This document shows positions 1 to 64,000 of a stretch of 64,000 bases of DNA, piece by piece (positions within the stretch are counted from its first letter, which is position 1; each line of letters starts with the position of its first letter). The notes under the pieces are model-generated. The model was not told the origin of the DNA. It saw only the letters and a program-made list of their open reading frames with translations, and did not search any database. Source of the stretch: a bacterium (GTDB lineage Bacteria; Patescibacteriota; Minisyncoccia; UBA6257; GWB1-50-10). The stretch covers positions 5,347-69,346 of the forward strand of contig JAKAGX010000001.1 in the NCBI GenBank assembly GCA_021825465.1. Direction: 5' to 3'. Made by a program: the position numbers and the translations under genes.

Positions 1-1
1 C

Positions 2-220
2 TTGACCGAAGAAATACCGGATTTCACCTTCGTCCCCGTCATGTCGGATACGGAAGGGCATATCACCGACCAAACCGTCAGGAAGCACATCGAACATGTC
101 GACGGCCCCGTTTATTACCTTGCAGGACCCCCGGCGATGGTCGCCGCCATGCGGGAAATGCTCGCTGGAATGGGCATTTCCGAAGATGACATTCGATTCG
201 AGGAATTCGCCGGCTACTAG
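2..220 (+). CDS. Partial CDS (C-terminus only): FAD/NAD(P)-binding oxidoreductase, ferredoxin-reductase-like
   Basis: The ORF runs off the window start. The C-terminal motif 'VYYLAGPPAMVAAMREMLAGMGISEDDIRFEEF' resembles the NAD-binding C-terminus of FNR-family reductases. Confidence 0.5.
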   Translation: MTEEIPDFTFVPVMSDTEGHITDQTVRKHIEHVDGPVYYLAGPPAMVAAMREMLAGMGISEDDIRFEEFAGY

Positions 221-229
221 AGTTAACAA

Positions 230-365
230 AATTTTAATTTCAAAATCTTAAATTCTAAATAAATTCCAATGTTCCAAATTCAAAATACTAAACCCGCGCG
301 TTTCGGTCATTATGATTTTTGATTTCGGTATTGTTTAGGATTTAGTGCTTAGGATTTAGAGTTTC
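230..365. promoter_or_regulatory. AT-rich intergenic island with short repeats upstream of nth
   Basis: It contains 'aaattccaatgttccaaattcaaaatactaaa' and about 2.5 direct copies of 'taggatttag'. A similar motif lies at 63793-63825. Confidence 0.4.
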
Positions 366-375
366 GACTAAATTT

Positions 376-1041
376 ATGACTTCAGAGCAACTAAAAATAA
401 GAAAGGTGCGGGCAAAGAAGATTGCTCTCGTCCTCGCAAAGCTTTTCCCGAAAGCCTCGATCGCCCTCACATACCGCACCAACTGGGAACTTTTGGTTGC
501 CGTCGAACTCTCGGCCCAGTGCACGGATAAGAAAGTAAACGAGGTGACAAAGGAGCTCTTCAAAAAATACCGGACGCTCGACGACTACGTACGGGCAAAA
601 CCGAGCGAATTCGAACAAGATATCCGCGCGACCGGCTTTTACCGCAATAAAGCGAGGAACGTCCTCGCAGCGGCGAAGATCGTGAAAGAAAAATTCCACG
701 GGAAGATCCCGCGGACCATGGAAGAAATCCTCACCATTCCCGGCGTCGCGCGGAAGACGGCGAACGTCGTCCTCGGGAACGCGTACGGCGTCGTGGAAGG
801 GATCGCCGTCGACACCCACGTGCGGCGGCTCGCCTTGAAGCTCGGCCTCACCGACCACGACGATCCCGTGAAGATCGAACGGGATCTCATGGAGATCTTC
901 CCGAAGAAAGACTGGTTCAAGCTTACGTACTGGCTCATTGAATACGGACGGCACGTGTGCCCCGCGCGCCCGCACGATTGCGCGAATCATCCGCTGACGA
1001 AGATTTACCCGCCAGCCGCACATATTTGGCCGAAACATTGA
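376..1041 (+). CDS. nth: Endonuclease III (HhH-GPD DNA glycosylase)
   Basis: It carries the HhH-GPD signature 'LVAVELSAQCTDKKVN ... IPGVARKTANVVLGNAYG ... VDTHVRRL'. The length is typical for Nth. The C-terminus has only two of the four canonical Fe-S cysteines (C-x6-C, then none). Confidence 0.85.
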   Translation: MTSEQLKIRKVRAKKIALVLAKLFPKASIALTYRTNWELLVAVELSAQCTDKKVNEVTKELFKKYRTLDDYVRAKPSEFEQDIRATGFYRNKARNVLAAAKIVKEKFHGKIPRTMEEILTIPGVARKTANVVLGNAYGVVEGIAVDTHVRRLALKLGLTDHDDPVKIERDLMEIFPKKDWFKLTYWLIEYGRHVCPARPHDCANHPLTKIYPPAAHIWPKH

Positions 1042-1046
1042 GCGTC

Positions 1047-1080
1047 GGATGCCTTATCCTGCTCGCAAGCTAAGGCATCC
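1047..1080. terminator. 10 bp perfect hairpin between convergent genes nth(+) and the hypothetical(-)
   Basis: ggatgcctta (1047-1056) pairs with taaggcatcc (1071-1080) around a 14 nt loop. It lies between the stop of nth (1041) and the stop of the minus gene (1099). There is no strong U-tract. Confidence 0.35.
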
Positions 1081-1098
1081 TCCTCATTGATAGGTAAA

Positions 1099-1671
1099 TC
1101 AGTACGCCTTCTGGGTGATGTTCTCGCATCCCGGAGGGATGATGCACCGCGTTCCGACGTCCGGCCCCGGCATGCAGTTCACCCACTCCGGGCAGCTCGA
1201 AAGCGCTTTCGTACTCGATTCGTCGATGAGCGAAACGACATTCACCGCTCCGCCGCTCTCGATCCCGTCGACCGTCACCCGATCGCCGGCGGCGAGGCTC
1301 GCTTCGACACAAGGAGAAACTTTACCGTTCAACGTGCATGAACTCGAAGCGTCGAACGACAATGCGGCGGCCGCTGCCGGATTCCCCGGCCTTTCATACG
1401 CAAGATACCAAACGCCCGGCGCGAAGCCCGGATTGTCCTTTATTAAATTCCCCATGGCGGAAAATGCGACGGTCGACGTCGCTGCAGGTGCCGCAGGCTC
1501 GCCGCATCCCGATACCGGCATCGGCGCCGATGGATGTCCGTGCTGAACCCACTGACCATTGACGCAAAGCCATGCGTCTTCGCCGCCTCCAATGAGCCTT
1601 CCGACGGCCGCCACGACGGCAACGAGAAACAAAATGCTCCCGAAAAGCAAGACCCCCTTTTTCTTTTGCAT
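1099..1671 (-). CDS. Hypothetical membrane-anchored/secreted Cys-containing protein
   Basis: The 190 aa ORF has an N-terminal hydrophobic segment 'LLFGSILFLVAVVAAVG' and no recognisable catalytic motif. Confidence 0.45.
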   Translation of the reverse strand: MQKKKGVLLFGSILFLVAVVAAVGRLIGGGEDAWLCVNGQWVQHGHPSAPMPVSGCGEPAAPAATSTVAFSAMGNLIKDNPGFAPGVWYLAYERPGNPAAAAALSFDASSSCTLNGKVSPCVEASLAAGDRVTVDGIESGGAVNVVSLIDESSTKALSSCPEWVNCMPGPDVGTRCIIPPGCENITQKAY

Positions 1672-1678
1672 ATTTCAA

Positions 1679-3598
1679 CTATACCACAGTCGCCTTGAGC
1701 TTCGTCTTCAAAAAATAGATCTGAAAAACGTTCACGACGGGGAAAAAGTCCGTCACGAAATTGTAGGCAGCGGCGCCCGTCGGACCCAAGACGCCGCCGA
1801 AAACCAAGACCAAGCCGAGCGCGTTCGTGACCCCCCAAATCCAGAAATTGTTGTTGATGATCCGCATCGATTTTTTGCTCAAAAACATGAGCTCGGGGAT
1901 CTTTTTCACGCTGTCGTGCATCAAGGCGATGTCGGCCGCTTCGATCGCCGCATCCGACCCGATCGCGCCCATCGCGATCGATACGTCCGCAAGCGCCAAG
2001 GCCGCCGCGTCGTTCACGCCGTCCCCCATCATGGCGAGATCGCCGGGATATTTTTTCTTGATCTCTTTCAAGATCCGAAGCTTGTCTTCCGGCTTCAAAT
2101 TGGCGTGGTACTCGTCGAGGCCGACTTCATCCGAAACCTTCTTTGCCACGCGCTCGTTGTCGCCTGTCAGCATCACCCAGCGTTCCGCCCCAAGCCTCCT
2201 CGTTTCGGCAACAGCGACGCGCGCAAGCGGTCGAATTTCATCCTCCAAAACCATGAGGCCGATAAGCCGTCCGCCGGAACCGAAGGCCGTCAAGCTGTAT
2301 CCCTTCATTTCCAAATCGTCGATCCTCTTCTTTTCCTCTTCCGTGAACTTTATGCCATTCGATTCCAGAAACGATATCTTCCCGGCGCAGTAGTTTGTGC
2401 CGTCTTTCGTGACGGCAATGCCGTCCCCCGGCGTCTCATGGAACTCGTCGGGGGCCGGAAAAGAGACCTGTTTTTCTTTCAAAAACCGCAGCATCGCGAG
2501 GCTCACCGGATGGCGCGAGTTTGTCTGGCATGTTCCCACGAGCTTCAAAAAATCATTCTCGGAAATATCGCCGAACCGTACGATATCGACGACGTGCGCC
2601 ATGCCTTTCGTGAGCGTGCCCGTTTTATCGGTCACGAAGACCTTCAACCTCTTGATCCGTTCAAAGATCGCAGCTCCCTTCACGATGACGCCTTCTTTGC
2701 CTGCTTTTGCGATCGCGATCGTGAAGCCAAGAGGCACCGCGACCGCAATGTCGTCGGCACACGTCACGAGGAGAACGGAAAGAACGAGATTCAAGTCGCC
2801 GGAAGCAACATACAAAATGAACGAACCTACAAGGGAAAGAATGATGTAATACGTACTGAACCGGTCGGCGATCCGCTCGATCGACGTCTTCGCGCGCGAG
2901 GCCTCATCGACAAGCGCGATCATCTTTGCAAGCGTCGTGTCGGCGCCGACCCTTTCGGCCCGCACAAGAAGCGATCCGGAATCGTTCAAAGTGGAGCTCC
3001 AAACCTTGTCCCCTTCTTTTTTCGTCACGTGTTCGCTCTCTCCCGTCAAGGTCGACTGGTCGATGCTCGCCTGGCCCTGCACCACGATGCCGTCGACCGG
3101 GATCCGTTCGCCCGCTTCGACGACCACAAGGTCGCCGATCTTCACTCGGTCGAGCGGGACATCTTCGAGCTTTTCACCGATCTTTATTTTCACCCGTTCG
3201 GGGCGAAGCTTCATAAGCCGCTCGATGACATGCTTCGTCCGGACTTCCGTGAAATTGTCGAAAAGGCGGGCGGAAGCGAGCATCAAGTTGATAAAGGCGG
3301 CCGAAAGCCACTCGCCCTTGATGAAGGTGAAGGCGAGCGCGATCGAAGCCAAAAGATCTATCGTGATCTTCCGGCGCCAGATCGCCTTTGCTGCGCTCCA
3401 TGCGACCGGCAGAACGCCCGCGATGGAAACGATGACCAAGATGTTGTTTTCAAGGGCCGGAGAAAAGAATTTCAGCCATGCCGAAAGAAGCGCTACAACC
3501 AAAACGGCGATGAGCGCTTCGTTGAAGGCGATGTTCCAGCGAAGATCCCCTTTTTCCTGTTCCTTATTTTTTTCTTTATCTTTTCTTTCCTGCAACAA
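1679..3598 (-). CDS. P-type ATPase, P1B-like (heavy-metal translocating) lacking N-terminal metal-binding domain
   Basis: It has the TGES motif, the DKTGTLT phosphorylation motif and the GDGVNDAAALALADVSIAMG hinge. The topology is about 8 TM. The canonical TM6 'CPC' position reads 'CAD' (VLLVTCADDIAV). Confidence 0.85.
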   Translation of the reverse strand: MLQERKDKEKNKEQEKGDLRWNIAFNEALIAVLVVALLSAWLKFFSPALENNILVIVSIAGVLPVAWSAAKAIWRRKITIDLLASIALAFTFIKGEWLSAAFINLMLASARLFDNFTEVRTKHVIERLMKLRPERVKIKIGEKLEDVPLDRVKIGDLVVVEAGERIPVDGIVVQGQASIDQSTLTGESEHVTKKEGDKVWSSTLNDSGSLLVRAERVGADTTLAKMIALVDEASRAKTSIERIADRFSTYYIILSLVGSFILYVASGDLNLVLSVLLVTCADDIAVAVPLGFTIAIAKAGKEGVIVKGAAIFERIKRLKVFVTDKTGTLTKGMAHVVDIVRFGDISENDFLKLVGTCQTNSRHPVSLAMLRFLKEKQVSFPAPDEFHETPGDGIAVTKDGTNYCAGKISFLESNGIKFTEEEKKRIDDLEMKGYSLTAFGSGGRLIGLMVLEDEIRPLARVAVAETRRLGAERWVMLTGDNERVAKKVSDEVGLDEYHANLKPEDKLRILKEIKKKYPGDLAMMGDGVNDAAALALADVSIAMGAIGSDAAIEAADIALMHDSVKKIPELMFLSKKSMRIINNNFWIWGVTNALGLVLVFGGVLGPTGAAAYNFVTDFFPVVNVFQIYFLKTKLKATVV

Positions 3599-3611
3599 TC
3601 AAATTCTACCA

Positions 3612-3652
3612 TACCAAAAGGAAAACGGCTGTCATCGCGCGTATGACAGCCG
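3612..3652 (-). terminator. Intrinsic terminator candidate (minus strand) after the small ORF 3671..3958
   Basis: A 10 bp perfect stem, cggctgtcat/atgacagccg (3626-3652), has a 7 nt loop. On the minus strand it is followed by UUUUCCUUUUGG. Confidence 0.45.
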
Positions 3653-3670
3653 CAGGTTTTGGGGGAAATC

Positions 3671-3958
3671 CTACCCCCCGAGGTTTCCGAGATTCCAGAG
3701 CTCGTCCGAATCCATCGATCCGATTGGAATGCCAACCGGGTAACAATCTCCGACGCCGGCCGTTACAGGGATGGTAACTCCCTTGAAAATGAGAATTTCT
3801 CCCTTCTGGAGCGAGCCATGGTACTTGCTCATGCACACACCGCAAAGAACTCCGATCTTTTCATTGTTCTTCTGAAGAACATACACCGTTTCCCCATTCT
3901 TAACGAGACCACGGTGTGCAACGCAATGCACGAGCGTTTCCATCTCAACTTGATCCAT
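3671..3958 (-). CDS. Hypothetical small Cys-containing protein
   Basis: The 95 aa ORF contains 'HCVAH ... CGVC ... GDCYP' cysteines and has no recognised family. Confidence 0.35.
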   Translation of the reverse strand: MDQVEMETLVHCVAHRGLVKNGETVYVLQKNNEKIGVLCGVCMSKYHGSLQKGEILIFKGVTIPVTAGVGDCYPVGIPIGSMDSDELWNLGNLGG

Positions 3959-4067
3959 ATTGATGCCTCTCTTTTTTGAGTGATCAGATAATGGAAGATA
4001 GCAAAAAGAACAAAAACTCTATGGTTTTCAATATACCAGAAAATTGACAAAATGTCAATCCTCCAGC

Positions 4068-6467
4068 TTATTTGCTGAGCTTCAAGATTGTTTTCACCAC
4101 CGTGTCAGGATTCAACGAAATGCTCTCGATCCCCTCCTTCATAAGGAACGCGGCGAACTCCGGATAGTCGGACGGCGCTTGGCCGCAAATGCCGATGTAC
4201 TTTCCGCGTTTTTTGCACGTCCGGATGACGCTTCGGATCAAGGTTTTCACCGATTCATCGTTCTCGTTCGTGATGCTCCGGATCCGATCGTTCCCGTCGC
4301 GGTCGATGCCGACCGTGAGCTGCGTCAAATCGTTCGATCCGATCGACATGCCGTCAAAAACGTCGAGGAATTTGTCCGCGAGGACCACGTTCGACGGGAT
4401 CTCGCACATGACGTAGATCCGCAAGGCCTTGTCCTTTTTCCTCGAGAGGCCGTTCTTTTCCATGACCTCCACCACCCTCTTCCCTTCGTCGGCGGTCCGG
4501 CAGAACGGGATCATCGGCACGACGTTCGTGAGCCCCATTTCTTCGCGCACTTTTTTCATCGCCTTCACTTCGAGCGCAAAGGCGGGCGCGAACGCCGGAT
4601 GATAGTACCGCGAAGCGCCGCGCCATCCGATCATCGGATTTTCTTCCTTCGGTTCATACGCATCGCCCCCGAGAAGCGCCCGATATTCATTCGTTTTGAA
4701 ATCGGAAAAGCGGACGATCACATCCAGCGGATGGAACGCCGCGGCGATCTTTGCGATGCCGTAAGCCAATTTATCGACGTAAAATTGCTCTTTATTGTTC
4801 CAACCGCGCGTCTTTTCGTCAATCGCCCGCGCAAGTTTTTTGTTTTTCTTCGCGATCTTTCCGTATTCGATCAAGGCCATCGGATGCACCCCGATGTCCC
4901 CCGCAATGATGAATTCTTCGCGCGCAAGGCCGACGCCCTTCGTCGGCAGGAACGATTTTTCGAACGCCGAATCGGGCGTTGCAATGTTCACCATGATCTT
5001 CACCTTCGGCTTTGGCAATCTCCGAACGTCCCGCTCTTCCACCTTGAATTTCAGCTGGCCCGCAAGAACCAAACCTTCCGTGCCCGTCGTGTCGACGGTT
5101 ATCACATCTCCCGTTTTCAAAACGCGCGTCGCGTTTTCCGTCCCCACGACGCACGGGATGCCGAGTTCGCGCGAAACGATCGCGGCATGGCTCGTTCGTC
5201 CGCCTTTATTCGTCACGATCGCCGAGGCGATCTTCATGATCGGCTCCCAATCCGGATCGGTCATATCGGTCACGAGAACCTCGCCCGCTTTGAAACTTCC
5301 GATGTTTTTCGCGTTCAAAATGATCCGCGCAGTGCCCGTCGCGATCTTCGAGCCGACCGAATACCCTTTCGCGAGCACTTTGCCGTTTCCGATCCGTTCG
5401 TATTCCTTGAGCTTTGAAAAATCACGGCTTGCCTGCACGGTCTCGGGGCGCGATTGGACGATAAAAAGCTCGCCGCTCCGGCCGTCTTTGGCCCATTCCA
5501 TATCCATCGGCGTCCATTTGCGGTCCTTCTTCGAATAATGCTCCTCGATCAAAACGCCCCAGCGGGCGAGTTCCAATACCTCCTTTTCCGAAAGGACGAA
5601 GGTTTCTTTTTCTTTTTCGCTCGTCGGAACGATCTTCGTCGTCTTGATGCCCCGGCCGACCGAATAGATCATCTTCCGGTTTTTCACGCCGAGCTTCCGG
5701 TCGATGATCGCCTTTTTTCCCGTCCGAAGGGACGGTTTGAAAACCAAAAATTCGTCCGGCGTCACCTCCCCTTGCACGATCATTTCCCCAAGCCCCCACG
5801 AGCCGTTGATCAAAACGACATTCTTGAACCCCGACTCGGTATCGATGCTGAACATGACGCCCGAGCAGCCGAGGTCCGACCGCACCATTTTTTGAACGCC
5901 CGCCGAGAGCGCCACTTTCATGTGATCGAATCCTTTGTCCGCCCGGTACGAGATCGCCCGGTCGGTGAAGAGCGATGCAAAATCCGCTTGGACCGCTTCA
6001 AGAAGTTCGTCGACGCCCCGGATATTCAAATATGTTTCATGTTCGCCGGCAAAGCTCGCCCCCGGCAAGTCCTCCGCCGTCGCCGATGACCGAACTGCAA
6101 CATCCGCATTCCGGCCGTATATCTTTTCAAGCTGGATGTAGTTCCGCACGATGATCTGTTTCAGGTCGGCAGGCATTTTCGCCGCCCGGATCACTTTCCG
6201 AATTTCCTCGCCGCGCTTCGCGAGATCTTTCAGGTTTTTCGTATCGAGGCCTTTCAGGGCCTTCTTGATGAACTTGTCGAGGCCGGTCTTCTTCATGAAG
6301 TGGCGGTAGGCCTCCGCTGTAACAACGAAACCATTCGGTACCCGGACCCCCTGCGGTTCGAGATACTTGATCATTTCGCCCAAAGAGGCGTTCTTGCCGC
6401 CGACGAGCGGTACATCTTTGATGGTGATGTCCTTGTACCAGAGGACGAGTTTTTTATTTTTATTCAT
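4068..6467 (-). CDS. ppsA: Phosphoenolpyruvate synthase (pyruvate, water dikinase)
   Basis: It has the PEP-utilising phospho-histidine motif 'GGRTSHAAIVSRELGIPCVVG', an N-terminal ATP-grasp region and a C-terminal PEP-binding TIM domain. The ORF track extends to 6578 with a basic, low-quality N-terminus. The internal start 'MNKNKKLVLWYKDI' at 6467 fits PpsA N-termini better. Confidence 0.88.
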   Translation of the reverse strand: MNKNKKLVLWYKDITIKDVPLVGGKNASLGEMIKYLEPQGVRVPNGFVVTAEAYRHFMKKTGLDKFIKKALKGLDTKNLKDLAKRGEEIRKVIRAAKMPADLKQIIVRNYIQLEKIYGRNADVAVRSSATAEDLPGASFAGEHETYLNIRGVDELLEAVQADFASLFTDRAISYRADKGFDHMKVALSAGVQKMVRSDLGCSGVMFSIDTESGFKNVVLINGSWGLGEMIVQGEVTPDEFLVFKPSLRTGKKAIIDRKLGVKNRKMIYSVGRGIKTTKIVPTSEKEKETFVLSEKEVLELARWGVLIEEHYSKKDRKWTPMDMEWAKDGRSGELFIVQSRPETVQASRDFSKLKEYERIGNGKVLAKGYSVGSKIATGTARIILNAKNIGSFKAGEVLVTDMTDPDWEPIMKIASAIVTNKGGRTSHAAIVSRELGIPCVVGTENATRVLKTGDVITVDTTGTEGLVLAGQLKFKVEERDVRRLPKPKVKIMVNIATPDSAFEKSFLPTKGVGLAREEFIIAGDIGVHPMALIEYGKIAKKNKKLARAIDEKTRGWNNKEQFYVDKLAYGIAKIAAAFHPLDVIVRFSDFKTNEYRALLGGDAYEPKEENPMIGWRGASRYYHPAFAPAFALEVKAMKKVREEMGLTNVVPMIPFCRTADEGKRVVEVMEKNGLSRKKDKALRIYVMCEIPSNVVLADKFLDVFDGMSIGSNDLTQLTVGIDRDGNDRIRSITNENDESVKTLIRSVIRTCKKRGKYIGICGQAPSDYPEFAAFLMKEGIESISLNPDTVVKTILKLSK

Positions 6468-7752
6468 AACGCAATGCAATGACGAGGTCCGATACATTCG
6501 AACCCGTATCTCCCGTCTCGATGGAATCCCCCGCTTTCTCAAAAAACGCCGCCGAGTCGTTGTTCTCCAAAAATTCACCCGCCTCCAAACCGAGCTCTTC
6601 GGCTTTTTCCTTCGTCATTATATCACAGAACGCACCCGCGTATCCCCCTTGGTTGTCGTGCCCGTCCGAATCGAACGAAAGGACGAGTGTTTTTTCCGAA
6701 ATCCCGCCAAGGGCCCCCAAAACAAGTTCCTGATTTCGGCCGCCTCTTCCCGATTTCTTGACGGTCACTGTCGTTTCACCGCCGTAAAGGCGCACCGTTT
6801 TTGGGGGTAACCCCGCGGTATCGCCTGCTATTTTCCGCCCGACATCCCGCGCTTCACCGGAGAGTGTCGCCGTTACAACCTCCGCCTCGAAACCGAGAGT
6901 ATCCGCCTTTTCTTTCATCGCCCCGAGAGCGGTTGCATTAGAGATAAAAAGGATGTTTTTTACTTTCTCGAAATATTTGTCTTCCTTCGGGGTTTTCAAC
7001 GGCTCTATTTTCAAACCGGTGCTCTTCTCGAGATCGTACTTCGCGACGATCGTCTTCGCCTCATCGACCGTCGTCGCGTCTTTCACCGTCGGGCCCGAAG
7101 CAATGAACCCGAGATTGTCCCCCGGCACGTCCGAAAAGATCAAGGCGACGGACGATGCCGGATATGCGTATTCCGCCAAACGGCCGCCGCGCGCCAATGA
7201 CAAATGCTTCCGGAGCGTATTGATCTCCTCAATCGTCGCCCCTTTTTCGAAGAGAACCTTCAATATCTCGGCCTCCTCGGCACATACCATGTTCTGCGGC
7301 TGGCACAGGAGCGTCGAACCGCCGCCGGAAATGACGAAGACAACAAAATCTTTTTCCGTAAGCGACGAAAGCAAGCGGATGATCTCGCTCGTTGCATCGA
7401 CATTCGCTTCCGTCGGGAAAGGATGCGTGCCGGAATATGCCTTGATCTTCTTCAAGACCCCCCGGTGCACATCCAAAACAATGCCGCCGGAGAGCCGATC
7501 GCCGAGGACGTTTTCAAGCGCCCTTCCGGCCTCGAGCGAACATTTGCCAACGCCCACGACGAAAATCCGATCGAAATTCCCGACATCGAACGAACGATCG
7601 TCGATTTTCAACGTATCGTCTTTCAGCGACACCCGCGATTGGATCGCTTGCTCGGTATCGATTGCAAACAATCCCGCCTCGACAATTTCCAAGGCGGCTT
7701 TCCTCGCCGGCGTCACGGCAATCGCATCAAAATTCTTTATTTTCCCTCCCAT
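6460..7752 (-). CDS. Glycerate 2-kinase, MOFRL family
   Basis: Motifs typical of MOFRL glycerate kinases are present: 'VFVISGGGSTLL', 'EEINTLRKHLSLARGGRLA', 'GGETTVTVKKSGRGGRNQELVL' and 'TGDTGSNVSDL'. Confidence 0.8.
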   Translation of the reverse strand: MGGKIKNFDAIAVTPARKAALEIVEAGLFAIDTEQAIQSRVSLKDDTLKIDDRSFDVGNFDRIFVVGVGKCSLEAGRALENVLGDRLSGGIVLDVHRGVLKKIKAYSGTHPFPTEANVDATSEIIRLLSSLTEKDFVVFVISGGGSTLLCQPQNMVCAEEAEILKVLFEKGATIEEINTLRKHLSLARGGRLAEYAYPASSVALIFSDVPGDNLGFIASGPTVKDATTVDEAKTIVAKYDLEKSTGLKIEPLKTPKEDKYFEKVKNILFISNATALGAMKEKADTLGFEAEVVTATLSGEARDVGRKIAGDTAGLPPKTVRLYGGETTVTVKKSGRGGRNQELVLGALGGISEKTLVLSFDSDGHDNQGGYAGAFCDIMTKEKAEELGLEAGEFLENNDSAAFFEKAGDSIETGDTGSNVSDLVIALRYE

Positions 7753-7772
7753 TGCCCACCATTATAGCCCTT

Positions 7773-8159
7773 TCATTCGGGCAACGCACATCCGCTCGCC
7801 GTACTCAAAGTTTCGAGCGTTTGCGTCCCCACAAGACGAGCACCGCTCGGTTCGATCCACGTCGGCACCGCATCAACGCCGTCGGCCGTACATTTCTGCG
7901 CATTTTCCGAGCATTCAATATAGTCCACATATTTGAAGGAGTCGCCGAAAAGCTGTTTTTCGGCCTGACAGTGCGGGCAAGAATAAAGCCCGTACATCAC
8001 GAAACCCTTGTTCGCAAGGCATTTTGCGAACGAATCGAGCGAGGCTGACGAAGATCCGTCTATTTTCGGCCGAAAAGCAAAATATCCGGCCGCACCAGCG
8101 ACAACAACAATCAAAACGACGAGAACAAGCGTATATGATTTTGTTTTATTGAGTTTCAT
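7773..8159 (-). CDS. Membrane-anchored thioredoxin-fold protein (CPHC active site)
   Basis: It has an N-terminal TM helix and the motif 'YGLYSCPHCQAEKQLFG', a CxxC thioredoxin/DsbA-like signature. It sits next to CcdA. Confidence 0.6.
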   Translation of the reverse strand: MKLNKTKSYTLVLVVLIVVVAGAAGYFAFRPKIDGSSSASLDSFAKCLANKGFVMYGLYSCPHCQAEKQLFGDSFKYVDYIECSENAQKCTADGVDAVPTWIEPSGARLVGTQTLETLSTASGCALPE

Positions 8160-8188
8160 ATTTTTCCCTTTCCTATTTTCCGATTTTG

Positions 8189-8259
8189 GGCCCTCGGGAG
8201 CCCTTTGGCTTCCCGAGGGCCAGTGACCATGGAGGCGCTTAAAGCGCCCCCATGGTCAC
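8189..8259. repeat. Two adjacent perfect hairpins (11 bp and 10+5 bp stems)
   Basis: Hairpin 1 is ggccctcggga/tcccgagggcc at 8189-8221. Hairpin 2 is gtgaccatgg-a-ggcgc-ttaaa-gcgcc-cc-catggtcac at 8223-8259. It overlaps the stop codon of ORF 8256..8765. Confidence 0.5.
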
Positions 8260-8765
8260 TCCTCGCAACAGTTGATGAGCTCCGTCATAATGCTCTCGAA
8301 ATCGAGCGGCTTTCCCTCTTCTTTCGCTTTCTTGATGTTCGAAGCATCGACAAGCTTCAAGCGGAGCGCCCAAAAGAGCGAGTAGAGCTTGAAGGCCGAA
8401 TCGTATGCTTGCTTCGCTTCTTCCCGGCGCTCAGAAGCATCGAGCTTGGTTCCCACCTCGATCAAGCGCATCGTGGAAGCCAAAAGGTGCTTTGAAATGC
8501 ACCACGTTTCGCCTTCGTTCACGGGCATCAGTTTCGCAAGCAAGTCCTTCCGGACGCTTCGTACTTCCTCCAAAAGATCAAGATAGCCGTCTTCTTTGGT
8601 CTTTTCGGCCGTGAAGAAGAAATGCTCCTCCAAGCTCACGAGATTCATGACGCCGATCGAAAGATCTTCGTCCGTCGAAAGATCAAGCTTGTGCTCGAGG
8701 TGAGCTTTTTTGATCTTCTCCAAAAGCTCTTCCCATTTTTTTCTTTTTGATTCATCCATGTTCAT
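8256..8765 (-). CDS. Hypothetical protein
   Basis: The 169 aa ORF is acidic and helical-looking with no recognised motif. Confidence 0.4.
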   Translation of the reverse strand: MNMDESKRKKWEELLEKIKKAHLEHKLDLSTDEDLSIGVMNLVSLEEHFFFTAEKTKEDGYLDLLEEVRSVRKDLLAKLMPVNEGETWCISKHLLASTMRLIEVGTKLDASERREEAKQAYDSAFKLYSLFWALRLKLVDASNIKKAKEEGKPLDFESIMTELINCCEE

Positions 8766-8767
8766 GT

Positions 8768-9514
8768 TTATGAGAAGAAGATGACAACGGCGGCGAGCGC
8801 GATCATGATCGTTCCCACGACGATCCGCGTCGCGCGGCCGTTTTCCCTTCTTGCTTTGTCGACCTTTTCCAAAACTTCTTTCTTGCTCGCAACGGCCAAA
8901 ACCACCGCGAGCGGCACAATAAAGATCAGGTTATAAAGGATCAAGTATCCAAGGCCCGCAAACTCCGTCGCCCGATCGTGCAAGAGCCCCAGAACGAAAA
9001 GATACGGGCCTCCGACACACGGGAACTCAAAAAGGCCGACCAGAATGCCAAGTACAAAGGATGCGACAAGCGATCCCCTTTCGATAAAACGGGCAAGCGT
9101 CCGATGCGTCGACTCCGGCATCTTGAGGCGGATGGGAAACTTCGGGAACATGCCGTCCGCGATCTCGATCGCACCGAACGCGACGAGGATAACGGCAACG
9201 ATCTTCGACAAGAAATCCGGAATGCCAAAGAGCGTCAAGGCGCCGAGGACGCCGAGTCCTATCAATACATACGTCGAGAATATTCCGAATATGTAAAGAC
9301 CGCCTGCCGCAAGAACATCAACGCGCTCGCGTCCTAAACCGAAGAGAAAAGTGATCGTAAGAAAGAGAACCGAGAAGGCGCACGGATTCAAACTGTCGAC
9401 GAACGCGGAACCCACGAGAAGCGGCACAAAACTGCCCGTCCAAAAGAAAGACCCCACGAGGAGCGCGCACGCAACGACTAAAAACACCAATAACCCTTTT
9501 TTCATTGAACCCAC
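8768..9514 (-). CDS. ccdA: Cytochrome c biogenesis/thiol-disulfide transporter CcdA (DsbD-like TM domain)
   Basis: It has about 6 TM and the conserved 'LNPCAFSVLF' cysteine motif of the CcdA/DsbD family. It is 2 nt downstream of 8256..8765 and near the thioredoxin-like gene. Confidence 0.75.
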   Translation of the reverse strand: MGSMKKGLLVFLVVACALLVGSFFWTGSFVPLLVGSAFVDSLNPCAFSVLFLTITFLFGLGRERVDVLAAGGLYIFGIFSTYVLIGLGVLGALTLFGIPDFLSKIVAVILVAFGAIEIADGMFPKFPIRLKMPESTHRTLARFIERGSLVASFVLGILVGLFEFPCVGGPYLFVLGLLHDRATEFAGLGYLILYNLIFIVPLAVVLAVASKKEVLEKVDKARRENGRATRIVVGTIMIALAAVVIFFS

Positions 9515-9550
9515 AAAAAATAAACCGACCTTGAACTACAAGAATCCGAT

Positions 9551-9904
9551 CTATTTTGTGGGGCTCGCTTCGTGAAGCGAAAACCAGAACGTTATTTTTT
9601 TGAAGACGAGATTGGAAAGTTCCTCGATCTCAGCAGTCGTGGAAACCGCCGCCGATCCGTCCCCAACCGGCAATCCGATAATAAGCGCCGTCCCGAACGC
9701 AAGAAGAAGGATGACAATGACCGCAAATGCGGAACCGGCAAGCGTCCCATTCCCCGAAGATGCGGACGACGCAAAAACGCCGTTCGTCAAAGGACAAGCG
9801 AAACCGCAGGAAGAGCTCCCCCCGAGCACCTTAAAATTCAAAAATCCAAAGACCGCCGATCCGAGGAACAGCACCGAAAGGATTATGGCGGCGGTTTTGA
9901 ACAT
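9551..9904 (-). CDS. Hypothetical small membrane protein
   Basis: It has two hydrophobic helices and a Ser/Gly-rich loop containing 'CGFAC'. The start at the internal Met (MFKTAAII) is chosen over the longer track ORF. Confidence 0.3.
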   Translation of the reverse strand: MFKTAAIILSVLFLGSAVFGFLNFKVLGGSSSCGFACPLTNGVFASSASSGNGTLAGSAFAVIVILLLAFGTALIIGLPVGDGSAAVSTTAEIEELSNLVFKKITFWFSLHEASPTK

Positions 9905-10083
9905 AGTTTCAAACAAAAATCCCGTTCTTGGAATTATTCCCGGTTCGTACCAGGTGGGTCTTCTAAGTTCGACCCTTAAGAAAATTTTGAAAATTCTCTG
10001 TCGAGCCGAATCAAGTTGAAGTCCCAATGTAATTGAATAATCCGGAATTCACATTGAACGGGACATTCATATTATACCACGAT

Positions 10084-11160
10084 CTAAAGATCGAGCACCT
10101 TGACTACTTGATGTAAGAATGACACAACGACGGGGGCCGGAAGCAAGCTCACAGAAGGCTTGCCGTTATCGTCCGGAACCACCCATGGCTCCTCGATAAC
10201 ATTCACTTCTTTCTTCGCGGGATCCCATTCATAGCGGTAGCCGGGCGTTACCTCATAATCATCGACATATTCCTTTGCAACGTCCGCCGGGATCGAATTC
10301 CGAAGGTAGATCTTCGGCACGCCTTCAAGCTTCACAAGCGTCCGCATAACGGCATCATCCACCTCGATACGGTCTCGGATCGCTTCGATGCCGAGTTCAT
10401 CCCCTTCTTTCGGGACCATGCGCTTCCCGCCGCACGCCGGGTTATCGCAAATGAGATAAAACTTCTTTTCAGCTTCGTCATATTCCACCTTCTTTGTTCT
10501 TAAGAGCCGCAGGTTCCTCGGCGTATGGCACACGGGACAAACGACGCGGTACTTCATCCGCTCGTCGATGATCGGCTCCGGCAGATCGATGAACGCCAAA
10601 AAGTCCGGATCGTCGCGGTATCCCATCAGTTCGCGGAAGTACAAGGAGTACGAAACTTGATCCAAGCTCCGGGGAAAACCATCCACGAAGATCGCTTTGT
10701 GCTCGCTCTTTGCGATCTCCCGCTCCACAAGAGCAAGGATGAATTCGGTCGGCAAAAGCGAGGAGGTCGATCGCCCCGACAAAGCGTTGAACGCTTCATC
10801 GAGCGACATCGTTCCCCGATACTTTTCTTTCAAATAATCCGCCAATTCCTCTTTTTTCGCCGGGTCTTCCATATCCTCGTGCGCGGCGCGCACGATATCG
10901 CCGACCGACACGTGGCGCAAATGCTCGGAACCGACGGCTTCCATAAAAAGCTTCGAGTAGGTCCCCTTTCCCGAGTTTTTCTTCCCGAGAAGAATGCCGA
11001 GGAATGAATTTCCCCCGTCCAAGTATGCCTTGATCCTTTCGATTTGCGGGCCTGCCTTCAGCGCAAAATATTTTTTCCGTTCGACCGGATCATCCAGCGC
11101 GAATGTTTGGCTTGCTCCTTCGACCTTCGTCTTGAACAATGGGAACTCGAAATCTTTCAT
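10084..11160 (-). CDS. Adenylate-kinase-family protein with N- and C-terminal extensions
   Basis: It has the P-loop 'GKKNSGKGTYSKLF', the 'VDGFPRSLDQ' motif (AK 'DGFPR') and a zinc LID 'CPVC ... CDNPAC'. Confidence 0.55.
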   Translation of the reverse strand: MKDFEFPLFKTKVEGASQTFALDDPVERKKYFALKAGPQIERIKAYLDGGNSFLGILLGKKNSGKGTYSKLFMEAVGSEHLRHVSVGDIVRAAHEDMEDPAKKEELADYLKEKYRGTMSLDEAFNALSGRSTSSLLPTEFILALVEREIAKSEHKAIFVDGFPRSLDQVSYSLYFRELMGYRDDPDFLAFIDLPEPIIDERMKYRVVCPVCHTPRNLRLLRTKKVEYDEAEKKFYLICDNPACGGKRMVPKEGDELGIEAIRDRIEVDDAVMRTLVKLEGVPKIYLRNSIPADVAKEYVDDYEVTPGYRYEWDPAKKEVNVIEEPWVVPDDNGKPSVSLLPAPVVVSFLHQVVKVLDL

Positions 11161-11172
11161 GGTTTTGTTTTT

Positions 11173-12588
11173 TTATTTCTTTTTATTTTTTTCTTCGACG
11201 CTTATGTGCAGCTCTTTCAATTGGTCTTTTGAAACTTCCGACGGCGCATCCATCATAAGGTCTTTGCCGTCGCCGGTCTTCGGGAACGCGATGACCTCGC
11301 GGATGTTCGGCTCTTCCTGGAGGATCGCGATCAATCGATCGAGGCCCGAAGCGATGCCGCCGTGGGGCGGAACGCCGTATGAGAATGCTTCGAGGAGGTG
11401 GCCGAACTTTTCCCGTACGTCCTCCGGTTTGTTCCCCATAGCCTCAAAGACGGCCGCGAGGAGCTCGGGATCCGTCGTCCGGATGCTGCCGCCCGCGATC
11501 TCGTAGCCGTTCAAAACGAGGTCGTACTGGAGCGCGGTGATCTTTTCGGGAGCCTCCTTGAAAAGCTTCATGAATTCATCCTTGTCCTTCACGTCGGGCT
11601 TCGTGAACGGATGGTGCACCGCATCCCACCGATGCTCCGTTTCTTTCCACTCGAACATCGGAAAATTCACGACGAACGCAAAAGCAAGCTCGTTCGGATC
11701 TTCTTTGTTGTCGCGGAGATCCGGCTTGTCGGAATTGTATTTCGCCATCACGTCGGCGTAGTTCAAGCGCGGGAAGGGAGATTTTTGTATCCTCTTTCCG
11801 GGATACAATTCTTTTACCATCTTTGTGTACAGACCTTCAATGAGCCCCAAAACTTCATCCTGCGACGTGAAGCTCATTTCGACGTCAAGCTGCGTGAATT
11901 CAGGCTGCCGGTCGCCCCGCGTGTCTTCGTCCCGGAAGCATCGTGCGATTTGAAAATACTTTTCAAGGCCCGCGACCATTAAAAGCTGCTTGTACTGCTG
12001 GGGCGACTGCGGGAGCGCATAAAACTTACCCGGATAGAGGCGGCTCGGGATCAAGTAGTCCCGCGCTCCTTCCGGCGTCGACTTGCCGATATCAGGCGTT
12101 TCGACTTCAACGAAATCGCGTTCGGAAAGGTAATCGCGGATGAATTTATTGATCTTTGCGCGCATCACGAGATTTTGGCGCATGCGCGGACGGCGCAGAT
12201 CAAGGTAGCGGTATTTCATCCTCGTTTCCTCCCCGATCTCCCGTCCGTCCGACGTGAGGTCAAAGGGCGGCGTCTTCGCCTCTGAAACGATCTCGAGCCC
12301 CGTCGCTTGGAGCTCGTGGTAGCCGCTTTCGATCTTCGGGTTTTCCATGCCCGCCGGGCGCTTTCCGACAGTCCCCCTTACCGTCACGACCCATTCGGGC
12401 CTTAACTTTTCCGCGAGAGCATGAAGCTCTTTATTGCCCGGCGTAAAGACGACTTGGGCCACCCCCGTCCGGTCTCGGAGGTCGATGAAGATGAGTTTTC
12501 CGTGGTCACGCCGCACATCAACCCACCCCGTGAGCGCGGCCTCCTTTCCCTCATGATCCTTGATATCTCTCGATAAAACCCTATCCAT
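11173..12588 (-). CDS. aspS: Aspartate--tRNA ligase, short form lacking GAD domain
   Basis: Class IIb motifs are present: 'RYLDLR', 'FQIARCFRDEDTRGDRQPEFTQLDVE', 'GYEIAGGSIR' and 'PPHGGIASGLDRL'. It is 471 aa, against about 590 aa for typical bacterial AspRS. Confidence 0.85.
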   Translation of the reverse strand: MDRVLSRDIKDHEGKEAALTGWVDVRRDHGKLIFIDLRDRTGVAQVVFTPGNKELHALAEKLRPEWVVTVRGTVGKRPAGMENPKIESGYHELQATGLEIVSEAKTPPFDLTSDGREIGEETRMKYRYLDLRRPRMRQNLVMRAKINKFIRDYLSERDFVEVETPDIGKSTPEGARDYLIPSRLYPGKFYALPQSPQQYKQLLMVAGLEKYFQIARCFRDEDTRGDRQPEFTQLDVEMSFTSQDEVLGLIEGLYTKMVKELYPGKRIQKSPFPRLNYADVMAKYNSDKPDLRDNKEDPNELAFAFVVNFPMFEWKETEHRWDAVHHPFTKPDVKDKDEFMKLFKEAPEKITALQYDLVLNGYEIAGGSIRTTDPELLAAVFEAMGNKPEDVREKFGHLLEAFSYGVPPHGGIASGLDRLIAILQEEPNIREVIAFPKTGDGKDLMMDAPSEVSKDQLKELHISVEEKNKKK

Positions 12589-12611
12589 TGAGAGAAATTG
12601 TACCCGAAAAT

Positions 12612-13556
12612 CTACTGCACCGCAAACACGCCGATGTTTCCGGCGGCGGTTTTTTCCACTTTAACGATCCCCTTTTCGTCGGTCCGAAAAACCCGTACAC
12701 CGACCGCACCGAGTGCGGATACCGTCTCCGCCGACGGATGTCCGTAGGAATTTTTTCCGACTTCGATCACTGCAATGCTCGGAGAAACTATGCTGAAGAA
12801 TCTTTTCGACAACGACCCCCTCGAACCGTGATGAGCGACCTTCAAAACATCTACGCGACCGATGCGTCCGGCAAGCATTTCTTCGATCTTCAAACTCGCA
12901 TCGCTCATAAAGGCCGATTTTATATCTTCCGCATCGACCTCAATAACGATCGCCGAATCGTTCAGATCGCCTCCGGCAAGAAGCGCCTTATTGGGCGAAA
13001 GAACGCGAATTTCCGTTTTACCGACCATCATCCGGTCGCCTTCCGCAACGACGAGCGAAGCGACATTCTCTTCGTTTAAAATTTTTTTGAAAGCCTCGAA
13101 CGTTTCCGTCCCGCCGCTGACGCCGTTCCATAGAAATAAACCGACGCGATAGTTCTTTACGACATCCATAAGCCCGCCGAAATGATCGAATTCGGCATGC
13201 GTCATGATGACGACATCGAGAGAGCGATCAAGAGGGGGAAGGATCGCATCCAGCGATTCCAAAACCGCGGAGTTCGCCGGACCGCCGTCGATCAAAATCT
13301 TCGCTCCGCTCGCCGTCACAATAAGCTCGCTGTCCCCTTCGCCGACCGGCAGGAAATATTCGGCAAACGAACCTTCCCCGCCGACCGCACCGAAAGAAAA
13401 GATGCCGATCGCGCCGATAACCAAAAGAAGGGGCAGGAGCTTTTTAAAATGCCCGTCGACGAAGCCGGCGACGACCTTCAGTTCCTTTGCGCAATCCTTT
13501 TCTTTTTCCATACGATGAATGCAATGAGGCAGCCGTAATACGCCGCCGTAAGCCAT
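12612..13556 (-). CDS. ComEC/Rec2-type metallo-beta-lactamase domain protein (separate ORF)
   Basis: MBL motifs are 'LIVTASGAKILIDGG' and 'VVIMTHAEFDHFGG'. It has an N-terminal TM anchor. It overlaps the 3' end of the ComEC membrane-domain ORF by 79 nt in another frame. Confidence 0.7.
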   Translation of the reverse strand: MAYGGVLRLPHCIHRMEKEKDCAKELKVVAGFVDGHFKKLLPLLLVIGAIGIFSFGAVGGEGSFAEYFLPVGEGDSELIVTASGAKILIDGGPANSAVLESLDAILPPLDRSLDVVIMTHAEFDHFGGLMDVVKNYRVGLFLWNGVSGGTETFEAFKKILNEENVASLVVAEGDRMMVGKTEIRVLSPNKALLAGGDLNDSAIVIEVDAEDIKSAFMSDASLKIEEMLAGRIGRVDVLKVAHHGSRGSLSKRFFSIVSPSIAVIEVGKNSYGHPSAETVSALGAVGVRVFRTDEKGIVKVEKTAAGNIGVFAVQ

Positions 13557-14893
13557 AGACTGAACGGCAGTCGGACCATGGCATGCAACCCGCCAAAAAA
13601 TTCGATGGTTGCCGTCTCGAATTTAAGAAGCGGGAATGCAAGAAACGACACGCCGAGAGCGATCGTCTGCGACACGAATCCGAGGAGCGCTTCCGCAAAT
13701 CCGAATGCCATGGTCGCCGGTATCAAGCTTAAAACGAGGACGTTCGAAACGAGGGACAGCGGCGAAATCGACCCGAAATGCGCCGCAATGATCGGAAGAA
13801 CCGCCGCTTGGTCAGCAAACGTCGACGATACATTACCCTTCCAATCCATGAAACTCTTACCGGGTGACGGCCTCACATACATGATGCCGAGGAAGGCCGC
13901 GAACGACAGTTCAAAGCCGACGTCGAAAACGAGGAGTTTCGGGTTCGCGATCAACATAAAAAATGCGGCAAGCATAATGACGTTCCGCGAATCGAAGAAG
14001 CGGCCGCTCTCGGTCGCGAAGAGGACGAGGAACCCCATGATGGCCGCACGAACGACCGATGCTTCCGCTCCGGTCATAACGACAAAAAGAAAAATGGCGA
14101 ACGAGGTGGCGCCAAATGCCCATGGCCGCGGCAAAAAGAGCAAAAAGACGGCCATTGCGCCGATCACGACGAGCGATACGTTGTAACCCGAGAGCGCCAC
14201 AAGGTGCGTTGTGCCGCTCGATTGCATGGCGGCAGTGAAATCTTCCGAAAAACCGCCGCGGTAGCCGAGGAGGAGGCCGGACATGAACGCGCTTTCTTTT
14301 TCCGGCAGCGTTCTTTTGAACGTATCGATCACCCGATCTCTCACCCCGAACAAGAAACGGCGCAATCCGCCGCCGACAGACATCGAAACGATCTCCGGAA
14401 AATCCGATGTCCCGACAATCCCTTCTTTTGCGAGGTAATCGGCGTACCCGCCCGACGGCGGACGCTCCACCGTCCCTTTCAGCGTCAAAACGTCGCCGAC
14501 GGAGACCGATACATATCTCCGGAGCGTTATGAGTATTTTTCCGCCGCAGTCGAGACCGATCACGGCTTTCGTTGATGAATAATCCGATGTTTCCACGTCG
14601 ACGACCTTTCCTCCAAAGGTGCCGCCCGCGCCGCATGCAACGGCCGCCGTCGCTCTCAAATTCATGTCGAATGCTTCCGCATAAAACGCCCCGCCGAAGA
14701 CAACGGGAGAAAGAAAAAGAAAAACCAGATATTTCTTTTCTTGTTTCCAAAAGAAAAGTGCAGCGGATGTGATGGCTGAAAAAATGATGACGGCCAAAAT
14801 GATCCAGCCGGCATGGATACTTGCAAGGAAAATGCCGAAAATAAAAAACGCGATCCCGAAGAAAAGGACGTTGTACGCCGGCATTTCCCTCAT
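13478..14893 (-). CDS. comEC: ComEC/Rec2 DNA internalisation competence protein, membrane (competence) domain
   Basis: It is polytopic with 'LVALSGYNVSLV ... FLFVVMTGAEASVVRAAIMG', characteristic of the ComEC competence domain. Confidence 0.75.
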   Translation of the reverse strand: MREMPAYNVLFFGIAFFIFGIFLASIHAGWIILAVIIFSAITSAALFFWKQEKKYLVFLFLSPVVFGGAFYAEAFDMNLRATAAVACGAGGTFGGKVVDVETSDYSSTKAVIGLDCGGKILITLRRYVSVSVGDVLTLKGTVERPPSGGYADYLAKEGIVGTSDFPEIVSMSVGGGLRRFLFGVRDRVIDTFKRTLPEKESAFMSGLLLGYRGGFSEDFTAAMQSSGTTHLVALSGYNVSLVVIGAMAVFLLFLPRPWAFGATSFAIFLFVVMTGAEASVVRAAIMGFLVLFATESGRFFDSRNVIMLAAFFMLIANPKLLVFDVGFELSFAAFLGIMYVRPSPGKSFMDWKGNVSSTFADQAAVLPIIAAHFGSISPLSLVSNVLVLSLIPATMAFGFAEALLGFVSQTIALGVSFLAFPLLKFETATIEFFGGLHAMVRLPFSLWLTAAYYGCLIAFIVWKKKRIAQRN

Positions 14894-15036
14894 TATAGAG
14901 TTAAAAAGCTCTTTTCCTTTCCATACTTATCCCCCAAAACCTTGGCCCCCCGGTCTCCCTCAAAAATTCGAGGAGAGCGGGGGGCCTGCAATTTTTGAAG
15001 GAGAGCGGGGGGCGGAAGTCGGTGGGGGCGGAAAAC

Positions 15037-16236
15037 TCAGGCGATCACGCCGCCGCCGAGGAGTTCACCCTTTTTCGAATAGAAGACGGCAGACTGGCCC
15101 GGCGCGACAAATTTAACCGGATCGTCGAAGACGATCTTAAAATCCTTTCCCTCTTTCTCGAGGCGAGCCTTCGCGAGCGGCTGCCGGTAGCGCACTCTCG
15201 CATAAACTATCGATTCTCCGTTATCCATTATCCGCTCCACCGTATTCACCTGGCGGAGATTCATCTCTTTTTTGAAAAGTGCCGGATTGTCGTCCCCTTC
15301 CGCGACGATGAGCGTGTTCGTTTTCAAATCCTTTCCCGCAACGTAGTACGGTTTATGATCGGGATTTTTTACCTTCAAATCGACGCCAAGATGCCGCTGG
15401 CCGATGGTATAGAAATAAATCCCTTCGTGCTGACCCACGACATCACCTTCGGTCGTGAGGATTTCGCCCGGCTTTTCCGGCAAATACTGTTTTAAAAAAT
15501 CCTCAAGGTCCACCTGGCCCAAGAAACAAATTCCCTGCGAGTCCTTTTTCTCCGCCGTCGGGAGCCCCGCCTTCCGCGCAATTTCACGCACCTCGAGTTT
15601 TGTATGCCCGCCGATCGGAAACAAACAATATTTGAGCTGCTCCGGCGTCAATGTCCACAAAAAATACGACTGATCCTTATTTTTATCCTTCGCTTCCATC
15701 AGAGAATAATTTACGAGCTTCCCCCCACGTTCCGAGCGGAACGTCTCGGAGGCGCGGGCGGCTTGGTCTCCGGAGGAGCGAACGCGCCGAGAGTCGAGGC
15801 TGCTTTTTTCCGCTGGAGAAAAAAGACGGCCGGTTCCGCGAGAAATGCGGCGGGAAGCGAGTCGTACGTAGTGTCCGGTCGCGATGTAATCCGCCCCCGC
15901 TGCGAGCGCTTTCTCGAGGAACAAGCCGAATTTGATATCCTTGTTGCACATGACGTCGGGATTCGGCGTAATGCCGTCGCGATAGGCGGAAACCATGTAA
16001 TCCACGACGTTTTCTTTGTATTCCCGCTCCATGTCGAACACATAGAACGGGATACCGAGGTGTTCGGCAGCCCGCCGGGCGTCCAGGGCATCGCGTTCCG
16101 CGCAACCATCCACGTTGTACCCGCGGATATAGACGCCTGTCACTTCGCAGCCTTGCCTTTTCAGCAAATACGCGGCAACCGACGAATCCACTCCACCGGA
16201 CATTCCAACAAATACTTTATTCTTTGACTTGGCCAT
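15037..16236 (-). CDS. mnmA: tRNA 2-thiouridine(34) synthase MnmA with ~50 aa Ser/Arg-rich insertion
   Basis: It has the PP-loop 'VGMSGGVDSSVAAYLL', 'ATGHYVR' and 'KDQSYFLW'. There is an insertion between 'ATGHYVRL' and 'KDQSYFLW' relative to canonical MnmA. Confidence 0.85.
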   Translation of the reverse strand: MAKSKNKVFVGMSGGVDSSVAAYLLKRQGCEVTGVYIRGYNVDGCAERDALDARRAAEHLGIPFYVFDMEREYKENVVDYMVSAYRDGITPNPDVMCNKDIKFGLFLEKALAAGADYIATGHYVRLASRRISRGTGRLFSPAEKSSLDSRRVRSSGDQAARASETFRSERGGKLVNYSLMEAKDKNKDQSYFLWTLTPEQLKYCLFPIGGHTKLEVREIARKAGLPTAEKKDSQGICFLGQVDLEDFLKQYLPEKPGEILTTEGDVVGQHEGIYFYTIGQRHLGVDLKVKNPDHKPYYVAGKDLKTNTLIVAEGDDNPALFKKEMNLRQVNTVERIMDNGESIVYARVRYRQPLAKARLEKEGKDFKIVFDDPVKFVAPGQSAVFYSKKGELLGGGVIA

Positions 16237-16263
16237 GAAATTGGTCTAAAATGGGTTTTTGTT

Positions 16264-16830
16264 ATGGCACGGTTATCCTACAACGAACTCAAAGTCGGCA
16301 CAATCTTCGTGAAAGACGGATCCCCTTACAAGGTCCTCGATTCGGCATTCGTCCGCATGCAACAGCGGAAACCCGTCATGCAACTCAAGATCGAAAACCT
16401 CGTGAGCGGCAAGGTGCAGGAATATGCAGCTCACCAAAACGAGGAATTCGAAGAAGCGGAGATCGAAGTGATGCCGGTCGTCTTTATCTATCAAAACCGT
16501 GGCGAATATTGGTTCAATGAAAAGGGCAATCCGAAAAACCGATTTCAACTGAAGGACGACATTTTGGGACAAGCGGCCCAATTCTTGAAGGCAAATACGG
16601 AACTCACCGCTTATAAATTCGACGGAAAGATCATCAACATCGAACTGCCGATCAAAATGGATCTCAAGGTGACCGAAGCGCCGCCCGCCATCAAGGGCAA
16701 TACCGCGCAAGGCGGCACCAAAACGGTAACCCTCGAAACCGGCGCAAAAGTGAACGTTCCCCTTTTCGTGGAGGAAGACGACACCGTGAAGGTCAACACG
16801 CAAACCGGCGAATATATCGAACGGCTTTAA
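16264..16830 (+). CDS. efp: Elongation factor P
   Basis: The 188 aa ORF has the three-domain EF-P pattern, including 'KVGTIFVKDGSPYKVL' and 'KTVTLETGAKVNVPLFVEEDDTVKVNT'. Confidence 0.9.
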   Translation: MARLSYNELKVGTIFVKDGSPYKVLDSAFVRMQQRKPVMQLKIENLVSGKVQEYAAHQNEEFEEAEIEVMPVVFIYQNRGEYWFNEKGNPKNRFQLKDDILGQAAQFLKANTELTAYKFDGKIINIELPIKMDLKVTEAPPAIKGNTAQGGTKTVTLETGAKVNVPLFVEEDDTVKVNTQTGEYIERL

Positions 16831-18551
16831 GAACCGAGGTTCTTTAAAGACTCCTTGAGCGACTCGCGGAGCGATTCGATGTCGTGATTCCCCTCTTTGG
16901 GCCCTTTTGCCGATTTCGTCTCTTCTTTCAAATCCGCAAGTGAAATGGTTCCGGTATCCGGAGGCGTTTCCGCCGCTTCATCCCCGCCCACAATGGTCTG
17001 TTTTCTGGTGTTCACGGGTTTCTGCACCGGCTGCCGCCTGAAATTCTTCAAAAAAGGACGTCTTCGCTCGTAATGGCCGTTATGACCCGGATGGTTCTGC
17101 GTGCTCGGCACATTCGCCGCGGGCGATCCTCCTTTTTGATCTTCTTGGAATTCTATCCCAAGCTTCGCAAGATCCGAGAATCTTGAGGCAGTTTCTTTTT
17201 CTTCATGCCGGTGCTCGAACTTCCGTTCCGCCGCCTCATCTTCCTTCGGACCCATGATGCCGCTCCATCGATTGATCTCCTCCTCCACGGCCCACCGCGG
17301 ACGGGCATAGATCCTTCGCGAAGTCTCGATGATCTTTTCGGCGATCGCCGGAGACGATTCCAAATTGAACGGCGGCAAGGTCGTCGCCGAGAACGGGCGC
17401 GACGTGACGCCGTCCACCAAAAGCTTCAAATAAACGTGATAGTTGGGCAAATTCACGAGATCTTGCGCCATAAACTCGGGCTCGAACTCTTTTTCCAAAA
17501 ATTCCGCGTCGGCAGCTCCGACCCGGAACGATATCATGGTGCCGACGTTGCCGAACACAGCATCGCGGACCTTCGTTGAAACGTCCGTCACGAGCTGTCC
17601 CACATACTGATGAGCGAGAACGAGGTCCAACCGGTACTTCCGCGCTTCGGAGAGGATGTTCGCGAACGAATCGGTGGCAAAATTTTGGAATTCGTCGACG
17701 TAAAGGTAAAAGTCGACGCGTTCATCTTCCGGAATCCTCACCCGTTCCATCGCGGCAAGCTGCATCTTCGTGATGAGCATGGACCCTAAAAGCGCCGAAT
17801 TGTCTTCGCCGATCCTCCCTTTCGATACGTTCACGAGGAAGATCTTCCCCGTATTCATGATCTCGAAGATGTCGATCGTACTTTTTGATTGACCGACGAT
17901 ATTCCGGACGAGCGCAGTCGAAAGGAACTGGCCGACTTTGTTCTGGATCGGCGCGATGGCTTCGTTCCGGAACTGGTCGCGCCATTCCTCGAACTCGTTC
18001 ACCCAAAAGGCTTTCACGACCGGATCCTTGATATTGTCCACGATCTTTTGCCGGTATTCTTTGTCGACCAAAATGCGCGTGATGCCGAGCAAGGTTGTCC
18101 CGGGCGTATCGAGGAGCGCGAGGATGGCATTATTCAAAATGTATTCCATTCTCGCCGACCAAACGTTCGACCAAATCTTCGTGAAAATTCCCATGAGGCC
18201 CGACGCGACCAAGTGTTTGTACTTCGGATCGGGCAGCTCCAAAACATTGAAGCCGATGTGAAAATCGGTATCGGCCGGATTGAAGTAAATGACGTCCTGC
18301 AGCCGTTCCTCGGGGATCTTTTCAAGGAGACCTTCGACAAGTTCGCCGTGAGGGTCGACGACGCACAATCCTTCGCCGTTCGCAATATCCTGCACGATCA
18401 AGTTATTGAGCATCGCCGTTTTGCCGGTACCCGTCTTTCCGATCACATACATGTGCTGACGCCGGTCGCGGCGCTTGATGCCGAAAAGCTTGTTCGAGTT
18501 CCGGAAATCAACTCTCCCGAAGTATGCTACGTCTTTGTCGTTCTCGGCCAT
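16827..18551 (-). CDS. Type IV secretion/conjugation coupling-protein-like ATPase (TraD/VirD4/TrwB-like, DNA-binding-domain containing), copy 1
   Basis: It has the Walker A motif 'YVIGKTGTGKT', the Walker B-like motif 'FYLYVDEFQNF' and 'LVLAHQYVGQL'. It is a paralog of 52033..53487. Confidence 0.6.
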   Translation of the reverse strand: MAENDKDVAYFGRVDFRNSNKLFGIKRRDRRQHMYVIGKTGTGKTAMLNNLIVQDIANGEGLCVVDPHGELVEGLLEKIPEERLQDVIYFNPADTDFHIGFNVLELPDPKYKHLVASGLMGIFTKIWSNVWSARMEYILNNAILALLDTPGTTLLGITRILVDKEYRQKIVDNIKDPVVKAFWVNEFEEWRDQFRNEAIAPIQNKVGQFLSTALVRNIVGQSKSTIDIFEIMNTGKIFLVNVSKGRIGEDNSALLGSMLITKMQLAAMERVRIPEDERVDFYLYVDEFQNFATDSFANILSEARKYRLDLVLAHQYVGQLVTDVSTKVRDAVFGNVGTMISFRVGAADAEFLEKEFEPEFMAQDLVNLPNYHVYLKLLVDGVTSRPFSATTLPPFNLESSPAIAEKIIETSRRIYARPRWAVEEEINRWSGIMGPKEDEAAERKFEHRHEEKETASRFSDLAKLGIEFQEDQKGGSPAANVPSTQNHPGHNGHYERRRPFLKNFRRQPVQKPVNTRKQTIVGGDEAAETPPDTGTISLADLKEETKSAKGPKEGNHDIESLRESLKESLKNLGS

Positions 18552-18563
18552 GGTAGTTACATT

Positions 18564-19820
18564 TTACAGTAAATTTTTATACTTCTCCAACAACTCTTCC
18601 GTCACGCCGTTCCGAAGACAAATATCCCGGTAAAGATGTGCCGAAGGGCGCATTTTTCTTTCGAGGGTTTTATAATCAACTTCGATAAGGCCAAATCGCG
18701 GCCAAAAACCTTCCCCCCACTCGAAATTATCCAAAAGAGACCAGTGGAGGTACCCTCTCACATCCACCCCGTTTTCGATTGCTCGATGGACCCGCTTCAA
18801 GGTTTCTACAATAAACCACGGCCGCTTAACATCCCCCTCGTCGGCCAAGCCGTTTTCCGTGATATAGATCGGCTTCCCGAACCGCTTGAGATCCATGAGT
18901 ACATGCTCCATCGACTCCGGATAAAGCTCCCACCCCAGATCTGAAAGGATTCGATTCTTCCGGTTCTTCCACCAGTGATCCATTTTATGGTGGAAGTAAT
19001 GGTTCAAACCGATGAAATCCTGATAATTGGCAATTCGGCCCAGGAAGTAGAAATTCCACCACCAGTCTGCAACCGCCTTAAAAATGTGCCCCGTAAAACT
19101 CCTCCGCGAAGCTTCGAAGTGCATGTTATGCGAAGCAATACCGATTTGCGCTTCCGGCGATATTCTTTTAATGACGTGGTACGCCGCAATGTGAGCTTTT
19201 ATGAGATTATGAAAAACTTTCAAATACGCGGAAGGGTTCATCTTCTGAGGCGGCCATTCTCCAATCAAAAAAGATTCGGCGCTGTAGACCTGCGGCTCAT
19301 TCAGCGTTATCCAAAACCGCACGTCGTGGCTCAACGCTGTAACCACTCGATCCGCATACCGCGCAAAATACTTCGGCATATGCTTCGATTCCCATCCCCC
19401 CTTGTCTCGGAGCCAGAGCGGGATCGGCCAATGCCAGATCGTGACGAACGGCTCAAGGCCGTTCGTCCGCGCCGAGCGAATGACATCCTGATAGTGTTGT
19501 ATTTCCCGCTCGTCGAATTTTCCTTCTTCCGGCTCGATACGCGACCATTCGAGCGAGAAACGCGTGGCATTGTGTCCCATTTCTTTTGCCATCTTGAAGT
19601 CGTCGTCAAACCGGTGATAATTGTCCGCCGCCATGCCGGAAATGAAATTATCCTCCCCGAATTTTTCGATCAGCTTTAGCTTTCTCAGGTGTTTCAGCCG
19701 CTTCTCCGACTTTTCCCACTCGCTCCAGTCATTCACCGTGCTGCCTTCAACTTGATGCGCCGCCGTGGAAGCGCCCCAGAAAAACCCTTTCGGGAAAATG
19801 AAACTATTTTGCTCTTTCAT
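18564..19820 (-). CDS. GH1 beta-glucosidase
   Basis: It has the GH1 N-terminal signature 'FPKGFFWGASTAAHQVEG', the nucleophile motif 'ITENG' and the acid/base motif 'TLNEP'. Confidence 0.85.
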   Translation of the reverse strand: MKEQNSFIFPKGFFWGASTAAHQVEGSTVNDWSEWEKSEKRLKHLRKLKLIEKFGEDNFISGMAADNYHRFDDDFKMAKEMGHNATRFSLEWSRIEPEEGKFDEREIQHYQDVIRSARTNGLEPFVTIWHWPIPLWLRDKGGWESKHMPKYFARYADRVVTALSHDVRFWITLNEPQVYSAESFLIGEWPPQKMNPSAYLKVFHNLIKAHIAAYHVIKRISPEAQIGIASHNMHFEASRRSFTGHIFKAVADWWWNFYFLGRIANYQDFIGLNHYFHHKMDHWWKNRKNRILSDLGWELYPESMEHVLMDLKRFGKPIYITENGLADEGDVKRPWFIVETLKRVHRAIENGVDVRGYLHWSLLDNFEWGEGFWPRFGLIEVDYKTLERKMRPSAHLYRDICLRNGVTEELLEKYKNLL

Positions 19821-20818
19821 TGTTGTAAAAGTTGTTTACCTAAATCCCAAAAACTCGGATCGCCGTGGATCTTTCTCCAATACCACCACTCCGATCCCCA
19901 GAGATAGATGGGCGAAAGGCCGGTCCGTTCGGCAAACTGGAAATTATCGCGGAGCGTCGTCGTCGAGAAATCCGACGTTTGCGCATTCATGCTCTCATAG
20001 GCCAAAGGTGCGCCGTTCAAGGACCACGGTTCGGCTTGCAGTTCCGAAATGAAGACGTTCGAAACGCCCGTCAATTCCTTCACCACAGCTGCCTTCAGAG
20101 CATAAAAAGCCGGCGGAATGAAGAAGTAATGGAATGCGCCGATCGTCGGCGCCGAAACGACGCGGTACAGCGTCGTCCCGAAGACGTTCACGTGCGATGC
20201 CGGGGCGAACCACCACCCCAGCTCCCCGCTGTCGGTCGTCAAAACGGGCCGCGTCGGGTCGAGTTTGTGAACGAGCGCGATCTCCTCATTAAAAAGATTT
20301 TGGCTGAACGGCGGACAGTTGCCGAACACCCCAAGATACGGTTCGTTCTCGATCTGCCATGCTTTGATCGCCGAATACGACTTGTAATGTTCGATCACGT
20401 GCGTGAGATATGAAAGAAGCGCCTGATCGTAACCGTTCGAACCGGGTGCCGGGGCCCAATTCGGAATATGGCATTCAGGCCATCGCGGCACGCGCTCCCC
20501 GACCGCAAGGATAACGTTTTTCCCTTTCGCTTCCGCAAGATTCATTTCCCAATCCAAATCGGAAAAGTCATACGAGCCCTCGCGCGGTTCGAGGTACTGC
20601 CAATATGCCATAAGAAGGAGGTTTTGCGGATTCAAATCATTCACGATCGATCCATAGGCGGCTTTCCAATCGAGCCCCAGCCCTTCTTTTGCGTAGAGTT
20701 CACTGAACGAAAGGCCCGTTTCGGGATGACCGTTCCCAAAGCTCAAGAGAAAACTCCCGAGATACAGGGAAAAAAGAACGGCAACGATCGCCCCGGCGAT
20801 TCTCAAAAACTTCTTCAT
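19817..20818 (-). CDS. Clan GH-A glycoside hydrolase (GH5-like), signal/anchor at N-terminus
   Basis: It carries 'WQIENEP' (the NEP acid/base motif) and has a TIM-barrel-length sequence with an N-terminal hydrophobic segment. The start was moved to 'MKKFLRIAG'. Confidence 0.5.
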   Translation of the reverse strand: MKKFLRIAGAIVAVLFSLYLGSFLLSFGNGHPETGLSFSELYAKEGLGLDWKAAYGSIVNDLNPQNLLLMAYWQYLEPREGSYDFSDLDWEMNLAEAKGKNVILAVGERVPRWPECHIPNWAPAPGSNGYDQALLSYLTHVIEHYKSYSAIKAWQIENEPYLGVFGNCPPFSQNLFNEEIALVHKLDPTRPVLTTDSGELGWWFAPASHVNVFGTTLYRVVSAPTIGAFHYFFIPPAFYALKAAVVKELTGVSNVFISELQAEPWSLNGAPLAYESMNAQTSDFSTTTLRDNFQFAERTGLSPIYLWGSEWWYWRKIHGDPSFWDLGKQLLQQ

Positions 20819-20819
20819 A

Positions 20820-21722
20820 CTACAGGAAAAGCACGGCAACGCCAGCCGTTATAAGGACAATCGAAATGACCTTTTGACGCACGATTCCCGGCCTTAAGGG
20901 CTCCTTGAGAAGTTTTGGATATTTTTTCGAAAGGAAAACAATGAATCCGAAAAGGAACGCATACTGGATCCCCGAGAGCGCGTTCACCAGGGACACCGGA
21001 CCCAGGGAAAACGCATAGTTCACCAAAACGAACGAAAGAAGCGCCGCGATTTGGCCGGCAATGAAAATGAAGTCGGTCTTCACGTTCGATTTTTTGAACG
21101 ATTTGAAAATATTCCGTCGCGGGACTTTCGGGAAAAGTAAGAATGCCGCACCGAGGACGGCACCGAACCCCCGCCACATGAAACCGTTGATAAAGGTGTC
21201 GTTATTGAAAACGAATTTCATCAAAACCTGCGACGCGCCGAAGAGGACCGCCGCAAGGATCGAACCCAAAAAGAGCCTTGCGCCCATGTGCGCCAAGCGT
21301 TCTTTCAAGGACTCTTCGTGGGACACGATGAATCCGCCGATGACGATGAGGGCGAAGCCGATCAATTGATCCGTGTTCAGAAATTCGCCGAGCGCGAAGA
21401 AAGCCATCAAAAAGACGAAGATCGGCGTCATGCCCCCCGTCAAAGGAACCACTTGGGACGCTTCTTCGCGCGCAAGCAGCTTATAGAGAATGAGGAGCGC
21501 ATAGACATATGTCACGCCCGATGCGAGAGCTGCGAGGACGACGGCGACCGACGGCGCAAAAAAACTGAACGGCAAAAGAACGACGGTCAAGGCGCCGAGG
21601 ATGTTCACAAAAAACGTGTAAACCCACGGATCGGGGATGAGATCTTTCAGCATCACCTTCGAAACCACGAACGATATGGCGTTCAAAAAATACGCGACGA
21701 GACCGATGTAAAGCCAGTTCAT
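20820..21722 (-). CDS. EamA/DMT-family transporter
   Basis: It has about 10 TM with duplicated EamA-like halves. Confidence 0.65.
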   Translation of the reverse strand: MNWLYIGLVAYFLNAISFVVSKVMLKDLIPDPWVYTFFVNILGALTVVLLPFSFFAPSVAVVLAALASGVTYVYALLILYKLLAREEASQVVPLTGGMTPIFVFLMAFFALGEFLNTDQLIGFALIVIGGFIVSHEESLKERLAHMGARLFLGSILAAVLFGASQVLMKFVFNNDTFINGFMWRGFGAVLGAAFLLFPKVPRRNIFKSFKKSNVKTDFIFIAGQIAALLSFVLVNYAFSLGPVSLVNALSGIQYAFLFGFIVFLSKKYPKLLKEPLRPGIVRQKVISIVLITAGVAVLFL

Positions 21723-23026
21723 CCCTTTTTCTTTTCGATCAACTTTTCGATGTTATACGCTCCCATTTTTTCCGCTTCCAAAAATCCGTGCATGGCAGCC
21801 TCCGCGAACCACCCGTCCTTCACGTAATCAAAGAGCCACTCGTGGGTATATTCCGGATCGTATTGGTCCATGCCGGCGCCGACTTTAAAAAGCCATTCCC
21901 GATTGAAATCTTCCTGCGAACCGATGGGCGGCGCAATGATGATCGGCAATCCCAAGCCGCAATAAAACGAAAGTTCCGACGGCTTCGTCCAAAGAATATC
22001 CGTTACGCGGAGCATTTTATTGAATTTCTCGAAGTAATCGGGAATGCCGATGGCCCACAGGATCTCGGCCCCGTCGTCGAACGGCTCCCTGAATCCGAGT
22101 TTTTTGAGCTCGTCCGCAAAATAATTCATCGCCGTTCGGTGAGTGCCGGCAGAAAGGACGACCTTCACTTTCTTTGCCCTGATATCATCCTGCAAACTTT
22201 TTACGATCGCGATACCGATCTCTTTTTGTGCCCCCGCTCCGCCGATCGAAAACATGAGCGTGAGCGGGCGTCCGGCTTCCTTCGGCAGTGCACCGAAGTT
22301 TTCCTTGATAACGGGACCATACTCGCTTGCATACCGCCCCCTCGGGTCGAGGTTCACGAGCCGCGGACCCATGTCTTTCCGCAACGTTTTCATTCCCGGT
22401 CCGCCGATGTTCTCTTTCGGAAGCGGATACCCGGTCAAATGGATGTTCCCTTCTTTGATGCCGTAGAGTTTCAACCGCTCAAAGACCCGATCGGTCGAAG
22501 CACAGTAATGGATCCTTGTCTTTTCAGGATTCAAAGGAGCCCAACTCCGAGCGACGTCGGCATCGGCTGTCACACAGTAAATGTCGCCGGGATAACGCCA
22601 TTCTTCGGCCATGAACGCCGTCGTAAAGAATGTGGTGATGAGCGGGATCTTCCCCTTGGATAACCGCTCAATGATGTCTCTCCCCCATCCGCGCCGAATG
22701 AGGCGGTATTCTTGCCGCAAAGTCCCGGTCGGACGCGAAAGATCGCGTTTCGGGTAAAAGTTCAAAATGCGCTGAAAGCGATCATATAAATAGAAAACGG
22801 CAGATCCCACAAGCGGCACCCGTTTGAAGCGGGAAATAAATTCATAAAAATGCGACGTACTGGACCAAATCTCCCGGTCGTCCGTCGGGATCCCCTCATA
22901 ATCGTTTGCATTGATCACTTTCCCGTCGGGAGAGAGATCCCTCAACGGGAAGGCCGTCCGCTGATGGCCGTATCCCATGGAAACCGCGATGACCCATGCC
23001 TTCCCCTTCGGAGCATCTTTCGCCAT
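21719..23026 (-). CDS. GT-B glycosyltransferase, GT28 / MGDG-synthase-like
   Basis: The N-terminal 'VIAVSMGYGHQRTA' is G-loop-like. The C-terminal 'DILWTKPSELSFYCGLGLPIIIAPPIGSQEDFNREWLFKVGAG' matches the Glyco_tran_28_C pattern. Confidence 0.6.
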   Translation of the reverse strand: MAKDAPKGKAWVIAVSMGYGHQRTAFPLRDLSPDGKVINANDYEGIPTDDREIWSSTSHFYEFISRFKRVPLVGSAVFYLYDRFQRILNFYPKRDLSRPTGTLRQEYRLIRRGWGRDIIERLSKGKIPLITTFFTTAFMAEEWRYPGDIYCVTADADVARSWAPLNPEKTRIHYCASTDRVFERLKLYGIKEGNIHLTGYPLPKENIGGPGMKTLRKDMGPRLVNLDPRGRYASEYGPVIKENFGALPKEAGRPLTLMFSIGGAGAQKEIGIAIVKSLQDDIRAKKVKVVLSAGTHRTAMNYFADELKKLGFREPFDDGAEILWAIGIPDYFEKFNKMLRVTDILWTKPSELSFYCGLGLPIIIAPPIGSQEDFNREWLFKVGAGMDQYDPEYTHEWLFDYVKDGWFAEAAMHGFLEAEKMGAYNIEKLIEKKKG

Positions 23027-23042
23027 ATGAAGTTATTATAAA

Positions 23043-24494
23043 TCACTGACGCAAAAACTGAAGGAGAAGCGGAACCGGAGATCCGGTTGCGCCTTTTGAT
23101 AGATAGTCGCCGTCGATCGAAGTCATTCTGGGCGCCATGTCGATGTGCACCCACGAGACTCCTTTGGCGAATTGCCACAGGAAGGCGGCGGCAGTGATCG
23201 CCCCGCCATAACGGGTCTTTGCATCGTTCGCCACATCGCCGAACGTTCCCTTGATATCGTCTTCATATTCTTCCCAGAGCGGAAGCGGCCATACATAATC
23301 GCCTGACAATTCTCCGCTTTCGACGATCCGTTCTTGCGTTTTCCCGTCCGTCGCAAAAATCGCCGATGCACGCTGGCCGAGTGCAACCATCGCGGCGCCG
23401 GTCAAAGTCGCAATATCAACGACGAGTTCGGGATCATACCGCTTTGCGTAATGGAGCGCGTCCGAAAGGATCACCCGGCCTTCCGCATCGGTATTCAAAA
23501 CTTCGATGGTCTTTCCCGACATCGTTTTCAAAAGATCGCCCGGCCGATAGCTCGAACCGGACGGCATGTTTTCCACAGCCGGCACGAGGCCGATGATGTT
23601 CTTTTTCAGCTTCAACCGCGCCGCCGCCGCGATCGTATGGATCACCGCCGCACCGCCCGACATATCCATGTGCATCTCATAAATGCCGCTCGAAGGCTTC
23701 AAATTCAATCCACCGCTGTCGAACGTGACGCCTTTTCCGACCAAAACAATCGGCTTCCCTTTCCCGCCCTTCACATACTCCATGATGATGAATTTCGGTT
23801 TCTCGGACGAACCGCGCGCGACGCCGAGAACGCCGCCCATCTTCAATTTCTTGATCTCGCCTTCCTGGAGCACCTTTACCTTGAAACCGGATCTCTTTCC
23901 TGCAGCGATCGCGGCTTGAGCTAAGACCGTCGGCGTCATATCGCCGCCCGGCGTGTTTGAGAGCTCCCTCGTTCCGTTCGTCTCTTCCCCGATGATCGTT
24001 CCTTCCTTCAACTGCTTCTCAATATCCGCTACGATCCGCCCCTTACCCGCGTATATCAGTATCTCATGAACGAAGTTCCATCCGCCCTTCGGCTGCGTTT
24101 TGTATTTTACGAATTCGAAATTCGCCATCTCAAATTCCATGGCGGCAACCCGCGGCATGACGGCATCGAATTCCTTTTCACCCGTCCGGAAATCATCGAT
24201 ATACACGACTATGCTCTTCAACCTATTCGCTTTGGCTATCGCAACAATCTTCCGCATAAGGAGCATCGATTTCCGGTGGTTGAATTTTTCCGGAACCTTG
24301 GCGAAGAGCATCTTTCTGCCTCCCGGCAGCGGGACAACGCGTTCCCCCTCTTTCGGGTTCTTTTCAATGCTCCTCACATACTCCTTTTCCTTGGCGCTCA
24401 ACATGCCAAAAAACGGATGTTTTTCGACATCTTGGCGTATCGCAAAAACCACATCGACGTTCTGCGGAATTTTTTCAGTTTGTTTGATGGTCAT
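23043..24494 (-). CDS. pepA: Leucyl aminopeptidase (M17)
   Basis: It has the signature 'VLNTDAEGRVILSDAL' and the metal ligands 'TLTGAAMVALG'. Its 5' leader carries the same 24 nt motif found between array paralogs. Confidence 0.85.
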   Translation of the reverse strand: MTIKQTEKIPQNVDVVFAIRQDVEKHPFFGMLSAKEKEYVRSIEKNPKEGERVVPLPGGRKMLFAKVPEKFNHRKSMLLMRKIVAIAKANRLKSIVVYIDDFRTGEKEFDAVMPRVAAMEFEMANFEFVKYKTQPKGGWNFVHEILIYAGKGRIVADIEKQLKEGTIIGEETNGTRELSNTPGGDMTPTVLAQAAIAAGKRSGFKVKVLQEGEIKKLKMGGVLGVARGSSEKPKFIIMEYVKGGKGKPIVLVGKGVTFDSGGLNLKPSSGIYEMHMDMSGGAAVIHTIAAAARLKLKKNIIGLVPAVENMPSGSSYRPGDLLKTMSGKTIEVLNTDAEGRVILSDALHYAKRYDPELVVDIATLTGAAMVALGQRASAIFATDGKTQERIVESGELSGDYVWPLPLWEEYEDDIKGTFGDVANDAKTRYGGAITAAAFLWQFAKGVSWVHIDMAPRMTSIDGDYLSKGATGSPVPLLLQFLRQ

Positions 24495-24521
24495 ACTAAC
24501 TACTATATACCAAATACTCGT

Positions 24522-26303
24522 CTAAGCCACCTCCTTCTGGTAGCATTCCTCGCAATACACGATCTCGGAGCGATCGGGCGAATAGGTCGTCTCGAATTCG
24601 TTCGGACAATGCTCCGCGCCGTGGACATGGGATGCGGTATTGCGGTAGACGCCGTTCACGCTCGCCGATCCTCCGCACTGGCACTTTCCTTTCCAAAGCT
24701 TCAACGGATTTCTCTGGCTCAAGCGCTCGTAGTGCCGGCAATTCGAACAAAGGTGCGGCAGAGGCAGGTTGAATTTTCGGTAGAAGCCCAACTCGGCGGG
24801 GGTCACTTTGAAAGCCGTCGCACATTGATCGTTGCATTTCCCGCCGTGAGCGCAGCTTATGACCTCATTCAAGATCGAATCTTTTACTTCCGCTATCGTA
24901 TCGGGCAAATCATCCGATCTCAAGGTCACGGTGTATTGCTTTTCGGACGATTCGCGCCATTTATATCCCAGTTTCATCGCCTCATCGTGACTCAAGGGGT
25001 GAAGCTCGGCCGCCACCGTCTCGTTGTACGAGAAAGGTGATATTTCCGAGGGGAAAAATTCGCCATAGCCGTACTTCCTGCCGCCTTTGTCCATATACGG
25101 CATATCATCCATATGTTTCCGTATTTGCGGAATGAGCTTTTCATACTCCTCTTTTTCATATTGTTTGTTCAAGATGCAGTACTGCTTATTCCTCAATCCT
25201 ACGCATCCGAAGAGGTTCGACGAATCGTGGCAATTATATGAATAAAGCGTGTCGCGGCAAGAGCGCACGAAGCGCGAATAATAAATCCCGCTTCCCGGAT
25301 AAACAGTCGACGAGTCTACCACCCGTTCGGTGTTCAAACCCGAATGGTCGCAATCGAAGCAATCTTTCACTTCGGAATAAATAAGCCAAAGGTAACTTGA
25401 ATCTTCCGCTCCGCCGAATACGCTGAACGAGCGACGGCAATTTTTAGCGCCTTCGAGGTCGTCTCCGCTCGAATTGACGCTTCGGATGACCTTCGCGAAT
25501 CTCCTGGGATATTTCAACGATTCGCTCCGGAATCGTTCTTTCATTTTTGAAAGCGACCGGTACCCCCGGGGCATCAATTCCTTGACCTTTTCCTCGTACT
25601 CATCTTTCGAATATTCCTTGTTGAAAATGCAATACGACTTGTTGTTCAAATTCGTGCACCCGAAACAATGGTGGCAGTTGCGGCAGTTGAACAAAAACGC
25701 GCTGTCGTAGCAACCTTCGCAATATCTGCTCCACAACAACCGACTGGAAGAAATGCAATCGACGGTCTCGTAATTGAATTCGCTTTTTGAAATCCAATAG
25801 CAATCCATGCATTCTTTGCAATTGAAGATGAAAGCGGAGTACAGCGAGTTTTCATTGAAATCCCCGCCGATCACGAGATAGCAATCCTTATTGCCTTCGG
25901 TGATGCTGCAGTATTCGCTCCGCACGCCTCGCTGGTTCATAAGCGCCACATCCGGAACCTCTTGCCAGAGATCGCGCAGCTGCTCAAAGAAGTTTCGGGA
26001 AAAATTGTAATTCCTGCCGTACACCATCGGATCCCATGAATCTCCCCACCAGAACGCTTGATCGTAAATACGCTGCGGATTGTCCGGGGAAAAAAGCGAG
26101 AGGATCGTTTCGTTGTGCCCCGGCGCATCGCACGTTTTCCAATAAAGGATGCGCTCGTTCCGGAAGGTCATTCTCCGCTCGAGCCGGCAATCCGGACAAA
26201 AGGTCGGCGGAGGAACTTGCATCTTTTCATAAAAAGCGAAATCCTCGGCATAAACCATGAATTCCTTTTTGCAGTTTTGGCATTGCCGAATTTCCGAAGT
26301 CAT
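24522..26303 (-). CDS. Cys-rich zinc-ribbon repeat protein, array paralog 1 of 13 (3'-most; uncharacterised family)
   Basis: The 593 aa ORF starts with the N-terminal 'CQNCKKEF ... FYEKMQVPPPTFCPDCR'. It has duplicated 'LNNKSYCIFNKEYSKDEYE' and 'LRNKQYCILNKQYEKEEYEKL' modules. The C-terminus reads 'FYRKFNLPLPHLCSNCRHYERL ... CPNEFETTYSPDRSEIVYCEECYQKEVA'. There is no signal peptide. Confidence 0.85.
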   Translation of the reverse strand: MTSEIRQCQNCKKEFMVYAEDFAFYEKMQVPPPTFCPDCRLERRMTFRNERILYWKTCDAPGHNETILSLFSPDNPQRIYDQAFWWGDSWDPMVYGRNYNFSRNFFEQLRDLWQEVPDVALMNQRGVRSEYCSITEGNKDCYLVIGGDFNENSLYSAFIFNCKECMDCYWISKSEFNYETVDCISSSRLLWSRYCEGCYDSAFLFNCRNCHHCFGCTNLNNKSYCIFNKEYSKDEYEEKVKELMPRGYRSLSKMKERFRSESLKYPRRFAKVIRSVNSSGDDLEGAKNCRRSFSVFGGAEDSSYLWLIYSEVKDCFDCDHSGLNTERVVDSSTVYPGSGIYYSRFVRSCRDTLYSYNCHDSSNLFGCVGLRNKQYCILNKQYEKEEYEKLIPQIRKHMDDMPYMDKGGRKYGYGEFFPSEISPFSYNETVAAELHPLSHDEAMKLGYKWRESSEKQYTVTLRSDDLPDTIAEVKDSILNEVISCAHGGKCNDQCATAFKVTPAELGFYRKFNLPLPHLCSNCRHYERLSQRNPLKLWKGKCQCGGSASVNGVYRNTASHVHGAEHCPNEFETTYSPDRSEIVYCEECYQKEVA

Positions 26304-26312
26304 ATGTTTATT

Positions 26313-28055
26313 TTACACCACCTCCGCGTTATAGCACTCTTCGCAGTAGACCGTTTCTGGCCGCTCGGGAGCGAATGCCGTCTCGAACTCGTTCGGGCAT
26401 TTCCCCCTGCCGTGGAAGTGGGTCGATGTATCGCACATGCAGGAGCGATGCCAAAGCCTGAGGGGCGTCCCCTGCTTCAGACGCTCGTAGTGCCGGCAGT
26501 TCGGGCAGAGATGCGGAAGCGGCAAATCCATCCTCCTCAAGAACTGCAACTCCGGAGCGATGATCCTGAACGCGCCTGTGCATTGCTCGCCGCACTTCCC
26601 TCCGTGAGGGCATTCGATGGTCTGATCCAGAATGTCGTCTTTTACGCCCTCAATATCATCGGGTAATTTGTCCGCTTTCACCGAAATCGCATAATCCTTT
26701 GCCGTTTCATTTCTCCAGGGATACTTCTCTTCCGCCGCTTGTTCCGCCGTCAGCGGGAAATACTCCTCAGCGATCGTCTCGTTGTACGCGAAGGGAGAGA
26801 TCTCGATCGGGAAGAACTCGCCGTATTTATATATTCTCCCCTTCTCGTCCGTATACGGCATCTCGCCCATCTGTTTCTTGATCTTCGGGAGAAGCGCTTC
26901 GTATTCCTCTTTCGAGTACTGCTTGTTCAGAATACAAAAATCTTTTTTCCTCACTCCGACGCACCCGAAAAGGTTGGATCCTCCCCGACAGTAATCCGAA
27001 TACTCTACGTTCACGATGTTTTCGTAGGTATTGGAGGAAAAGAAATTGCGGGAATCGTGATAAGCGACATTGACCCCCTCATAGCTCAGCTCCCCGCCGT
27101 CTCCCGCGCCGTGGAGATCCATGCAGTCCTTGATCTTCAGCGCCTGCGTGCAATACCGCAGGTTTTCGCATTCATCGATGTTGAACGACTTGAAAATATT
27201 CTTGGAATTGATGATGTGGTTGCCGCTCACGTTCACAACCTTACTCGTGAACGCAAACCTTTGGATGGAGCGTTTCTTTAATTCGATAAATTCGCTCTTA
27301 AGCGACTCAATAACCCTTGCACTTCCTAATCCCATTTCCCGCATCTTCCTTTCGTACTCCTCCTTGGTCAGCTGTTCGCCTCGGAATACATAGGACTTGT
27401 TTCTCAAATTGGATCCCATGAAACAGCTCTTGCATCCCGCGCAGTTGTACAGAAAATAAGAATCCATGCAGTCGCGGCAATTTTGCAGATAAGCGGAGTG
27501 GACCGCGTGATTGGTGTCCATGGATTCATAGCAGAACTCGGAATCCGTAACGACGTTCGAATCGAAAACGTCGCGATCGTGGAATGCCTTGTGGCTATAG
27601 GCGATATTCTCGGAATAGAAGGTCGATGGTGCCATGTAAACGTCCTTCGAGAGCCATGTGAAATTCGAATACGGTGCGTTCTGATTTTGAAGGCTCTCCA
27701 AGGCCAGACGGGGAACTTCCGCTAAAAGTTTTCGGAATTGTTCAAAGAACGGCTTCGAAAAATCGTACTCGCGGCCGTACGACATGACATCCCACGTATC
27801 CGAGAACCAACAATCATAGCAGTAAACTTTGAACGGCCTCTCTCCGGAATACATCGAGATGATGGATTTGCCGCAAAGATCGCACGTATCCTTGTACAAA
27901 CTGCGCTCGTTCCGAAACGACATCCGCCGCTGCCGCCGGCATTCCGGGCACCAGGTTGGCGGAGGAACGTTGATCCGTTCGTAGAAACTAAAATCCCCAG
28001 GCTCAACGACGAACTCCTTCTTGCAGTTTTGACAGATCTTTGTTTCAGCGTTCAT
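26313..28055 (-). CDS. Cys-rich zinc-ribbon repeat protein, array paralog 2
   Basis: The 580 aa ORF has the same architecture. Its start overlaps the stop of paralog 3 in an ATGA arrangement. Confidence 0.85.
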   Translation of the reverse strand: MNAETKICQNCKKEFVVEPGDFSFYERINVPPPTWCPECRRQRRMSFRNERSLYKDTCDLCGKSIISMYSGERPFKVYCYDCWFSDTWDVMSYGREYDFSKPFFEQFRKLLAEVPRLALESLQNQNAPYSNFTWLSKDVYMAPSTFYSENIAYSHKAFHDRDVFDSNVVTDSEFCYESMDTNHAVHSAYLQNCRDCMDSYFLYNCAGCKSCFMGSNLRNKSYVFRGEQLTKEEYERKMREMGLGSARVIESLKSEFIELKKRSIQRFAFTSKVVNVSGNHIINSKNIFKSFNIDECENLRYCTQALKIKDCMDLHGAGDGGELSYEGVNVAYHDSRNFFSSNTYENIVNVEYSDYCRGGSNLFGCVGVRKKDFCILNKQYSKEEYEALLPKIKKQMGEMPYTDEKGRIYKYGEFFPIEISPFAYNETIAEEYFPLTAEQAAEEKYPWRNETAKDYAISVKADKLPDDIEGVKDDILDQTIECPHGGKCGEQCTGAFRIIAPELQFLRRMDLPLPHLCPNCRHYERLKQGTPLRLWHRSCMCDTSTHFHGRGKCPNEFETAFAPERPETVYCEECYNAEVV

Positions 28056-29863
28056 ACAACTTCACTGTTATAGCAGGATTCGCAGTACACGATCTCTTTT
28101 CTCTCCGGCGCATACGGCGTCTCAAATTCACTCGGGCAACGATCGTTACCGTGAGTATGCTTGGAGAGGTTGGTATAAATGCCATTCTCTGATCTTTCGC
28201 CGACACATTGACACCGACGATGCCAGAGCTTGAGCGGCTTCCGCTGCTCTAAACGCTTAGCATGGCGACAGCTGAAGCAGAGGTGCGGCAATGGCAACCC
28301 CATCCGCCGGTAGAATGAGAGTTCCTGCGGGATGATCCTGAACGCCGCTGTGCACTGCTCGTTGCACTCCCCCCGGTGCGCACATTCGATGATCTCATCC
28401 ACGATCGAATCCTTCGCGTCATCTATGCTGTCGGGTGTATCGGCCTCCTTCATCGTCACCTGGTATTTTTTTTCTTCCGGCTCTTTCCACTTGAATCCGC
28501 GGCTCAGAGCGTCACTTTCATTCAACGGAAAATATTCTTGTGCGATCGTCTCATTGTAGACGAAGGGGCTAAGTTCCGGCGGGAAGAACTCGCCGTATTT
28601 ATAGATCCTCTCTTTCGAGTCAACATAGGGCATCTCGTTCATCTGCTCAACGATCCGGGGAATCAACTCTTCATATTCTTCTTTCGAGTACTGCTTGTTC
28701 AAAATGCAGTATTGTTTGTTCCGGAGACCCGCACACCCGAAGAGATTCGAGGAATCATAGCAGTTCTCCGAATAGGCCACATTGGCGTTGTTCCAGCTCA
28801 CATACGCAAATTTAGTGGAGGAATTAATGGCTCCGCCGATGATCTCATAAGAGAAAAACAAATTCCCTCCCACTTGCATGCAATCATAGTCGTTCTCGGC
28901 ATTCCATCCGCAAATGGTCAAATATTTGCCGTGTGAAGCCCCCACCCCTCCGCCGAATTCCGCGGAACTCGACGATCCGATGAAAAAACACATCCTCAGG
29001 TCATTGGAATTCTCAATGTCGTTCCCCGTCACGTTCTCGGATTTTGTGATGTGAGCGAATTTCATCGGCTGTGAGAGGATAAATGCCTTGAATTTTCCTT
29101 TGTATTCCTCAAGGATCTTGTACGATTTTAAATCGACTTCCGAGAATCTCCTTTCATATTCCTCCTTGGTGAGCTGCTCGTTGAACCAGCAGTATTGTTT
29201 GTTCCGAAGGCCCGCACACCCGAAGCAGTTCGAACATCCCCGGCAGTCATAAAGGAACCATGAGTTGAGACAATTGTCGCAATAGCGGCCGAAAGCAACG
29301 TGATATGATTTTGTGCTGTCCAGGAGTTCATAGCACTTTTCGCTTTCGTTTATGAAAAAGGTATCCACGCTGTCCTTGCTGTAGAGAGCGGTATTGGTAT
29401 ACATGACGTCTTCGCTGTTGTATCCGCCGATCTCCATATAGCAATTCTTGTGATTACTGACATTGTTGCAGTACTCGCTCCCGACGGAGTTCCGGTTCAT
29501 CATACTGATGCGCGGCACTTTGAGCATCAAATCGTGAAACTGCTCGAAGAAGGGCCTGGAAAAATCGTAATCCCGCCCGAAATCCATCGGATTCCAGCCG
29601 TCGGACCACCAAAATTTCGCATCATAGACCGTGAACGGCGAATTGTTCGGATAGAGGGAAATGATGTCCTCCGCATGCCCCGGGGCGCCACACTTTCGTT
29701 TGTAGAGCATCTTTTCGTTCCGCCACGTCATTCTTCTCATTGACCGGCATTCCGGGCACCACGTGGGCGGTGGGACCTGTATCCTCTCGTAGAATGCGAA
29801 ATCCTCCGGATCAATCACGAATTCCTCTTTGCAGTTTTGGCAGGTTCTGGTTTCTTGTTTCAT
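28052..29863 (-). CDS. Cys-rich zinc-ribbon repeat protein, array paralog 3
   Basis: The 603 aa ORF has the same architecture. It has ATGA overlaps with both neighbours. Confidence 0.85.
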   Translation of the reverse strand: MKQETRTCQNCKEEFVIDPEDFAFYERIQVPPPTWCPECRSMRRMTWRNEKMLYKRKCGAPGHAEDIISLYPNNSPFTVYDAKFWWSDGWNPMDFGRDYDFSRPFFEQFHDLMLKVPRISMMNRNSVGSEYCNNVSNHKNCYMEIGGYNSEDVMYTNTALYSKDSVDTFFINESEKCYELLDSTKSYHVAFGRYCDNCLNSWFLYDCRGCSNCFGCAGLRNKQYCWFNEQLTKEEYERRFSEVDLKSYKILEEYKGKFKAFILSQPMKFAHITKSENVTGNDIENSNDLRMCFFIGSSSSAEFGGGVGASHGKYLTICGWNAENDYDCMQVGGNLFFSYEIIGGAINSSTKFAYVSWNNANVAYSENCYDSSNLFGCAGLRNKQYCILNKQYSKEEYEELIPRIVEQMNEMPYVDSKERIYKYGEFFPPELSPFVYNETIAQEYFPLNESDALSRGFKWKEPEEKKYQVTMKEADTPDSIDDAKDSIVDEIIECAHRGECNEQCTAAFRIIPQELSFYRRMGLPLPHLCFSCRHAKRLEQRKPLKLWHRRCQCVGERSENGIYTNLSKHTHGNDRCPSEFETPYAPERKEIVYCESCYNSEVV

Positions 29864-31581
29864 ACAATCTCTGCATTAAAACACTGCTCGCAATAGATGA
29901 CTTCTTTTCTCTCCGGCGCGTACGAGGTTTCGAACTCGTTAGAGCATCTTCCCTCTCCGTGGAAATGGGTTTTCTTGTCGCACATGCACGAGCGATGGTA
30001 GAGCTTCGGGGGGTTGACGCTCCGAAACCGCTCCCCGTGGCGGCACTCAAAGCACTTGCGGGGCAGGGCCGCATTTATCTTTTTCAAAAAATCGTATTCT
30101 TTCCCAATGATCTGGTACGGCTTACCACACGAGGAACACTCAATGATTTCTCTCGTAATTGAGTCCGGCGTTTCCTTGATATCATCCGGCAGCTCGCCCG
30201 CTTTCTTGGTAATCGTGTGGCGCGGAGCATCCGCCTCGCGCCATGCAAAACCGCTCTCGGATGCTCTTTCCCTCGTGAGCGGGAAATAATCGTTCGCCAC
30301 CGTCTCGTTGTAGGCAAAAGGTGAAAGCTCAGTCGGAAAAAATTCACCGTAGCCGTACGTTCTCCCTCTCCCGTCCACGTACGGTACTTTCCCCATCTGC
30401 TCGATGATCTTCGGAATTAATGTTTTGTACTCTTCTTTGGAATACTGCTTGTTCAGGACGCAGTATTCCCGATTCCGGAGACCGATGCAACCGAAGAGAT
30501 TACTCGAGCCGTGACAATTCAAAGCATAACGGGCATCATTGGTACCGTAGACCGATCCCACAAAGTATTGTCGAGACGCCTCGACGCCGGAATCGAAGCC
30601 CTCATAGAGCAGCTCGCAATTTCCCCCCACGCCATAGCCGTCGTACGTATCAGTGGCAGAAAGGGCATTGGTGAGATATTTGCAGTCCTTCACGTTGCCG
30701 TACGAATCAAAACAAAAGCGCGAATCGGCGACATTATACAGCCGGTCGCCGGTCACATTGTTACAACTCACGAATGTCGCGTATTTCCTGATGGCGCCGA
30801 GCTTAAGGACCTCGAATTTTTTCTTCGTCTCCTCAAGCTGCCGGAAACTTCCCAAGTCGATCGCCGCCACTCTTTTCCCGTACTCCTCCCTGCTCAACTG
30901 CTCATTGAAGAAGCAGTAGGACTTATTCCGCAAATTCGTACACCCGAAGCAATCCGTGCATCCCTTGCAACCGAAGAGGAACCAAGAATCGGCGCAACCT
31001 TCCGATTCGGAGGAAAAGTGGACGTTAAACAGTTTGCTGCTCCCGACATCATATGAACACAGGCTGCAATTATTGATCGCAAAGGCGTCAACGATATCTT
31101 TTGACGCGTTGCAACGGGAGGCATAGCACACATTTTCGCCGTCCCACGATGCCGAGACGAGGTACGCATCTTTATACTCGCCGACATAATTCACATAACT
31201 GGAGTTCACTGTCCGCGCATTGAAGACCGCCGGCATCGGCACTTTCTTCAGAAGCTCCGCGAACTGCCCGAAGAATGGCCTCGAAAAATCATAGTCAGCA
31301 CCGAAAGCGAGCGGATCCCATGCGTCGCTCCACCAATAATCCCGATCGTATACCGTTATGCCCGAATCGGGCGCAAAACAGGAGATAACCGCCTTCCCCG
31401 TCGCCGCACATTTATTCCTGAAGAGCGTCCGTTCGTTCCGCCAGGCAAACCGACGCTGCATCCGGCATTCCGGGCACCAGGTTGGCGGTGGGACCTGTAT
31501 CCTCTCGTAGAATGCGAAATCCTCCGGTTCGATCGTGAACTCCTTCTTGCAGTTCTGGCACCGTCGCGTTTCCGAGGTCAT
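29860..31581 (-). CDS. Cys-rich zinc-ribbon repeat protein, array paralog 4
   Basis: The 573 aa ORF has the same N- and C-terminal signatures. It is preceded by the 114 nt structured intergenic element. Confidence 0.85.
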   Translation of the reverse strand: MTSETRRCQNCKKEFTIEPEDFAFYERIQVPPPTWCPECRMQRRFAWRNERTLFRNKCAATGKAVISCFAPDSGITVYDRDYWWSDAWDPLAFGADYDFSRPFFGQFAELLKKVPMPAVFNARTVNSSYVNYVGEYKDAYLVSASWDGENVCYASRCNASKDIVDAFAINNCSLCSYDVGSSKLFNVHFSSESEGCADSWFLFGCKGCTDCFGCTNLRNKSYCFFNEQLSREEYGKRVAAIDLGSFRQLEETKKKFEVLKLGAIRKYATFVSCNNVTGDRLYNVADSRFCFDSYGNVKDCKYLTNALSATDTYDGYGVGGNCELLYEGFDSGVEASRQYFVGSVYGTNDARYALNCHGSSNLFGCIGLRNREYCVLNKQYSKEEYKTLIPKIIEQMGKVPYVDGRGRTYGYGEFFPTELSPFAYNETVANDYFPLTRERASESGFAWREADAPRHTITKKAGELPDDIKETPDSITREIIECSSCGKPYQIIGKEYDFLKKINAALPRKCFECRHGERFRSVNPPKLYHRSCMCDKKTHFHGEGRCSNEFETSYAPERKEVIYCEQCFNAEIV

Positions 31582-31619
31582 ATATCTATATTACCTTAAA
31601 ACAATCCCCAAGGGAGTAA

Positions 31620-31689
31620 GCCGGATACTCCCGCGAAGGCTAAGAGCTTTAGCGTCGCCCCGGAGGGAGCCTCTGCGGGGGTATCCGGC
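31620..31689. repeat. Structured intergenic repeat element, copy A (long hairpin with conserved loop)
   Basis: The outer stem gccggatactcccgc/gcgggggtatccggc is 15 bp with one G-U pair. The loop contains the conserved 'cgcgaaggctaaga ... ccccggag ... agcct' and an inner hairpin gctaa-gagct-ttagc. Confidence 0.55.
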
Positions 31690-31695
31690 GAACTC

Positions 31696-33462
31696 CTATA
31701 CTATCTCCTTTTGGTAGCATTCCTCACAGTAGATGAGATCGGGGCGGTCAGGCGCATAAGGCGTCATTACTCTATTCCCACAGGGACTATTTCCATGATC
31801 GTGGAGAACCGTATTCTTATAGCCGTTCTTCGCCGGTCCGCCGCCTTGGCACTCGCATGTCCGCTCAAAAAGCCGCCGCGGGAGGAGCTTCCGCATCCTC
31901 GCTTTGTGCCGCTCGAGGGGAGACAGTCGCGGGATCGGCAATCCCCGCCTCCGATAGAATTGGAGTTCCATCGGGATCACTCGGTATGGCTTCCCCGACG
32001 CTTCGCATTTCAGTATCTTTTCCACGATGTCGTCTTTCACGTCTTTGATATCGTCCGGTATCGCGTAATCGGAAATTCGAATGCCGGAATCGGCCTCGTA
32101 GTCGCTCCATGGATACCCTTTTGCTTCCGCCTCGCTCTTCGAGAGCGGGTAGTAGTCCATGGCAGCCGTTTCATTGTAACCGTAGGGTGAAAGCTCGATT
32201 GGGAAGAATTCGCCGTAGCGATATACTCGTCCGTTCGCGCCGGCATACGGCATCTCATCCATGTGTTTTCTGATCTTCTGAACCAATGCCTCGTACTCCT
32301 CCTTTGGATACTGTTTGTTCAGGATGCAGTATTCACCGTTCCGGAGATTGGCGCACCCGAAGCAATTCTTGCTATCGATGACCGAGTAGCAGTACTCGAC
32401 GTCAGAGGAATGAATTTTTCGCAACGGGTCGCCGCTCATACAAAAGTTCAGGAATTTCGAGTTATACACTCCCCCGCCGCTTGCGGACTCATAGGTCAAT
32501 TCGGATGCACCATGGGCGCTCTCGTCATAGCTGTCCTTGATCCAGCCTGCGATATAAAGGTACTTTGAATCCTCCACTTCTTCGCCGTTCCAACAATCCT
32601 TGGCGTTTTTTGAATTCGAAAGATAGTTCCCCGTCGAATTCACTGATTTGAAAACGCTTGCGAACCGGTGCGGCATTGTGAACCAGAACTTTTCCGATCG
32701 CTCTCTCAGTTCGCTGAATCCCTTCCACGACCCGAGCGGATTCTCGGCGATGAATTTTTGATACTCTTCTTTCGTGTGTTCCTCGTTGAAAATGCAGTAT
32801 TGCTTGTTCCGGAGGCCGGCTGAGCCGAAGCAGTCATGGCAGTTCCGGCAGTCGAAACAAAAGGTCAGATTTTGGGAATCGAAACAATCGACGGAACCGG
32901 TAACGGCATAACAGCGCTCGCAATCAACGTTTCCATACCCCAATTCACTGTTCAGAAACCACCAGTTATCAAAACTGTCTTTAGAATACAGATCGTACGT
33001 ATTGTATGCCGAATCCTCGTTGTAGTGGCCGCCGACATTCAGGTAGCAGTTCTTGTCATCGGTTTCCTGGTTCACCCAGTCGCTATTTACCGTGTTGAGA
33101 TTCAGGATGGAAACATGCGGCGTCGCATACAAAAGTTCCTTGAACTGCTCGAAGAACGGCTTCGAAAAGTCGTACTCGCGGCCGTATTGCTTACCGTTCC
33201 ATCTGTCGGACCACCAACACTCTTTGCAGTACGCCGGGTACGGCTTGTCCGGTGAAACGCGCGAAACGACCTCTTTGCCGCAGAGATCGCACTTCCGCTT
33301 GGAGAGTGCGCGCTCGTTCCGCCAAGCGATCCGCCTTTCTTCCCGGCATTCGGGGCAAAATGTCGGCGGCGGAACCTTGATCTTCTCGTAGAATGCGAAA
33401 TCCTCAGGCTCGATGGTGAATTCCTTTTTACAGTTCTGACACTGTCGAGTTTCTAAACCCAT
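31696..33462 (-). CDS. Cys-rich zinc-ribbon repeat protein, array paralog 5
   Basis: The 588 aa ORF has the same architecture. Confidence 0.85.
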   Translation of the reverse strand: MGLETRQCQNCKKEFTIEPEDFAFYEKIKVPPPTFCPECREERRIAWRNERALSKRKCDLCGKEVVSRVSPDKPYPAYCKECWWSDRWNGKQYGREYDFSKPFFEQFKELLYATPHVSILNLNTVNSDWVNQETDDKNCYLNVGGHYNEDSAYNTYDLYSKDSFDNWWFLNSELGYGNVDCERCYAVTGSVDCFDSQNLTFCFDCRNCHDCFGSAGLRNKQYCIFNEEHTKEEYQKFIAENPLGSWKGFSELRERSEKFWFTMPHRFASVFKSVNSTGNYLSNSKNAKDCWNGEEVEDSKYLYIAGWIKDSYDESAHGASELTYESASGGGVYNSKFLNFCMSGDPLRKIHSSDVEYCYSVIDSKNCFGCANLRNGEYCILNKQYPKEEYEALVQKIRKHMDEMPYAGANGRVYRYGEFFPIELSPYGYNETAAMDYYPLSKSEAEAKGYPWSDYEADSGIRISDYAIPDDIKDVKDDIVEKILKCEASGKPYRVIPMELQFYRRRGLPIPRLSPLERHKARMRKLLPRRLFERTCECQGGGPAKNGYKNTVLHDHGNSPCGNRVMTPYAPDRPDLIYCEECYQKEIV

Positions 33463-33528
33463 ACTCTTATTCTATATCAGTTCCCAGCTTTAGCGAGCGG
33501 GGCGCCTACCGGTGCCCCGCCCGCATAG

Positions 33529-35313
33529 TCATACTTTCTCTTGCTGATAACACTCGGCACAGTAAATGATGTCCGGTTTCTCCGGAGAGAACGATGTTTC
33601 AAACTCGTTCGGGCAATGACCTTCGCCGTGGGCATGTTTTGAGAGGTTCGTATAAGTGCCGTTTTCCGACTTCGCTCCGCCACACTGGCATTTCCGATGC
33701 CACAGCTTGAATGGATTCCTTAATTTCAGGCGATTGGCGTTCCTACAGTTGGGACAAAGACGGGGCAAGGCCAAATTAAACTTGCGGTAAAAATCCAATT
33801 CATCCGCGATGATCTTGAAAGCCCCGGTACACTGATCGGTGCACTCTCCCTTATGTGCACAGCCGATCACTTCTTTCAAAATATCGTCAGCGACATCTTT
33901 GACATGGTCGGGCAGGTTCTCCGCTTCCACCGTGACAGTATGTTCTTTCTTTCCCAATTCCTTCCAGGGGTATTTTTGGACAGCCGCTTCCTCCTTTTTC
34001 AAGGGGAAATATTCCTCGGCAATCGTCTCGTTGTATGCGAAGGGCGAGATTTCACAGGGGAAAAATTCGCCATAAGCGTATTTTCTGCCGGCGGCATCGA
34101 CGTACGGCATGGCATTCATGTGCTCGACGATCTTCGGGACGAGGGCTTCATACTCTTCTTTGGAATATTGCTTGTTCAGAATGCAATATTCCCGGTTTCG
34201 AAGACCGACGCATCCGAAGAGATGAGAGGAAAAATGGCAACAGTAAGCATACTCCACATCATGATTGCCGTGAGCATAGACGGTGAATTTGTAGCGTGCA
34301 GCATTGATCCCCGAGTCAACGCCTTCATACAAAAGTTCGCCAATGCCGCCAAAACCGTACCCATCGTACGAATCCTTGAGGCCCTGGGCATGGATCGCAT
34401 ATTTTGAATCCTCGGTTTCGCCGTAACCGTCAAAGCAGAATTTGCAGTTTTTTGCATCGCCGACCTGGTCGCCCGTCGTGTCGACCGAACGGATGAGCGA
34501 CGCAAATTCCCGCGGGAATTTTCTGTCGAATTCGTCGAATTCTTTCTTGAATGCTTGGAGATTTTTATAACTTCCGAAATCGTATTTTACCCGTTCTTTT
34601 TGATACTCATCCTTCGAGTAAGGCTTGTTGAAAATATGATATCTCTTGTTCCTTAAATTGACGCACCCCAGCGATTCATTCACATTGGTGCAATGCCGCA
34701 AGAATGCCGAATCCATGCTCTCCCCCGCATCGAACGAGAAAAACACGCGATTGATATTGTCGCAGAGCGTATCATCGTAGCAAAGTTCGCATTTCAAGAC
34801 ATTGTAGAGATCCATCGAATCCTTTCCTTCCATAATGCCGCTTGAAAAAGAAACGTTTTCATTCATATATGACGCATAAAGGAGATAACAATCCTTGCAG
34901 TCGGCATTGTGGTTCCCGTAATCGCTCCGCGTAACGTTCGTATTCGCGAGATTCGGCAACGGCGCTCGGTGCAAGAGATCTCGGTACTGCTCGAAGAACG
35001 GCTTCGAAAAGTCATACTCGCGGCCCGATGCAAGATTGTCCCATTTGTCGCTCCACCAATAATCCCGGTCATAGACGACCATGTTGCTTTCGGGCGAAAA
35101 CATCGTGAGAAATTCCTTTCCCGTCGCCGCACACTTTCCTTTATAAAGGGTCCGTTCGTTTCTCCATATAAATCTCCTCTGCATCCTGCAATCCGGGCAA
35201 AATGTCGGCGGCGGGACCCGGATCTTCTCGTAAAACGCAAAATCGTCGGACTCGACCGTGAATTCCTTCTTACAATTCTGACATTGCCTTTTTTCCCTTT
35301 CTGTCATGCTCAT
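33529..35313 (-). CDS. Cys-rich zinc-ribbon repeat protein, array paralog 6
   Basis: The 594 aa ORF has the same architecture. Confidence 0.85.
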   Translation of the reverse strand: MSMTEREKRQCQNCKKEFTVESDDFAFYEKIRVPPPTFCPDCRMQRRFIWRNERTLYKGKCAATGKEFLTMFSPESNMVVYDRDYWWSDKWDNLASGREYDFSKPFFEQYRDLLHRAPLPNLANTNVTRSDYGNHNADCKDCYLLYASYMNENVSFSSGIMEGKDSMDLYNVLKCELCYDDTLCDNINRVFFSFDAGESMDSAFLRHCTNVNESLGCVNLRNKRYHIFNKPYSKDEYQKERVKYDFGSYKNLQAFKKEFDEFDRKFPREFASLIRSVDTTGDQVGDAKNCKFCFDGYGETEDSKYAIHAQGLKDSYDGYGFGGIGELLYEGVDSGINAARYKFTVYAHGNHDVEYAYCCHFSSHLFGCVGLRNREYCILNKQYSKEEYEALVPKIVEHMNAMPYVDAAGRKYAYGEFFPCEISPFAYNETIAEEYFPLKKEEAAVQKYPWKELGKKEHTVTVEAENLPDHVKDVADDILKEVIGCAHKGECTDQCTGAFKIIADELDFYRKFNLALPRLCPNCRNANRLKLRNPFKLWHRKCQCGGAKSENGTYTNLSKHAHGEGHCPNEFETSFSPEKPDIIYCAECYQQEKV

Positions 35314-35315
35314 TA

Positions 35316-36977
35316 CTATAATACCCTATCTTGATAACATTCTTCGCAGACGATTTTCTGATATCCCCACTCCGGCGGATAGTAATGGATGATCGGCCTC
35401 GAGCAGAAAAAGCACATTCCTTCATACGGCGTCGTGACCGTCAGGGGTTTCATGCGCTCCAGGTTGCGCCGATCTGGATGGCGGCTCGGCAAAGGTATGC
35501 CCTGTTCTTTATAAAACGCAAGTTCCTGAGGCGCTATGTTGAACCGCCATTTAGTTTCGGGGCAAACGATCGCTTGCTTCGAAAAATCGTTGTCGACGCC
35601 GTCAATGACATCCGGAACCTCATCGCCCGATATACCTTCATAGGCCTGGTCTTGAATGTCTTCCCACAAGCCGCCTTTTTCCTCTATGGATTCGCGCGTC
35701 TCGGGGAAATACATTTGCCCGGTCGACAGGTTGTATCCGCAGTAAGCCAGCGAATATGGGAAGAACGTCCCCCACGTTCCGTCGGCGGTCATTCGGTCTT
35801 TGATCTTTTTTACAAGATCGTTGTATTCCGACTCCGAATACTGCTTGTTCAAAATACAGTACTTCTTCTTCCGCAAGCCGACGCATCCGAAACAGTACTC
35901 GCATTCTTCGCAATATTCGAGGTAGGCGCTGTAGCGGCAATTGCCGCACCGGGACGTGGCAACGGTCCCATAATTATATCCATCCATCATGCTCAAAGCC
36001 GCGTTCTCGGCGATGGTGCCTGCCGCATGGACAACCTCGCGCTGTTCGTAGCCGCGAAGGAGATAGTAGCCATTCTCGGACTTTTGGGCGAAGTACGATT
36101 CTTTGCAATTCTTGCATTCTTCAAGGAAATTCCCGGTTGAATCGACAACTTTGAGGTTGCGGTCCGCCTTATGAATGACCTCGCGGGCGACGACATCGGC
36201 AAATTCCTTCTTCAATCGCTCGACCTCCCGCCTTGAGTTCAAGCGATACTCTTTCATCTTCTCAAAATATCCCTCCTTGGAATACTGCTTGTTCAGGATG
36301 CAGTATTGTTTATTCCTCAAATTCCAGCACATAAAGCAGTTCTTCACGTTCCGGCAATCATAGAGAAACGCGCTGTCCATACTGTCGCGCGCATCGAAGG
36401 AATGTCGGACCTTGTACGACTTGAAGCAATAGGTGCAATCATACGAACGCTCAACATCGAAGCAGAAGGTGAGATCCGTTGAATTTTTGCAATTCACCGT
36501 ACGGTAGGCATAGTTCACTTCTTCGCAGTCGAGCATCGATCGGCAGAGGTAGCAATTCTTGCAGCTCCAGGCATCGTCGCTCCAATCGCAATTCGTGCTC
36601 ATGGTCCCCGACCGGTGGGGATGCGGCGTTTTTCGCTGGACTTCCGCATACTGCTCGAAGAACGGCCGTGAGAAGTCATACGATCTGCCGTATTGCAACG
36701 GATCCCACACGTCCGACATCCACTCGTCGTAATCGTAGAGCGGGAAGGGCGTTTTTTCCGAGAACGTCGTGATGATGGTTTTCCCGGAGAGTGCCGACGT
36801 CGTTTTGCGGAATTTGCCGAAAACCCAGAAAGCCGTAAGGTTCTTCCAAATGCAAACATGACATTCCTGGGGCACCGGGATCCCGGTTTTTTCATAGAGA
36901 ACAAGACTGTCCGGCGGAACCGAGAATTCCTTTCTACACGTCTTACATATTTTTGTTTCTTCCCCTCCCATACTCAA
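35316..36977 (-). CDS. Cys-rich zinc-ribbon repeat protein, array paralog 7 (divergent member)
   Basis: The 553 aa ORF has a degenerate N-terminus, 'CKTCRKEF ... YEKTGIPVPQECHVC'. It keeps the central 'NLRNKQYCILNKQYSKEGY' and 'GLRKKKYCILNKQYSESEYNDL' modules. The C-terminus is truncated. Confidence 0.8.
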   Translation of the reverse strand: MSMGGEETKICKTCRKEFSVPPDSLVLYEKTGIPVPQECHVCIWKNLTAFWVFGKFRKTTSALSGKTIITTFSEKTPFPLYDYDEWMSDVWDPLQYGRSYDFSRPFFEQYAEVQRKTPHPHRSGTMSTNCDWSDDAWSCKNCYLCRSMLDCEEVNYAYRTVNCKNSTDLTFCFDVERSYDCTYCFKSYKVRHSFDARDSMDSAFLYDCRNVKNCFMCWNLRNKQYCILNKQYSKEGYFEKMKEYRLNSRREVERLKKEFADVVAREVIHKADRNLKVVDSTGNFLEECKNCKESYFAQKSENGYYLLRGYEQREVVHAAGTIAENAALSMMDGYNYGTVATSRCGNCRYSAYLEYCEECEYCFGCVGLRKKKYCILNKQYSESEYNDLVKKIKDRMTADGTWGTFFPYSLAYCGYNLSTGQMYFPETRESIEEKGGLWEDIQDQAYEGISGDEVPDVIDGVDNDFSKQAIVCPETKWRFNIAPQELAFYKEQGIPLPSRHPDRRNLERMKPLTVTTPYEGMCFFCSRPIIHYYPPEWGYQKIVCEECYQDRVL

Positions 36978-36995
36978 TACTATATACCAAATATC

Positions 36996-38759
36996 TTATA
37001 CTATCTCTTTCTGGTAGCACTCCTCGCAATACACGATTTCCGGCTTCTCCGGAGCGTACGAGGTTTCAAATTCCTTGGAACATTTTCTCGAATGACCGTG
37101 GCTTTGGTTGTCACACATACACCCGCGGTGCCAGAGCTTCATGGGCGTTCGTTTCTTGAGACGTCCGTAGTGCCGGCAATTCGGGCAAAGCGTCGGGAGC
37201 GGAATATTCATTTTTTTATAGAACGCGAGTTCTTCCGGCGTGATGCGGAATGCTTCCGTGCATTGCTCTTCGCATTTCCCTTCGTGTGCACAACCGATCG
37301 TTTCTTTTACGACATCGTCCGAAACAATGCGGATGGTATCGGGCAAGTCGGTCGGTTTCAGGGTTATTCCATAATTCCGCGTTTCCGGATCGCGCCACTG
37401 GTACCCCATTGCCGTTGCTTTTTCTTTCGTCGAAGGGAAATACTCCTCGGCCACCGTCTCGTTGTATGCAAAAAGGGCGATTTCCGGCGGGAAAAACTCG
37501 CCGAAACCGTACCGCACTCCCCTTTTATCGACATACGGCATCTCGTCCATGTGTTTTTTAATTTTCGGGAGAAGTTCTTCATATTCCTCCTCCGAGTATT
37601 GCTTGTTCAAAATGCAATACTCCTTGTTCCGCATACCGTAGCAGCCAAACATATTATGCGACCCGTGCGTATGGACGCTCCACCACACGTCGCTCGAATC
37701 ATAGACCACGACACCGCCCACGATCCTCGACGAGCTGTTGATATCGACGCCTTCGTAGAGGAGTTCCGACTTCCAGCCGGCCCCCGGCCCGCAATCGTAT
37801 ATTCCCTTGCTTCCGAATCCGCTCCAGTTCACATACCGGCAATCTTCCGTGTTATCGCCCACGAAATCGAAGCAATCCCGGCAGTTCTTCGTATTCTGCA
37901 AATGATCGCCGGTCGAACCGACCGAATTCACGATGTCCGCATACTTATGGATCGCCTTCACATACACCTCATCCTGGAATTTCCGTCGGACTTCTTCGAG
38001 GGCCTTCCGGCTTCCAAGGTTCAGTTCCTTGACTCTCTTTTCGTATTCATCCTTCGATATCTGCTCATTGAAAATACAATATTGCTTATTTCTCAAATTC
38101 GCACATCCGATGCAGTCCCGGCAGTTCTTGCAGTTGTAAAGGAACCAGGAATCGCTGCAACCCTCGCAGTTCGAGGAATACAAGAGCCGGTACGAACCGC
38201 TGACGTACGAATCATCGTAGCAAAGCTCGCTGCCGTCGACGATATAGAGATCGAGCGAATCCTTGTCCTTCACCATACGGTTCGCATACATCACGTTCTC
38301 GTTCCATCCGCCGGCGGAAACGAGGTGACAGTTCTTGTTCCACGCGGCGGAGCTGCAATATTCGCTATTCACCGAATTCGTGTTCGAAAGCGCGATCAAG
38401 GGCACGCGGTGCAGGAGCTCCGCATACTGTTCGAAAAACGGCTTCGAGAAATCGTATTCCTTGCCGTATTGCATCGGATCCCATGCGTCGCTCCACCAAT
38501 ATTTTTGATCGTATACCGTATACGGTATATCTGCCGGATGAAGACTGATGACGTCTTCCGTATGTCCCGGCGCATTGCATTTCCGCTTATAGTACGTGCG
38601 CTCGTTCCGCCACACCATCCGCCGCGCGGCGCGGCATTCCGGACACCACGTGGGCGCCGGTACGCCGATCTGTCGGTAAAAATCAAGATCAGCGGGGTCG
38701 ATTTGAAACCCCCTTCCGCAATTCCTGCATATTCGGCCCTCTGAATTCATTGAGTTCAT
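36996..38759 (-). CDS. Cys-rich zinc-ribbon repeat protein, array paralog 8
   Basis: The 587 aa ORF has the same architecture. Its start codon is directly abutted by an upstream hairpin and U-tract. Confidence 0.85.
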   Translation of the reverse strand: MNSMNSEGRICRNCGRGFQIDPADLDFYRQIGVPAPTWCPECRAARRMVWRNERTYYKRKCNAPGHTEDVISLHPADIPYTVYDQKYWWSDAWDPMQYGKEYDFSKPFFEQYAELLHRVPLIALSNTNSVNSEYCSSAAWNKNCHLVSAGGWNENVMYANRMVKDKDSLDLYIVDGSELCYDDSYVSGSYRLLYSSNCEGCSDSWFLYNCKNCRDCIGCANLRNKQYCIFNEQISKDEYEKRVKELNLGSRKALEEVRRKFQDEVYVKAIHKYADIVNSVGSTGDHLQNTKNCRDCFDFVGDNTEDCRYVNWSGFGSKGIYDCGPGAGWKSELLYEGVDINSSSRIVGGVVVYDSSDVWWSVHTHGSHNMFGCYGMRNKEYCILNKQYSEEEYEELLPKIKKHMDEMPYVDKRGVRYGFGEFFPPEIALFAYNETVAEEYFPSTKEKATAMGYQWRDPETRNYGITLKPTDLPDTIRIVSDDVVKETIGCAHEGKCEEQCTEAFRITPEELAFYKKMNIPLPTLCPNCRHYGRLKKRTPMKLWHRGCMCDNQSHGHSRKCSKEFETSYAPEKPEIVYCEECYQKEIV

Positions 38760-38795
38760 TATAAAACAAATGCTCCGCGGTTAAACGCAGAGCAT
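38760..38795 (-). terminator. Intrinsic terminator candidate for the MFS/hypothetical island, abutting the start of paralog 8
   Basis: On the minus strand the stem AUGCUCUGCG-uuuaac-CGCGGAGCAU has one mismatch. It is followed by UUGUUUUAUAA and then immediately by the ATG at 38759. Confidence 0.45.
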
Positions 38796-38820
38796 CGAAA
38801 CAATCACAAACAGGAGGACG

Positions 38821-39264
38821 TCACATCTTCATGGAGCTGACAACGATGATCCCGCCGAGGATCGGATCTTCCTCTTCCTTGGATTCGAAAGAAATGATCT
38901 TCCAGTCCGATCGCAAGCTCAGATCGTCATATTCGGCATCGCCGAGTTCGGCGTGCACCGACGACCAAAACACCTTGCGAAGAATATCCGCCTTGTCCAT
39001 GAGAGCGCGGTAATCGCGGAAAACCTTCTCACACTCTTTTTCCATGCCATCGCCGCCGAAGAGGAACCGAGCGTGTTTCTGCTCATGATCCTTCTTCATC
39101 TTGCTTGCCTCTTTGGCAAGTTTGGCATGAAGAGAATAGGTCCGCTTCAAGTCGTCATTGACCTCTAGCATTACGCGACCTTCCGGGTAGGGACCTTCCG
39201 CTACCGGCTTCACGATTGTAGTATTGTCGATCTCCTTTTGGAGATCTTGGAGAAATGTGGTCAT
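38821..39264 (-). CDS. Hypothetical protein (island within array)
   Basis: The 147 aa ORF has no recognised motif. Confidence 0.45.
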   Translation of the reverse strand: MTTFLQDLQKEIDNTTIVKPVAEGPYPEGRVMLEVNDDLKRTYSLHAKLAKEASKMKKDHEQKHARFLFGGDGMEKECEKVFRDYRALMDKADILRKVFWSSVHAELGDAEYDDLSLRSDWKIISFESKEEEDPILGGIIVVSSMKM

Positions 39265-39331
39265 AAACCACCTCCTTGATTAGTGAAAAAATATGTTTAG
39301 TTACAGGACCATACTATAAGCTATTTTTACG

Positions 39332-40585
39332 TCATTTGTCAACCTCCGTCCGCCTCTTGCCGAAAAAGCGGACGTAGAGATACATATTTGCGGCCATAAC
39401 GGCGCCATACGCAAAAAACGGGATATCAAGGAGTGCTGCATCCATGAGATAGCCGGCGAGCCCCGTGCCGGCCGAGGATGCCGCAAGCCGCGCAACTTGG
39501 TTCACGCCGAGCGCGCGGCCCATTTCATCGCCATCCACCCGGCGCGTAAGTTCCGCCTGCTGGATCGGAAGCGCCATGATGCGGAGCGCCGGCCCAAAAA
39601 CGTACACGAAAACGGCAAAAGGCAGGAAACGAATGATCGGGAAAGCGACGAAGAGAGCCGTTCCGATCCCCCTGCTCCACACCATGCTTTTTACGAATCC
39701 GAGATGTTTTTCGAGAAGCGGCGCCGCGAGAATGGCAACGGACCCGACAACGCCCGAGAGAAAAGCGTATTCCGCCATTTGTGATTTTGGAATGTTATAA
39801 ACCAAAAGAAAGAACGGGATGAGGAACGGAACGATGAGGCCTTGCGAAAATCCGTTCAAAATGCCGGTCAAGGTGAATTTTCCGATGGTCGTTTTCGTCT
39901 TCAAAACGCGGAGCTTGCCCTTGGATTCCGTAACTTCGATGAACGGCAATGCAACGACACCCAATGCCGCGACAACGGTCGCAATGAGAAAAATATCTTG
40001 GACCGAGAAAACTTTCGCAAAGAGCGCGCCGACGGCCGCCACGATGCCCGAGAGGAAGGTAAAGAAGGAAAAGTATTTCGTCCGTTTTTCGCTCGGCGTG
40101 AGTTCCGTGATGACGGTGTTTTGGATCGGTTGGACCGCACCGCCGATGCCGCCGCCGGCCAAGGATCCCGTCGCGGAATACCCCCCCACCATCGCTGCAA
40201 GGAATACCACCCACAAACTCGATGAAAAATATACCAAGGCGGAGCTCACCGGCAGGAGGGCGCTTGCGATGAAAAGTGTCCCCCGCTTCCCCCACACGTC
40301 GGTCGTGATGCCGGCAAGGAAGCTCAAGACTGCCGTCGCGATCGTCGCCGCGACGTAAATAAGGCCGATCATCCCGGCGCTTTGATGAAGGTCGACCAAC
40401 ACGTAGTACGGAAATGCAATATTGATCATCCCGGCCGCAATGCTCCGGGTGATCCTTGAAACCATAATAAGGTAAATGCCTTTTTTCTTGGGCCTTAGTT
40501 CAGTTTCCACAGTAAGAACGATTATACCATACCGAGCGGAGTCGGGTGGTATAATAAGAATGATGAAAAGCCGCGAGAATGCCAT
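39332..40585 (-). CDS. MFS transporter
   Basis: It has about 12 TM and the MFS loop motif 'TDVWGKRG'. Confidence 0.7.
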   Translation of the reverse strand: MAFSRLFIILIIPPDSARYGIIVLTVETELRPKKKGIYLIMVSRITRSIAAGMINIAFPYYVLVDLHQSAGMIGLIYVAATIATAVLSFLAGITTDVWGKRGTLFIASALLPVSSALVYFSSSLWVVFLAAMVGGYSATGSLAGGGIGGAVQPIQNTVITELTPSEKRTKYFSFFTFLSGIVAAVGALFAKVFSVQDIFLIATVVAALGVVALPFIEVTESKGKLRVLKTKTTIGKFTLTGILNGFSQGLIVPFLIPFFLLVYNIPKSQMAEYAFLSGVVGSVAILAAPLLEKHLGFVKSMVWSRGIGTALFVAFPIIRFLPFAVFVYVFGPALRIMALPIQQAELTRRVDGDEMGRALGVNQVARLAASSAGTGLAGYLMDAALLDIPFFAYGAVMAANMYLYVRFFGKRRTEVDK

Positions 40586-40778
40586 TTACGACACCGCCAA
40601 ACTCGCCAAATTCTTCGGCGTGACCGAACGAACCGTTCTCGAATGGTGCCGGAGAGGAAAGCTTCCGGCTTTCAAGATCGGCAAACAATGGAGGGTGCGG
40701 GTTATCGATCTCCAAAAAATGATCGATCGCAAGGTGACGACCCGGCGAGATTCGCGCTATACCACTTCGCTGTTGTAG
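40560..40778 (+). CDS. Excisionase-family/MerR-like helix-turn-helix DNA-binding protein (small)
   Basis: The sequence 'IYDTAKLAKFFGVTERTVLEWCRRGKLPAFKIGKQWRVRVIDLQKMI' fits the excisionase-type HTH pattern. It is the only plus-strand ORF there. It overlaps the MFS 3' end and the start of paralog 9, so it is uncertain. Confidence 0.4.
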   Translation: MMKSRENAIYDTAKLAKFFGVTERTVLEWCRRGKLPAFKIGKQWRVRVIDLQKMIDRKVTTRRDSRYTTSLL

Positions 40779-42448
40779 CACTGTTCACAGTACACGATCT
40801 CGGGTCTCTCCGGAGAAAAGCTCGTCTCGAATTCATTGGGACACTTCCCCGAATGGCCGTGGTTCGGCCTGTCGCACATGCACGAACGATGCCAGAGCTT
40901 TACGGGATTTTTGAGCCTCAAACGATCCTTAAGCCGGCAGAAAAAACATTTCCGAGGAACCGGGATGCCGTTCCGCTTGTAGAATGCGAGTTCCTCGGCG
41001 AGGATCTTGTAATTCCTGCTGCATTCGGCGCAGGCAAGGATCTCATTCACGATCGAGTCCGGAACACCGGCGATCGCGTCGGGGATCTCCCGCATCGTTT
41101 CTTTCCCCGTCGTGAACTGAAGCTTGTCCTGCCACCGGTACCCCTCCGCGAGCGCTTCTTCTTTCATAAGCGGATAGCTATCTTCTGCCAGCGTTTCGTT
41201 GTATCCGAATGTCGAGAGCGATGCCGGAAAAAATTCCCCCCATTCCCCCTTCCTTTTCATATCCTCGACGATTTCCGTCTTGATTTTTTCATATTCCTCC
41301 CTCGAATATTGCTTGTTTAGGATGCAATACTTGGCACTTTTGAGCCCCACGCACCCGAAGAGTTCTTCCGACGATTGGCAGCTGTCGGAGTACCAGACAT
41401 TCCGATCCTTGTGGCAATACGAAGTGAAATGCGTATTATACGAGTTGTCCGGATTGATCCCTTCATAGCACAGTTCCTGCTCGCCGCCGCTTGCACAATC
41501 ATAGCTGTCTTTGATGGTGTCGCCGTTCTCGAAGAACTTCGAATCTTCAACGCGGACGGCATTCCAAGAATTCTTGGCGTTTTTGGAATTCACGAGATAG
41601 TTGCCGGTGCAGTTGACCGAGTTCATAAAATTCGCCGGACGGCGCGGAAATCCCAGAATAAAATCGAAGAATTCCTTCTTGGCCCGCTCCGATCCGCTCC
41701 ACGTATCGAGCTGGTACTCCCCGAGGATTTTCTCATATTCTTCCTTCGAATATTGCTGATTTTTCACACAGTACTTTTTATGACGGAGGCCGATCGACAT
41801 GAAACAGCTAGTGCAATCCTTGCAATCGTAGCAGAACGCGCAATCGATGAGCGATTCGGAATTGAAAACGAACCGGCACGAATTACTGTCCCCCACGTAG
41901 ATCGATTCGTAGATATTCCGCGCATTCGAAAAGACCGTCATCACGTCCACCATATCCTTCGCGTTCACCATATGGTAGCAGTAGAGGCAGTTTTCCACCT
42001 TCCATGAGTTCATGGTGAGATAGCAGTTTTTGCCGAGGGCGAAATAGTTCGTATATTCGCACCCGACGCTCGCGATGTTGTTGTCGTTCAGGATCGCGAG
42101 AGCCGGCACGGCATCGAGAAGCTTCCGATATTGTTCGAAAAACGGCCGTGAAGGATCATACTCACGCCCGTACTGCCCGGGGTCCCAGCCGTCGCCCCAC
42201 CAGCACTTGTTGCAATAGATCGGAACGGGTTTCTCCGGCGAGTAGATGGAGATGATCTTCCGGCCGCAGAGCCCGCATTCGCGGTTGTAGAAATTGTAGT
42301 CGTTCCGCCACGCGAGCCGCCGCTGTCGCCGGCAGTCAGGACAAAAAGTCGGCGCCGGCACCCCGATGCGGTTGTAAAAAGAAAAGTCGTCGGGTTCGAC
42401 GATGAAATCCCGATGACAATTTTGACAAACCTTCTTTTCGGAAAGCAT
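40757..42448 (-). CDS. Cys-rich zinc-ribbon repeat protein, array paralog 9
   Basis: The 563 aa ORF has the same architecture. It shares the 'gtaaaataaacATG' leader with paralog 1. Confidence 0.85.
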   Translation of the reverse strand: MLSEKKVCQNCHRDFIVEPDDFSFYNRIGVPAPTFCPDCRRQRRLAWRNDYNFYNRECGLCGRKIISIYSPEKPVPIYCNKCWWGDGWDPGQYGREYDPSRPFFEQYRKLLDAVPALAILNDNNIASVGCEYTNYFALGKNCYLTMNSWKVENCLYCYHMVNAKDMVDVMTVFSNARNIYESIYVGDSNSCRFVFNSESLIDCAFCYDCKDCTSCFMSIGLRHKKYCVKNQQYSKEEYEKILGEYQLDTWSGSERAKKEFFDFILGFPRRPANFMNSVNCTGNYLVNSKNAKNSWNAVRVEDSKFFENGDTIKDSYDCASGGEQELCYEGINPDNSYNTHFTSYCHKDRNVWYSDSCQSSEELFGCVGLKSAKYCILNKQYSREEYEKIKTEIVEDMKRKGEWGEFFPASLSTFGYNETLAEDSYPLMKEEALAEGYRWQDKLQFTTGKETMREIPDAIAGVPDSIVNEILACAECSRNYKILAEELAFYKRNGIPVPRKCFFCRLKDRLRLKNPVKLWHRSCMCDRPNHGHSGKCPNEFETSFSPERPEIVYCEQCYNSEVV

Positions 42449-42541
42449 ATGTTTATTTTACCCTAAATCACGATCCAAAACGAAAAGACGTTGAATTATT
42501 TTAATTTATCGATCGATCATCATTATGTCGAGTTATCCCCA

Positions 42542-42589
42542 AAATTTCGGTCCCCGAGGGGTTTTAAAGGAGAGAGGGAGCCGAAATTT
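42542..42589. promoter_or_regulatory. Imperfect inverted repeat in divergent intergenic region (possible operator)
   Basis: aaatttcggtcccc ... gggagccgaaattt has 12 of 14 bases complementary around a 20 nt spacer. A 10 bp perfect palindrome, atcgatcgat, lies at 42508-42517. The region is between the paralog 9 start and the plus gene at 42689. Confidence 0.35.
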
Positions 42590-42688
42590 GAAGTGCTACA
42601 TTTCCAACGATCGTATTTTTTGTGGCACTGAGATTGAGGGCTCATACCAGTAATTGAAAAATATCCAAAAGAGAAGGAAAATAATGGC

Positions 42689-43921
42689 ATGAACCCGGAA
42701 CGGATAACCCAGCCTATAGAAACCGAGAATAGGGAGGAACGAGAAAGAGAACTCGCCAAGCGGCTGACTGCCCTTGAGGTCCATTTTGCGAACGTACGGT
42801 ACCAGGATCAAGTTACCGAAAGAGAAAGGATCTATTCCGATTTCAGTGATTCACTTAATAAAAACACTCCCATCATAAGAAGGATGCTTAATAGATATTC
42901 CAATACCGTCCATGGAGATAAGGAGGAGAACCAGAAATTGAAATCATTCGCAACTTTTTTCCTCCACGAAGTTGATAGGATATATCAAGAAACGCCGAAT
43001 CGGGAACGGAGGGAGGAACTGATCACTCAGTATGTCTTCGATGCTTACGCCAATTTAAAAAAAGAAGAACCGAGCAAAATCGAAAGAATGATAGAAAAAG
43101 ACACAACCATCGGAGTTATAAAAGTGGAGCCCGGAACACACGAAAACCGCCGTATGGCGGAAGCGGGATTCGGCCCGGAGGAGGAATTCCTACCGATCCA
43201 CTTCCCCGCCTTCTACGAGAGCGGGCCGGAAAAATCGCTGCTTACAGAAATCAATGCGTCATTCACCCAACTTGCCGAAATAGTCCCACAAAAATATCCC
43301 GAAGCACGGGGAATCATCGGCGAATCGTGGCTCCTTTCCCTTCCCGCCGCAGAACGACTCGGATTCAAAAAGGTCATGACGCTCGAAAACCGGTTCGACG
43401 GCGACAGCCTCTGGTCCCAATTCATCGATCAAAACGGAAACATCAGCAAAAGCCGGTTCGATGAGTTCATGAGAACGGGCAAGCCGCCATATGCCGTGAC
43501 GCTCAGCTACATTCCCATCGAAGAATTCTTGAGCAAATACCTTCCGTCGGAGAAAAAAGGAGAGATACTGCTGAAGGAAATAGACCCGGAATGGAAAAAA
43601 GAAGACGCCCGAGAACTGGAAAAATACACGGACGAAGCTCACCGGCTAAGAAGCGACTGGGGAAACTTCGTTGAAGACAAGAATCTTTCTGTGGAAGAAT
43701 TCATGAAAACCTACCCCGCCATCGTGAGCATCATGACCAAAGCAGGTTGCTATGACGACCTCCTGAAGGTTCTCTCCGAGGCAAAAAACAGAAAACACAA
43801 TCTCCAAGAAATGGTGAAAATAATGCCTGCGGAAAGCGAAAGAATCGAGAGAGCGTACACGGAATACGTAAAGAATCTAAAAAGCAGAAAATACCGGGAC
43901 CGTAAGGTTTTTATAAAATAG
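42689..43921 (+). CDS. Hypothetical protein (plus-strand gene inside array region)
   Basis: The 410 aa ORF is charged and helical with no recognised motif. Confidence 0.5.
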   Translation: MNPERITQPIETENREERERELAKRLTALEVHFANVRYQDQVTERERIYSDFSDSLNKNTPIIRRMLNRYSNTVHGDKEENQKLKSFATFFLHEVDRIYQETPNRERREELITQYVFDAYANLKKEEPSKIERMIEKDTTIGVIKVEPGTHENRRMAEAGFGPEEEFLPIHFPAFYESGPEKSLLTEINASFTQLAEIVPQKYPEARGIIGESWLLSLPAAERLGFKKVMTLENRFDGDSLWSQFIDQNGNISKSRFDEFMRTGKPPYAVTLSYIPIEEFLSKYLPSEKKGEILLKEIDPEWKKEDARELEKYTDEAHRLRSDWGNFVEDKNLSVEEFMKTYPAIVSIMTKAGCYDDLLKVLSEAKNRKHNLQEMVKIMPAESERIERAYTEYVKNLKSRKYRDRKVFIK

Positions 43922-44549
43922 TCTTCAGCTCCGACAGACTATTTACCGTTTTCCAAGCAGTCTTTTCGAGTTCCTCCGAATCAGGTGATTTAAGAGCAAT
44001 GCCCCGCATTGTTTCAAAAAGACTTATATCATTCACGCTGTCGCCCACAGCAATACACTCCTCAGGTCTCAAATCCCGCTCATCGCAGAATTTCTCGAAC
44101 TGTTCCAGCTTCTTGACAGCTTGGTTTTTGAAATATTCGAAGTCAACCAACTTTCCATCTTTATCCCAAACGAGCGTAGCATTTGCGAAATAGCAATCAA
44201 TACCCAACTTCCTCGCCACGATCTCCGCAAAGAGGTCCGTGGAGCCAGTGATGAGACACGGCACAATCTTTCTCTCCTCCAAGCAACCGATGATTTCCTT
44301 CGCACCATCCGCAAGAGGAATATCGTCGTATAAAGATGTAAAGAATTCTTTATTATCCTTTTCTGTCCTTGCCCACATATCGAGCAGTTTGTGCTTTGAA
44401 TCTTCATAATCATCGCCGTCCCCATCCAGCATGTCGCGGTAAAACTGGCGGTGATCATCAACAGACGCGCCCATGGCCTCTGTGATCGCGATCCACGAAT
44501 TCCCCTTCACGAGCGTCCCGTCAATGTCAAAGATAACCGCTTTTATCAT
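43911..44549 (-). CDS. HAD-family hydrolase (phosphoserine-phosphatase-like)
   Basis: It has HAD motif I 'VIFDIDGTL' and motif IV 'AVGDSVNDISL'. The start was moved to the internal Met. It forms an ATGA overlap with the stop of paralog 10. Confidence 0.7.
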   Translation of the reverse strand: MIKAVIFDIDGTLVKGNSWIAITEAMGASVDDHRQFYRDMLDGDGDDYEDSKHKLLDMWARTEKDNKEFFTSLYDDIPLADGAKEIIGCLEERKIVPCLITGSTDLFAEIVARKLGIDCYFANATLVWDKDGKLVDFEYFKNQAVKKLEQFEKFCDERDLRPEECIAVGDSVNDISLFETMRGIALKSPDSEELEKTAWKTVNSLSELKTIL

Positions 44550-46246
44550 AAAACAATAGATTGATAGCACTTGTTGCAATAAACGATCGAGGCCTCCTTC
44601 TCGGGATACCGCGAAACGAACTGGATGCCGCACTTCGAGCAGGTGCGCGGATGCCGAGCCATATTTCCGAGCCACAGTTTGAATTTCTCATTGACGCGGC
44701 AGAAGGGACATTCACGGGGCAGCGGCAGGTCCATGTGGCGCAGGAACGAGAGTTCCGCAGGAATCAGTTTGAATCCCCGTCCGCATTTCGAGCAACCGAT
44801 AACCTCATTCAAAATACCATCCTTCGCATCCCGGATGTGGTCAGGCAGATCGGCGGCCGGAATCGTCGTTTGAAATTCACTCTTCGGCAGATTGCGCCAC
44901 TCATACCCCCTTTCTGCGGCTTTTTCTCTCGAGAGCGGGACAAAACAGTTGGCATCCGATTCGTTGTAGGCGTTCGGCGAAAGCTCGACGGGAAAAAACT
45001 CGCCATACCGGTATTCCCGCCCCTTCTTGTCCCGGTAAACATTCGCGTCCATATCCTTTTTGATCCGCTCGGCCAGTTTTTTATACTCTTCCTTCGGATA
45101 TTTCTTGTTCAAGATGCAATACTCCGCCTTCTTCATCCCGGCACAGCCGAAACAATGGGAACTCGAGGTAAGCGTTTTGCAGTATTCCAAATCTTCTCCC
45201 TTCATAACCTCCTGGCTGAATCTGATGTTCGAACTTTGATTGCCGACAACCGAAGCGTCATACGAAAGAGAAAGGTTTTCTCCCCAATAGGTTATGTCGT
45301 AGCTGTCCGCTATGCCGTCGGATACCATGCTCACGTACCGGCAGTTCTCGCCGTCATTCACCTGGAACGAATCTTTGACGTTCTTGGAATCATAAATGTG
45401 CGCTCCCCAGCAATCGACGTTCCGGTCGCCGAATTCCGCTTTCGGAATCTGCGTCGCCCAAAACGCTTCGGCTTCATGGAGCGCTCTTTGGTATCCCTCG
45501 TACGACCCCAGATCGTATTTCGCGATCTCTTTTTGATATTCTTCTTTCGAGTATTGCTTGTTCTTGATGCAATATTTCTTGTTCTTGACGCTCGCACACA
45601 TACGGCAATCCTGGCAATTCGAAGCATCTTTCATGAAAGCGCAGTTCAAGAGTTCCACGGCGTAGTTCCGGAGGCCGATCCCGCGATTGCATCTCCATGC
45701 ATGCATCGAATCATAGAGCCATTCCGAATTGAGGCAGAGAGTGCAATCCCAAACGGATTTATCATGTTCCACATAAAACCCGTATGCGGAGTCCTCGACG
45801 TAATTCGCCTGGTAGAGAAGATAGCAATTTTTGAGATTCGCGGCATTGCTCGTATAGGGGGAATCCTTCGATGTCTGGATGTCGACGGATAACCCCAAAA
45901 GCGGCACTTTGTGCATCAAGTCGTCGAACTGTTCAAGAAACGGCCGAGAAGGATCATATTCCCTCCCCTCCGCATACTGGTCCCATCCGTCACCCCACCA
46001 GCATTCGGGACAATAAACAACATAGGGCGCATCGGGCGCATACACCGAGATCACGTTTTTCTTGCAAAGATCGCACCTCCGTTTGAAGAGATTGAAGGTA
46101 TTGAACCATGCGAGCCGCCTTTCGAGCCGACACTCGGGGCAAAAGGTCGGCGGCGGGACTTGGATTCGCTCATAGAACGAGAAATCCTCGGGTTCGATGG
46201 TGAACTCCTTTTTGCAGTTTTGGCAGGTTTTGATTTCAGTATTCAT
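44546..46246 (-). CDS. Cys-rich zinc-ribbon repeat protein, array paralog 10 (C-terminal variant subfamily)
   Basis: The 566 aa ORF has the canonical N-terminus. Its C-terminus differs, 'CPFCRVNEKFKLW ... CSKCGIQF ... YCNKCYQSIVL', and is shared with paralog 13. Confidence 0.85.
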   Translation of the reverse strand: MNTEIKTCQNCKKEFTIEPEDFSFYERIQVPPPTFCPECRLERRLAWFNTFNLFKRRCDLCKKNVISVYAPDAPYVVYCPECWWGDGWDQYAEGREYDPSRPFLEQFDDLMHKVPLLGLSVDIQTSKDSPYTSNAANLKNCYLLYQANYVEDSAYGFYVEHDKSVWDCTLCLNSEWLYDSMHAWRCNRGIGLRNYAVELLNCAFMKDASNCQDCRMCASVKNKKYCIKNKQYSKEEYQKEIAKYDLGSYEGYQRALHEAEAFWATQIPKAEFGDRNVDCWGAHIYDSKNVKDSFQVNDGENCRYVSMVSDGIADSYDITYWGENLSLSYDASVVGNQSSNIRFSQEVMKGEDLEYCKTLTSSSHCFGCAGMKKAEYCILNKKYPKEEYKKLAERIKKDMDANVYRDKKGREYRYGEFFPVELSPNAYNESDANCFVPLSREKAAERGYEWRNLPKSEFQTTIPAADLPDHIRDAKDGILNEVIGCSKCGRGFKLIPAELSFLRHMDLPLPRECPFCRVNEKFKLWLGNMARHPRTCSKCGIQFVSRYPEKEASIVYCNKCYQSIVL

Positions 46247-47988
46247 GCCACTTCGCTGTTATAGCACTGTTCGCAGTACACGATCTCGGGGCGATCCGGC
46301 GCATACGAGGTTTCGAATTCATTCGAACATCTCCCCTCCGGATGATGCGTATGTTCTCCGGAATTTTTATATATCTTGTAATCACACATGCACTGTCGCG
46401 CATAGAGCTGGACCTTGTTCCTTTGCGATATTCGAGCCGCATGACGGCAGTCCACGCATGTCCTCGGCAACGGGATCCCTTCGGCGCGCAGAAAGTCGAG
46501 TTCCGGACGGATGATCCGGTAGGCGCGCTTGCACCTCTCGCATGAAATGATCTTCGAAAGAATATCATCTTGAACGTCGCGGATGGAATCGGGAAGCTCG
46601 GACGCATTCATACTCGTTTCGTATTCCTTGCTTTCCGGATCATCCCACGCGTATCCTTTCGCGAGCGCTTCTTCTTTGGTAAGCGGAAAGTGATCAAATA
46701 CTAACGAGGAGTTGTAGCCGAAGGGGGCGTGCTCGATCGGGAAGAATTCGCCGTAGCGATAGATAATTCCCTCCGTATTTACATAGGGATCCTCGTCCAT
46801 GTGTTTTCTGATCTTCTGAACCAATGCCTCATACTCCTCCTTTGGATACTGCTTGTTCAGGATGCAGTATTGTTTATTCCTCAAGCCCACGCATCCGAAG
46901 CAGTTCGAGGAATTTTTCATGAACATGCAATATTCAAGATCCGAATTTTCCGGCCAACACTCCACGCAAAATTTAAGGCGGGAAATATCCCCTCCGCAGA
47001 TCGATGTTTCGTAACAAAGATCCGTGTTCTTTCCCCAAATCGAAACATCCATAGAATCTTTGGTGGACGGCTCGTTTAGATCTTGGCAATGACGGAGATC
47101 TTCCCCTCCCCGTATGAGGTAACCGCGGTAAACATTTTTGGAATTGGAGATGTATTCACCGAGAACATTCGCATTGTTCGTCCCGGTCATATATCGTACG
47201 GGAGAACCAAGCCAGAATTTTTTGACTCTATTCTTCATCTCCGACACCGAAGTCCATTTATCCAAGCGGAGCCGATCGATTCTCTTCTGATACTCTTTTT
47301 TGGACAATTTCTCGTTAAAGAAGCAATAGCTTTGATTCCTTAAATTGACACACCCGAAGCAATTGATGCATCCCCGGCAGTTCCGGGAGAACCAAACGCC
47401 GGTGCAATCCTCGCACTGGGAGGAAAAATGGGTCTGATGGCAAGACGTATGCCAGAAGGATTCATAGCACCGCTCGCATTTTTTCACGTGGGAGCTTTCA
47501 AAACAGTCCCTCGAGAAATCCACTTGGTTGCCATAGGCGCAGTTTTCCGCTCCCGAACAGTTGAAGACCAGGTAGCAATCCTTCGACCAGCCGATATTCG
47601 CGGTAAAATCCGAGCGCACATTCGACTCCGTAGATCGTGGTACCCGCGGCACGGCCTGCGCAAGTTCATATATCTGTTCAAAAAAGGTCTTATGTTCGTC
47701 GATATCTCTGCCATACTGGAGAGCGTCCCAGTCATCTTCACGCCATTCATCTTCGTCATACAGGGTTACTTTAGACCCTTTAGAGTAGAGAGCGAGGATC
47801 CGCTTGCCTGATTTAACGCTCGTATTCCAAAAAATCTTCCGCTCGTTGCGATACGCAAGCCGCCGCTGGAATCGACACAGCGGGCACCATGTCGGCGGCG
47901 GGACTTGGATTCGCTCATAGAACGAGAAATCCTCCGGTTCGATGGCAAATTCCTCATGGCAATTCTGGCAGGTATGGGTTTCAGACAT
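46243..47988 (-). CDS. Cys-rich zinc-ribbon repeat protein, array paralog 11
   Basis: The 581 aa ORF has the canonical ends. It has an ATGA overlap with paralog 10. Confidence 0.85.
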   Translation of the reverse strand: MSETHTCQNCHEEFAIEPEDFSFYERIQVPPPTWCPLCRFQRRLAYRNERKIFWNTSVKSGKRILALYSKGSKVTLYDEDEWREDDWDALQYGRDIDEHKTFFEQIYELAQAVPRVPRSTESNVRSDFTANIGWSKDCYLVFNCSGAENCAYGNQVDFSRDCFESSHVKKCERCYESFWHTSCHQTHFSSQCEDCTGVWFSRNCRGCINCFGCVNLRNQSYCFFNEKLSKKEYQKRIDRLRLDKWTSVSEMKNRVKKFWLGSPVRYMTGTNNANVLGEYISNSKNVYRGYLIRGGEDLRHCQDLNEPSTKDSMDVSIWGKNTDLCYETSICGGDISRLKFCVECWPENSDLEYCMFMKNSSNCFGCVGLRNKQYCILNKQYPKEEYEALVQKIRKHMDEDPYVNTEGIIYRYGEFFPIEHAPFGYNSSLVFDHFPLTKEEALAKGYAWDDPESKEYETSMNASELPDSIRDVQDDILSKIISCERCKRAYRIIRPELDFLRAEGIPLPRTCVDCRHAARISQRNKVQLYARQCMCDYKIYKNSGEHTHHPEGRCSNEFETSYAPDRPEIVYCEQCYNSEVA

Positions 47989-48012
47989 ACTAAATACTAT
48001 ATACCAAATACT

Positions 48013-49713
48013 TCATACTATCTCCTTCTGATAACATCCTTCACAATAAATGATCTCCTTGTTTTCCGGAGAAAAACTCGTCTCGAACTCGTTCGGGCAC
48101 CGGCCGGAATGATCATGTCCGGTTTTATCGCACATGCAATTGCGGTGCCATGTCTTGTTCGGCCCGCGCGCCGCGAACCGCCGTTCGTGCCGGCAATCCG
48201 GGCACTCGCGCGGGAGCGGGATCTCCAGGTGTTTGTAAAACTCGAATTCGCTCGGGATGATGCGGAAATTTTTCTTGCATTTCGTGCACGCGAAGATCTC
48301 TTTCGGCACGTCGATACCTCCGATGTCGCGGATCGAATCGGGTATCTTGTCCCACGGCATCGTTTCCTTGCCGTAGGTCCCCCGCGGATGGTCCTCCCAC
48401 TTGAATCCCTGCCGTAGCGCTTCTTCTTTCGTGAGCGGAAACTGGCCCTCTGCGGCCGTCTCGTTGTATCCGAAGGCACTGACGGATGCCGGGAAGAATT
48501 CGCCGTAGATCCCCTCCTCCCTCATTTTCGCGATGATCTCCTTCCGCAATGTTCCGTACTCTTCGGGCGAATATTGCTTATTCAGGATGCAGTAATTCTG
48601 CTTTCGGAGACCCGTGCACCCGAAGCAGTTCGTGCAGTTGAAGCAGTAGAAAGAATAGTCCATGAAACTCGACGACCAGCAGACGGCGGTGGCAACATAA
48701 TGCGAGACGTCGATGCCGGCATTGATCGAATTGTAGACCAGCTCCGCGCTTCTGCCCGCCGTGTCGGCATCGACGCAATCTTTCGCGTTCCGCCAGATAT
48801 GGACGCCGTATTTACTGTCCTCGGAATCGTAGCAGTGGAAGCATGACTTGCAATTCTTCGCGTCTTCGATGTAGTTCCCCGAAGAGCCGGGCGAGTTGTA
48901 GACTTGAGCGAACCGGCGCGGCTCCCCCATCGCGAAATCCTCGAATTTCTTTTTGAATGCCTCGAGGCCGCTCCACGTATCGAACTGCGCTTCTTCGAGG
49001 AACTTTTCGTAATCTTCTTTCGAAACCGGCTTGTTGAAAATGTGGTACTGCTTATTGAACAGATTGACGCAACCCACGCAATTCGAGCAGCCGCGGCAAT
49101 CAAGGAGAAAATACCCGTCGTGCGAATCGTGGCATCCTTTGCTCCAAAACAAACGATACGAGTTGTAGCAGTCGTCGCTCTCGTACGAAAGTTCCGTCTT
49201 GCTCGCGAAGGACGTATCGACGCAATCCTTGCACTCTTGGATCCAGTAGCAGTGGGTACATCCCTCGTTGTTCGACGACTCCACGAGCATATAGCAATTC
49301 TTGTTGTCGGCCGATATGTTCACATACTCGGAGTTGACGCTCCGCTCGTGCATCAGACCGACCTTCGGCACTTTGTTCCAAAGTTCGGCGAACTGATTTA
49401 AGAACGGCTTTGCGGGGTCGTACTCAATACCGAGATCGCGACCATCCCAGCCGTCGGAAAACCAGCAATCGTGGCACCACACCGCGTACGGTTTATTCGG
49501 ACTGTACATCGAGATGCCATCCTTGCCGCATTTGTCGCACTTCCGGGAATAGAACGAGCGTTCATTTCTGAACGCCAATCTTCTTTGTGCGCGGCACGCC
49601 GGGCACAGCCTGGGCGAAAGAACGCCCATCTTTTCGTAAAAACCAAAATCCTCCGGTTCGATGGCAAATTCCTCATGGCAATTCTGACAAGTTCTGGTTT
49701 CGGTTTTAGTCAT
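48013..49713 (-). CDS. Cys-rich zinc-ribbon repeat protein, array paralog 12
   Basis: The 566 aa ORF has the canonical ends. Confidence 0.85.
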   Translation of the reverse strand: MTKTETRTCQNCHEEFAIEPEDFGFYEKMGVLSPRLCPACRAQRRLAFRNERSFYSRKCDKCGKDGISMYSPNKPYAVWCHDCWFSDGWDGRDLGIEYDPAKPFLNQFAELWNKVPKVGLMHERSVNSEYVNISADNKNCYMLVESSNNEGCTHCYWIQECKDCVDTSFASKTELSYESDDCYNSYRLFWSKGCHDSHDGYFLLDCRGCSNCVGCVNLFNKQYHIFNKPVSKEDYEKFLEEAQFDTWSGLEAFKKKFEDFAMGEPRRFAQVYNSPGSSGNYIEDAKNCKSCFHCYDSEDSKYGVHIWRNAKDCVDADTAGRSAELVYNSINAGIDVSHYVATAVCWSSSFMDYSFYCFNCTNCFGCTGLRKQNYCILNKQYSPEEYGTLRKEIIAKMREEGIYGEFFPASVSAFGYNETAAEGQFPLTKEEALRQGFKWEDHPRGTYGKETMPWDKIPDSIRDIGGIDVPKEIFACTKCKKNFRIIPSEFEFYKHLEIPLPRECPDCRHERRFAARGPNKTWHRNCMCDKTGHDHSGRCPNEFETSFSPENKEIIYCEGCYQKEIV

Positions 49714-49742
49714 TGGGTCATTCGTATATTGAAAATTGATAT

Positions 49743-51449
49743 CTATGCCGTCAATTCACTGTAGCATTTCTTGCAAAGGATGTTTTGGGCATCGTGATTA
49801 CTGATCGATGTCATAAATTCGGCCCCACACTTCGAACACGCTCTCTTTTCCATCTTCAAGTTATCGACCCATATATCGATCTTCTTATTGATCCTGCAAA
49901 AAGGACATTCGCGGGGCAACGGATAATTCATCTTCCGAAGGAACTCCAATTCATCCCTTGTTATTCTGAACCCCCGGCCGCATCGAGCGCAACCGATGAT
50001 CTCGCTTAAAATTGAATCCGGCGCATCCTTGATATGATCCGGCAGATCGGCGGCTTTTTTCGTCACCTCGTATTCTTTTTTTTCAAAAGCACGCCATCCG
50101 TAGCCTTCGTCGCGCGCATCGCGCTCGGTCATCGGAAAAAAATTTTGAGCCAACGTCTCGTTATATGCGAACGTGCTCATTTCGATCGGGAAGAATTCCC
50201 CATATCGATACACCCTGCCCTTCCGATCGGTGTACGGCATGTCCATCATATGTTGGCGTATTTTCGGAACGAGAGCATCGTATTCCTCGGGGGTATATTG
50301 CTTGTTTAAAATGCAATACTGCCCCTTTTTAAGGGAAATGGATCCGAAGACATGTGCCCCGCCGTAAATGAGAAATGAATATTCGGAGTCGACCAAATTC
50401 AATCCCGACCCATAATTGAATTTCACTTCGCTCGCGTTTTCACCGACATTCGGCGAATCGTAGGAAAGCGTGAGATTATTTCCCCAGCTTGTAATGTCGT
50501 AGCAATCTTTCGTTCCCGGAAGGTAGAGCATCGCGAGATACTTTGAATTTTCTGCGCCCAAAACTTCGTAGCATTCCTTGCAATTCCGCGATTGGAACAC
50601 GTTGTTCCCCGTGCAGTTTTCGGTAAATTCATCGAAGACCGGCTTCGGCGGGAACTTTTTCCAATGCTCTTCGGCAAGCTTCTGGATCTCTTGATACTCG
50701 CGATACGACCCGAGGTCCCATCTTTTGATCTCTTTGAAATATTCTTCTTTTGAATACGGCTTGTTGAAAATATAGTATTTTTTATTCCTTAAATTGACCG
50801 AAGCGAAACAATTTTGGCATCCCCACGAATATTTCAAGAAGTATGAATCGATCGACTCCGTTACTTGCCCTCGAAGGCCGGCACATCGGGTGCATCGGTA
50901 TGTATGCATCGAATCGTAGCAAAGCTCCGAATTCATGATGAGCGATGAGTCGAAGACCGACCTGCTCTCTGTGACGTAAAAGCCGTACGCGGAATCCTCG
51001 TCGAAATCGGCGTGAAAGAGCATATAGACATTCTTGTTATTGCCGCTCAAGTGTGAATACGGCGAGGTCTTCAGGGTCATAAAATCCGTCGAGAGCGCCG
51101 GAAGCGGGGCTTCGCGCACAAGGTCCTTGAATTGTTCGAAGAAGGGCCGCGAAAAATCGTAATCGCGGCCGTAATCGCGGGGATCCCACGTATCACTGAA
51201 CCAGCAAGGCAAACAAAAAACCCGGTAGGGTGCGTCAGGCGCGTAAACAGAAATAGTATCCTTGCTGCACAAGTCGCACTTCCGCTTATAGAGGTTGATG
51301 ACATTCATAAACGCCAAGCGCCGCTTTTCGCGGCACTCGGGACAAAACGTCGGCGGAGGGACTTTTATCCTCTCATAAAAAGCGAGATCCTCAGGCTCAA
51401 TGACAAATTCGCGGCGGCAGTTCTGGCAAACTTCTTTCCGGGGACCCAT
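49743..51449 (-). CDS. Cys-rich zinc-ribbon repeat protein, array paralog 13 (5'-most; C-terminal variant subfamily)
   Basis: The 568 aa ORF has the canonical N-terminus and the variant C-terminus 'CPFCRINKKIDIW ... CSKCGAEF ... CKKCYSELTA'. Confidence 0.85.
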   Translation of the reverse strand: MGPRKEVCQNCRREFVIEPEDLAFYERIKVPPPTFCPECREKRRLAFMNVINLYKRKCDLCSKDTISVYAPDAPYRVFCLPCWFSDTWDPRDYGRDYDFSRPFFEQFKDLVREAPLPALSTDFMTLKTSPYSHLSGNNKNVYMLFHADFDEDSAYGFYVTESRSVFDSSLIMNSELCYDSMHTYRCTRCAGLRGQVTESIDSYFLKYSWGCQNCFASVNLRNKKYYIFNKPYSKEEYFKEIKRWDLGSYREYQEIQKLAEEHWKKFPPKPVFDEFTENCTGNNVFQSRNCKECYEVLGAENSKYLAMLYLPGTKDCYDITSWGNNLTLSYDSPNVGENASEVKFNYGSGLNLVDSEYSFLIYGGAHVFGSISLKKGQYCILNKQYTPEEYDALVPKIRQHMMDMPYTDRKGRVYRYGEFFPIEMSTFAYNETLAQNFFPMTERDARDEGYGWRAFEKKEYEVTKKAADLPDHIKDAPDSILSEIIGCARCGRGFRITRDELEFLRKMNYPLPRECPFCRINKKIDIWVDNLKMEKRACSKCGAEFMTSISNHDAQNILCKKCYSELTA

Positions 51450-51451
51450 AG

Positions 51452-51640
51452 CTACTCCGCGTCGTCGCCTTCCTCTTCTACATTAATATGATTCTCGGTA
51501 AGGAGCCCGGCTTCCTTCAGTTTTTTCTGCTGCATTTTGAAAATCCTCTTGCATCGAGCGGTCAAAATCAAACCTCTCACGATCTTGTACGCGAGAAAAA
51601 GAATGACTAATCCTATTACGATGTACCAAAAAACATTCAT
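51452..51640 (-). CDS. Small single-TM protein, first gene of the array operon
   Basis: The 62 aa ORF has the TM helix 'VFWYIVIGLVILFLAY' followed by a basic and then acidic tail. Its stop is 2 nt before the ATG of paralog 13. Confidence 0.5.
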   Translation of the reverse strand: MNVFWYIVIGLVILFLAYKIVRGLILTARCKRIFKMQQKKLKEAGLLTENHINVEEEGDDAE

Positions 51641-51649
51641 CGTGAAAGT

Positions 51650-51678
51650 ATTATATCACAAATATGATGAAAAATCAA
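51650..51678 (-). promoter_or_regulatory. Sigma70-like promoter (TTGATT-17-TATAAT), near-leaderless for the 51640 start
   Basis: On the minus strand the -35 is ttgatt (51673-51678), the spacer is 17 nt and the -10 is tataat (51650-51655). The ATG is 9 nt downstream of the -10. Confidence 0.55.
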
Positions 51679-51689
51679 GATTTCTTTTC

Positions 51690-51995
51690 CTATCCCACAA
51701 CTGTCGTCATCCATTCCTTATATGCCCTATTGACGCGTCGAACATCCACGACCGCAACAAGCGGCGTTGAATAGGAATGGTTTTGCTGGATGAGATCTTC
51801 GACATCCTGCACCTTCGACTCATTGGTCTTGATGAGAAGCGCATACTCGTTCTCGCACTTCATTTTCCCCTCCCAGGTATAGCACGATTCGATCGGCCAC
51901 GTGTTGACGCACGCGGCGATCTTCCGCTCGACAATGAGCTTTGCAAGCTTTCTGGCTTCCTCAACACCTTCACAGGTTGAATAAATGAAAACCAT
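51690..51995 (-). CDS. cutA: Divalent-cation tolerance protein CutA
   Basis: The 101 aa ORF contains 'ERKIAACVN ... YTWEGK' and is typical of CutA1. Confidence 0.75.
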   Translation of the reverse strand: MVFIYSTCEGVEEARKLAKLIVERKIAACVNTWPIESCYTWEGKMKCENEYALLIKTNESKVQDVEDLIQQNHSYSTPLVAVVDVRRVNRAYKEWMTTVVG

Positions 51996-52032
51996 AACGT
52001 TATTTTATTTTCGACCTTTCCTCGAGATGGAT

Positions 52033-53487
52033 TTATACCAAAGGTTCGGGAGTCTGATTGTCTTCCGCCGGCTTCCCCGTGATAGCCGCCTTTTCTTGAG
52101 CGCTCCGCCAAATGCCTGCTTCTTCCTCGGCGATAAGTTTTTTCGCAGCATCTGCCGAAATGGAATATTTTTCGCGCGAACGCTTGATGATCTCGTCCTT
52201 GAACGAGGGATGGGTCGGCGGCAAAACGCGCAACGTTTCCGCCGAGAATGGATCGTAGGTTTCGCCGTCGATCGTCATTTTGATGTAAATTTGGCCCATG
52301 CCGAGATTGATCATATCCTTCACGTCGAAAACCGGCGCCATTTCCGGCTTCAGCTTTACTGCATCTTCGCCGCCGACGCGGAAAATAATGATGGTTCCGG
52401 TATTCCCCAAAACGGCGGCTTGCACCTTCGGCAGCAGCTGTCCGACGTACTGGTGGGCAACGGTAAGGCAAAGGCCGTACTTCCTGGCTTCCGACAAAAG
52501 GTTTTCGAACGTATCGGTCACGAGGTTCTGAAACTCATCGACATACAGATAAAAATCGTTCCGCTCGGCTTGCGGCAAGGTTGCCCGCGCCATGCCCGCT
52601 TGCTTGATCTTCGTAATGAACATCGATCCGAAGAAGCTTGAATTTTCTTCGCCGATCTTCCCTTTCGAGAGATTGATAAGAATGATCTTTTTGTCGTTCA
52701 TCAGCTTCTCGAGATCGATCTTGTTCTCCTTTTGGCCGAAGATGTTCCGGAGCATCGGATTCGAAAGGAATTGGCCGAGTTTGTTCACCAAAGGAATGAT
52801 GGCTTCCGTATCGAATTTCTCCGACCAGTCGGCGAACTCGATGGCCCAGAAGCGTTTCACCATGTCGTCTTCGATGTACTCCACAACCTTTTGCCGGTAG
52901 TTTCGGTCGGAAAGCATCGAAATCATGCCGCGCATCGTGGCATGCGGATAATCGAGGAGCGCAAGGCATGTGAATCGGAACACGTGCTCCAAGCGGGGCG
53001 TCCAGTTCGCGCCGAACTGTTTTTCCATGACCTCGATCAAACCTTGCGTCAGCTGATGCTTGAACGAAGGATCGATGTTTGCCAAGGGATTGAACGATGC
53101 CGGATACTCGATATCCGAAGGGTCGATGATGCACACATCGTCGATGCGGTTTTCGGGAATGGACGGGAGGATGTCGTCGATGGTATCGCCGTGCGGATCG
53201 ATCAAGCAAAGGCCGTACCCATACTCAATGTCCTGCCTGACCAAAAGTTCCATCAGCTTCGATTTACCGACGCCGCTTTTGCCGATGATGTAGGTATGCC
53301 GGCGGCGGTCGACCCGTTTCAGGCCGAAAATGAACTTCTTTTCCTCAAGAGCAGCGACGTAGTTCGTGCGGCCGATATATGAAATTTCGGACGGCGAAAC
53401 TTTCCCGTAAACCGGCAATTGCGGCGGCGGGGGCGCATACTTGATGATTTGGAGCCTTGTTTGTCTTTGTTGCTGTGGTTGCGGCAT
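52033..53487 (-). CDS. Type IV coupling-protein-like ATPase (TraD/VirD4-like), copy 2
   Basis: It has 'YIIGKSGVGKS', 'FYLYVDEFQNL' and 'LTVAHQYVGQL'. It is collinear with copy 1 at 16827..18551. Confidence 0.6.
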   Translation of the reverse strand: MPQPQQQRQTRLQIIKYAPPPPQLPVYGKVSPSEISYIGRTNYVAALEEKKFIFGLKRVDRRRHTYIIGKSGVGKSKLMELLVRQDIEYGYGLCLIDPHGDTIDDILPSIPENRIDDVCIIDPSDIEYPASFNPLANIDPSFKHQLTQGLIEVMEKQFGANWTPRLEHVFRFTCLALLDYPHATMRGMISMLSDRNYRQKVVEYIEDDMVKRFWAIEFADWSEKFDTEAIIPLVNKLGQFLSNPMLRNIFGQKENKIDLEKLMNDKKIILINLSKGKIGEENSSFFGSMFITKIKQAGMARATLPQAERNDFYLYVDEFQNLVTDTFENLLSEARKYGLCLTVAHQYVGQLLPKVQAAVLGNTGTIIIFRVGGEDAVKLKPEMAPVFDVKDMINLGMGQIYIKMTIDGETYDPFSAETLRVLPPTHPSFKDEIIKRSREKYSISADAAKKLIAEEEAGIWRSAQEKAAITGKPAEDNQTPEPLV

Positions 53488-53496
53488 GAATATTCG

Positions 53497-54036
53497 TTAT
53501 TTCAGGGCCCGTATCGTTCTTAAAAACGACTCGTAAACGCGGAGCATTTCTTCCGCTTCTTCCTTCTTCAATTCGAAGCCCGGCGTATGCACCAATTCGT
53601 TCCGGAGCTTGTGCGCCCGCCACAGGTCCTCGATTTGATTGAAATCGTCGTAGGTGAAGTGTTGCAACCGATCGGCCATATGTTCCCCCGGGAGTCCCAT
53701 TTGTTTCAGTGCGGAATCGACGAGATTGTCGGCCGATATGACGGCGAGCATGAGCGATTGCGCTTTTCCTTCCCGCGCTTTTTCTTCGATGCCGGACCAA
53801 TGCGCCGCAAAGTTCGCCGTATTGAAGGAAAAAGGTTTTGCTTCCGCCCCCGATCCTTCCTTCTTGCCTTCAATCCCTTCTTCCTCGAACTCCCCTTCAA
53901 TGGGCGGGCGGATCTCCCACCCCTTTGCGAAATAAATTATCGCCGCCACGAAAAGGATCGCATCCAAAACGATGAACGCGATGCGGAAACCGCCATAGAG
54001 CCCTTCCCAATTGATCGCTTCAAAAAAATGGATCAT
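53497..54036 (-). CDS. Hypothetical membrane protein
   Basis: It has an N-terminal TM 'FRIAFIVLDAILFVAAIIYF'. It is 9 nt upstream of the ATPase. Confidence 0.45.
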   Translation of the reverse strand: MIHFFEAINWEGLYGGFRIAFIVLDAILFVAAIIYFAKGWEIRPPIEGEFEEEGIEGKKEGSGAEAKPFSFNTANFAAHWSGIEEKAREGKAQSLMLAVISADNLVDSALKQMGLPGEHMADRLQHFTYDDFNQIEDLWRAHKLRNELVHTPGFELKKEEAEEMLRVYESFLRTIRALK

Positions 54037-54039
54037 TGA

Positions 54040-55467
54040 TTACTTATACCGCTCTATTTCTTCGTCGGCGCCGAAGATGGCGAGCCCTGCCGGCGGGCCC
54101 GTCTTTCTGCTTTCAAGATGTCTCAAATGCGGTTCCGTGAGAACGATGGACGTTGGGATATGAAAGAGCGTCGCGATGCACTTCGTATTCATAAGGAAAT
54201 TTCTCGATGCGTTCCAGTTGAAGAAATATGAGGTCATGACGCGACCCACCAGGCTCTCGGGAGGAATTTCTCGCTCTTTATAATCAAAGAGGATGCGGGC
54301 TTTGCGGTATTCGCCGCGCGTCTTGGGAAAAATGTACGGGCTGCTCCAAAGCTTCGTACGCGTCGAGACATTGTAGTTTTGCGTAAAACCGTTCATATCA
54401 AGCGCCGCATATTGGCTGAAGGCGCCGATCAAACCTCGCCGCGGATAGCTGTCCGTAAAGGTGGCGCGCGGCGAAATGTACACGAAGCGCGCCAATGTTT
54501 CGAAGGCCGGCTTCGAGAGATTTTCCTCGACGGCTTTCAAAATTTCCGTTTGGCGGGGGCTCCGCATCGTGAACATGCTGAATTCCCCTTCGCCGGGGTT
54601 TATTTCCGTTTTCGTTCTTTTCGACTGCTGCCGCAGCTCTTCCAATTCCCCCTTCGAATCATCGAGCCACTTGTCGTGATTGGTCATCGGGTCCTTTCCG
54701 GTCGGCGCGATCAAAAGCTGGATCCCCACGAACTCATCCTTCATGAGCTTTCCCATGACCTCGAGGAAAGATGAAATGGGATCGAATCTTTTTTCTTCGT
54801 CGGGGCTCGCTTCGAAATCGGCATACGTTTTAATGGGGTACAATTCTTCCTTTTGGAGAAGCATTTCCGTCCCCCACAGATCGAATCCTTCTTCGTACAT
54901 CGACGTAACGCTCTTCGGAAGCCTGTCAATATAGTCGGGCACTTCGATGATATCGATATCCGGATAATACGAGAAGAACGACGCTTCAACCAGATTTTTC
55001 AAGCCGGCGTAAATGCGGATATAAAAATGAATTTCTCCTCCGAAACTCGCCATTTCGAGCGAAAACCACCGCGTCACTTCTCCTTCGATGTATTTTTCCT
55101 TGAAATCGGACGGTGCGTTCCGGAGCGCATGGATCGCCGTCAAGACCTGCTCCATCGCCTGAGGGCTTTTTTGAATGTTCCGGGGAACTCGAAGCTCCAA
55201 AAGGACCCACTTCAAAGACTTTTTATACATCTCCCGCTTGTAATGGAGCCACAATTCCTTGAATAGATTGAAGAGAATGATGAAAACCCACAGCCACCAC
55301 GTATATTCGAGAAAATACAAAAAAGCCCTCCAAATGGACGAGGGGCCGGTGAAGGGCACCAAAAAAGATCCAATGAGCCCGGCAACAAAAATAGCAAGCC
55401 AGATCTCCCACGTCGAGAAGAGATCCTTCAGGATGTCGCCAAAACCGCCAACAATATCTTTCAGCAT
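54040..55467 (-). CDS. Hypothetical membrane protein (2 N-terminal TM + large soluble domain)
   Basis: The 475 aa ORF has two N-terminal TM helices. It is in an operon with the ATPase. Confidence 0.5.
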   Translation of the reverse strand: MLKDIVGGFGDILKDLFSTWEIWLAIFVAGLIGSFLVPFTGPSSIWRAFLYFLEYTWWLWVFIILFNLFKELWLHYKREMYKKSLKWVLLELRVPRNIQKSPQAMEQVLTAIHALRNAPSDFKEKYIEGEVTRWFSLEMASFGGEIHFYIRIYAGLKNLVEASFFSYYPDIDIIEVPDYIDRLPKSVTSMYEEGFDLWGTEMLLQKEELYPIKTYADFEASPDEEKRFDPISSFLEVMGKLMKDEFVGIQLLIAPTGKDPMTNHDKWLDDSKGELEELRQQSKRTKTEINPGEGEFSMFTMRSPRQTEILKAVEENLSKPAFETLARFVYISPRATFTDSYPRRGLIGAFSQYAALDMNGFTQNYNVSTRTKLWSSPYIFPKTRGEYRKARILFDYKEREIPPESLVGRVMTSYFFNWNASRNFLMNTKCIATLFHIPTSIVLTEPHLRHLESRKTGPPAGLAIFGADEEIERYK

Positions 55468-55505
55468 TCCCTTACGGGAATTATACTACGTTCCGAGCCG
55501 GCTTT

Positions 55506-56522
55506 CTACGCCTCCCGAACGGAGAACCTGCCGTCATCGAGCTTCTTAAAATGATTCTTATTTTGCAGATTCAAGATAACCGTGTTTTCCTTCACCAACC
55601 GCTGTGCCTTCACGAGTTCAATGATCTTGTCCACCTTTTGAGGCCCGTTCTTCTTCAAAAGATCCACCAGAACGTCTTTCACCGTTCCCGGCTCGAAGCC
55701 GTGCTCACGAAGCGCGTACATTCCCCTTCCGACCAAAACGAATCGATGATCTTTGATGAGTTCGTTGTGCACCGTTTGAACATGCGGAACTTTTTTGTCC
55801 AATCCGTATTTATACGAGTACTTGGCGATGTCCGTGAAGTGGAGCGGCGCTCCATGTTTCCTTAATACCAAGTAGACCCTGTCGCGGATCGTTTTCGGTT
55901 CTATTTCCGGCCAGTTTTTAAGGCCGAAGTCTCCGAAGATGTTCGTCCCGAAGTGCTTCGGGATCGAGAGGAAATGGCATGATGCAAGATCCTTGCACTG
56001 GCCGAGGTACGACTTGCTCGTCAAGATCGCCGTTTTTTCTTTCGTGGTCAAAAACTTCGTCATACCGTTCACGAACTCGAGGAATTTCTTCCGCGCATCG
56101 TTCGTTGCATACCAGTAAGCGTTCATTTTGTCGTCTTCCTTGGCATACATCGGTTCGTTGGAGACCAACAAAACGAAGCGCACTTTTTCTTTCGCGTTCT
56201 TTGTCTTTGCATCGATCTTCAGGCCGTAAAGGACGTCGTTCAAGAAATCTTCGTCCAGTTTCACGCCACCCGCCGAAAGGAGGTGTTTTTTCGCAAAATC
56301 GACGATTTCCTTTCCATCCGTCTTCGTCTTTTCCCGGATCTTCTTCAATGCTTGTTCTTCGATTTGCCGTACCCGTTCCCGCGTAATGCCTATTTCATCG
56401 CCGATCTCTTGGAGCGTTTCCGTTTTTCCGTTCTTCAAACCGAACCGGCCGACAACGATCCGCCGCTGTTTGGGTGGTAGAGTCAAAAGAATATCGTCAA
56501 TGATGGCATTCACGTTTTTCAT
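55506..56522 (-). CDS. Sigma-70 region-4 (HTH) domain protein with unknown C-terminal domain
   Basis: The N-terminal 'LPPKQRRIVVGRFGLKNGKTETLQEIGDEIGITRERVRQIEEQALKKIRE' is a close match to sigma70 region 4.2. Regions 2 and 3 are absent. Confidence 0.65.
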   Translation of the reverse strand: MKNVNAIIDDILLTLPPKQRRIVVGRFGLKNGKTETLQEIGDEIGITRERVRQIEEQALKKIREKTKTDGKEIVDFAKKHLLSAGGVKLDEDFLNDVLYGLKIDAKTKNAKEKVRFVLLVSNEPMYAKEDDKMNAYWYATNDARKKFLEFVNGMTKFLTTKEKTAILTSKSYLGQCKDLASCHFLSIPKHFGTNIFGDFGLKNWPEIEPKTIRDRVYLVLRKHGAPLHFTDIAKYSYKYGLDKKVPHVQTVHNELIKDHRFVLVGRGMYALREHGFEPGTVKDVLVDLLKKNGPQKVDKIIELVKAQRLVKENTVILNLQNKNHFKKLDDGRFSVREA

Positions 56523-56539
56523 GAATTTATCGTAAAATC

Positions 56540-56568
56540 ATTCTACCACAAGGTTAAAAAGTAGTCAA
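56540..56568 (-). promoter_or_regulatory. Sigma70-like promoter TTGACT-17-TAGAAT upstream of 55506..56522
   Basis: On the minus strand the -35 is ttgact (56563-56568), the spacer is 17 nt and the -10 is tagaat (56540-56545). The ATG is 17 nt downstream. Confidence 0.55.
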
Positions 56569-57477
56569 CTAGTCCTTCTTCTGCCACAGATACAGGAGCG
56601 GGCTCGCAACAAATATGGAAGAATAGGTTCCAAAAATAGTGCCGATCAGTATCGTAAGGATGAAATAAAAGAGGGATTGCGGGCCGAATACGAGGAGTGC
56701 AACGAGGACCAAGACGAGCGTGAAGGACGTATTCACAGACCTCGCAAATGTCTCGCGGACGCTGTAGTCGATGACCTCCGCAAGCGATGTCTTCTTTCCC
56801 CGGGCAACCAAGAGATTTTCCCGAATTCGGTCGAAGACGACGATGGTATCGTGAACGGAAAAGCCCATGATGACCAAAAGCGCCACGATGAAATTGGTAT
56901 CTATTTCAATGCCCTTGAAAAATCCGAGAAGCGCCAAAAAACCCGCCGGGATCGAAACGTCGTGAACGAGCGTCGCAAGCGTTATCAGTCCGTATTTCCA
57001 CGACTTGACCGGCTCCGAAACTTTCCGGAAGGCGTACGCGATGTAGAGGGAAATGCCGATCAAAACGAGGATGATGGCGGTCATTGATTTGTGCGCCAGC
57101 TCGCTCCCCACCGTGGGGCCGATGCTCGAAAAATTCTCGTCGTTGAAGCTTCCGATCTTCGTCTTCAGGGCGTCGGCATACTGTTGATGGCTTGCTTCGC
57201 TCATCTCCGGCGTTTCGATATCGAACTGATTCGGACCGAGGCTCCTCACCGTCAATTCCGAAAGACCCGCGGACGAAAGCACCGATTGCACCTCGGAAAC
57301 CGAAACGTTTCCGCTTGTGAACGCAACTTGCCATTCGGTCCCCCCCGAAAGATCGATTCCCGGCTTCAAGCCGAGGAAAATGACGCACAGCCAACTTGCA
57401 AGGACAATGACCGCCGCGAACGACAAATAGTATTTCCTGTTTTCTACGACGTTCAAAAATTTCATTTTGGTGTTCAT
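56569..57477 (-). CDS. secF: Protein translocase subunit SecF
   Basis: It has 6 TM and matches the SecF pattern. It overlaps secD by 4 nt. Confidence 0.8.
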   Translation of the reverse strand: MNTKMKFLNVVENRKYYLSFAAVIVLASWLCVIFLGLKPGIDLSGGTEWQVAFTSGNVSVSEVQSVLSSAGLSELTVRSLGPNQFDIETPEMSEASHQQYADALKTKIGSFNDENFSSIGPTVGSELAHKSMTAIILVLIGISLYIAYAFRKVSEPVKSWKYGLITLATLVHDVSIPAGFLALLGFFKGIEIDTNFIVALLVIMGFSVHDTIVVFDRIRENLLVARGKKTSLAEVIDYSVRETFARSVNTSFTLVLVLVALLVFGPQSLFYFILTILIGTIFGTYSSIFVASPLLYLWQKKD

Positions 57478-58778
57478 GCCAGTTGTTTCTTTTCGCGGCT
57501 TTCAAAAACCCTGAGGAGCGTTCGCGTGGTGGTTATGGCGGAAAACAAGCTCACGAGGACCCCGATAAAAAGAGACAAAGCGAAGCCCTGCACGAAACTC
57601 GACGTAAAATAGTAAAGGACTGCCGACGTAATGAGAGTCGACACGTTCGAATCCCGAATGGATGTCCATGCCCGCTTGAATCCTTCCTCGACCGCGGAAG
57701 CATGGCTCAAACCGCGCTGGAGCTCCTCCTTCGTCCGTTCAAAAACCAAAACATTCGCATCGACGGCCATGCCGATGGACAAGATAAAACCGGCGATCCC
57801 CGACAGCGTCATCGTAACCGGCACGATCTTGAAGATGGCGAGCGTGATCGCAATATAAATAAGAAGCGCTACCGAAGCAAAGATGCCGAGTTTCTTGTAA
57901 TAAATGAGCATGAAGACCATGACCGCCAAGGTTCCCACGATGCCTGCCAAGATAGCCGTGTCGAGCGCATTTTTACCGAAATTGGAACTTATCGTTTGCT
58001 GATTCACGAGCGTGATCGGAGCCGGAAGAGCGCCGGCATTGAACCGCTCAACGAGCGTTTGAGCGGTTTGGACCGTGAAGTTTCCCGTTATTTCGGCTTT
58101 TCCGCCGGTTATCGTCTCCTGGACCACCGGCATTTCGATCAACTGATCGTCCAAAAATATCGCAATGGGCTTTCCGACATTCTTTGAGGTCAAATCCTGG
58201 AACAGCGTTGCGCCTTCAGAATTGAATTCGATGTCCACTTGGGGCTGATTGGTCACCGAATTGAAAGACATTTGAGCTCCGACGACATACCTGCCATTCA
58301 AACCGGTCGGAATGAATGCGAGATTTTGGCCGGCAAGGGTCGACGTCGAAGAAGTCGAGAGCGCAGCAGTCGACGTAGCCGGGATCTCTTGAACCTCCCG
58401 AAAATCCAAAAACGGCGTTGCGCCGATCTCTTTGATGGCTTGATTGACATCCTTCACGCCCGCAAGCTCCACGACCAGCCGCTCATTGCTCCCTACGGTC
58501 TCGATGTAAACCTTTGGTTCGGAAACGCCGAAGAGGTTCACCCTCTTTTCAATGACATCGCGAAGGCCGTTCACAACGGACTGTTCGTCCGCCGCCGGAA
58601 CTTTCGAGAGATCGATGTTGTACGTCAAAACGCTCCCTCCCGCCAAATCCAGACCGAGATTCCAGGGCCGGAAGTTCGAGATCGTCCCCCACAGCGGCTG
58701 ATAATCAAAAATGCCGGCAACGACTGCGATGGCCACAATGATGAAAAGCAGCGTTTTTGGTTTCAGTTTCTGAAACAT
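57474..58778 (-). CDS. secD: Protein translocase subunit SecD
   Basis: It has an N-terminal TM, a periplasmic domain and a C-terminal 6-TM bundle including 'LSGIAGFILSIGMAVDANVLVFER'. Confidence 0.8.
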   Translation of the reverse strand: MFQKLKPKTLLFIIVAIAVVAGIFDYQPLWGTISNFRPWNLGLDLAGGSVLTYNIDLSKVPAADEQSVVNGLRDVIEKRVNLFGVSEPKVYIETVGSNERLVVELAGVKDVNQAIKEIGATPFLDFREVQEIPATSTAALSTSSTSTLAGQNLAFIPTGLNGRYVVGAQMSFNSVTNQPQVDIEFNSEGATLFQDLTSKNVGKPIAIFLDDQLIEMPVVQETITGGKAEITGNFTVQTAQTLVERFNAGALPAPITLVNQQTISSNFGKNALDTAILAGIVGTLAVMVFMLIYYKKLGIFASVALLIYIAITLAIFKIVPVTMTLSGIAGFILSIGMAVDANVLVFERTKEELQRGLSHASAVEEGFKRAWTSIRDSNVSTLITSAVLYYFTSSFVQGFALSLFIGVLVSLFSAITTTRTLLRVFESREKKQLA

Positions 58779-58803
58779 CGGATATAGTTTATAATGAAAG
58801 CGA

Positions 58804-59826
58804 ATGAAAAATCAACTGGTGACCCTCGTACTTTCCGAGGTTCCCAAGGCGGTGAGGGGGAAGGTTTTTAAATCCGAGACGCAAAAAAGCTCTCCGCACT
58901 ATTTCCCCTCGTCCGTTCCCCATTTGGTGACCGTCGGCGAAGAAAAGAAGAAGATCGACGGGAGCGAAGTAACCTTTTCGATCCTCGGCTATATCCCCTA
59001 CATTCTCGTCATTCAAGCATCGATCGAGCTCAAAAACATCTTCGATCGCGAGCAAACGAGCGATTGGGAAAAGAGGTTGTACGAGGAAAGCTACACGATC
59101 GTCAAAAAGTGGGGCGGCAGCGAAGACATGAGCGAAATGTATTCGATCTTCGAGATCTCGGGATACGTCGGCGATCCGGAACAATTCCTCGTCCATGCCT
59201 CGACGATGGCCTCGCTCCTCAAATCGGAAACCATCAGCCTCGACCCGAAAGAGGTGGAGTACACTCTTTCCGCGCAAATCAAATACGCCAAACACGACCT
59301 CTCGATCATCGACTGGGACGGCGCGTTCCTTTTTGACGTCGAAGGCGACTTCGGCTTGGCCGTGGAACTTTTAATGCTCGCCAATCTCCAGCTCCTCCGC
59401 CACCGCATCCTCGACAAACGGTTGGACAACCAGCTTTTGAACATCCAAGACATCATGAAAAAACTCGGCGAAAAGAAATGGTTCTCCTCAACGAAGGCCG
59501 TTTCCGACGCAGCAAAGGATATCCTCGATCGGCGGCTGACATGGATTTCGGCATTCGAGTCGCTCGAACGGGACATCAAGCTCATCGGCGAGTGGTACTC
59601 GGCGCGATTTTACGACCTTGCAAGCCGCAAGCTTAAGTTGAGCGATTGGCGGACGGACGTCAAGGAAAAACTGGACTCGCTCGAGGATATTTATTCCTCC
59701 CTTGTGGAAAATTTCTCGGTTTCAGCAAAAGATCGAGCCGAATGGGTGGAACTCATCGCATGGTTCGTGCTCCAGGTCGGCTGGTTCATCCTCATCATTC
59801 TCGAGTTCCTCTACTTTACGAAATAA
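58804..59826 (+). CDS. Hypothetical protein with C-terminal TM helix (possibly DUF155/RMD1-like)
   Basis: The 340 aa ORF is soluble except for the C-terminal hydrophobic 'LIAWFVLQVGWFILIILEFLYF'. The family assignment is weak. Confidence 0.4.
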   Translation: MKNQLVTLVLSEVPKAVRGKVFKSETQKSSPHYFPSSVPHLVTVGEEKKKIDGSEVTFSILGYIPYILVIQASIELKNIFDREQTSDWEKRLYEESYTIVKKWGGSEDMSEMYSIFEISGYVGDPEQFLVHASTMASLLKSETISLDPKEVEYTLSAQIKYAKHDLSIIDWDGAFLFDVEGDFGLAVELLMLANLQLLRHRILDKRLDNQLLNIQDIMKKLGEKKWFSSTKAVSDAAKDILDRRLTWISAFESLERDIKLIGEWYSARFYDLASRKLKLSDWRTDVKEKLDSLEDIYSSLVENFSVSAKDRAEWVELIAWFVLQVGWFILIILEFLYFTK

Positions 59827-59885
59827 GCAGATTATATAGTAGTTACAATCTATCTCTGCCGCATATCTACGTATATCCGCTCTAT

Positions 59886-60767
59886 CTAAAAAACCTTCAC
59901 GAAGCGGAGCGGGTCGACGGAGACGCCGTTCACCTTGATCGAGATATGGAGATGATCGCCGGTCGAGAGTCCCGTGTCACCCACAAGGCCGATGACCGTC
60001 CCCTTCTTCACTTCTTGCCCTACGCTCGCCACGATCTTCGAAAGGTGCAGATACATCGAATAGATCCCCTCGCCGTGATCGACGACAACCATATTGCCGT
60101 ACGAGACCGTCGATGTCGCGAATCGTACAATGCCTGCTTGCATCGCGCCGACGGCGCTCCCGGCGGGCGATGCAAAGTCGGTACCAAGATGCCAAAATTC
60201 TTGGCTCCCCATCTTTCGCAAGATTCCGTACCAGTCGGTGATGTGCGTGTTATTCAAAAGAGGCAACCCGAACGCGCCGGTGATATACGACTGCGGCGTC
60301 ACGGCATTCAAGATCTTGTCGAGCGTCGCATTTTCGTCATTCAAGCTTTGAACGAGTTCGGTCGGCGTCATGCCGATTTGCGGCGGAACGGCGAAGGTTT
60401 CCACCGTTATTTTTTTCTTTAAAACATCGATCCACTTTACCCTTGTCGCACCGTCCGCGAACGCAAGCGTTATTTTTTGCCAACCGGTTTGCGCCGTGAC
60501 CTTCAGCCCGACCGCCGCAATGTACCTTCCTCCGTACGGAAAGAAGTTCGCCGTTTCGCCCCCGAGCGTGGCGGTTTGCGGCGCGCTTGCGCTTCCCGAA
60601 ACCGTGATCCGTACCGTATCGCCTTGGACAGGATACATATTGGAAACGGAGATCGAAAGGACCGCAGCAGAAGAAAAAGAGGCAAGGGAAATGCCCGAAA
60701 TGAACAGTATGCAAAAGATGGTCTTTTTCATTGGTCTTCTACTTATTATAACGGCCGAGGGCGGCAA
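59886..60767 (-). CDS. M23-family metallopeptidase
   Basis: It has 'HLGTDFASPAGSAVGAMQAG', 'VVVDHGEGIYSMYLHLS' and 'GDTGLSTGDHLHISI', the HxxxD and HxH motifs. Confidence 0.8.
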   Translation of the reverse strand: MPPSAVIISRRPMKKTIFCILFISGISLASFSSAAVLSISVSNMYPVQGDTVRITVSGSASAPQTATLGGETANFFPYGGRYIAAVGLKVTAQTGWQKITLAFADGATRVKWIDVLKKKITVETFAVPPQIGMTPTELVQSLNDENATLDKILNAVTPQSYITGAFGLPLLNNTHITDWYGILRKMGSQEFWHLGTDFASPAGSAVGAMQAGIVRFATSTVSYGNMVVVDHGEGIYSMYLHLSKIVASVGQEVKKGTVIGLVGDTGLSTGDHLHISIKVNGVSVDPLRFVKVF

Positions 60768-62037
60768 AAGTTTCTTCCTTCAATTCTTTCAATGTCCCTT
60801 CCATGATCGCCTCCCTGATCTTCGCCATAAGGTCGTTGAAAAACCAAACATTGTGGATCGTTGCCAGCCTCCCTGCTTCTTGATCCTTTGCCTTGAAAAG
60901 ATCGTGCAACTCCTTGCGAGAAATTTCCCGCAAGCAGACGGGGCACGAACAATCGTTTTCGATCTTTCCTTTATCTTCCGCATACTTTCCTTTTCGAACA
61001 TCGAAACGACCCCGCTTCGTCCAGAGAGATCCGTGGCGCGCCTCTCTTGTCGGTATCACGCAATCGAATGTGTCGATCCCCCGTTCGACGCCCGCAAAGA
61101 TATCCTCGATGCGCCCGATGCCCAAGAGATGGCGCGGACGCCCTTCGGGGAGAAGCGGCGTCACCCAGTCGAGAACATCGAGCATTTCTTCCTTGCCGAA
61201 CGATCCGCCGATGCCGAAACCATCGAATGCCATCGATCCCACGATCCGCGCGCTTTCTTCCCGCAGGTCCTTGAACTCACCTCCTTGGACGATACCGTAG
61301 AGCGCTTGATCTTCCCGCTTTTTCGCCGCAAGCGACCGCAGGGCCCACCGATGCGTCCGCGCCATGCTTCCTTTCGTATACTCGTAATCGTTCAAAGGCG
61401 ACGTACATTCGTCGAACGCGAAGATGATATCGGCACCGAGCTTCTCCTGAATGTGCATCGAGATCTCCGGGTTCAGGAACCGCTCTTCTCCATCGTAAAA
61501 ATAGACCCCTTCTTCGGTTATCTTTACCAAGTTCCTATCGCTTCTTCCCGAATGCACGTTATCTCTCGTCGCCGGTTGTTCTTCGGCTCCAGCGGCCGAA
61601 GCCAACCTGCGCTCTCGCGCCGTCGAATCCGCTTCGCGAATACCAAGCTCGACGGTGCTCCGAGAGCCGCCTCGAGACAACGTGCTTTCGGGAAACCTCT
61701 GCGCTATCTTTCCGATTTTGTGTTCCCGGCCGAAACCGAAGCTGAAAACCTGGAAACCCCCGCTGTCGGTCATGAGGGGTCCCTGCCATTTCATCTTTTT
61801 ATGAAGGCCTTTGAAGGTTTCCAATTCATCGCCTAAATCCTTCCACATATGATACGTGTTCACGATGACGATCTCGGTTTTCGTTTCCGCGATATCCTCC
61901 GGTGCAAGCGTCCGGACGGCAGCATTCGTCCCGACCATGGTATAGGCGGGCGTTTCAACGGTGCCGTGGGGCGTTTCAATGACGCCCACTCGAGCGCGCG
62001 AATCTTTATCTTTTTTTACAACTTTAAAACTAAACAT
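60739..62037 (-). CDS. tgt: Queuine tRNA-ribosyltransferase (tRNA-guanine transglycosylase) with ~70 aa Ser/Arg/Ala-rich insertion
   Basis: It has the nucleophile motif 'LMTDSGGFQVFS', the zinc site 'CSCPVC' and the N-terminal 'FKVVKKDKDSRARVGVIETPHGTVETPAYTMVGT'. The start was moved to the internal Met. Confidence 0.85.
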   Translation of the reverse strand: MFSFKVVKKDKDSRARVGVIETPHGTVETPAYTMVGTNAAVRTLAPEDIAETKTEIVIVNTYHMWKDLGDELETFKGLHKKMKWQGPLMTDSGGFQVFSFGFGREHKIGKIAQRFPESTLSRGGSRSTVELGIREADSTARERRLASAAGAEEQPATRDNVHSGRSDRNLVKITEEGVYFYDGEERFLNPEISMHIQEKLGADIIFAFDECTSPLNDYEYTKGSMARTHRWALRSLAAKKREDQALYGIVQGGEFKDLREESARIVGSMAFDGFGIGGSFGKEEMLDVLDWVTPLLPEGRPRHLLGIGRIEDIFAGVERGIDTFDCVIPTREARHGSLWTKRGRFDVRKGKYAEDKGKIENDCSCPVCLREISRKELHDLFKAKDQEAGRLATIHNVWFFNDLMAKIREAIMEGTLKELKEETFAALGRYNK

Positions 62038-62059
62038 AAAACTTCTTCGGCGCGATGAC

Positions 62060-62118
62060 GGCATTTCCGCGAAGGCTAAGACTTGAGCCTCCCCGGAGAC
62101 AGCCTGAGCGGGAATGCC
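62060..62118. repeat. Structured intergenic repeat element, copy B
   Basis: The outer stem ggcatttccgc/gcgggaatgcc has one G-U pair. Its sequence differs from copy A but complementarity is preserved. The same loop core 'cgcgaaggctaaga ... ccccggag ... agcct' is present. It lies between the tgt start and the FAD-oxidase stop. Confidence 0.55.
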
Positions 62119-62135
62119 GACCGAGCGCCGATCCC

Positions 62136-63779
62136 CTACTTCTTCATGTGCTCCGCTGCGTATTGGAGCGTATCCCCCACTTTCTTCCCCGGATTGAAAA
62201 TGCCATCCGGATCGAAGATCTTTTTCGTCTCTGTAAAGAGCGAAATGATCTTTTCACCGTACATTTCCTTGAGGTACGGCGTCCGGATGATCCCGTCGTT
62301 ATGCTCGGCAGTGATGGAACCGCCGTATTTGAAGATCAATTGATAGACCTGTTCCGTCACCTCCGGGATGATCTTCCGCGTTTCCGGATCGTCCATATGC
62401 ACGAGCGGGATGATGTGGAAATTCCCGTTCCCCGGGTGGCCGGCGATCGTATAGACCAGTTTGTCCTTGTATTTGTCGAGGATCGCGTTCACCTGCGGCA
62501 ATATTTCGGGCATATATTTCGGCTCGACAATGATGTCATCGATGAAGGCAGCGGCATCCATTCCCTTCACGTGGCTGTGGATCAAGGCGAAGCTTTGCCG
62601 GCGGATGGTCCAGTACTCTTCTGATTCGGCATCGCTCTTCACGTTCCGGACCAAGAGCTTGTATTTTGTGGCTGCCGCGACGATCTCCTGGGCTTTCCGC
62701 TCCAATTCTTTTTCGTCGTCGGCCGTTACGGAAACGAGAATGATCATTTTCGGCATTCCTCCGCTCCGGAGGAGCATCCCGATCTCGGGAATGAACTCGA
62801 ACATAAGCTTGAAAAGGCCGCCTTTCATGAGCTTCATCAGGGTCGGGAAAAAGCGGATCGCAAGACCCATCGTTTTGTCGTCGTACGATTCGATGCTTTC
62901 GGGTTTCAAGGCCAAAAGGTCGTTCACGAGATCCGGCACGGGATCGAGCGTCTTCGAAAAGATGACGACAAGCCGGGTGTATTTCGGCGCAGGGACCAAG
63001 CGGAGGCGAGCTGCCGTCAAAAGCCCGAAGGTCCCCTGCGACCCCACGATCACTTTCGTGATATCGAAGGTTTTTTTGTCCCACACGTTCCACAAATAGT
63101 AGCCGGCGGAGTTTTTGCTGACCTTCGGCTTCGCAGCCATAATCGTTTCATAGTTGTCGTTGATCAACTGATAGAGTTTCCGGTAAACATCGCCTTCGAA
63201 GCCTTGTTCCTTGAGCTTTGCTTCGAGTTTTTCCCCCGATAAAGGCTCGAGATAATGTTCTTTGCCGTCGGCGAGAACGATATGAAGGCCCTCGACGAAA
63301 TTTTCCGTTTTACCGTACTGCAGGGTCAGTTCGCCGCCGGAGTTGTTATTTACCATTCCTCCGAGTGCGCACAGGTCCTTCGATGCCGGATATGCCGGAT
63401 AAAGCAGATTTTTCGCCTTCAGCTCCCGCTCCAAATCGCGGAAGTAAACGCCGGGCTCCACGACGACATATCCTTCCTTTTCATTGATCTCTCGGACGTG
63501 GTTGAAATACTTCGTGAATTCGACGATGACCGATTCGTTCAAGGGCCCGCCTGACATATCGGTCCCTGCAGATCGGCCGGTCACGGATATTTTTTCGCCT
63601 GCCTTCTTTTTCGCTTCCGCGAATTGAACGAGCTTCTCGACATCTTCCTTGTCTTTCGGAAAAACGACGGTTTCCGGCCGTACGTTGAAGATCGAATAAT
63701 CATGACTGTAATCCGCCAAGGTTTTCTCGTCGTTTGCTACATCTCCCTTTACAATTTTTTTTAATTCATCTATGAGCAT
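62136..63779 (-). CDS. FAD-linked oxidase (GlcD/D-lactate dehydrogenase-like)
   Basis: The FAD_binding_4 motif is 'VTGRSAGTDMSGGPL'. The C-terminal 'GGSITAEHNDGIIRTPYL ... IFDPDGIFNPGK' is an FAD-oxidase_C signature. Confidence 0.75.
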   Translation of the reverse strand: MLIDELKKIVKGDVANDEKTLADYSHDYSIFNVRPETVVFPKDKEDVEKLVQFAEAKKKAGEKISVTGRSAGTDMSGGPLNESVIVEFTKYFNHVREINEKEGYVVVEPGVYFRDLERELKAKNLLYPAYPASKDLCALGGMVNNNSGGELTLQYGKTENFVEGLHIVLADGKEHYLEPLSGEKLEAKLKEQGFEGDVYRKLYQLINDNYETIMAAKPKVSKNSAGYYLWNVWDKKTFDITKVIVGSQGTFGLLTAARLRLVPAPKYTRLVVIFSKTLDPVPDLVNDLLALKPESIESYDDKTMGLAIRFFPTLMKLMKGGLFKLMFEFIPEIGMLLRSGGMPKMIILVSVTADDEKELERKAQEIVAAATKYKLLVRNVKSDAESEEYWTIRRQSFALIHSHVKGMDAAAFIDDIIVEPKYMPEILPQVNAILDKYKDKLVYTIAGHPGNGNFHIIPLVHMDDPETRKIIPEVTEQVYQLIFKYGGSITAEHNDGIIRTPYLKEMYGEKIISLFTETKKIFDPDGIFNPGKKVGDTLQYAAEHMKK

Positions 63780-63780
63780 A

Positions 63781-63900
63781 AAGATTTACAAAATTCCAAA
63801 ATCCAAATTTCAAATATCAAATCAAACCCAAATGACTGAATGTCAAAATGTTATCCGTTTTTGGCATTTGGATTTCATGCATTGATTTGGCATTTGTCAT
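63781..63900. promoter_or_regulatory. AT-rich intergenic island with short repeats upstream of the FAD-oxidase
   Basis: It contains 'aaaattccaaaatccaaatttcaaatatcaaa' and the direct repeats 'ttggcatttg ... ttggcatttg'. Confidence 0.4.
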
Positions 63901-64000
63901 TTGAACTTTGATATTAGATCCTTCAAATCCTTGACGACCTCTTCGGCATGAACCGCGGGATTCACATCCTTATAAATCTTTGCGATTTTTCCCTTCGGAT

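Follow-up and report, generated by a model that had tools for sequence, protein, structure and literature searches.

A conserved AT-rich motif in three gene-to-gene gaps of a CPR paralog array is a probable −35-less promoter for leaderless mRNAs

Introduction

Genomes placed in 'group C' by GeneMarkS-2 (Actinobacteria, Deinococcus-Thermus) carry a Pribnow box 6–8 nt from the starts of leaderless genes (PMC6028130). In the searchable literature, we found no description of such a promoter layout in CPR, and nothing specific on leaderless transcription in CPR, on heptad repeats in CPR, or on the sequence of the motif reported here. Among small repeats, the Correia elements of Neisseria and REP/BIME are non-autonomous, with promoter-like −10 boxes in their ends and flanking terminators. 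In this work, we describe a 22–24 base AT-rich motif that fills three gene-to-gene gaps in a paralog array of an uncultured ultra-small CPR bacterium, located in the 64-kb stretch of DNA that was analyzed (the window). Judged from its sequence, the motif is probably a −35-less promoter cassette for leaderless mRNA.

Results

The window has exactly three occurrences of TATTTGGTATATAGTAnTnAGT-ATG (minus strand), at the junctions from paralog P1 to pepA, P8 to P7, and P12 to P11, where the motif takes up the whole 24–27 nt spacer. Its core on the plus strand, ACTATATACCAAA, lies at 24502, 36979, and 47996 with no further exact match in the window, in agreement with the initial sequence-only reading, which had reported a motif reused three times, including before pepA. 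Allowing ≤3 mismatches, the only window matches to the 17-mer ATACTATATACCAAATA were the three motif sites and one self-overlap, against 0.01 expected. Copy 1 (24495–24521, minus strand) forms the 27-nt spacer between the P1 stop codon (24522–24524) and the pepA ATG (24492–24494), and reads ACGAG-TATTTGGTATATAGTAGTTAGT-ATG in the mRNA sense, the 22-mer TATTTGGTATATAGTAGTTAGT corresponding to 24495–24516; its −10 elements are TATAGT (24502–24507), 7 nt before the ATG, and an alternative register, TGG-TATATA (24504–24512). Copy 2 (36972–36995, minus strand) forms the 24-nt spacer between the P8 stop (36996–36998) and the P7 ATG (36969–36971), reading GA-TATTTGGTATATAGTATTGAGT-ATG, with the 22-mer at 36972–36993 and TATAGT at 36979–36984. 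This copy had been recognized earlier but cut short at 36978; it reaches 36972 and includes the TTG at 36977, the true start of P7 being the ATG at 36969–36971, which gives the family-typical M + 6 residues + CxxC. Copy 3 (47989–48012, minus strand) likewise forms a 24-nt spacer, between the P12 stop (48013–48015) and the P11 ATG (47986–47988), and reads AG-TATTTGGTATATAGTATTTAGT-ATG, with the 22-mer at 47989–48010 and TATAGT at 47996–48001.

The 22-mer is heptad-periodic, with the units TATTTGG, TATATAG, and TATTTAG set between a leading G and a closing TATG. A degenerate half-copy, TATAGTAATGAGCATG (35305–35320, minus strand; TATAGT-AATGAGC-ATG), precedes P6, whose start we took as its second ATG (35305–35307), and here the −10 overlaps the P7 stop codon (35316–35318). 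TATAGT-N7-ATG is found at four sites in the 64-kb window (0.02 expected), 4/4 of them array gene starts. Independent assemblies of other samples, and three NCBI MAGs as well, show the motif junctions unchanged, which excludes an assembly artefact as the source of the motif, and no variation in repeat number (phase) was seen, nine independent contigs being identical.

The array comprises 13 paralogs (24522–51449), rather than the 12 first counted. Downstream of copy 1 lies pepA (23043–24494, minus strand), encoding an M17 leucyl aminopeptidase of 483 a.a (PF00883, E = 1e-111), and upstream of it P1 (24522–26303, minus strand, 593 a.a). Copy 2 is flanked by P7 downstream (35316–36971, minus strand, 551 a.a) and P8 upstream (36996–38750, minus strand, 584 a.a from its second ATG), the latter having its own TATAAT-N7-ATG start with a terminator-like hairpin ahead of the TATAAT. 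Copy 3 is flanked by P11 downstream (46243–47988, minus strand, 581 a.a) and P12 upstream (48013–49713, minus strand, 566 a.a). Behind P11 follow P10 and then a HAD hydrolase gene, joined by ATGA overlaps, which also join P4, P3, and P2. As had been noticed, the motif follows conserved C-terminal codons, the upstream proteins ending CYQKEVA* (P1) and CYQKEIV* (P8 and P12), yet P5 has the same ...CYQKEIV* tail and no motif. The paralogs typically begin with M + 6–7 residues + CxxC, which pins their gene starts; P1 in L001 was called 15 codons short, dropping its first zinc-binding CxxC. Searches of Pfam, NCBIfam, and the PDB with the paralog family gave, as the sole match, a weak N-terminal treble-clef zinc finger.

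A second leader, described earlier as common to P1 and P9, was indeed found before both genes. Before P1 (26301–26318, minus strand) it reads GTGTAAAATAAACAT-ATG, or GTG-TAAAAT-AAACAT-ATG, with the −10 located 6 nt ahead of the ATG and overlapping the P2 stop TAA; before P9 (42446–42472, minus strand) it reads ...GGGTAAAATAAACAT-ATG, or CGTGATTTAGGG-TAAAAT-AAACAT-ATG. In L021, the P1 ortholog is preceded by nearly the same block as that before P9.

We then compared the motif junctions with those of relatives. The neighborhood in which a paralog leads to pepA, a point on which the earlier reading had called for comparison, recurs in L019, L021, and 5/49 more distant pepA loci. At the orthologous P1 to pepA junction of L019, 21/22 positions of the motif match, against just 52% identity at the 4-fold sites of pepA, and the 5 nt that follow the stop differ (binomial estimate about 1e-5). 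In L021, a closer relative (pepA 5′ end 94% identical), an unrelated spacer of ~80 nt, ending TGATAGAAT-N6-ATG, stands in place of the motif at this junction, such that a −10 at the leaderless distance is retained, and the identical motif is located at another junction. Each copy of the lineage (3/3 in the window and those in L019, L021, and L025) follows a paralog stop and abuts an ATG with 0 nt variation (6/6), before at least four different genes, with a stop-to-motif gap of 2 to 8 nt. The downstream genes are mutually unrelated (pepA, a Cas4-like gene in L025, and paralogs). Outside the lineage, only 4/23 copies abut an ATG (Fisher estimate about 4e-4). The motif is real and under selection.

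The placement of a −10 hexamer close to the start codon is not confined to the motif. We defined a strong −10 as T1, A2, T6, and a ≥5/6 match to TATAAT, located 6–8 nt before the first ATG, with no hand-picked starts. Such a hexamer preceded 10/45 genes in the window versus 1/341 internal in-frame ATGs, 7/15 versus 0/133 in L019, L021, and L025, and 59/392 versus 21/2476 in the loci of pepA relatives, with a sharp peak at 6 nt. In an unbiased analysis of hexamers 5–9 nt before starts, TATAAT was the most enriched (22 vs. 2.4 expected), followed by TAAAAT (15 vs. 2.8). TGn stood ahead of 18/70 start-proximal −10 hexamers in the clade, where about 6% would be expected, and it is RNA polymerase, not the ribosome, that contacts TGn. 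Among the paralogs free of overlap with the gene upstream, with starts pinned by the conserved N-terminus, 8/10 have such a −10 at 6–7 nt. All motif copies conform to this layout, with a TAnnnT hexamer (TATAGT, 5/6, and an overlapping TATATA) 7 nt before an ATG, and the downstream starts are backed by conserved protein N-termini and independent gene calls. TGn is present in the TGG-TATATA register only and absent in the TATAGT register. An explicit search for a −35 element at 16–18 nt spacing gave at most a 3/6 match at the motif sites, and a standard −35/−10 and terminator scan listed nothing there.

The motif spacers contain no GGAGG-like purine-rich element 5–10 nt before the start, so the reported lack of a Shine-Dalgarno (SD) sequence is correct; it is not special to the motif, because SD-like tetramers are almost absent throughout the window. 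RNA folding of the three junctions gave z-scores of −0.97, −0.59, and +0.80, with differing structures, none significant or shared. Rfam gave no match in the window, searches of the window and 14 related loci returning only tRNAs elsewhere, and a tRNA/tmRNA scan found none in the window. An intrinsic terminator or structured RNA was thus rejected, there being no stable conserved hairpin, no Rfam match, and no terminator called at the sites.

Other genomes contain the exact 22-mer pattern at 26 loci, chiefly in diverse CPR (at least 15 labelled as such groups), and it adjoins unrelated genes in both CPR and non-CPR genomes. A sense-strand ORF stop lies 0–21 nt upstream at 15/26 of these loci, against 2/26 for the mirror-image case. 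At 11 loci an inverted heptad array occurs 33–140 nt downstream, 7–8 of these directly following the stop of a convergent ORF, and the interior of the inverted pairs is often an intrinsic terminator. Neither a target-site duplication nor a shared interior was seen for the inverted arms. The window copies have no inverted partner within 250 nt, and a MITE/REP-like element was rejected here, given single arms and only three copies in 64 kb. No phage origin was indicated (0 matches in IMG/VR). Within about 760 kb of loci from more distant Paceibacteria, the motif (≤4 mismatches) was not found, so the heptad array does not serve as a general signal of gene ends in the class. The possibility raised at the outset, that the motif is a generic leader rather than tied to the array, is accordingly half right: the architecture is generic in the genome and the 22-mer lies beside unrelated genes in other CPR phyla, yet the exact sequence goes with the array in all six copies from the window and lineage.

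Discussion

Given that the conserved block holds a −10 hexamer at the distance seen for leaderless genes, a promoter is, in our view, a likelier role for the motif than a ribosome leader. Each copy would be a sigma-70-type promoter of very small size, lacking a −35 and filling the gap between two genes, with transcription beginning at the A of the downstream ATG or 1–3 nt ahead of it. From such promoters, pepA, P7, and P11 would be expressed as leaderless mRNAs, P10 and the HAD gene being coupled to P11, with no SD needed. The earlier proposal that pepA is wired to the array by a shared translation-initiation context holds as to the reuse of the motif before pepA, with a shared promoter being likelier than a shared ribosome-binding context. 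The functional core would be the −10, which can be read either as TATAGT, 7 nt before the ATG, or as the overlapping extended −10 TGG-TATATA, 9 nt before it, and a short discriminator (A-K-T-K-AGT) follows. The three copies would represent one strongly conserved version of the usual gene-start design of the genome and its relatives, kept or spread by selection or recombination beside ...QKE(I/V)(V/A)* paralogs and not inherited by unit duplication. Against the promoter reading, the sites show no recognizable −35 and went unlisted in the standard promoter scan, all 22 nt are conserved, which is more than a promoter strictly needs, and each site lies 2–5 nt after the upstream stop with no terminator between, meaning that read-through transcripts must also exist. 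Furthermore, in other genomes the 22-mer acts like a sense-oriented post-stop element, and it often forms inverted pairs around terminators or where convergent genes meet, places in which a promoter is hard to account for.

That the motif is instead only a spacer within a polycistronic mRNA, AU-rich and unstructured, letting ribosomes (re-)initiate at the next AUG independently of SD and with no promoter activity, seems unlikely to us. The spacers are short (24–27 nt) and terminator-free, no stable or common RNA fold is predicted at the junctions, other neighbors are coupled through ATGA overlaps, and relatives have AT-rich periodic repeats right before the ATG, e.g., the AGTTTAA(A/T) arrays before pepA in L071, L078, and L084; a genome that makes so little use of SD must also have some internal initiation that is independent of it. 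However, such a spacer leaves unexplained the canonical Pribnow hexamer at a fixed 6–8 nt, the upstream TGn enrichment, and the −10 exactly 6 nt before the ATG in the L021 replacement, and AU-richness alone would not demand 21/22 conservation. An old alternative, namely that array expansion copied a unit including the leader, of which the motif would be a neutral remnant spanning a 3′ end, the spacer, and the next start, we regard as scarcely credible and, on the sequences compared, already contradicted. It would account for the same C-terminal peptide ahead of all copies, but the motif is not a recent co-duplicated unit because the flanking paralogs are old (P8/P12 43%, P1/P8 49%, and P7/P11 30% a.a identity), no closer to one another than to the rest, and show no pairing. 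Their last codons differ at many synonymous sites beside an almost invariant spacer. On these differences and identities, we rejected both a recent duplication and gene conversion that extends into the flanking coding sequence. Also opposed to it are the conservation of the motif across species where neutral sites are near saturation, the unrelated downstream genes, P5 with its tail and no motif, and the different cassette at the L021 junction.

A position after the stop, rather than before the ATG, may be what matters, in which case the motif would be a directional heptad element, (TATnTnG)n, of the upstream gene or intergenic space; it could act as a module in the 3′-UTR or beside terminators, as an array bound by a protein or RNase, or as an arm of a MITE-like inverted repeat. 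We think this improbable for the array. The heptad periodicity, the 15/26 sense-stop bias, the downstream inverted arrays with terminator interiors, and the 6/6 lineage copies behind a paralog stop all agree with it. In the window and relatives, however, the array is always single-armed and is anchored to the ATG and not to the stop, it agrees with the way promoters are laid out in this genome, an unrelated −10 cassette can take its place, and no such array occurs in the distant Paceibacteria loci. Very unlikely, and not exclusive of a promoter, is an operator for a shared regulator, where the bases around the −10 (TATTTGG..., ...AGT) would be a repressor or activator site co-regulating pepA, P7, and P11-P10-HAD. 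The 22-nt conservation exceeds the needs of a −10, and GTAT units every 7 nt may be likened to iterated protein-binding sites, such as the operators of the omega repressor, which are built of heptads, and the UAG-N4 repeats that HutP binds, but no candidate regulator is encoded beside any copy, and conservation over about 20–26 nt is also seen in the array's other promoter cassettes, which lack heptads. Less likely than the promoter reading by itself is a broader one, in which the 22-mer would exemplify a heptad module (core TATTTGG-TATATAG-TATTTAG) that is portable and enriched in CPR, set directionally after stops and often in inverted pairs around terminators between convergent genes. This might constitute an undescribed intergenic 'punctuation', possibly horizontally spread or factor-bound, that was co-opted in the Liptonbacteria-like lineage as a −35-less promoter for leaderless mRNAs of the array and pepA.

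If the promoter reading is correct, a CPR lineage transcribes most genes of a 13-member array, and many others, from individual mini-promoters packed into 8–27 nt spacers or the end of the preceding gene, giving rise to leaderless mRNAs. Gene-start calls in CPR genomes would be affected, and operon prediction from intergenic distance would mislead here. The motif would also offer short, defined promoter parts for emerging Patescibacteria genetics, and finding one and the same 22-mer in different phyla gives a lead to a possible unrecognized class of intergenic element.

Compared with known systems, translational coupling or re-initiation shares short or negative spacers with this locus, as in the ATGA overlaps elsewhere in the array, but needs neither the fixed 24–27 nt gap nor the canonical −10 of the motif junctions. 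The heptad arrays of other genomes resemble Correia elements and REP/BIME in forming inverted pairs of 57–176 nt between genes, often around a terminator hairpin and containing TATAGT/TATATA. They differ in lacking a common interior or target-site duplication, in having 1–3 exact copies per genome, and in arms that are arrays of 7-nt units and not unique inverted repeats, with the window having single arms only. Extended −10 promoters (TGnTATAAT), which work without a −35, are matched by the TGn of the TGG-TATATA register and by the TGn enrichment in the clade, whereas this hexamer lies 9 nt from the ATG, which would give a leader of 0–3 nt, and the TATAGT register is without TGn. Like the leaderless promoters of group C, those proposed here have TAnnnT 6–8 nt before the ATG, no SD, and a signal at one distance; in both, leaderless genes stand alongside a smaller number of SD-led ones, and gene callers misplace such starts, as for P1 in L001. 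Unlike in group C, the promoters here would sit in 8–27 nt spacers or even within the 3′ end and stop codon of the preceding co-directional gene, no −35 is visible, and the lineage is CPR/Patescibacteria. By distance, the genes look like 'internal' operon genes, yet nearly each would have its own promoter.

Organization of the paralog array

The contig (metagenome assembly ENA ERZ27237541, k141_883287, 65.8 kb) carries 13 paralogous genes (P1-P13) on the minus strand (24522-51449), confirming the array described in a prior sequence-only reading, although that reading had counted 12 members. The genes encode cysteine-rich uncharacterised proteins of 551–603 aa with 29–50% pairwise identity and an N-terminus of M plus 6–7 residues followed by CQNC...CPxC. 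More than 5000 relatives of the family were found at E <= 1e-20, all annotated as 'hypothetical' and encoded in Paceibacteria-type CPR genomes, the nearest named relatives being those of Candidatus Liptonbacteria (63–64% identity); the only hit from Pfam, NCBIfam, and PDB was a weak one to a treble-clef zinc finger at the N-terminus. Unrelated genes break the array (an MFS transporter, a 147-aa ORF, a plus-strand 410-aa ORF, and a HAD hydrolase gene), and after it lies pepA, encoding an M17 aminopeptidase (PF00883, E = 1e-111).

The starts of P2, P3, P10, and the HAD gene overlap the stop of the upstream neighbour as ATGA (46243-46246, 44546-44549, 29860-29863, and 28052-28055), which couples P11-P10-HAD and P4-P3-P2; the array thus combines genes that have putative promoters of their own with triplets that are tightly coupled. 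GC-rich terminator-like hairpins precede the start cassettes (conserved spacer blocks before the ATG) of P8 (38769-38796, minus strand), P5 (33463-33528), and P4 (31582-31695), suggesting separate transcription units within the array. We also noted an ORF missing from the annotation (51452-51640, minus strand; 62 aa, hydrophobic N-terminus) 2 nt upstream of P13. Its ATG is preceded at 9 nt by TGTGATATAAT, and the ORF may open the first unit of the array.

Three copies of one intergenic motif

The core ACTATATACCAAA (plus strand) occurs exactly three times in the 64 kb, and a 17-mer search allowing up to three mismatches returned only these same places (0.01 matches expected). All three lie in minus-strand spacers, each following a paralog end of ...CYQKEVA* or ...CYQKEIV*, as the sequence-only reading had it: P1>pepA (24495-24521, in mRNA sense ACGAG-TATTTGGTATATAGTAGTTAGT-ATG), P8>P7 (36972-36995, GA-TATTTGGTATATAGTATTGAGT-ATG), and P12>P11 (47989-48012, AG-TATTTGGTATATAGTATTTAGT-ATG). 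The family-typical N-terminus and independent gene calls agree that P7 starts at the ATG at 36969-36971 and not at a TTG within the motif. The junctions were identical in contigs of other samples and in three NCBI MAGs (GCA_021842575.1, GCA_027347265.1, and GCA_021842295.1), which rules out both an assembly artefact and a repeat of variable length. The full 22-mer is made of 7-nt units (G/TATTTGG/TATATAG/TATTTAG/TATG).

Promoter-like architecture of gene starts

On the coding strand, TATAGT of the motif lies at exactly 7 nt from the ATG, and an extended -10 (TGG-TATATA) is found one register upstream. The window contains four TATAGT-N7-ATG sites (0.02 expected), every one of them the start of an array gene (pepA, P6, P7, and P11). 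Using an automatic ORF set (first ATG) and defining a strong -10 as a hexamer with T1, A2, T6, and at least 5/6 matches to TATAAT located 6–8 nt upstream, we found one at 10 of 45 gene starts in the window versus 1 of 341 internal in-frame ATGs, at 7/15 versus 0/133 in the closest relatives (L019, L021, and L025), and at 59/392 (sharp mode at 6 nt) versus 21/2476 in loci around pepA orthologs from other metagenomes. The -10 layout of the motif is thus a general design of this genome. Among curated minus-strand ATG starts the figure was 13/38 versus 21/2138 for all ATGs, four of these starts having been picked knowing the -10. An unbiased count of hexamers ending 5–9 nt before starts, relative to 22–51 nt upstream, was led by TATAAT (22 vs. 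2.4) and then TAAAAT (15 vs. 2.8), with AAGGAG less strongly enriched and marking a minority of Shine-Dalgarno (SD)-led genes. TGn preceded 18 of 70 start-proximal -10 hexamers, an enrichment expected of RNA polymerase contact and not of a ribosome site.

Ten genes of the array start clear of the gene before them, and eight of these starts have a -10 at 6–7 nt, in the forms TATAGT-N7 (P6, P7, and P11), TATAAT-N7 (P8), TAAAAT-N6 (P1 and P9), TAATAT-N6 (P4), and TAGAAT-N6 (P5). The second shared leader reported before P1 and P9, GTAAAATAAACAT-ATG, was confirmed in the sequence and, as both genes have TAAAAT-N6 among these starts, is the same kind of object as the motif. The public call for P1 (L001 8237-9973, equivalent to 24522-26303 in the window) gives a 578-aa product whose start is set 15 codons after the ATG behind TAAAAT-N6. 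The call thereby loses the first conserved CxxC and illustrates how leaderless-type starts can be mis-called.

SD-like tetramers are nearly absent from the window. One of the very few clear sites, AAGGAGGT (39265-39285), lies 5 nt before the ATG of the 147-aa ORF (38821-39264), with a TATAGT box further upstream; SD-led initiation is therefore available to the organism.

Orthologous junctions in relatives

A single scan of species-representative genomes with TATTTGGTATATAGTANTNAGT yielded 26 loci, three of which (L019, L021, and L025) belong to relatives with the same paralog family. In L019, the orthologous P1>pepA junction is present, the pepA protein is 79% identical, and 4-fold degenerate sites of the gene are 52% identical; the stop codon and the next 5 nt have changed, and the 22-mer, still abutting the ATG, is 21/22 identical (~1e-5 under neutrality by our own binomial estimate). 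The equivalent junction of L021 (1-240, minus orientation) lacks the motif and carries an unrelated AT-rich spacer of ~80 nt that contains TCTAATT-like repeats and closes with TGATAGAAT-TGATGT-ATG, so that an extended -10 is once more found 6 nt from the ATG. On either side of it, similarity to the window (24345-24760) is mosaic: L021 is closer than L019 at pepA, whose first 83 nt are 94% identical in nucleotides, but the end of P1 is only 75% identical, which suggests recombination at or near the junction. Judged from these junctions, a -10 at leaderless distance appears to be functionally retained before pepA, and the particular cassette is exchangeable. The exact motif occurs in L021 at another paralog>paralog junction, and in L025 it stands between a paralog ending in ...CCQKEVV* and an unrelated gene of 391 aa whose product has a weak Cas4-like match. 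Across the lineage, 6/6 copies abut the ATG without spacing variation, before at least four different genes and with 2 to 8 nt between the upstream stop and the motif, compared to 4/23 copies abutting an ATG at the other loci (Fisher ~4e-4, own estimate).

Other cassettes behave similarly. CGTGATTTAGGGTAAAATAAACAT-ATG before P9 (42446-42472) recurs before the P1 ortholog of L021, and the sequence ahead of P12, TTTTCAATATACGAATGA..., is found again in front of the L021 counterpart of P12. CGTGATTTAGGGTAAAATAAACAT-ATG and TTTTCAATATACGAATGAnCnA-ATG are 20–26 nt blocks kept across species and non-orthologous junctions (window 42446-42472 and 49711-49745; L021, minus orientation, upstream of ORFs at 6077 and 4209), the latter with no clear -10 at 6–8 nt.

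The gene immediately upstream of pepA is a paralog in the window, in L019 and L021, and in 5 of the 49 more distant pepA loci whose upstream sequence was long enough (L036, L039, L040, L043, and L044), so this arrangement shows moderate conservation. Many distant relatives have a -10-like box for pepA itself, at a variable distance. The proposal that pepA is 'wired' to the array thus holds in the sense that it uses one of the array's putative promoter cassettes in some genomes, and in no other. Other short AT-rich periodic arrays were also observed in relatives: (AGTTTAAW)n directly before the pepA ATG in L071, L078, and L084, and (TAGTTGG)3-4 elsewhere in L032 and L051.

The 22-mer beyond the lineage

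At least 15 of the 26 matches were labelled as diverse CPR groups, including Saccharibacteria, Moranbacteria, Nomurabacteria, Falkowbacteria, Taylorbacteria (three loci), Shapirobacteria, Peribacteria, and Nealsonbacteria; two further matches were the relatives described above, and nine came from other phyla, including one isolate, Sphingobacterium kyonggiense. By our own estimate, composition predicts ~1 to a few chance matches, and two or three within long ORFs (L010, L028) look like such hits. The matches (L005-L030) form (TATnTnG)n arrays with the core TATTTGG-TATATAG-TATTTAG and a sense strand free of C (e.g., L011 6360-6381, L022 4990-5060, and L009 2093-2243). A sense-strand ORF stops 0–21 nt upstream in 15/26 loci, with the mirror configuration in 2/26. 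In 11 loci, an inverted heptad array follows 33–140 nt downstream, its arm lying directly after the stop of a convergent ORF in 7–8 of them. The interiors between inverted arms are mutually unrelated and often contain an intrinsic terminator (L011, L029, L023, and L006), and no target-site duplications were seen at the pairs. IMG/VR gave no match to the heptad arrays, ~760 kb of more distant Paceibacteria DNA held no motif copy at <=4 mismatches, and no description of such arrays was found in the literature. That the arrays are a portable heptad module serving as 'punctuation' in CPR genomes is a tentative and rather doubtful proposition.

Interpretation of the motif

The sequence-only reading held that array expansion had copied a unit including the leader, which our comparison contradicts. 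The paralogs are old, with no closer pairs among the motif-flanking ones (P8/P12 43%, P1/P8 49%, P1/P12 42%, and P7/P11 30% identity); the last 15–18 codons are alike in all 13 because the peptide is conserved, yet many third positions differ; and P5 has the same CYQKEIV* end without the motif. The spacers differ only at two discriminator positions and 2–5 nt beside the stop, and this near-identity must therefore stem from selection or later spread by recombination, leaving a neutral remnant of duplication highly improbable.

The window copies are probably, though far from certainly, promoters for leaderless mRNAs. This reading explains most of the observations, namely the fixed ATG spacing, the agreement with gene starts across the genome, the TGn and TATAAT statistics, the conservation at the orthologous site, and the replacement by another -10 cassette; it leaves conservation of all 22 nt without explanation, and no -35 element was found at the motif. 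A pure intercistronic leader lacking an SD, as originally proposed, would suit the scarcity of SD-like tetramers and sits poorly with the TGn enrichment, and we regard it as unlikely. Equally unlikely is a post-stop or terminator-flanking heptad element co-opted in the window, a rival kept alive by the post-stop and inverted-pair behaviour outside the lineage, where the arrays do not fit a promoter, and set against the invariable abutment on the ATG within it. A shared operator, compatible with the promoter reading, seems improbable. The motif finding is real and largely accounted for by an ordinary mechanism.

Promoters of leaderless genes are already known, and the motif would add a case from a poorly studied phylum; what is unusual is the packing of such putative promoters into spacers of 8–27 nt ahead of nearly all genes in a paralog array, together with the recurrence of one 22-mer across phyla. 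The gene starts of the window share the 'group C' pattern of GeneMarkS-2, in which a Pribnow box lies 6–8 nt from the start of leaderless genes (PMC6028130).

What the first reader, a model, noticed from the sequence alone, without database searches (positions are those of the whole stretch)
24522..51640. 27 kb operon-like tandem array of 13 paralogous cysteine-rich zinc-ribbon/solenoid proteins of an apparently uncharacterised family
Thirteen co-directional minus-strand genes of 553-603 aa share one architecture. They occupy about 40% of the window. All 13 open with a double CxxC module, 'C-QNC-K-x-F ... FYE-x-I-x-VPPPT-x-CP-x-CR-x-x-RR' followed by 'C-x-x-CGK ... YC-x-x-CW'. Eleven of the thirteen end with a mirrored double CxxC module, 'FYR-x-x-x-LPLP-x-LCP-x-CRH ... 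LWHR-x-C-x-C ... CPNEFETSY-x-PE-x-x-EIVYCE-x-CY'. The 'FY ... (V/L)P-x-P-x-x-CP-x-CR' signature therefore recurs at both termini. Each protein contains an internally duplicated module of the form 'C-x-x-C-x-x-CFGC-x-x-LRNK-x-YC-I-x-NKQYSKEEYE-x-L'. One copy sits mid-protein. The second copy is followed by 'EMPY-x-D-x-x-GR-x-Y-x-YGEFFP-x-E-x-SPF-x-YNET'. The region between the N-terminal module and the first repeat is the most variable. It shows a 9-11-residue periodicity with recurring Tyr/Ser/Asn/Cys positions, for example 'NVAYHDSRNFF / SSNTYENIVNV / EYSDYCRGGSN' in paralog 2. This suggests a beta-solenoid-like fold. No member has a signal peptide or TM helix, so the roughly 40 cysteines per protein are more likely metal ligands than disulfides (inference). 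Pairs 11/10, 4/3 and 3/2 are translationally coupled by ATGA overlaps. This is an expanded, evidently ancient and diversified family with a conserved frame and a variable core. That pattern is expected for a diversified binding scaffold (inference), not a housekeeping enzyme. I cannot match it to any characterised domain from memory.
Basis: partly seen in the sequence, partly recalled or inferred. Interest (0 to 1): 0.9.

Follow-up and report, generated by a model that had tools for sequence, protein, structure and literature searches.

The report
Zinc-capped beta-helix gene family array
Thirteen intact tandem genes in a tiny-genome (Patescibacteria) bacterium encode an undescribed family of soluble proteins, each with two narrow cysteine-lined beta-helices capped by zinc fingers, and across many genomes the family sits next to an "orphan" secretion-type ATPase, which makes it the best current lead to what that ATPase does.

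Summary
There are 13 intact minus-strand paralogues of 551-603 aa (30-50% pairwise identity) between 24522 and 51449, in three tight blocks. Three unrelated genes interrupt the array.

Each protein has homologous N- and C-terminal zinc modules (borderline PF13451 treble-clef). They flank an internally duplicated core (hhalign E=3e-33). AlphaFold2 (pLDDT 88-91) and sequence periodicity show the core is a 12-residues-per-turn beta-helix, with Cys/Ser at every third position.

The paralogues are ancient subfamilies under purifying selection, not a fast-evolving expansion.

New here: the genes are directly adjacent to, and co-directional with, a membrane-anchored VirD4-like coupling ATPase. This holds for 31 of 59 such genes in family-centred loci, and 41 of 62 ATPase-centred loci have a family gene within 1 kb downstream.

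Best reading (inferred): a repertoire of rigid binding scaffolds that serve that ATPase as clients or adaptors. Function is untested.

Reader corrections: 26-38 Cys rather than about 40; period 12, not 9-11; the second N-terminal CxxC pair is present in only 6 of 13.

The parts
49743..51449 (-). Family gene 13 (568 aa), first in the array. It has the short C-terminal variant, lacking the C-x-C/H-x-H site.
48013..49713 (-). Family gene 12 (566 aa, 38 Cys). CxxCxxCxxC is complete in the last coil of both beta-helices. This is the second AF2 model (pLDDT 91).
46243..47988 (-). Family gene 11 (581 aa). Its stop codon overlaps the start of gene 10 (ATGA).
44546..46246 (-). Family gene 10 (566 aa), with the short C-terminal variant.
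40757..42448 (-). Family gene 9 (563 aa). It stands alone between the two insertions.
36996..38759 (-). Family gene 8 (587 aa).
35316..36977 (-). Family gene 7, the most divergent paralogue (29-33% identity to the others). It has lost zinc sites C1 and C2. The true start is probably the ATG at 36971 (551 aa).
33529..35313 (-). Family gene 6 (594 aa).
31696..33462 (-). Family gene 5 (588 aa). C-terminal zinc site C1 is lost.
29860..31581 (-). Family gene 4 (573 aa). ATGA overlap with gene 3.
28052..29863 (-). Family gene 3 (603 aa). This is the first AF2 model (pLDDT 88, pTM 0.88). ATGA overlap with gene 2.
26313..28055 (-). Family gene 2 (580 aa).
24522..26303 (-). Family gene 1 (593 aa), last in the array.
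54040..55467 (-). N-terminal half of a split VirD4-like coupling protein (475 aa). It has two N-terminal transmembrane helices. It matches the N-terminal part of phrog_5156 and clusters with the ATPase family.
53497..54036 (-). Small single-pass membrane protein (179 aa) between the two halves of the coupling protein. It is conserved in 8 family-centred loci.
52033..53487 (-). ATPase half of the VirD4/TrwB-like coupling protein (484 aa), with intact Walker A and Walker B motifs. Homologues elsewhere are followed by a family gene within 1 kb in 41 of 62 loci.
51690..51995 (-). CutA1 gene between the ATPase gene and the array. The same placement is seen in 5 other loci.
16827..18551 (-). Second, soluble VirD4-like ATPase (574 aa, long low-complexity tail), 6 kb downstream of the array.
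39332..40585 (-). Interrupting MFS transporter gene. It is not a family member.
42689..43921 (+). Interrupting orphan gene on the opposite strand (410 aa). It has only 7 homologues, all labelled hypothetical.
43911..44675 (-). Interrupting HAD-family hydrolase gene. The listed GTG start overlaps gene 10.

Best explanation
**What it is (shown).** These are 13 functional genes of a large, undescribed protein family found here only in Patescibacteria (Paceibacteria/Parcubacteria-type lineages). Each product is a soluble protein of about 590 aa that folds as one rigid body. The parts, in order, are:
- an N-terminal treble-clef zinc module;
- an aromatic-rich connector;
- a narrow beta-helix of about 8 coils, 12 residues per coil, with Cys/Ser/small residues pointing inward at every third position;
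- a helical linker;
- a second, homologous beta-helix;
- a highly conserved connector (MPY..GR.Y.YGEFFP.E.SPF.YNET);
- a C-terminal zinc module homologous to the N-terminal one, with up to three metal sites.

The genome keeps one member of each of many old subfamilies.

**How it most likely works (inferred).**
- The conserved zinc-capped frame is the part seen by a shared partner. The differing beta-helix surfaces give each paralogue its own ligand.
- The shared partner is most likely the membrane-anchored VirD4/TraG-like coupling ATPase encoded directly upstream on the same strand.
- On this reading the family would be the client set of that ATPase. Its members could be substrates handed to it for export towards the host, or adaptors that bring other cargo (protein or nucleic acid) to it.
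- Such ATPases lie away from virB4 in most Patescibacteria, and their role is not known.
For: **Genes are real and constrained**
- All 13 ORFs are intact and align along their full length.
- pN is 0.10-0.35 against saturated pS of 0.72-1.0 in all five regions.
- The family has at least 6,921 clusters at 90% identity and 2,387 representatives at 50% identity with E<1e-30.

**Architecture**
- hhalign: core A against core B E=2.9e-33; N module against C module E=5.6e-21.
- AF2: pLDDT 88 with pTM 0.88, and pLDDT 91 with pTM 0.90, for two paralogues about 40% identical to each other.
- DSSP shows one 4-residue strand every 12 residues.
- 95% of Cys-Cys spacings in core A are multiples of 3.

**Zinc sites**
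- Ligand sets co-vary as all-or-none units: 58/61/81/84 phi 0.97-0.99; 504/529/532 phi 0.83-0.92; 553/H569/H571 phi 0.93-0.96; 576/594/597 phi 0.80-0.92.
- The terminal module superposes at 0.6 Å over 41 residues on annotated zinc-ribbon-domain proteins.

**Soluble**
- No transmembrane segment or signal peptide in any paralogue.

**Old subfamilies**
- Every paralogue is closer to a gene in another genome (51-100% identity) than to any array-mate (34-50%).
- Arrays elsewhere hold mostly one member per subfamily.

**Link to the ATPase**
- A VirD4-like gene lies within 10 kb in 34 of 80 family-centred loci. About 4% would be expected from roughly 2 such genes per roughly 1 Mb genome. That figure is my estimate, using the counts in PMC12102498.
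- 31 of 59 such genes are immediate same-strand neighbours of a family gene.
- In the reverse search, 41 of 62 ATPase-centred loci have a family gene starting within 1 kb downstream, always on the same strand.
- The pairing persists in two different wider contexts: dnaK-V-F-F-V-dnaJ, and secD-secF-sigma-like-V-g-V-F.
Against: - No experiment or expression data bear on function.
- The adjacency could be inherited gene order within one bacterial class rather than functional coupling. Both context types lie near dnaK/dnaJ, so they may not be independent.
- No VirB4, VirB6 or other channel gene is in the window.
- The one genetically tested Patescibacteria T4CP homologue was not essential for epibiotic growth (PMC12102498).
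- Rigid proteins with several zinc sites are poor candidates for translocation through a narrow channel unless they are exported before they fold.
- The C-terminus is structured and ends in a zinc knuckle. It is not a disordered, charged tail like many T4SS signals.
- 25 of 79 family-centred loci have a single copy, and many have no ATPase gene within 10 kb.
- Orthologues are well conserved, which fits a housekeeping role at least as well as a host-interaction role.
Confidence: 0.4

Rival explanations
1. These are nucleic-acid-handling proteins. The treble-clef/zinc-ribbon modules at the two ends would bind DNA or RNA, with the beta-helix acting as a spacer. The proteins would work with the neighbouring FtsK/VirD4-superfamily ATPase as a DNA translocase, for example in DNA uptake or processing, on which these nucleotide-auxotrophic bacteria depend.
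For: - The terminal modules carry conserved basic residues next to the zinc knuckles (CR..RR...RNER, CRH..R).
- Treble-clef and zinc-ribbon folds often bind nucleic acids (general knowledge).
- The partner ATPase belongs to a family of DNA-pumping coupling proteins.
- ComEC is encoded in the same window at 13478-14893.
Against: - The whole proteins are mildly acidic (pI 5.4-6.3).
- No match to any DNA- or RNA-binding family.
- It is unclear why nucleic-acid handling would need more than 10 conserved subfamilies.
- The function of PF13451 itself is unknown.
Confidence: 0.15
2. The family has an autonomous intracellular role and the ATPase linkage is historical gene order. Possible roles are a structural or cytoskeletal element, a chaperone-associated factor (the genes lie between or beside dnaK and dnaJ), or a thiol/metal buffer that uses the internal cysteine ladders.
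For: - dnaK and dnaJ flank the ATPase-family block in Nomurabacteria-type loci, and lie a few genes away in other loci.
- CutA1 (named for divalent-cation tolerance) sits between the ATPase gene and the array in 6 loci.
- Strong purifying selection with stable orthologues.
- 12-20 non-site cysteines per protein are lined up inside the beta-helices.
Against: - Cysteine is only about 5% of residues, and the core Cys are freely replaced by Ser/Val/Leu. Metal storage is therefore unlikely to be the selected function.
- Both helix ends are capped by other domains, which argues against end-to-end polymerisation.
- Immediate same-strand adjacency to the ATPase, with gaps of 5-30 bp, recurs far more often than adjacency to dnaK/dnaJ.
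Confidence: 0.2
3. These are exported, disulfide-bonded surface or host-binding proteins, analogous to secreted Cys-rich beta-helix proteins such as insect antifreeze proteins or adhesins. They would leave the cell by a non-classical route, and their cysteines would form disulfides outside the cell.
For: - The core has the 12-residue coil and period-3 small-residue pattern of the Tenebrio antifreeze beta-helix.
- A DsbD-like membrane protein gene lies in the window at 8768-9514.
Against: - No signal peptide or transmembrane segment in any of the 13 paralogues.
- Cysteines lie at i and i+3, not at the i/i+6 cross-coil positions that form the antifreeze disulfides.
- The terminal CxxC sets behave as metal sites, which is typical of the reducing cytoplasm.
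- Paralogues are not fast-evolving as surface antigens usually are.
Confidence: 0.1

Closest known systems
PF13451 zf_Tbcl ('probable treble clef' / 'putative zinc-ribbon' domain) proteins
   Same: - The N- and C-terminal modules share its two CxxC pairs and its F..FY....P.P..C..CR signature.
- 7 of 13 paralogues give sub-threshold hits, and some homologues carry a precomputed PF13451 hit.
- The model superposes at 0.6 Å over 41 residues on viral proteins with that annotation.
   Different: - PF13451 is a domain of about 48 residues with unknown function, mostly in small proteins. Here it is only the cap of a 590-aa architecture and occurs at both ends.
- Scores (18-20 bits) are below the 24-bit gathering threshold.
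Tenebrio molitor antifreeze protein (12-residue Cys-rich beta-helix, PDB 1EZG)
   Same: - 12 residues per coil, with small inward-facing residues (Cys/Ser/Ala-type) at every third position.
- A very narrow solenoid.
   Different: - No sequence homology (E=6.3).
- No Thr-x-Thr ice-binding ladder.
- Cys are not at the i/i+6 disulfide positions.
- Cytoplasmic rather than secreted.
- Two helices per protein, embedded between zinc modules.
[not shown]
   Same: A stacked strand-turn-strand solenoid topology.
   Different: - Curli subunits are secreted amyloid subunits with coils of about 20 residues, and they polymerise end to end.
- Here the coils are 12 residues, the ends are capped, and the proteins have no export signal.
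VirD4-type coupling proteins and their effector repertoires (for example Xanthomonas/Stenotrophomonas X-Tfe effectors, or Legionella DotL clients; my own knowledge)
   Same: A multi-member set of proteins genetically tied to a membrane-anchored VirD4-like ATPase, with a shared conserved part and divergent remainder.
   Different: - No recognisable translocation signal domain.
- No VirB channel genes nearby.
- No evidence of export.
- In Patescibacteria most T4CP genes lie away from virB4 and may have been exapted (PMC12102498).
LIM double zinc finger
   Same: The CxxCxxCxxC run at the end of core A aligns weakly with the central HxxCxxCxxC of LIM domains (E=0.057).
   Different: - Not significant.
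- The flanking spacers are 8 residues rather than 16-23.
- The four cysteines do not co-vary as two metal sites.
- They sit in the last coil of a beta-helix.

Membership tests
PF13451 zf_Tbcl domain | Two CxxC pairs about 24 residues apart, with the F..FY...P..C..CR signature | tested here: met
   - C8/C11/C36/C39 are present in 13 of 13 paralogues and 96-98% of 462 family members.
- The same pattern recurs at C494/C504/C529/C532.
PF13451 zf_Tbcl domain | Profile score at or above Pfam's gathering threshold (24 bits) | tested here: not met
   - Best score 20.3 bits.
- 7 of 13 paralogues give sub-threshold hits with E of 5.5e-4 or weaker.
- A few homologues (P0021, P0026) do carry a precomputed hit.
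PF13451 zf_Tbcl domain | Same three-dimensional fold as annotated members | tested here: met
   Foldseek against BFVD: 'putative zinc-ribbon domain protein' at rmsd 0.6 Å over 41 columns, 34% identity, probability 1.00.
Insect antifreeze 12-residue beta-helix | 12-residue coils with inward small residues every third position | tested here: met
   - 95% of Cys spacings are multiples of 3.
- The mod-12 profile is C/S-aromatic-aromatic-C/S-x-N/D-C/L-x-N/D-C/S-E/K-N/D.
- DSSP shows strands every 12 residues.
Insect antifreeze 12-residue beta-helix | TCT ice-binding motif, i/i+6 disulfide pairs, secretion signal, sequence homology | tested here: not met
   - No Thr ladder.
- Cys pairs are at i/i+3.
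- No signal peptide.
LIM domain | CX2CX16-23HX2CX2CX2CX16-21CX2(C/H/D), forming two zinc sites | tested here: not met
   E=0.057 against PDB LIM chains. Spacers are 8 residues. The ligands do not co-vary.
Substrate or adaptor of a VirD4-type coupling protein | Genetic linkage to the coupling-protein gene | tested here: met
   - 34 of 80 family-centred loci have the ATPase gene.
- 31 of 59 ATPase genes are immediate same-strand neighbours of a family gene.
- 41 of 62 ATPase-centred loci have a family gene within 1 kb downstream.
Substrate or adaptor of a VirD4-type coupling protein | A T4SS channel (VirB4, VirB6 and others) encoded with it | tested here: not met
   Pfam scans of the flanking genes in the window found no VirB4 or VirB6 family. 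The rest of the genome was not available.
Substrate or adaptor of a VirD4-type coupling protein | Physical binding to the ATPase and/or translocation; a translocation signal | not testable with these tools
   This needs interaction assays, multimer modelling with coordinates, or secretion assays. The C-terminus is structured, which does not fit the common disordered-tail signals.
Known anti-phage defence systems (PADLOC) and phage protein families (PHROGs) | Profile match to a catalogued component | tested here: not met
   - No significant hit for the family proteins.
- No tblastn hit in 50,697 phage records.
- One marginal fragment in 2.9 million IMG/VR contigs.

The most novel reading that the evidence does not exclude
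- The family is the missing client repertoire of the "orphan", virB4-independent VirD4-like ATPases of Patescibacteria.
- It would be a set of more than 10 conserved, zinc-capped beta-helix proteins that the ATPase exports, or uses as adaptors, to deliver protein or nucleic acid to host cells.
- That would define a new, lineage-specific transport pathway.
- The proteins would also represent a new metalloprotein fold, with an internal thiol ladder.
Probability: 0.25. Interest if true: 0.9.

Novelty: categorically new. Interest (0 to 1): 0.7.

Why it matters
- Paceibacteria-type Patescibacteria have genomes of roughly 1 Mb and about 1,000 genes (my own knowledge). Here 22.6 kb of coding sequence, 35% of this 64-kb window, goes to one family that no database names. 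The same family forms arrays of up to 9 copies within about 20 kb in dozens of other species.
- A family this large, this conserved and this lineage-specific is likely central to how these bacteria live.
- A recent survey found 5,713 VirD4-like coupling proteins in 2,918 Patescibacteria genomes, only 148 of them near virB4, and left their role open (PMC12102498). The tight gene pairing found here gives that question a concrete, testable candidate partner.

Tried and rejected
- **Known-family assignment.** Pfam, NCBIfam, PADLOC and PHROGs gave nothing above threshold. A PDB sequence profile search gave a best E of 0.057, to LIM domains. Foldseek against the PDB found nothing at E<=0.001. The afdb50 library was not available.
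- **Phage or mobile-element origin.** No tblastn hit in phage genomes, and one marginal fragment in IMG/VR.
- **Pseudogenes or decaying copies.** All 13 are intact, there are no extra fragments, and selection is purifying.
- **Recent, fast-evolving expansion or diversifying selection.** Rejected: orthologues in other genomes are closer than array-mates, and pN/pS is low in every region.
- **DNA mimic like pentapeptide-repeat proteins.** pI is only 5.4-6.3 and there is no Pfam pentapeptide hit.
- **Metallothionein-like protein.** Cys is about 5% of residues and the core Cys are replaceable.
- **Core CxxCxxCxxC as an obligate Cys4 or Fe-S site.** The four positions do not co-vary (all pairs below the phi 0.26 listing cut-off). 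The equivalent run in core B is complete in only 2 of the 13 window paralogues, and its two middle positions are Cys in about a quarter of 462 family members.
- **Promoter and terminator scan.** Counts did not exceed shuffled controls, so no operon map is claimed.
- **Literature.** Eight full-text searches found no description of the family.
- **Source organism.** Only 'Patescibacteria group bacterium' could be recovered.

Full report
**1. The observation**

Listing ORFs between 22 and 54 kb gives 13 minus-strand ORFs of 553-603 aa. Their translations carry 26-38 cysteines each. A MAFFT alignment of the 13 has 50 invariant columns. Pairwise BLASTP identity is 30-50%, mean 40%.

tblastn with all 13 against the window finds no further copy or fragment.

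The genes form three tight blocks:
- genes 13-12-11-10;
- gene 9 alone;
- genes 8 to 1.

Intergenic gaps within blocks run from -4 to 114 bp. Three junctions are ATGA overlaps.

The blocks are separated by an MFS transporter gene, an orphan plus-strand gene and a HAD hydrolase gene. The 13 genes total 22.6 kb, which is 35% of the window.

- the last gene starts at 51449, not 51640;
- there are 26-38 Cys per protein, not about 40;
- only 6 of 13 have the second N-terminal CxxC...CxxC pair;
- the core periodicity is 3 and 12 residues, not 9-11.

**2. Architecture**

Profile-profile comparison of alignment slices shows two separate duplications:
- core A (alignment columns 136-250) is homologous to core B (286-425), E=2.9e-33 over 110 columns;
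- the N-terminal module is homologous to the C-terminal module, E=5.6e-21.

AlphaFold2 was run with 132-133-sequence alignments. It gives confident single-body models for two paralogues that share about 40% identity:
- gene 3: pLDDT 88.3, pTM 0.88;
- gene 12: pLDDT 91.0, pTM 0.90.

In the gene-12 model DSSP places a four-residue strand every 12 residues (156, 168, 186, 198, 210, 222), with single bridges at +3 steps.

A 462-sequence alignment of the family shows the same repeat:
- 95% of Cys-Cys spacings in core A are multiples of three, against 33% expected;
- the in-register positions are 35% Cys and 24% Ser, the rest mostly Leu/Val/Thr/Ala;
- the two out-of-register positions are aromatic, or Asn/Asp and charged residues.

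**3. Which cysteines are metal ligands**

Co-occurrence across 462 members separates two classes of cysteine.

The terminal-module ligands are gained and lost as complete sets:

| Site | Ligands (gene 3 numbering) | In the family | In the window |
|---|---|---|---|
| N1 | C8, C11, C36, C39 | near universal | 13/13 |
| N2 | C58, C61, C81, C84 | phi 0.97-0.99; present in 39% | 6/13 |
| C1 | C494, C504, C529, C532 | phi 0.83-0.92 | 11/13 |
| C3 | C551, C576, C594, C597 | near universal | 13/13 |
| C2 | C553, H569, H571 | phi 0.93-0.96 | 10/13 |

That behaviour is expected of tetrahedral metal sites. It implies three to five zinc ions per protein (inference; no metal was measured).

The core cysteines co-vary weakly (phi at most 0.41) and are replaced freely by Ser/Val/Leu. 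They look like packing residues.

The best-conserved core feature is a CxxCxxCxxC run in the last coil of core A (85-94% Cys at each position). Even these four positions do not co-vary as a unit.

The terminal module is a borderline member of Pfam PF13451 (zf_Tbcl):
- 7 of 13 paralogues hit at 18-20 bits, below the 24-bit cut-off;
- it superposes at 0.6 Å over 41 residues on viral 'putative zinc-ribbon domain' proteins.

No paralogue has a hydrophobic stretch (highest 19-residue hydropathy mean 1.11). The proteins are therefore soluble and lack a classical export signal.

**4. Family size, distribution and evolution**

- A profile search of 5.8 billion proteins returned 6,921 hits among the 8,000 candidates that were scored.
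- Every name given is 'hypothetical'. All named sources are Patescibacteria or Parcubacteria-type lineages: Lipton-, Brenner-, Nomura-, Staskawicz-, Jorgensen- and Giovannonibacteria.
- An exhaustive search of 1.84 billion 50%-identity representatives gave 2,387 proteins at E<1e-30.
- In 79 loci from species-representative genomes, 54 carry two or more copies within ±10 kb, and up to nine.
- Every window paralogue has a closer relative in another genome (51-100% identity) than in its own array (34-50%).
- Average-linkage clustering shows that arrays mostly hold one member of each of many subfamilies.
- For six orthologous pairs with DNA available, synonymous sites are saturated (pS 0.72-1.0) and pN is 0.10-0.35. 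pN/pS is 0.12-0.41 in every region.

The family is therefore old, subfunctionalised and under purifying selection. It is neither a recent nor a diversifying expansion.

It is essentially absent from phage records and from IMG/VR (one marginal fragment). It matches no PADLOC or PHROG family.

**5. Genomic context: the new clue**

Neighbouring ORFs from the 79 loci plus the window were clustered. One neighbour family stands out, present in 34 of 80 loci.

It includes three window genes:
- 52033-53487, which matches Pfam TrwB_AAD_bind, TraG-D_C, T4SS-DNA_transf and DUF87 and has intact Walker A and Walker B motifs (sequence read);
- 16827-18551, with the same Pfam matches and intact motifs;
- 54040-55467, which has two N-terminal transmembrane helices and matches the N-terminal part of phrog_5156. 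The ATPase genes match the C-terminal part of that same PHROG.

So 54040-55467, the 179-aa single-pass membrane protein at 53497-54036, and 52033-53487 together form a split, membrane-anchored VirD4-like coupling protein. It lies directly upstream of the array, with only CutA1 in between.

The adjacency numbers are:
- of 59 such genes in family-centred loci, 20 are immediately followed and 11 immediately preceded by a family gene on the same strand, often with gaps under 30 bp;
- in the reverse test, 80 metagenome loci were centred on homologues of the ATPase half, and 41 of the 62 with enough downstream sequence have a family gene starting within 1 kb, always co-directional.

The pair persists in two different wider arrangements:
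- PaaX-like regulator, dnaK, ATPase, family genes, ATPase, dnaJ (Nomurabacteria-type);
- dnaK, dnaJ, secD, secF, a sigma-region-4/HARE-HTH gene, split ATPase, (CutA1), family array (this window and relatives).

A 2025 survey counted 5,713 VirD4-like coupling proteins in 2,918 Patescibacteria genomes. Only 148 were near virB4. The authors noted that the one tested homologue was not essential for epibiotic growth and that exaptation is possible (PMC12102498).

With about two such genes per roughly 1 Mb genome, I estimate that a random 22-kb locus would contain one about 4% of the time. The observed rate is 42%.

**6. Interpretation**

Shown:
- the genes are real and constrained;
- the fold is a zinc-capped double beta-helix with no known counterpart;
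- the family is huge and lineage-restricted;
- it is genetically paired with an orphan VirD4-like ATPase.

Inferred:
- the conserved frame (zinc modules and connectors, the most conserved segments) is recognised by a common partner, most plausibly that ATPase;
- the more variable early coils of the two helices give each subfamily its own ligand;
- the proteins would then be clients of the ATPase, as substrates or as adaptors.

I give this about 0.4.

Points against it:
- there are no channel genes nearby;
- the C-terminus is structured;
- multi-zinc proteins are hard to translocate;
- the synteny may be inherited rather than selected.

Rival readings are:
- nucleic-acid handling alongside a DNA-pumping ATPase (0.15);
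- an autonomous intracellular role, with the linkage being historical (0.2);
- non-classically exported, disulfide-bonded surface proteins (0.1).

**7. Novelty**

Eight full-text literature searches found no description of the family. No curated profile library covers it.

Its building blocks, a treble-clef zinc finger and a beta-solenoid, are known kinds of structure. The architecture, the family and its association with the orphan coupling ATPase are not. I rate it categorically new as a family and system, with function unproven.

Noticed in passing
window 52033-55467 (-): - The VirD4-like coupling protein is split into three genes: a 475-aa membrane/N-domain gene, a 179-aa single-pass membrane protein, and a 484-aa ATPase gene.
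- The two large halves match the N- and C-terminal parts of the same 824-position profile, phrog_5156 (unknown function).
- Single-chain versions of 790-921 aa exist in L001 and L042.
   Followed up: partly
L037, L045, L046, L061 (also L004, L039, L050): In Nomurabacteria-type genomes the ATPase genes and family genes sit between dnaK and dnaJ, with a PaaX-like/HTH regulator divergent from dnaK. This is an unusual interruption of the chaperone gene cluster.
   Followed up: partly
window 42689-43921 (+): - This is the only plus-strand gene inside the array (410 aa).
- It has no Pfam, PADLOC or PHROG hit.
- It has just 7 homologues in 5.8 billion proteins, all 'hypothetical protein [Patescibacteria group bacterium]'.
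   Followed up: partly
window 16827-18551 (-): A second VirD4-like ATPase has no membrane anchor. It carries a C-terminal tail of about 130 residues that is low-complexity, charged and Pro/Gly-rich.
   Followed up: no
window 1-64000: Almost all genes are on the minus strand, and cumulative GC skew falls steadily from -0.09 to -2.63. The window appears to lie within one replichore, with genes co-oriented.
   Followed up: no
window 43911-44675 (-) vs 44546-46246 (-): The HAD hydrolase ORF as listed (GTG start) overlaps the 3' end of family gene 10 by 130 nt. The Pfam match begins at residue 44, so the true start is probably further downstream.
   Followed up: no
window 51650-51678 (-) and 38769-38796 (-): - A near-consensus extended -10 promoter-like site (TTGATT-17-TATAAT, with TG) lies between CutA1 and the first family gene.
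- An 11-bp-stem terminator-like hairpin lies between the MFS gene and family gene 8.
- Overall site counts do not exceed shuffled controls.
   Followed up: no
L003; many loci titled 'uncultured Candidatus Saccharibacteria': - One family gene lies on a 2.2-kb contig binned as Gammaproteobacteria, which is probably a binning error.
- Many TPA MAG records are labelled Saccharibacteria, yet their family genes are 45-63% identical to those of this Parcubacteria-type window. The label may be generic.
   Followed up: no
window 8768-9514 (-): A DsbD/CcdA-like membrane protein gene points to an extracytoplasmic thiol-disulfide system in the same genome. It has no evident link to the cytoplasmic Cys-rich family.
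   Followed up: no

What the first reader, a model, noticed from the sequence alone, without database searches (positions are those of the whole stretch)
24522..51449. Array members fall into subfamilies: two share a distinct C-terminus and one is degenerate
Paralogs 10 (44546..46246) and 13 (49743..51449) share the canonical N-terminus. Their last 55 aa or so are replaced by a different Cys module, 'CPFCR-(V/I)-N-x-K ... CSKCG-x-x-F ... C-x-KCY', not 'CPNCRH ... CPNEFETSY ... YCEECY'. They are not adjacent, since 11 and 12 lie between them. This argues against a single recent duplication. Paralog 7 (35316..36977) has a degenerate N-terminal ribbon, 'CKTCRKEF ... PQECHVC', and a truncated C-terminus but keeps both 'YCILNKQYS' modules. 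It may be a decaying or neofunctionalised copy.
Basis: seen in the sequence. Interest (0 to 1): 0.55.

Follow-up and report, generated by a model that had tools for sequence, protein, structure and literature searches.

The report
Old subfamilies in zinc-protein gene array
Thirteen neighbouring genes in a tiny-genome (Patescibacteria) bacterium encode old, separately conserved versions of one undescribed zinc-rich protein, and the two 'odd-ended' copies and the 'degenerate' copy are each normal members of widespread subfamilies, not swapped or decaying genes.

Summary
Thirteen intact paralogues (553-603 aa) lie on the minus strand. par10 and par13 share the ending CPFCR...C.KCG..F...C.KCY, and par7 differs at both ends.

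- par10 and par13 are sisters along their whole length, at 50% identity. NJ bootstrap is 100 without the C-terminus and 100 with the C-terminus alone.
- Their ending lines up position for position with the family's terminal zinc ribbon. The other window copies carry an extra CxC...HxH insertion.
- More than 100 proteins in other Patescibacteria lineages have the same ending, so it is neither a frameshift nor a module swap.
- par10 and par13 each have their own orthologues elsewhere, so their duplication is old.
- par7 is not decaying. It belongs to the best conserved subfamily, found in 406 species genomes and once per locus. Its dN/dS is 0.055 and its special features are conserved.

All 13 copies have closer relatives in other genomes than in their own. 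The family has about 2,400 clusters at 50% identity. It has no Pfam, NCBIfam, PDB or literature match I could find. Its genes sit next to T4CP/VirD4-like ATPase genes, or between grpE and dnaK. Its function is unknown.

The parts
49743..51449 (-). par13. Member of subfamily X, main clade. Plain C-x2-C...C-x2-C terminal ribbon preceded by CPFCR-INxKF-type linker; tail at nt 49746-49907.
   Evidence: The L003 orthologue is 92% identical, with dN/dS 0.053. AF2 model pLDDT 89.4.
44546..46246 (-). par10. Member of subfamily X, small sub-clade X10 (8 sequences). Tail at nt 44549-44710.
   Evidence: X10 is monophyletic without par13 in 100/100 bootstraps (core and residues 1-470). The L003 orthologue is 83% identical, with dN/dS 0.052.
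35316..36977 (-). par7. Member of subfamily Y, the most conserved and single-copy subfamily. The N-terminal 4-Cys ribbon is kept and followed by WK.L.AFWVFGKFRKT.SALSGK. All four Cys of the second treble clef are lost (CPETKWRF...HPDRR). Plain terminal ribbon. The likely true start is the ATG two codons downstream (551 aa, P0241).
24522..26303 (-). par1. Long-tail type with the CAHGGKC..QC insertion in the second treble clef; zinc site 2 absent.
   Evidence: Orthologue in L003 at 78%.
26313..28055 (-). par2. Long-tail type, all zinc sites present. Used for the structure model (pLDDT 88.3).
28052..29863 (-). par3. Long-tail type. Its start overlaps the par4 stop by 4 nt.
29860..31581 (-). par4. 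Long-tail type with a plain CxxC second treble clef.
31696..33462 (-). par5. A separate conserved subfamily that has also lost the four Cys of the second treble clef (CEASGKPY...LSPLERH). Its orthologues share this loss.
33529..35313 (-). par6. Long-tail type.
36996..38759 (-). par8. Long-tail type.
40757..42448 (-). par9. Long-tail type; zinc site 2 present.
46243..47988 (-). par11. Long-tail type. Its 5' end shares exact tracts of 41 and 44 bp with its two neighbours, par12 and par10.
48013..49713 (-). par12. Long-tail type; zinc site 2 present.
52033..53487 (-). T4CP/VirD4-like P-loop ATPase just upstream of the array. The same cluster is present in 45 of 80 related loci.
   Evidence: Pfam TrwB_AAD_bind 30.9 bits (cut-off 20.5) and T4SS-DNA_transf 24.1 bits (cut-off 20.1)..
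54040..55467 (-). DUF8128 membrane protein, the recurrent partner of the ATPase. Both match one 824-position phage profile.
   Evidence: PF26449; phrog_5156.
16827..18551 (-). Second T4CP/VirD4-like ATPase, about 6 kb beyond the other end of the array.
   Evidence: TrwB_AAD_bind 56 bits.
38821..44549 (.). Unrelated genes interrupting the array: a 147-aa ORF (38821-39264, -), an MFS transporter (39332-40585, -), a 410-aa ORF of unknown family on the opposite strand (42689-43921, +) and a HAD hydrolase (43911-44549, -). par9 lies among them.

Best explanation
**What the genes are.** The 13 genes belong to a large, undescribed protein family that all named hits place in Patescibacteria (Parcubacteria/Paceibacteria lineages).

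**Protein layout.** Each protein is about 550-600 aa, acidic and without a signal peptide. In order it has:
- an N-terminal four-cysteine ribbon of the treble-clef type;
- an optional second CxxC...CxxC ribbon;
- a conserved WWSD.WDP..YG.DYDFS.PFFEQF block;
- two cysteine-rich beta-solenoid modules, each ending in ...LRNK.YCI(L/F)N..YSKEEY plus a helix;
- a second treble clef;
- a terminal zinc ribbon.

**The array is old (shown).** Each copy has closer relatives in other genomes than in its own. The copies are kept by strong purifying selection, while array size and gene order change quickly between genomes. This is birth-and-death evolution of specialised paralogues.

**par10 and par13 (shown).** They belong to one old subfamily (X) that differs from the rest over the whole protein. 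Their ending is the plain CxxC...CxxC form of the family's terminal ribbon. The other window copies, apart from par7, carry an extra CxC...HxH insertion in the first knuckle.

**par7 (shown).** It belongs to subfamily Y, the most conserved one, with one copy per locus. Y lost all four cysteines of the second treble clef together and keeps everything else.

**Zinc sites (shown).** Whole zinc sites are present or absent as units in different subfamilies. That pattern fits specialisation rather than decay.

**Function (inferred, low confidence, about 0.3).** The proteins are cytoplasmic, zinc-stabilised binding or adaptor proteins. They would work with the T4CP/VirD4-like ATPase plus DUF8128 membrane module encoded beside the arrays, as its clients or its adaptors. 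Different subfamilies would supply different specificities. Subfamily Y would be the common core partner.
For: - **Coordinates and sequences:**
- **Pairwise identity:** par10-par13 is 50% overall, 47% in the core and 64% at the N-terminus, against 29-44% between either of them and any other copy. No pair exceeds 50%.
- **NJ trees of 346 sequences:** par10+par13 form an exclusive clade in 100/100 bootstraps for residues 1-470, 100/100 for the core, 100/100 for the C-terminus alone and 70/100 for the N-terminus. X10 excludes par13 in 100/100. Clade Y (97 sequences) is monophyletic in 100/100.
- **Age of the copies:** every paralogue has 7-98 non-window sequences closer than its nearest co-resident paralogue.
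- **Spread of the variant ending:** it occurs in more than 100 proteins of about 567-568 aa from Niyogi-, Lipton-, Giovannoni-, Brennerbacteria and others.
- **Tail colinearity:**
  - Other subfamilies have CAKCG..I.TSYAPDRPEIVYCE.CY or CMKEGC.NEFETSY tails.
  - Profile-profile alignment of X against Y runs end to end.
  - The tail is 54 aa in par7, par10 and par13.
- **par7 orthologues:** 52-80% identical, about 550 aa, with the same special motifs. They are found in 406 of 185,579 species genomes, once per locus. In at least L015, L020, L048 and L074 the par7-type gene is the only member within 10 kb either side.
- **Selection:** dN/dS is 0.055, 0.052 and 0.053 for par7, par10 and par13.
- **Zinc sites as units:**
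- **Structure:** AF2 pLDDT 88.3 and 89.4 with the same C-terminal topology.
- **Neighbourhood:**
  - 62 T4CP-like genes in 45/80 loci, 35 of them directly next to a family gene.
  - Two T4CP-like genes flank the window's array.
  - DUF8128 and the ATPase both match one phage profile.
  - Patescibacteria carry about two VirD4-like genes per genome, almost none near virB4 (PMC12102498).
Against: - The trees are neighbour-joining on corrected distances, not maximum likelihood, and they are unrooted. The order in which the tail forms arose is therefore inferred by parsimony only.
- The sequence sample is biased. It consists of the best 120 hits of three searches plus loci chosen through par7-type genes.
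- dS against L003 is close to saturation (0.8-1.9), so dN/dS values are approximate.
- Short identical DNA tracts show that some exchange between copies may occur at the 5' ends. This could blur N-terminal trees.
- The functional part rests on gene neighbourhood alone.
  - The grpE-F7-dnaK arrangement could be one inherited arrangement rather than a functional link.
  - The proteins are acidic, and folded zinc domains are not typical type IV substrates.
  - No expression or interaction data exist.
Confidence: 0.85

Rival explanations
1. **Module swap.** par10 and par13 have canonical bodies. They acquired a foreign C-terminal cysteine module by recombination or gene conversion, either between each other or from outside.
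For: The endings look different by eye, and the N-termini look canonical. Short identical DNA tracts show that some exchange between copies is possible.
Against: - par10 and par13 group together with bootstrap 100 when the C-terminus is excluded.
- They share many core motifs.
- The tail has the same length as, and lines up position for position with, the tails of subfamily Y and of many other subfamilies.
- The identical DNA tracts are at the 5' ends or mid-gene, never in the tail, and no exact tract of 20 bp or more joins par10 with par13.
Confidence: 0.03
2. **Decay.** par7 is a decaying or recently neofunctionalised copy of a canonical paralogue.
For: It is the most divergent copy in the window, at 29-36% identity. 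It lacks the RR...RNER motif and the cysteines of the second treble clef.
Against: - The ORF is intact.
- dN/dS is 0.055 against the orthologue in L003.
- 120 listed orthologues of about 550 aa at 50-80% identity share the same features.
- It is present in 406 species genomes and is often the only family member at its locus.
Confidence: 0.02
3. **Artefact.** The variant endings are frameshift or assembly artefacts.
For: None beyond the different sequence.
Against: The same ending is found in two independent assemblies of this organism (L001, L002), in the closest species genome (L003) and in more than 100 other proteins. The model of par13 is confident through the tail, with pLDDT 86-93.
Confidence: 0.01
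4. **Concerted evolution.** Short-tract gene conversion between neighbouring copies homogenises parts of the genes, chiefly the 5' zinc-ribbon region. This acts on top of the old subfamily structure and complements the main explanation rather than replacing it.
For: - Exact tracts of 44, 44 and 41 bp join the physically adjacent pairs par3/par4, par10/par11 and par11/par12 at nt 22-101 of the genes. The genes are otherwise 63-73% identical.
- A 35-bp tract, with 23- and 20-bp tracts nearby, joins par5 and par11.
- Runs of identical codons at identical residues give p = 0.0016, 0.004 and 0.02.
- Bootstrap support for X drops to 70 in the N-terminal tree.
Against: None of the p-values survives correction for 78 pairs (threshold 0.00064). 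The tracts lie in the most conserved residues, and codon bias is strong: 47% identical codons at identical residues.
Confidence: 0.35
5. **Different function.** The proteins are linked to the Hsp70 system or to metal handling rather than to the T4CP-like ATPase. They could be zinc-dependent co-chaperones or holdases, or zinc buffers.
For: grpE is directly followed by the par7-type gene in 29 loci, with dnaK downstream. CutA1 genes sit in or beside arrays in 17 loci. The proteins are 4.6-6.7% cysteine.
Against: - The grpE arrangement is confined to one group of related lineages (Nomurabacteria/Paceibacterota) and may be a single inherited arrangement.
- T4CP-like genes also occur in those same loci.
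- Core cysteines are not conserved between paralogues, which argues against a fixed metal-cluster chemistry.
Confidence: 0.15

Closest known systems
Pfam PF13451 zf_Tbcl / PF23477 zf_Tbcl_2 (probable treble-clef zinc fingers)
   Same: The N-terminal C-x2-C...C-x2-C element with F/Y-rich spacing gives weak matches in 8 and 4 of the 13 copies. A second copy of the same motif lies near the C-terminus.
   Different: The best score (18.6 bits for par1) is below the curated cut-off of 24. The match covers about 40 of about 580 residues. The Pfam families have no assigned function.
NCBIfam TIGR04272 CxxC-x17-CxxC domain
   Same: Zinc site 2 and the plain terminal ribbon have two CxxC pairs about 17-19 residues apart. 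Two copies match at E = 0.003, and one JGI homologue carries that name.
   Different: The matches are weak and partial. The domain is a generic small zinc ribbon of unknown function.
Small-coil beta-solenoids (ryegrass ice-binding protein 3ULT, Tenebrio and spruce budworm antifreeze proteins, left-handed beta-helix acyltransferases)
   Different: Sequence identity is 5-11%, there is no full-length match, and Foldseek finds nothing at E below 5. The resemblance is in shape, not in family.
Variable tandem arrays of VirB2 pilin genes in Patescibacteria (PMC12102498)
   Same: Same phylum. Arrays of 2-11 diverged paralogues (mean 25% identity) linked to type IV secretion components.
   Different: The proteins are unrelated: small secreted pilins against about 580-aa cytoplasmic zinc proteins. 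Those arrays lie near virB4. These lie near orphan T4CP-like genes, and the window has no virB4 among the ORFs scanned.

Membership tests
Subfamily X (par10/par13 type) of the zinc-ribbon/beta-solenoid family | Exclusive clade over the whole protein, independent of the tail | tested here: met
   Bootstrap 100/100 for residues 1-470 and for the core; 100/100 for the tail alone.
Subfamily X (par10/par13 type) of the zinc-ribbon/beta-solenoid family | Tail CP(F)CR-(I/V)..K(F)..W....-C.KCG..F.T.....-C..CY, present in other genomes | tested here: met
   More than 100 homologues of about 567-568 aa carry it.
Subfamily Y (par7 type) | C..C...C..C(I/R)WK.L.AFWVFGKFRKT.SALSGK at the N-terminus; H.D.R in place of the second knuckle; C.FC.K..H.YP.E.GY.KI.C.ECY tail; monophyly | tested here: met
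   invariant columns; 97 sequences monophyletic, 100/100 without the tail and 96/100 for the tail alone.
Subfamily Y (par7 type) | Under purifying selection, i.e. not a pseudogene | tested here: met
   dN/dS 0.055 against L003. The ORF is intact.
Pfam PF13451 zf_Tbcl | Score at or above the gathering cut-off (24 bits) | tested here: not met
   Member 1 scores 18.6 bits. The best E-value among the 13 is 5.5e-4, in 8 of 13 copies.
NCBIfam TIGR04272 CxxC-x17-CxxC | Significant match to the model | tested here: inconclusive
   2 of 13 copies match, best E = 0.0028. The spacing pattern is visible by eye at site 2 and in the plain tails.
Type IV coupling protein (VirD4/TrwB) - the neighbouring ATPases, not the array genes | Nucleotide-binding and all-alpha domains matching TrwB_AAD_bind / T4SS-DNA_transf above cut-off | tested here: met
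   52033-53487: 30.9 and 24.1 bits (cut-offs 20.5 and 20.1). 16827-18551: 56 and 31.8 bits.
Type IV coupling protein (VirD4/TrwB) - the neighbouring ATPases, not the array genes | N-terminal membrane anchor in the same polypeptide, and linkage to virB4 and a T4SS channel | tested here: not met
   The sequence of the 484-aa protein shows no hydrophobic N-terminal segment. The adjacent DUF8128 protein has such segments, and both map to one phage profile. No VirB4 was found among the window ORFs scanned.
Known anti-phage defence systems (PADLOC) | Match of array proteins to any defence model | tested here: not met
   No match for par2, par7 or par13.

The most novel reading that the evidence does not exclude
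The arrays are the variable part of an undescribed Patescibacteria-specific system. In this reading an orphan, split type IV coupling-protein-like motor (DUF8128 membrane protein plus VirD4-like ATPase) handles a repertoire of zinc-ribbon/beta-solenoid proteins. One universal member (the par7 type) would act as the common partner. The diversified members, including the par10/par13 type, would act as interchangeable clients or adaptors, possibly delivered to or acting on host cells. This would explain why Patescibacteria carry thousands of VirD4 homologues far from any virB4.
Probability: 0.25. Interest if true: 0.8.

Novelty: new variant of a known kind. Interest (0 to 1): 0.5.

Why it matters
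As stated, the finding resolves into an ordinary evolutionary pattern: old, specialised paralogues in a reshuffling tandem array. The family behind it is more notable.
- It has about 2,400 clusters at 50% identity.
- In this window it fills about 22.6 kb, a large share of a genome that, for this phylum, is typically around 1 Mb (general knowledge, not measured here).
- It is strongly conserved.
- It gives confident structure models with no solved relative.
- I found no curated family and no mention in the literature searched.

Its repeated placement beside orphan VirD4-like ATPases offers a concrete, testable lead on an open question raised in PMC12102498: what do those ATPases do in Patescibacteria? 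The result also corrects a tempting misreading. The copy that looks 'degenerate' is in fact the conserved core member.

Tried and rejected
**Searches that returned nothing useful**
- Pfam and NCBIfam scans of all 13 copies gave only sub-threshold zinc-ribbon matches.
- PADLOC gave nothing for the family.
- PHROGs gave only one family of unknown function, matching part of par7's first solenoid module.
- tblastn of par7 against phage genomes found no match.
- A PDB sequence-profile search found only chance LIM-domain matches at E = 0.02 or worse.
- Foldseek against PDB found nothing at E below 5.
- The AlphaFold database library was not available.
- Rfam found nothing in the window.
- Literature searches gave no paper on this family: Patescibacteria plus cysteine-rich/tandem/paralogs, CPR protein families plus zinc ribbon, DUF8128, treble clef plus Patescibacteria, and CxxC-x17-CxxC. 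Méheust et al. 2019 does not mention zinc or cysteine.

**A method that failed**
- My first regex classes of tail types were too loose and gave meaningless monophyly tests. I replaced them with clades defined from the tree.

**Ideas rejected**
- Fe-S or other fixed metal clusters in the solenoid core: the core cysteines are not conserved between paralogues.
- General nucleic-acid binding: all copies are acidic, pI 5.4-6.3.
- Long antisense ORFs inside the genes as real genes: they follow from the rarity of TTA/CTA/TCA codons.

Full report
**1. The observation**

The window carries 13 minus-strand ORFs of 553-603 aa at exactly the stated coordinates. A profile built from them finds these 13 and nothing else in all six frames, so there are no fragments or pseudogenes.

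The translations contain the quoted strings.
- par10 ends CPFCRVNEKFKLWLGNMARHPRTCSKCGIQFVSRYPEKEASIVYCNKCYQSIVL.
- par13 ends CPFCRINKKIDIWVDNLKMEKRACSKCGAEFMTSISNHDAQNILCKKCYSELTA.
- Most others end CPNCRH...C.C...H.H...CPNEFET...YCEECY.
- par7 begins ...CKTCRKEF...PQECHVC and ends HPDRR...CFFCSRPIIHYYPPEWGYQKIVCEECYQDRVL.

The array is interrupted by a 147-aa ORF, an MFS transporter, a 410-aa ORF on the opposite strand and a HAD hydrolase.

**2. par10 and par13 are sisters over their whole length, and the split is old**

In the 13-way alignment par10 and par13 are 50% identical overall: 47% in the core, 64% at the N-terminus and 48% at the C-terminus. Each is 29-44% identical to every other copy, and no pair in the array exceeds 50%.

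I aligned 346 family members and built neighbour-joining trees with 100 bootstraps per region. The set held the 13 copies, ORFs from 80 related loci and samples of three database searches.
- par10 and par13 fall in one clade that excludes all other window copies. Support is 100/100 for residues 1-470 (no C-terminus), 100/100 for the core, 100/100 for the C-terminus alone and 70/100 for the N-terminal 95 residues.
- Within that clade, par10 sits in a small sub-clade with its L003 orthologue and P0122-P0127, one of which is named Candidatus Niyogibacteria. This sub-clade excludes par13 in 100/100 replicates.
- par13 sits in the main clade with sequences named Lipton-, Giovannoni- and Brennerbacteria.

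So the two genes are not a recent duplicate pair. They are also not canonical bodies with a grafted end.

**3. The ending is the same ribbon, not a different module**

Searching with par10 returns more than 100 proteins of about 567-568 aa with the same ending. That excludes a frameshift.

Tails across the family show three interchangeable forms of the first knuckle of a terminal zinc ribbon:
- C-x2-C, as in CAKCG..I.TSYAPDRPEIVYCE.CY, found in many otherwise canonical subfamilies;
- C-x4-C, as in CMKEGC.NEFETSY...;
- C-x-C, a variable insertion, H-x-H, three or four residues, then C. This is the form in the window's 'canonical' copies.

From the second knuckle of the preceding treble clef to the stop there are 54 residues in par7, par10 and par13, and 64 in par2. 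A profile-profile alignment of subfamily X against subfamily Y runs end to end, tails included. AF2 models of par2 (pLDDT 88.3) and par13 (pLDDT 89.4) have the same C-terminal topology: helix, hairpin, terminal helix.

The plain CxxC form occurs in X, in Y, in distant par5-type members and in many other lineages. By parsimony it is probably ancestral, and the window's long tails are the elaborated state. This is an inference, because the tree is unrooted.

**4. par7 is the conserved core member, not a decaying copy**

par7 is the most divergent copy in the window, at 29-36% identity. Even so, its orthologues are 52-80% identical and about 550 aa long. They come from Giovannoni-, Sung-, Staskawicz- and other Parcubacteria.

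Its 'odd' features are conserved or invariant in those orthologues:
- the four N-terminal cysteines;
- WK.L.AFWVFGKFRKT.SALSGK;
- H.D.R in place of the second knuckle;
- the C.FC...H.YP...C.ECY tail.

A scan of one genome per species found par7-type genes in 406 genomes. In the 80 loci fetched there is exactly one per locus. With full 10-kb flanks it is the only family member in at least L015, L020, L048 and L074.

Against the closest genome (L003, 89% identity) dN/dS is 0.055. The values for par10 and par13 are 0.052 and 0.053. dS is high, so these are approximate.

**5.

Whole zinc sites are present or absent as units.
- Site 2 (C.LCG...x17-19...YC..CW) is complete in par2, 5, 9, 10, 12 and 13. 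In the others it is replaced, often by C-P/T...D-F/Y.
- The second treble clef has a CAHGGKC..QC insertion in par1, 2, 3, 6 and 8.
- All four cysteines of that treble clef are missing in par7 and, independently, in par5. par5's orthologues share the loss.

Every window copy has between 7 and 98 non-window sequences closer than its nearest co-resident paralogue. All 13 therefore predate divergence from other sampled genomes.

Gene order is not conserved even in the closest genome. L003 reads T4CP, CutA, F13, F1, two unrelated ORFs, F7, F10 and onwards. Non-adjacency of par10 and par13 therefore says little.

**6. Gene conversion**

DNA identity between copies is 63-73% and there are no long tracts. 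Short exact tracts do exist:
- 44 bp between par3 and par4;
- 44 bp between par10 and par11;
- 41 bp between par11 and par12. These first three pairs are physically adjacent, and all three tracts lie at nt 22-101;
- 35 bp, with 23- and 20-bp tracts nearby, between par5 and par11;
- 39 bp between module 1 of par7 and module 2 of par11.

A permutation test on runs of identical codons gives p = 0.0016, 0.004 and 0.02 for the three adjacent pairs. None survives correction for 78 pairs. Micro-conversion at the 5' ends is plausible but unproven, and it does not touch the tails.

**7. What the family is**

- No Pfam or NCBIfam model reaches its cut-off. Only weak zf_Tbcl and CxxC-x17-CxxC matches appear.
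- There is no PADLOC match, and only one PHROG family of unknown function.
- There is no solved relative by sequence or by Foldseek.
- A full HMMER scan of 1.84 billion representatives gives 2,446 clusters at E of 1e-30 or better.
- Source names are 'hypothetical', 'zinc-binding domain-containing' or similar. All informative names are from Patescibacteria.
- The proteins are acidic (pI 5.4-6.3), 4.6-6.7% cysteine, and show no signal peptide by inspection.
- I found no paper describing the family.

**8. Neighbourhood and likely mode of action**

In the 80 loci, all 280 family genes are on the same strand as the par7-type gene. Two settings recur.
- **Setting A**, about 30 loci of Nomurabacteria/Paceibacterota type: IF1-S13-S11-S4-RpoA-L17-L13-S9-GrpE-[par7 type]-(0-4 other members)-PaaX-like regulator (opposite strand)-DnaK-...-T4CP-like ATPase-[member].
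- **Setting B**, as in this window: sigma70-r4/HARE-HTH protein, DUF8128 membrane protein, a small membrane protein, T4CP-like ATPase, then the array, often with CutA1 and a second T4CP-like gene.

Counts for the ATPase link:
- T4CP-like genes number 62 in 45 of 80 loci.
- Of these, 35 lie directly next to a family gene and 53 lie within two genes.
- The window has one at each side of the array, at 52033-53487 and 16827-18551. No virB4 was found among the ORFs scanned.
- DUF8128 and the ATPase map to the two halves of one 824-position phage profile, which suggests one split unit.
- PMC12102498 reports 5,713 VirD4 homologues in 2,918 Patescibacteria genomes, only 148 of them near virB4, and says exaptation cannot be ruled out.
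- At about two per genome of roughly 1 Mb (genome size from general knowledge), a 21.6-kb locus should hold about 0.04. About 0.78 are observed.

I therefore commit, at about 0.3 confidence, to this model: the family proteins work with this ATPase module as clients or adaptors. The Hsp70 or metal-handling reading is the main functional rival.

**9. Verdict**

The subfamilies are real and old. The 'different module' is the family's own ribbon without an insertion. The 'degenerate' copy is the core member.

The evolutionary pattern is ordinary. The family and its link to orphan T4CP-like ATPases are undescribed as far as I could find, and they deserve follow-up.

Noticed in passing
window 52033-56522 and 16827-18551; loci L003-L082: A recurrent module sits beside the arrays: a sigma70-r4/HARE-HTH protein, a DUF8128 membrane protein, a small membrane protein and a T4CP/VirD4-like ATPase. 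A second T4CP-like gene lies beyond the other end of this window's array. T4CP-like genes occur in 45 of 80 loci, and 35 of the 62 are directly next to a family gene. No virB4 was found among the window ORFs scanned.
   Followed up: partly
window 52033-53487 and 54040-55467: Both proteins match a single phage family of unknown function, phrog_5156 (824 positions). DUF8128 matches positions 76-204 and the ATPase matches 387-815. This suggests they are two halves of one unit that is fused in some phages.
   Followed up: no
L042-L044, L048-L051, L053-L055, L057-L059, L062-L071, L076-L078, L080-L082: In Nomurabacteria/Paceibacterota-type genomes the par7-type gene lies directly after grpE, at the end of the S13-S11-S4-rpoA-L17-L13-S9 block. 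dnaK lies a few genes downstream. grpE is immediately followed by a family gene in 29 loci.
   Followed up: partly
window genes par3/par4 (nt 55-98 of each), par10/par11 (nt 58-101 / 55-98), par11/par12 (nt 22-62 / 28-68): Exact DNA tracts of 41-44 bp occur at the 5' ends of physically adjacent paralogues that are otherwise 63-73% identical. This suggests short-tract gene conversion, but it is not significant after multiple-test correction.
   Followed up: partly
window par7 nt 658-696 of the gene vs par11 nt 1105-1143 of the gene: A 39-bp exact match joins the first LRNKQYCILNKQY module of par7 to the second module of par11. These are non-equivalent positions in the two genes. It could be chance with codon bias or an ectopic micro-conversion. 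Module 1 of par7 orthologues varies (ILNQPYS, ILNKPYS, ILNKQYS).
   Followed up: partly
window 36693-38744 (+), 44561-45892 (+) and other antisense ORFs: Very long ORFs (up to 683 aa) run antisense to the paralogues. They follow from the near absence of TTA, CTA and TCA codons in these genes (2-10 per gene in total). They are most likely not genes.
   Followed up: yes
window 42689-43921 (+): A 410-aa ORF lies on the opposite strand inside the array, with no Pfam, PHROG or PADLOC match. The ORF of similar size on the opposite strand next to the par10 orthologue in L003 (427 aa) was not compared with it.
   Followed up: no
window 28052-28055, 29860-29863, 46243-46246, 44546-44549: Four-base start/stop overlaps join par3/par2, par4/par3, par11/par10 and par10/HAD hydrolase. 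This suggests co-transcription and translational coupling within the array.
   Followed up: no
window about 51500-52000; 17 of 80 loci: A CutA1 (divalent-ion tolerance) gene lies between the T4CP-like ATPase and the array here. It recurs inside or beside arrays in other genomes, which may bear on the metal load of these cysteine-rich proteins.
   Followed up: no
window 31696-33462 (par5); L004 8026-9789, L014 363-2129, L039 5169-6863, L005 16079-17791: par5 and its orthologues have lost all four cysteines of the second treble clef, as the par7 subfamily has, but in a separate lineage. The more distant par5-type members have the plain CxxC tail, while the close ones have the CxC...HxH insertion.
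   Followed up: partly
window 12612-14893: The ComEC competence channel appears as two adjacent ORFs, a Competence domain and a metallo-beta-lactamase domain. They lie about 2 kb from the second T4CP-like ATPase.
   Followed up: no
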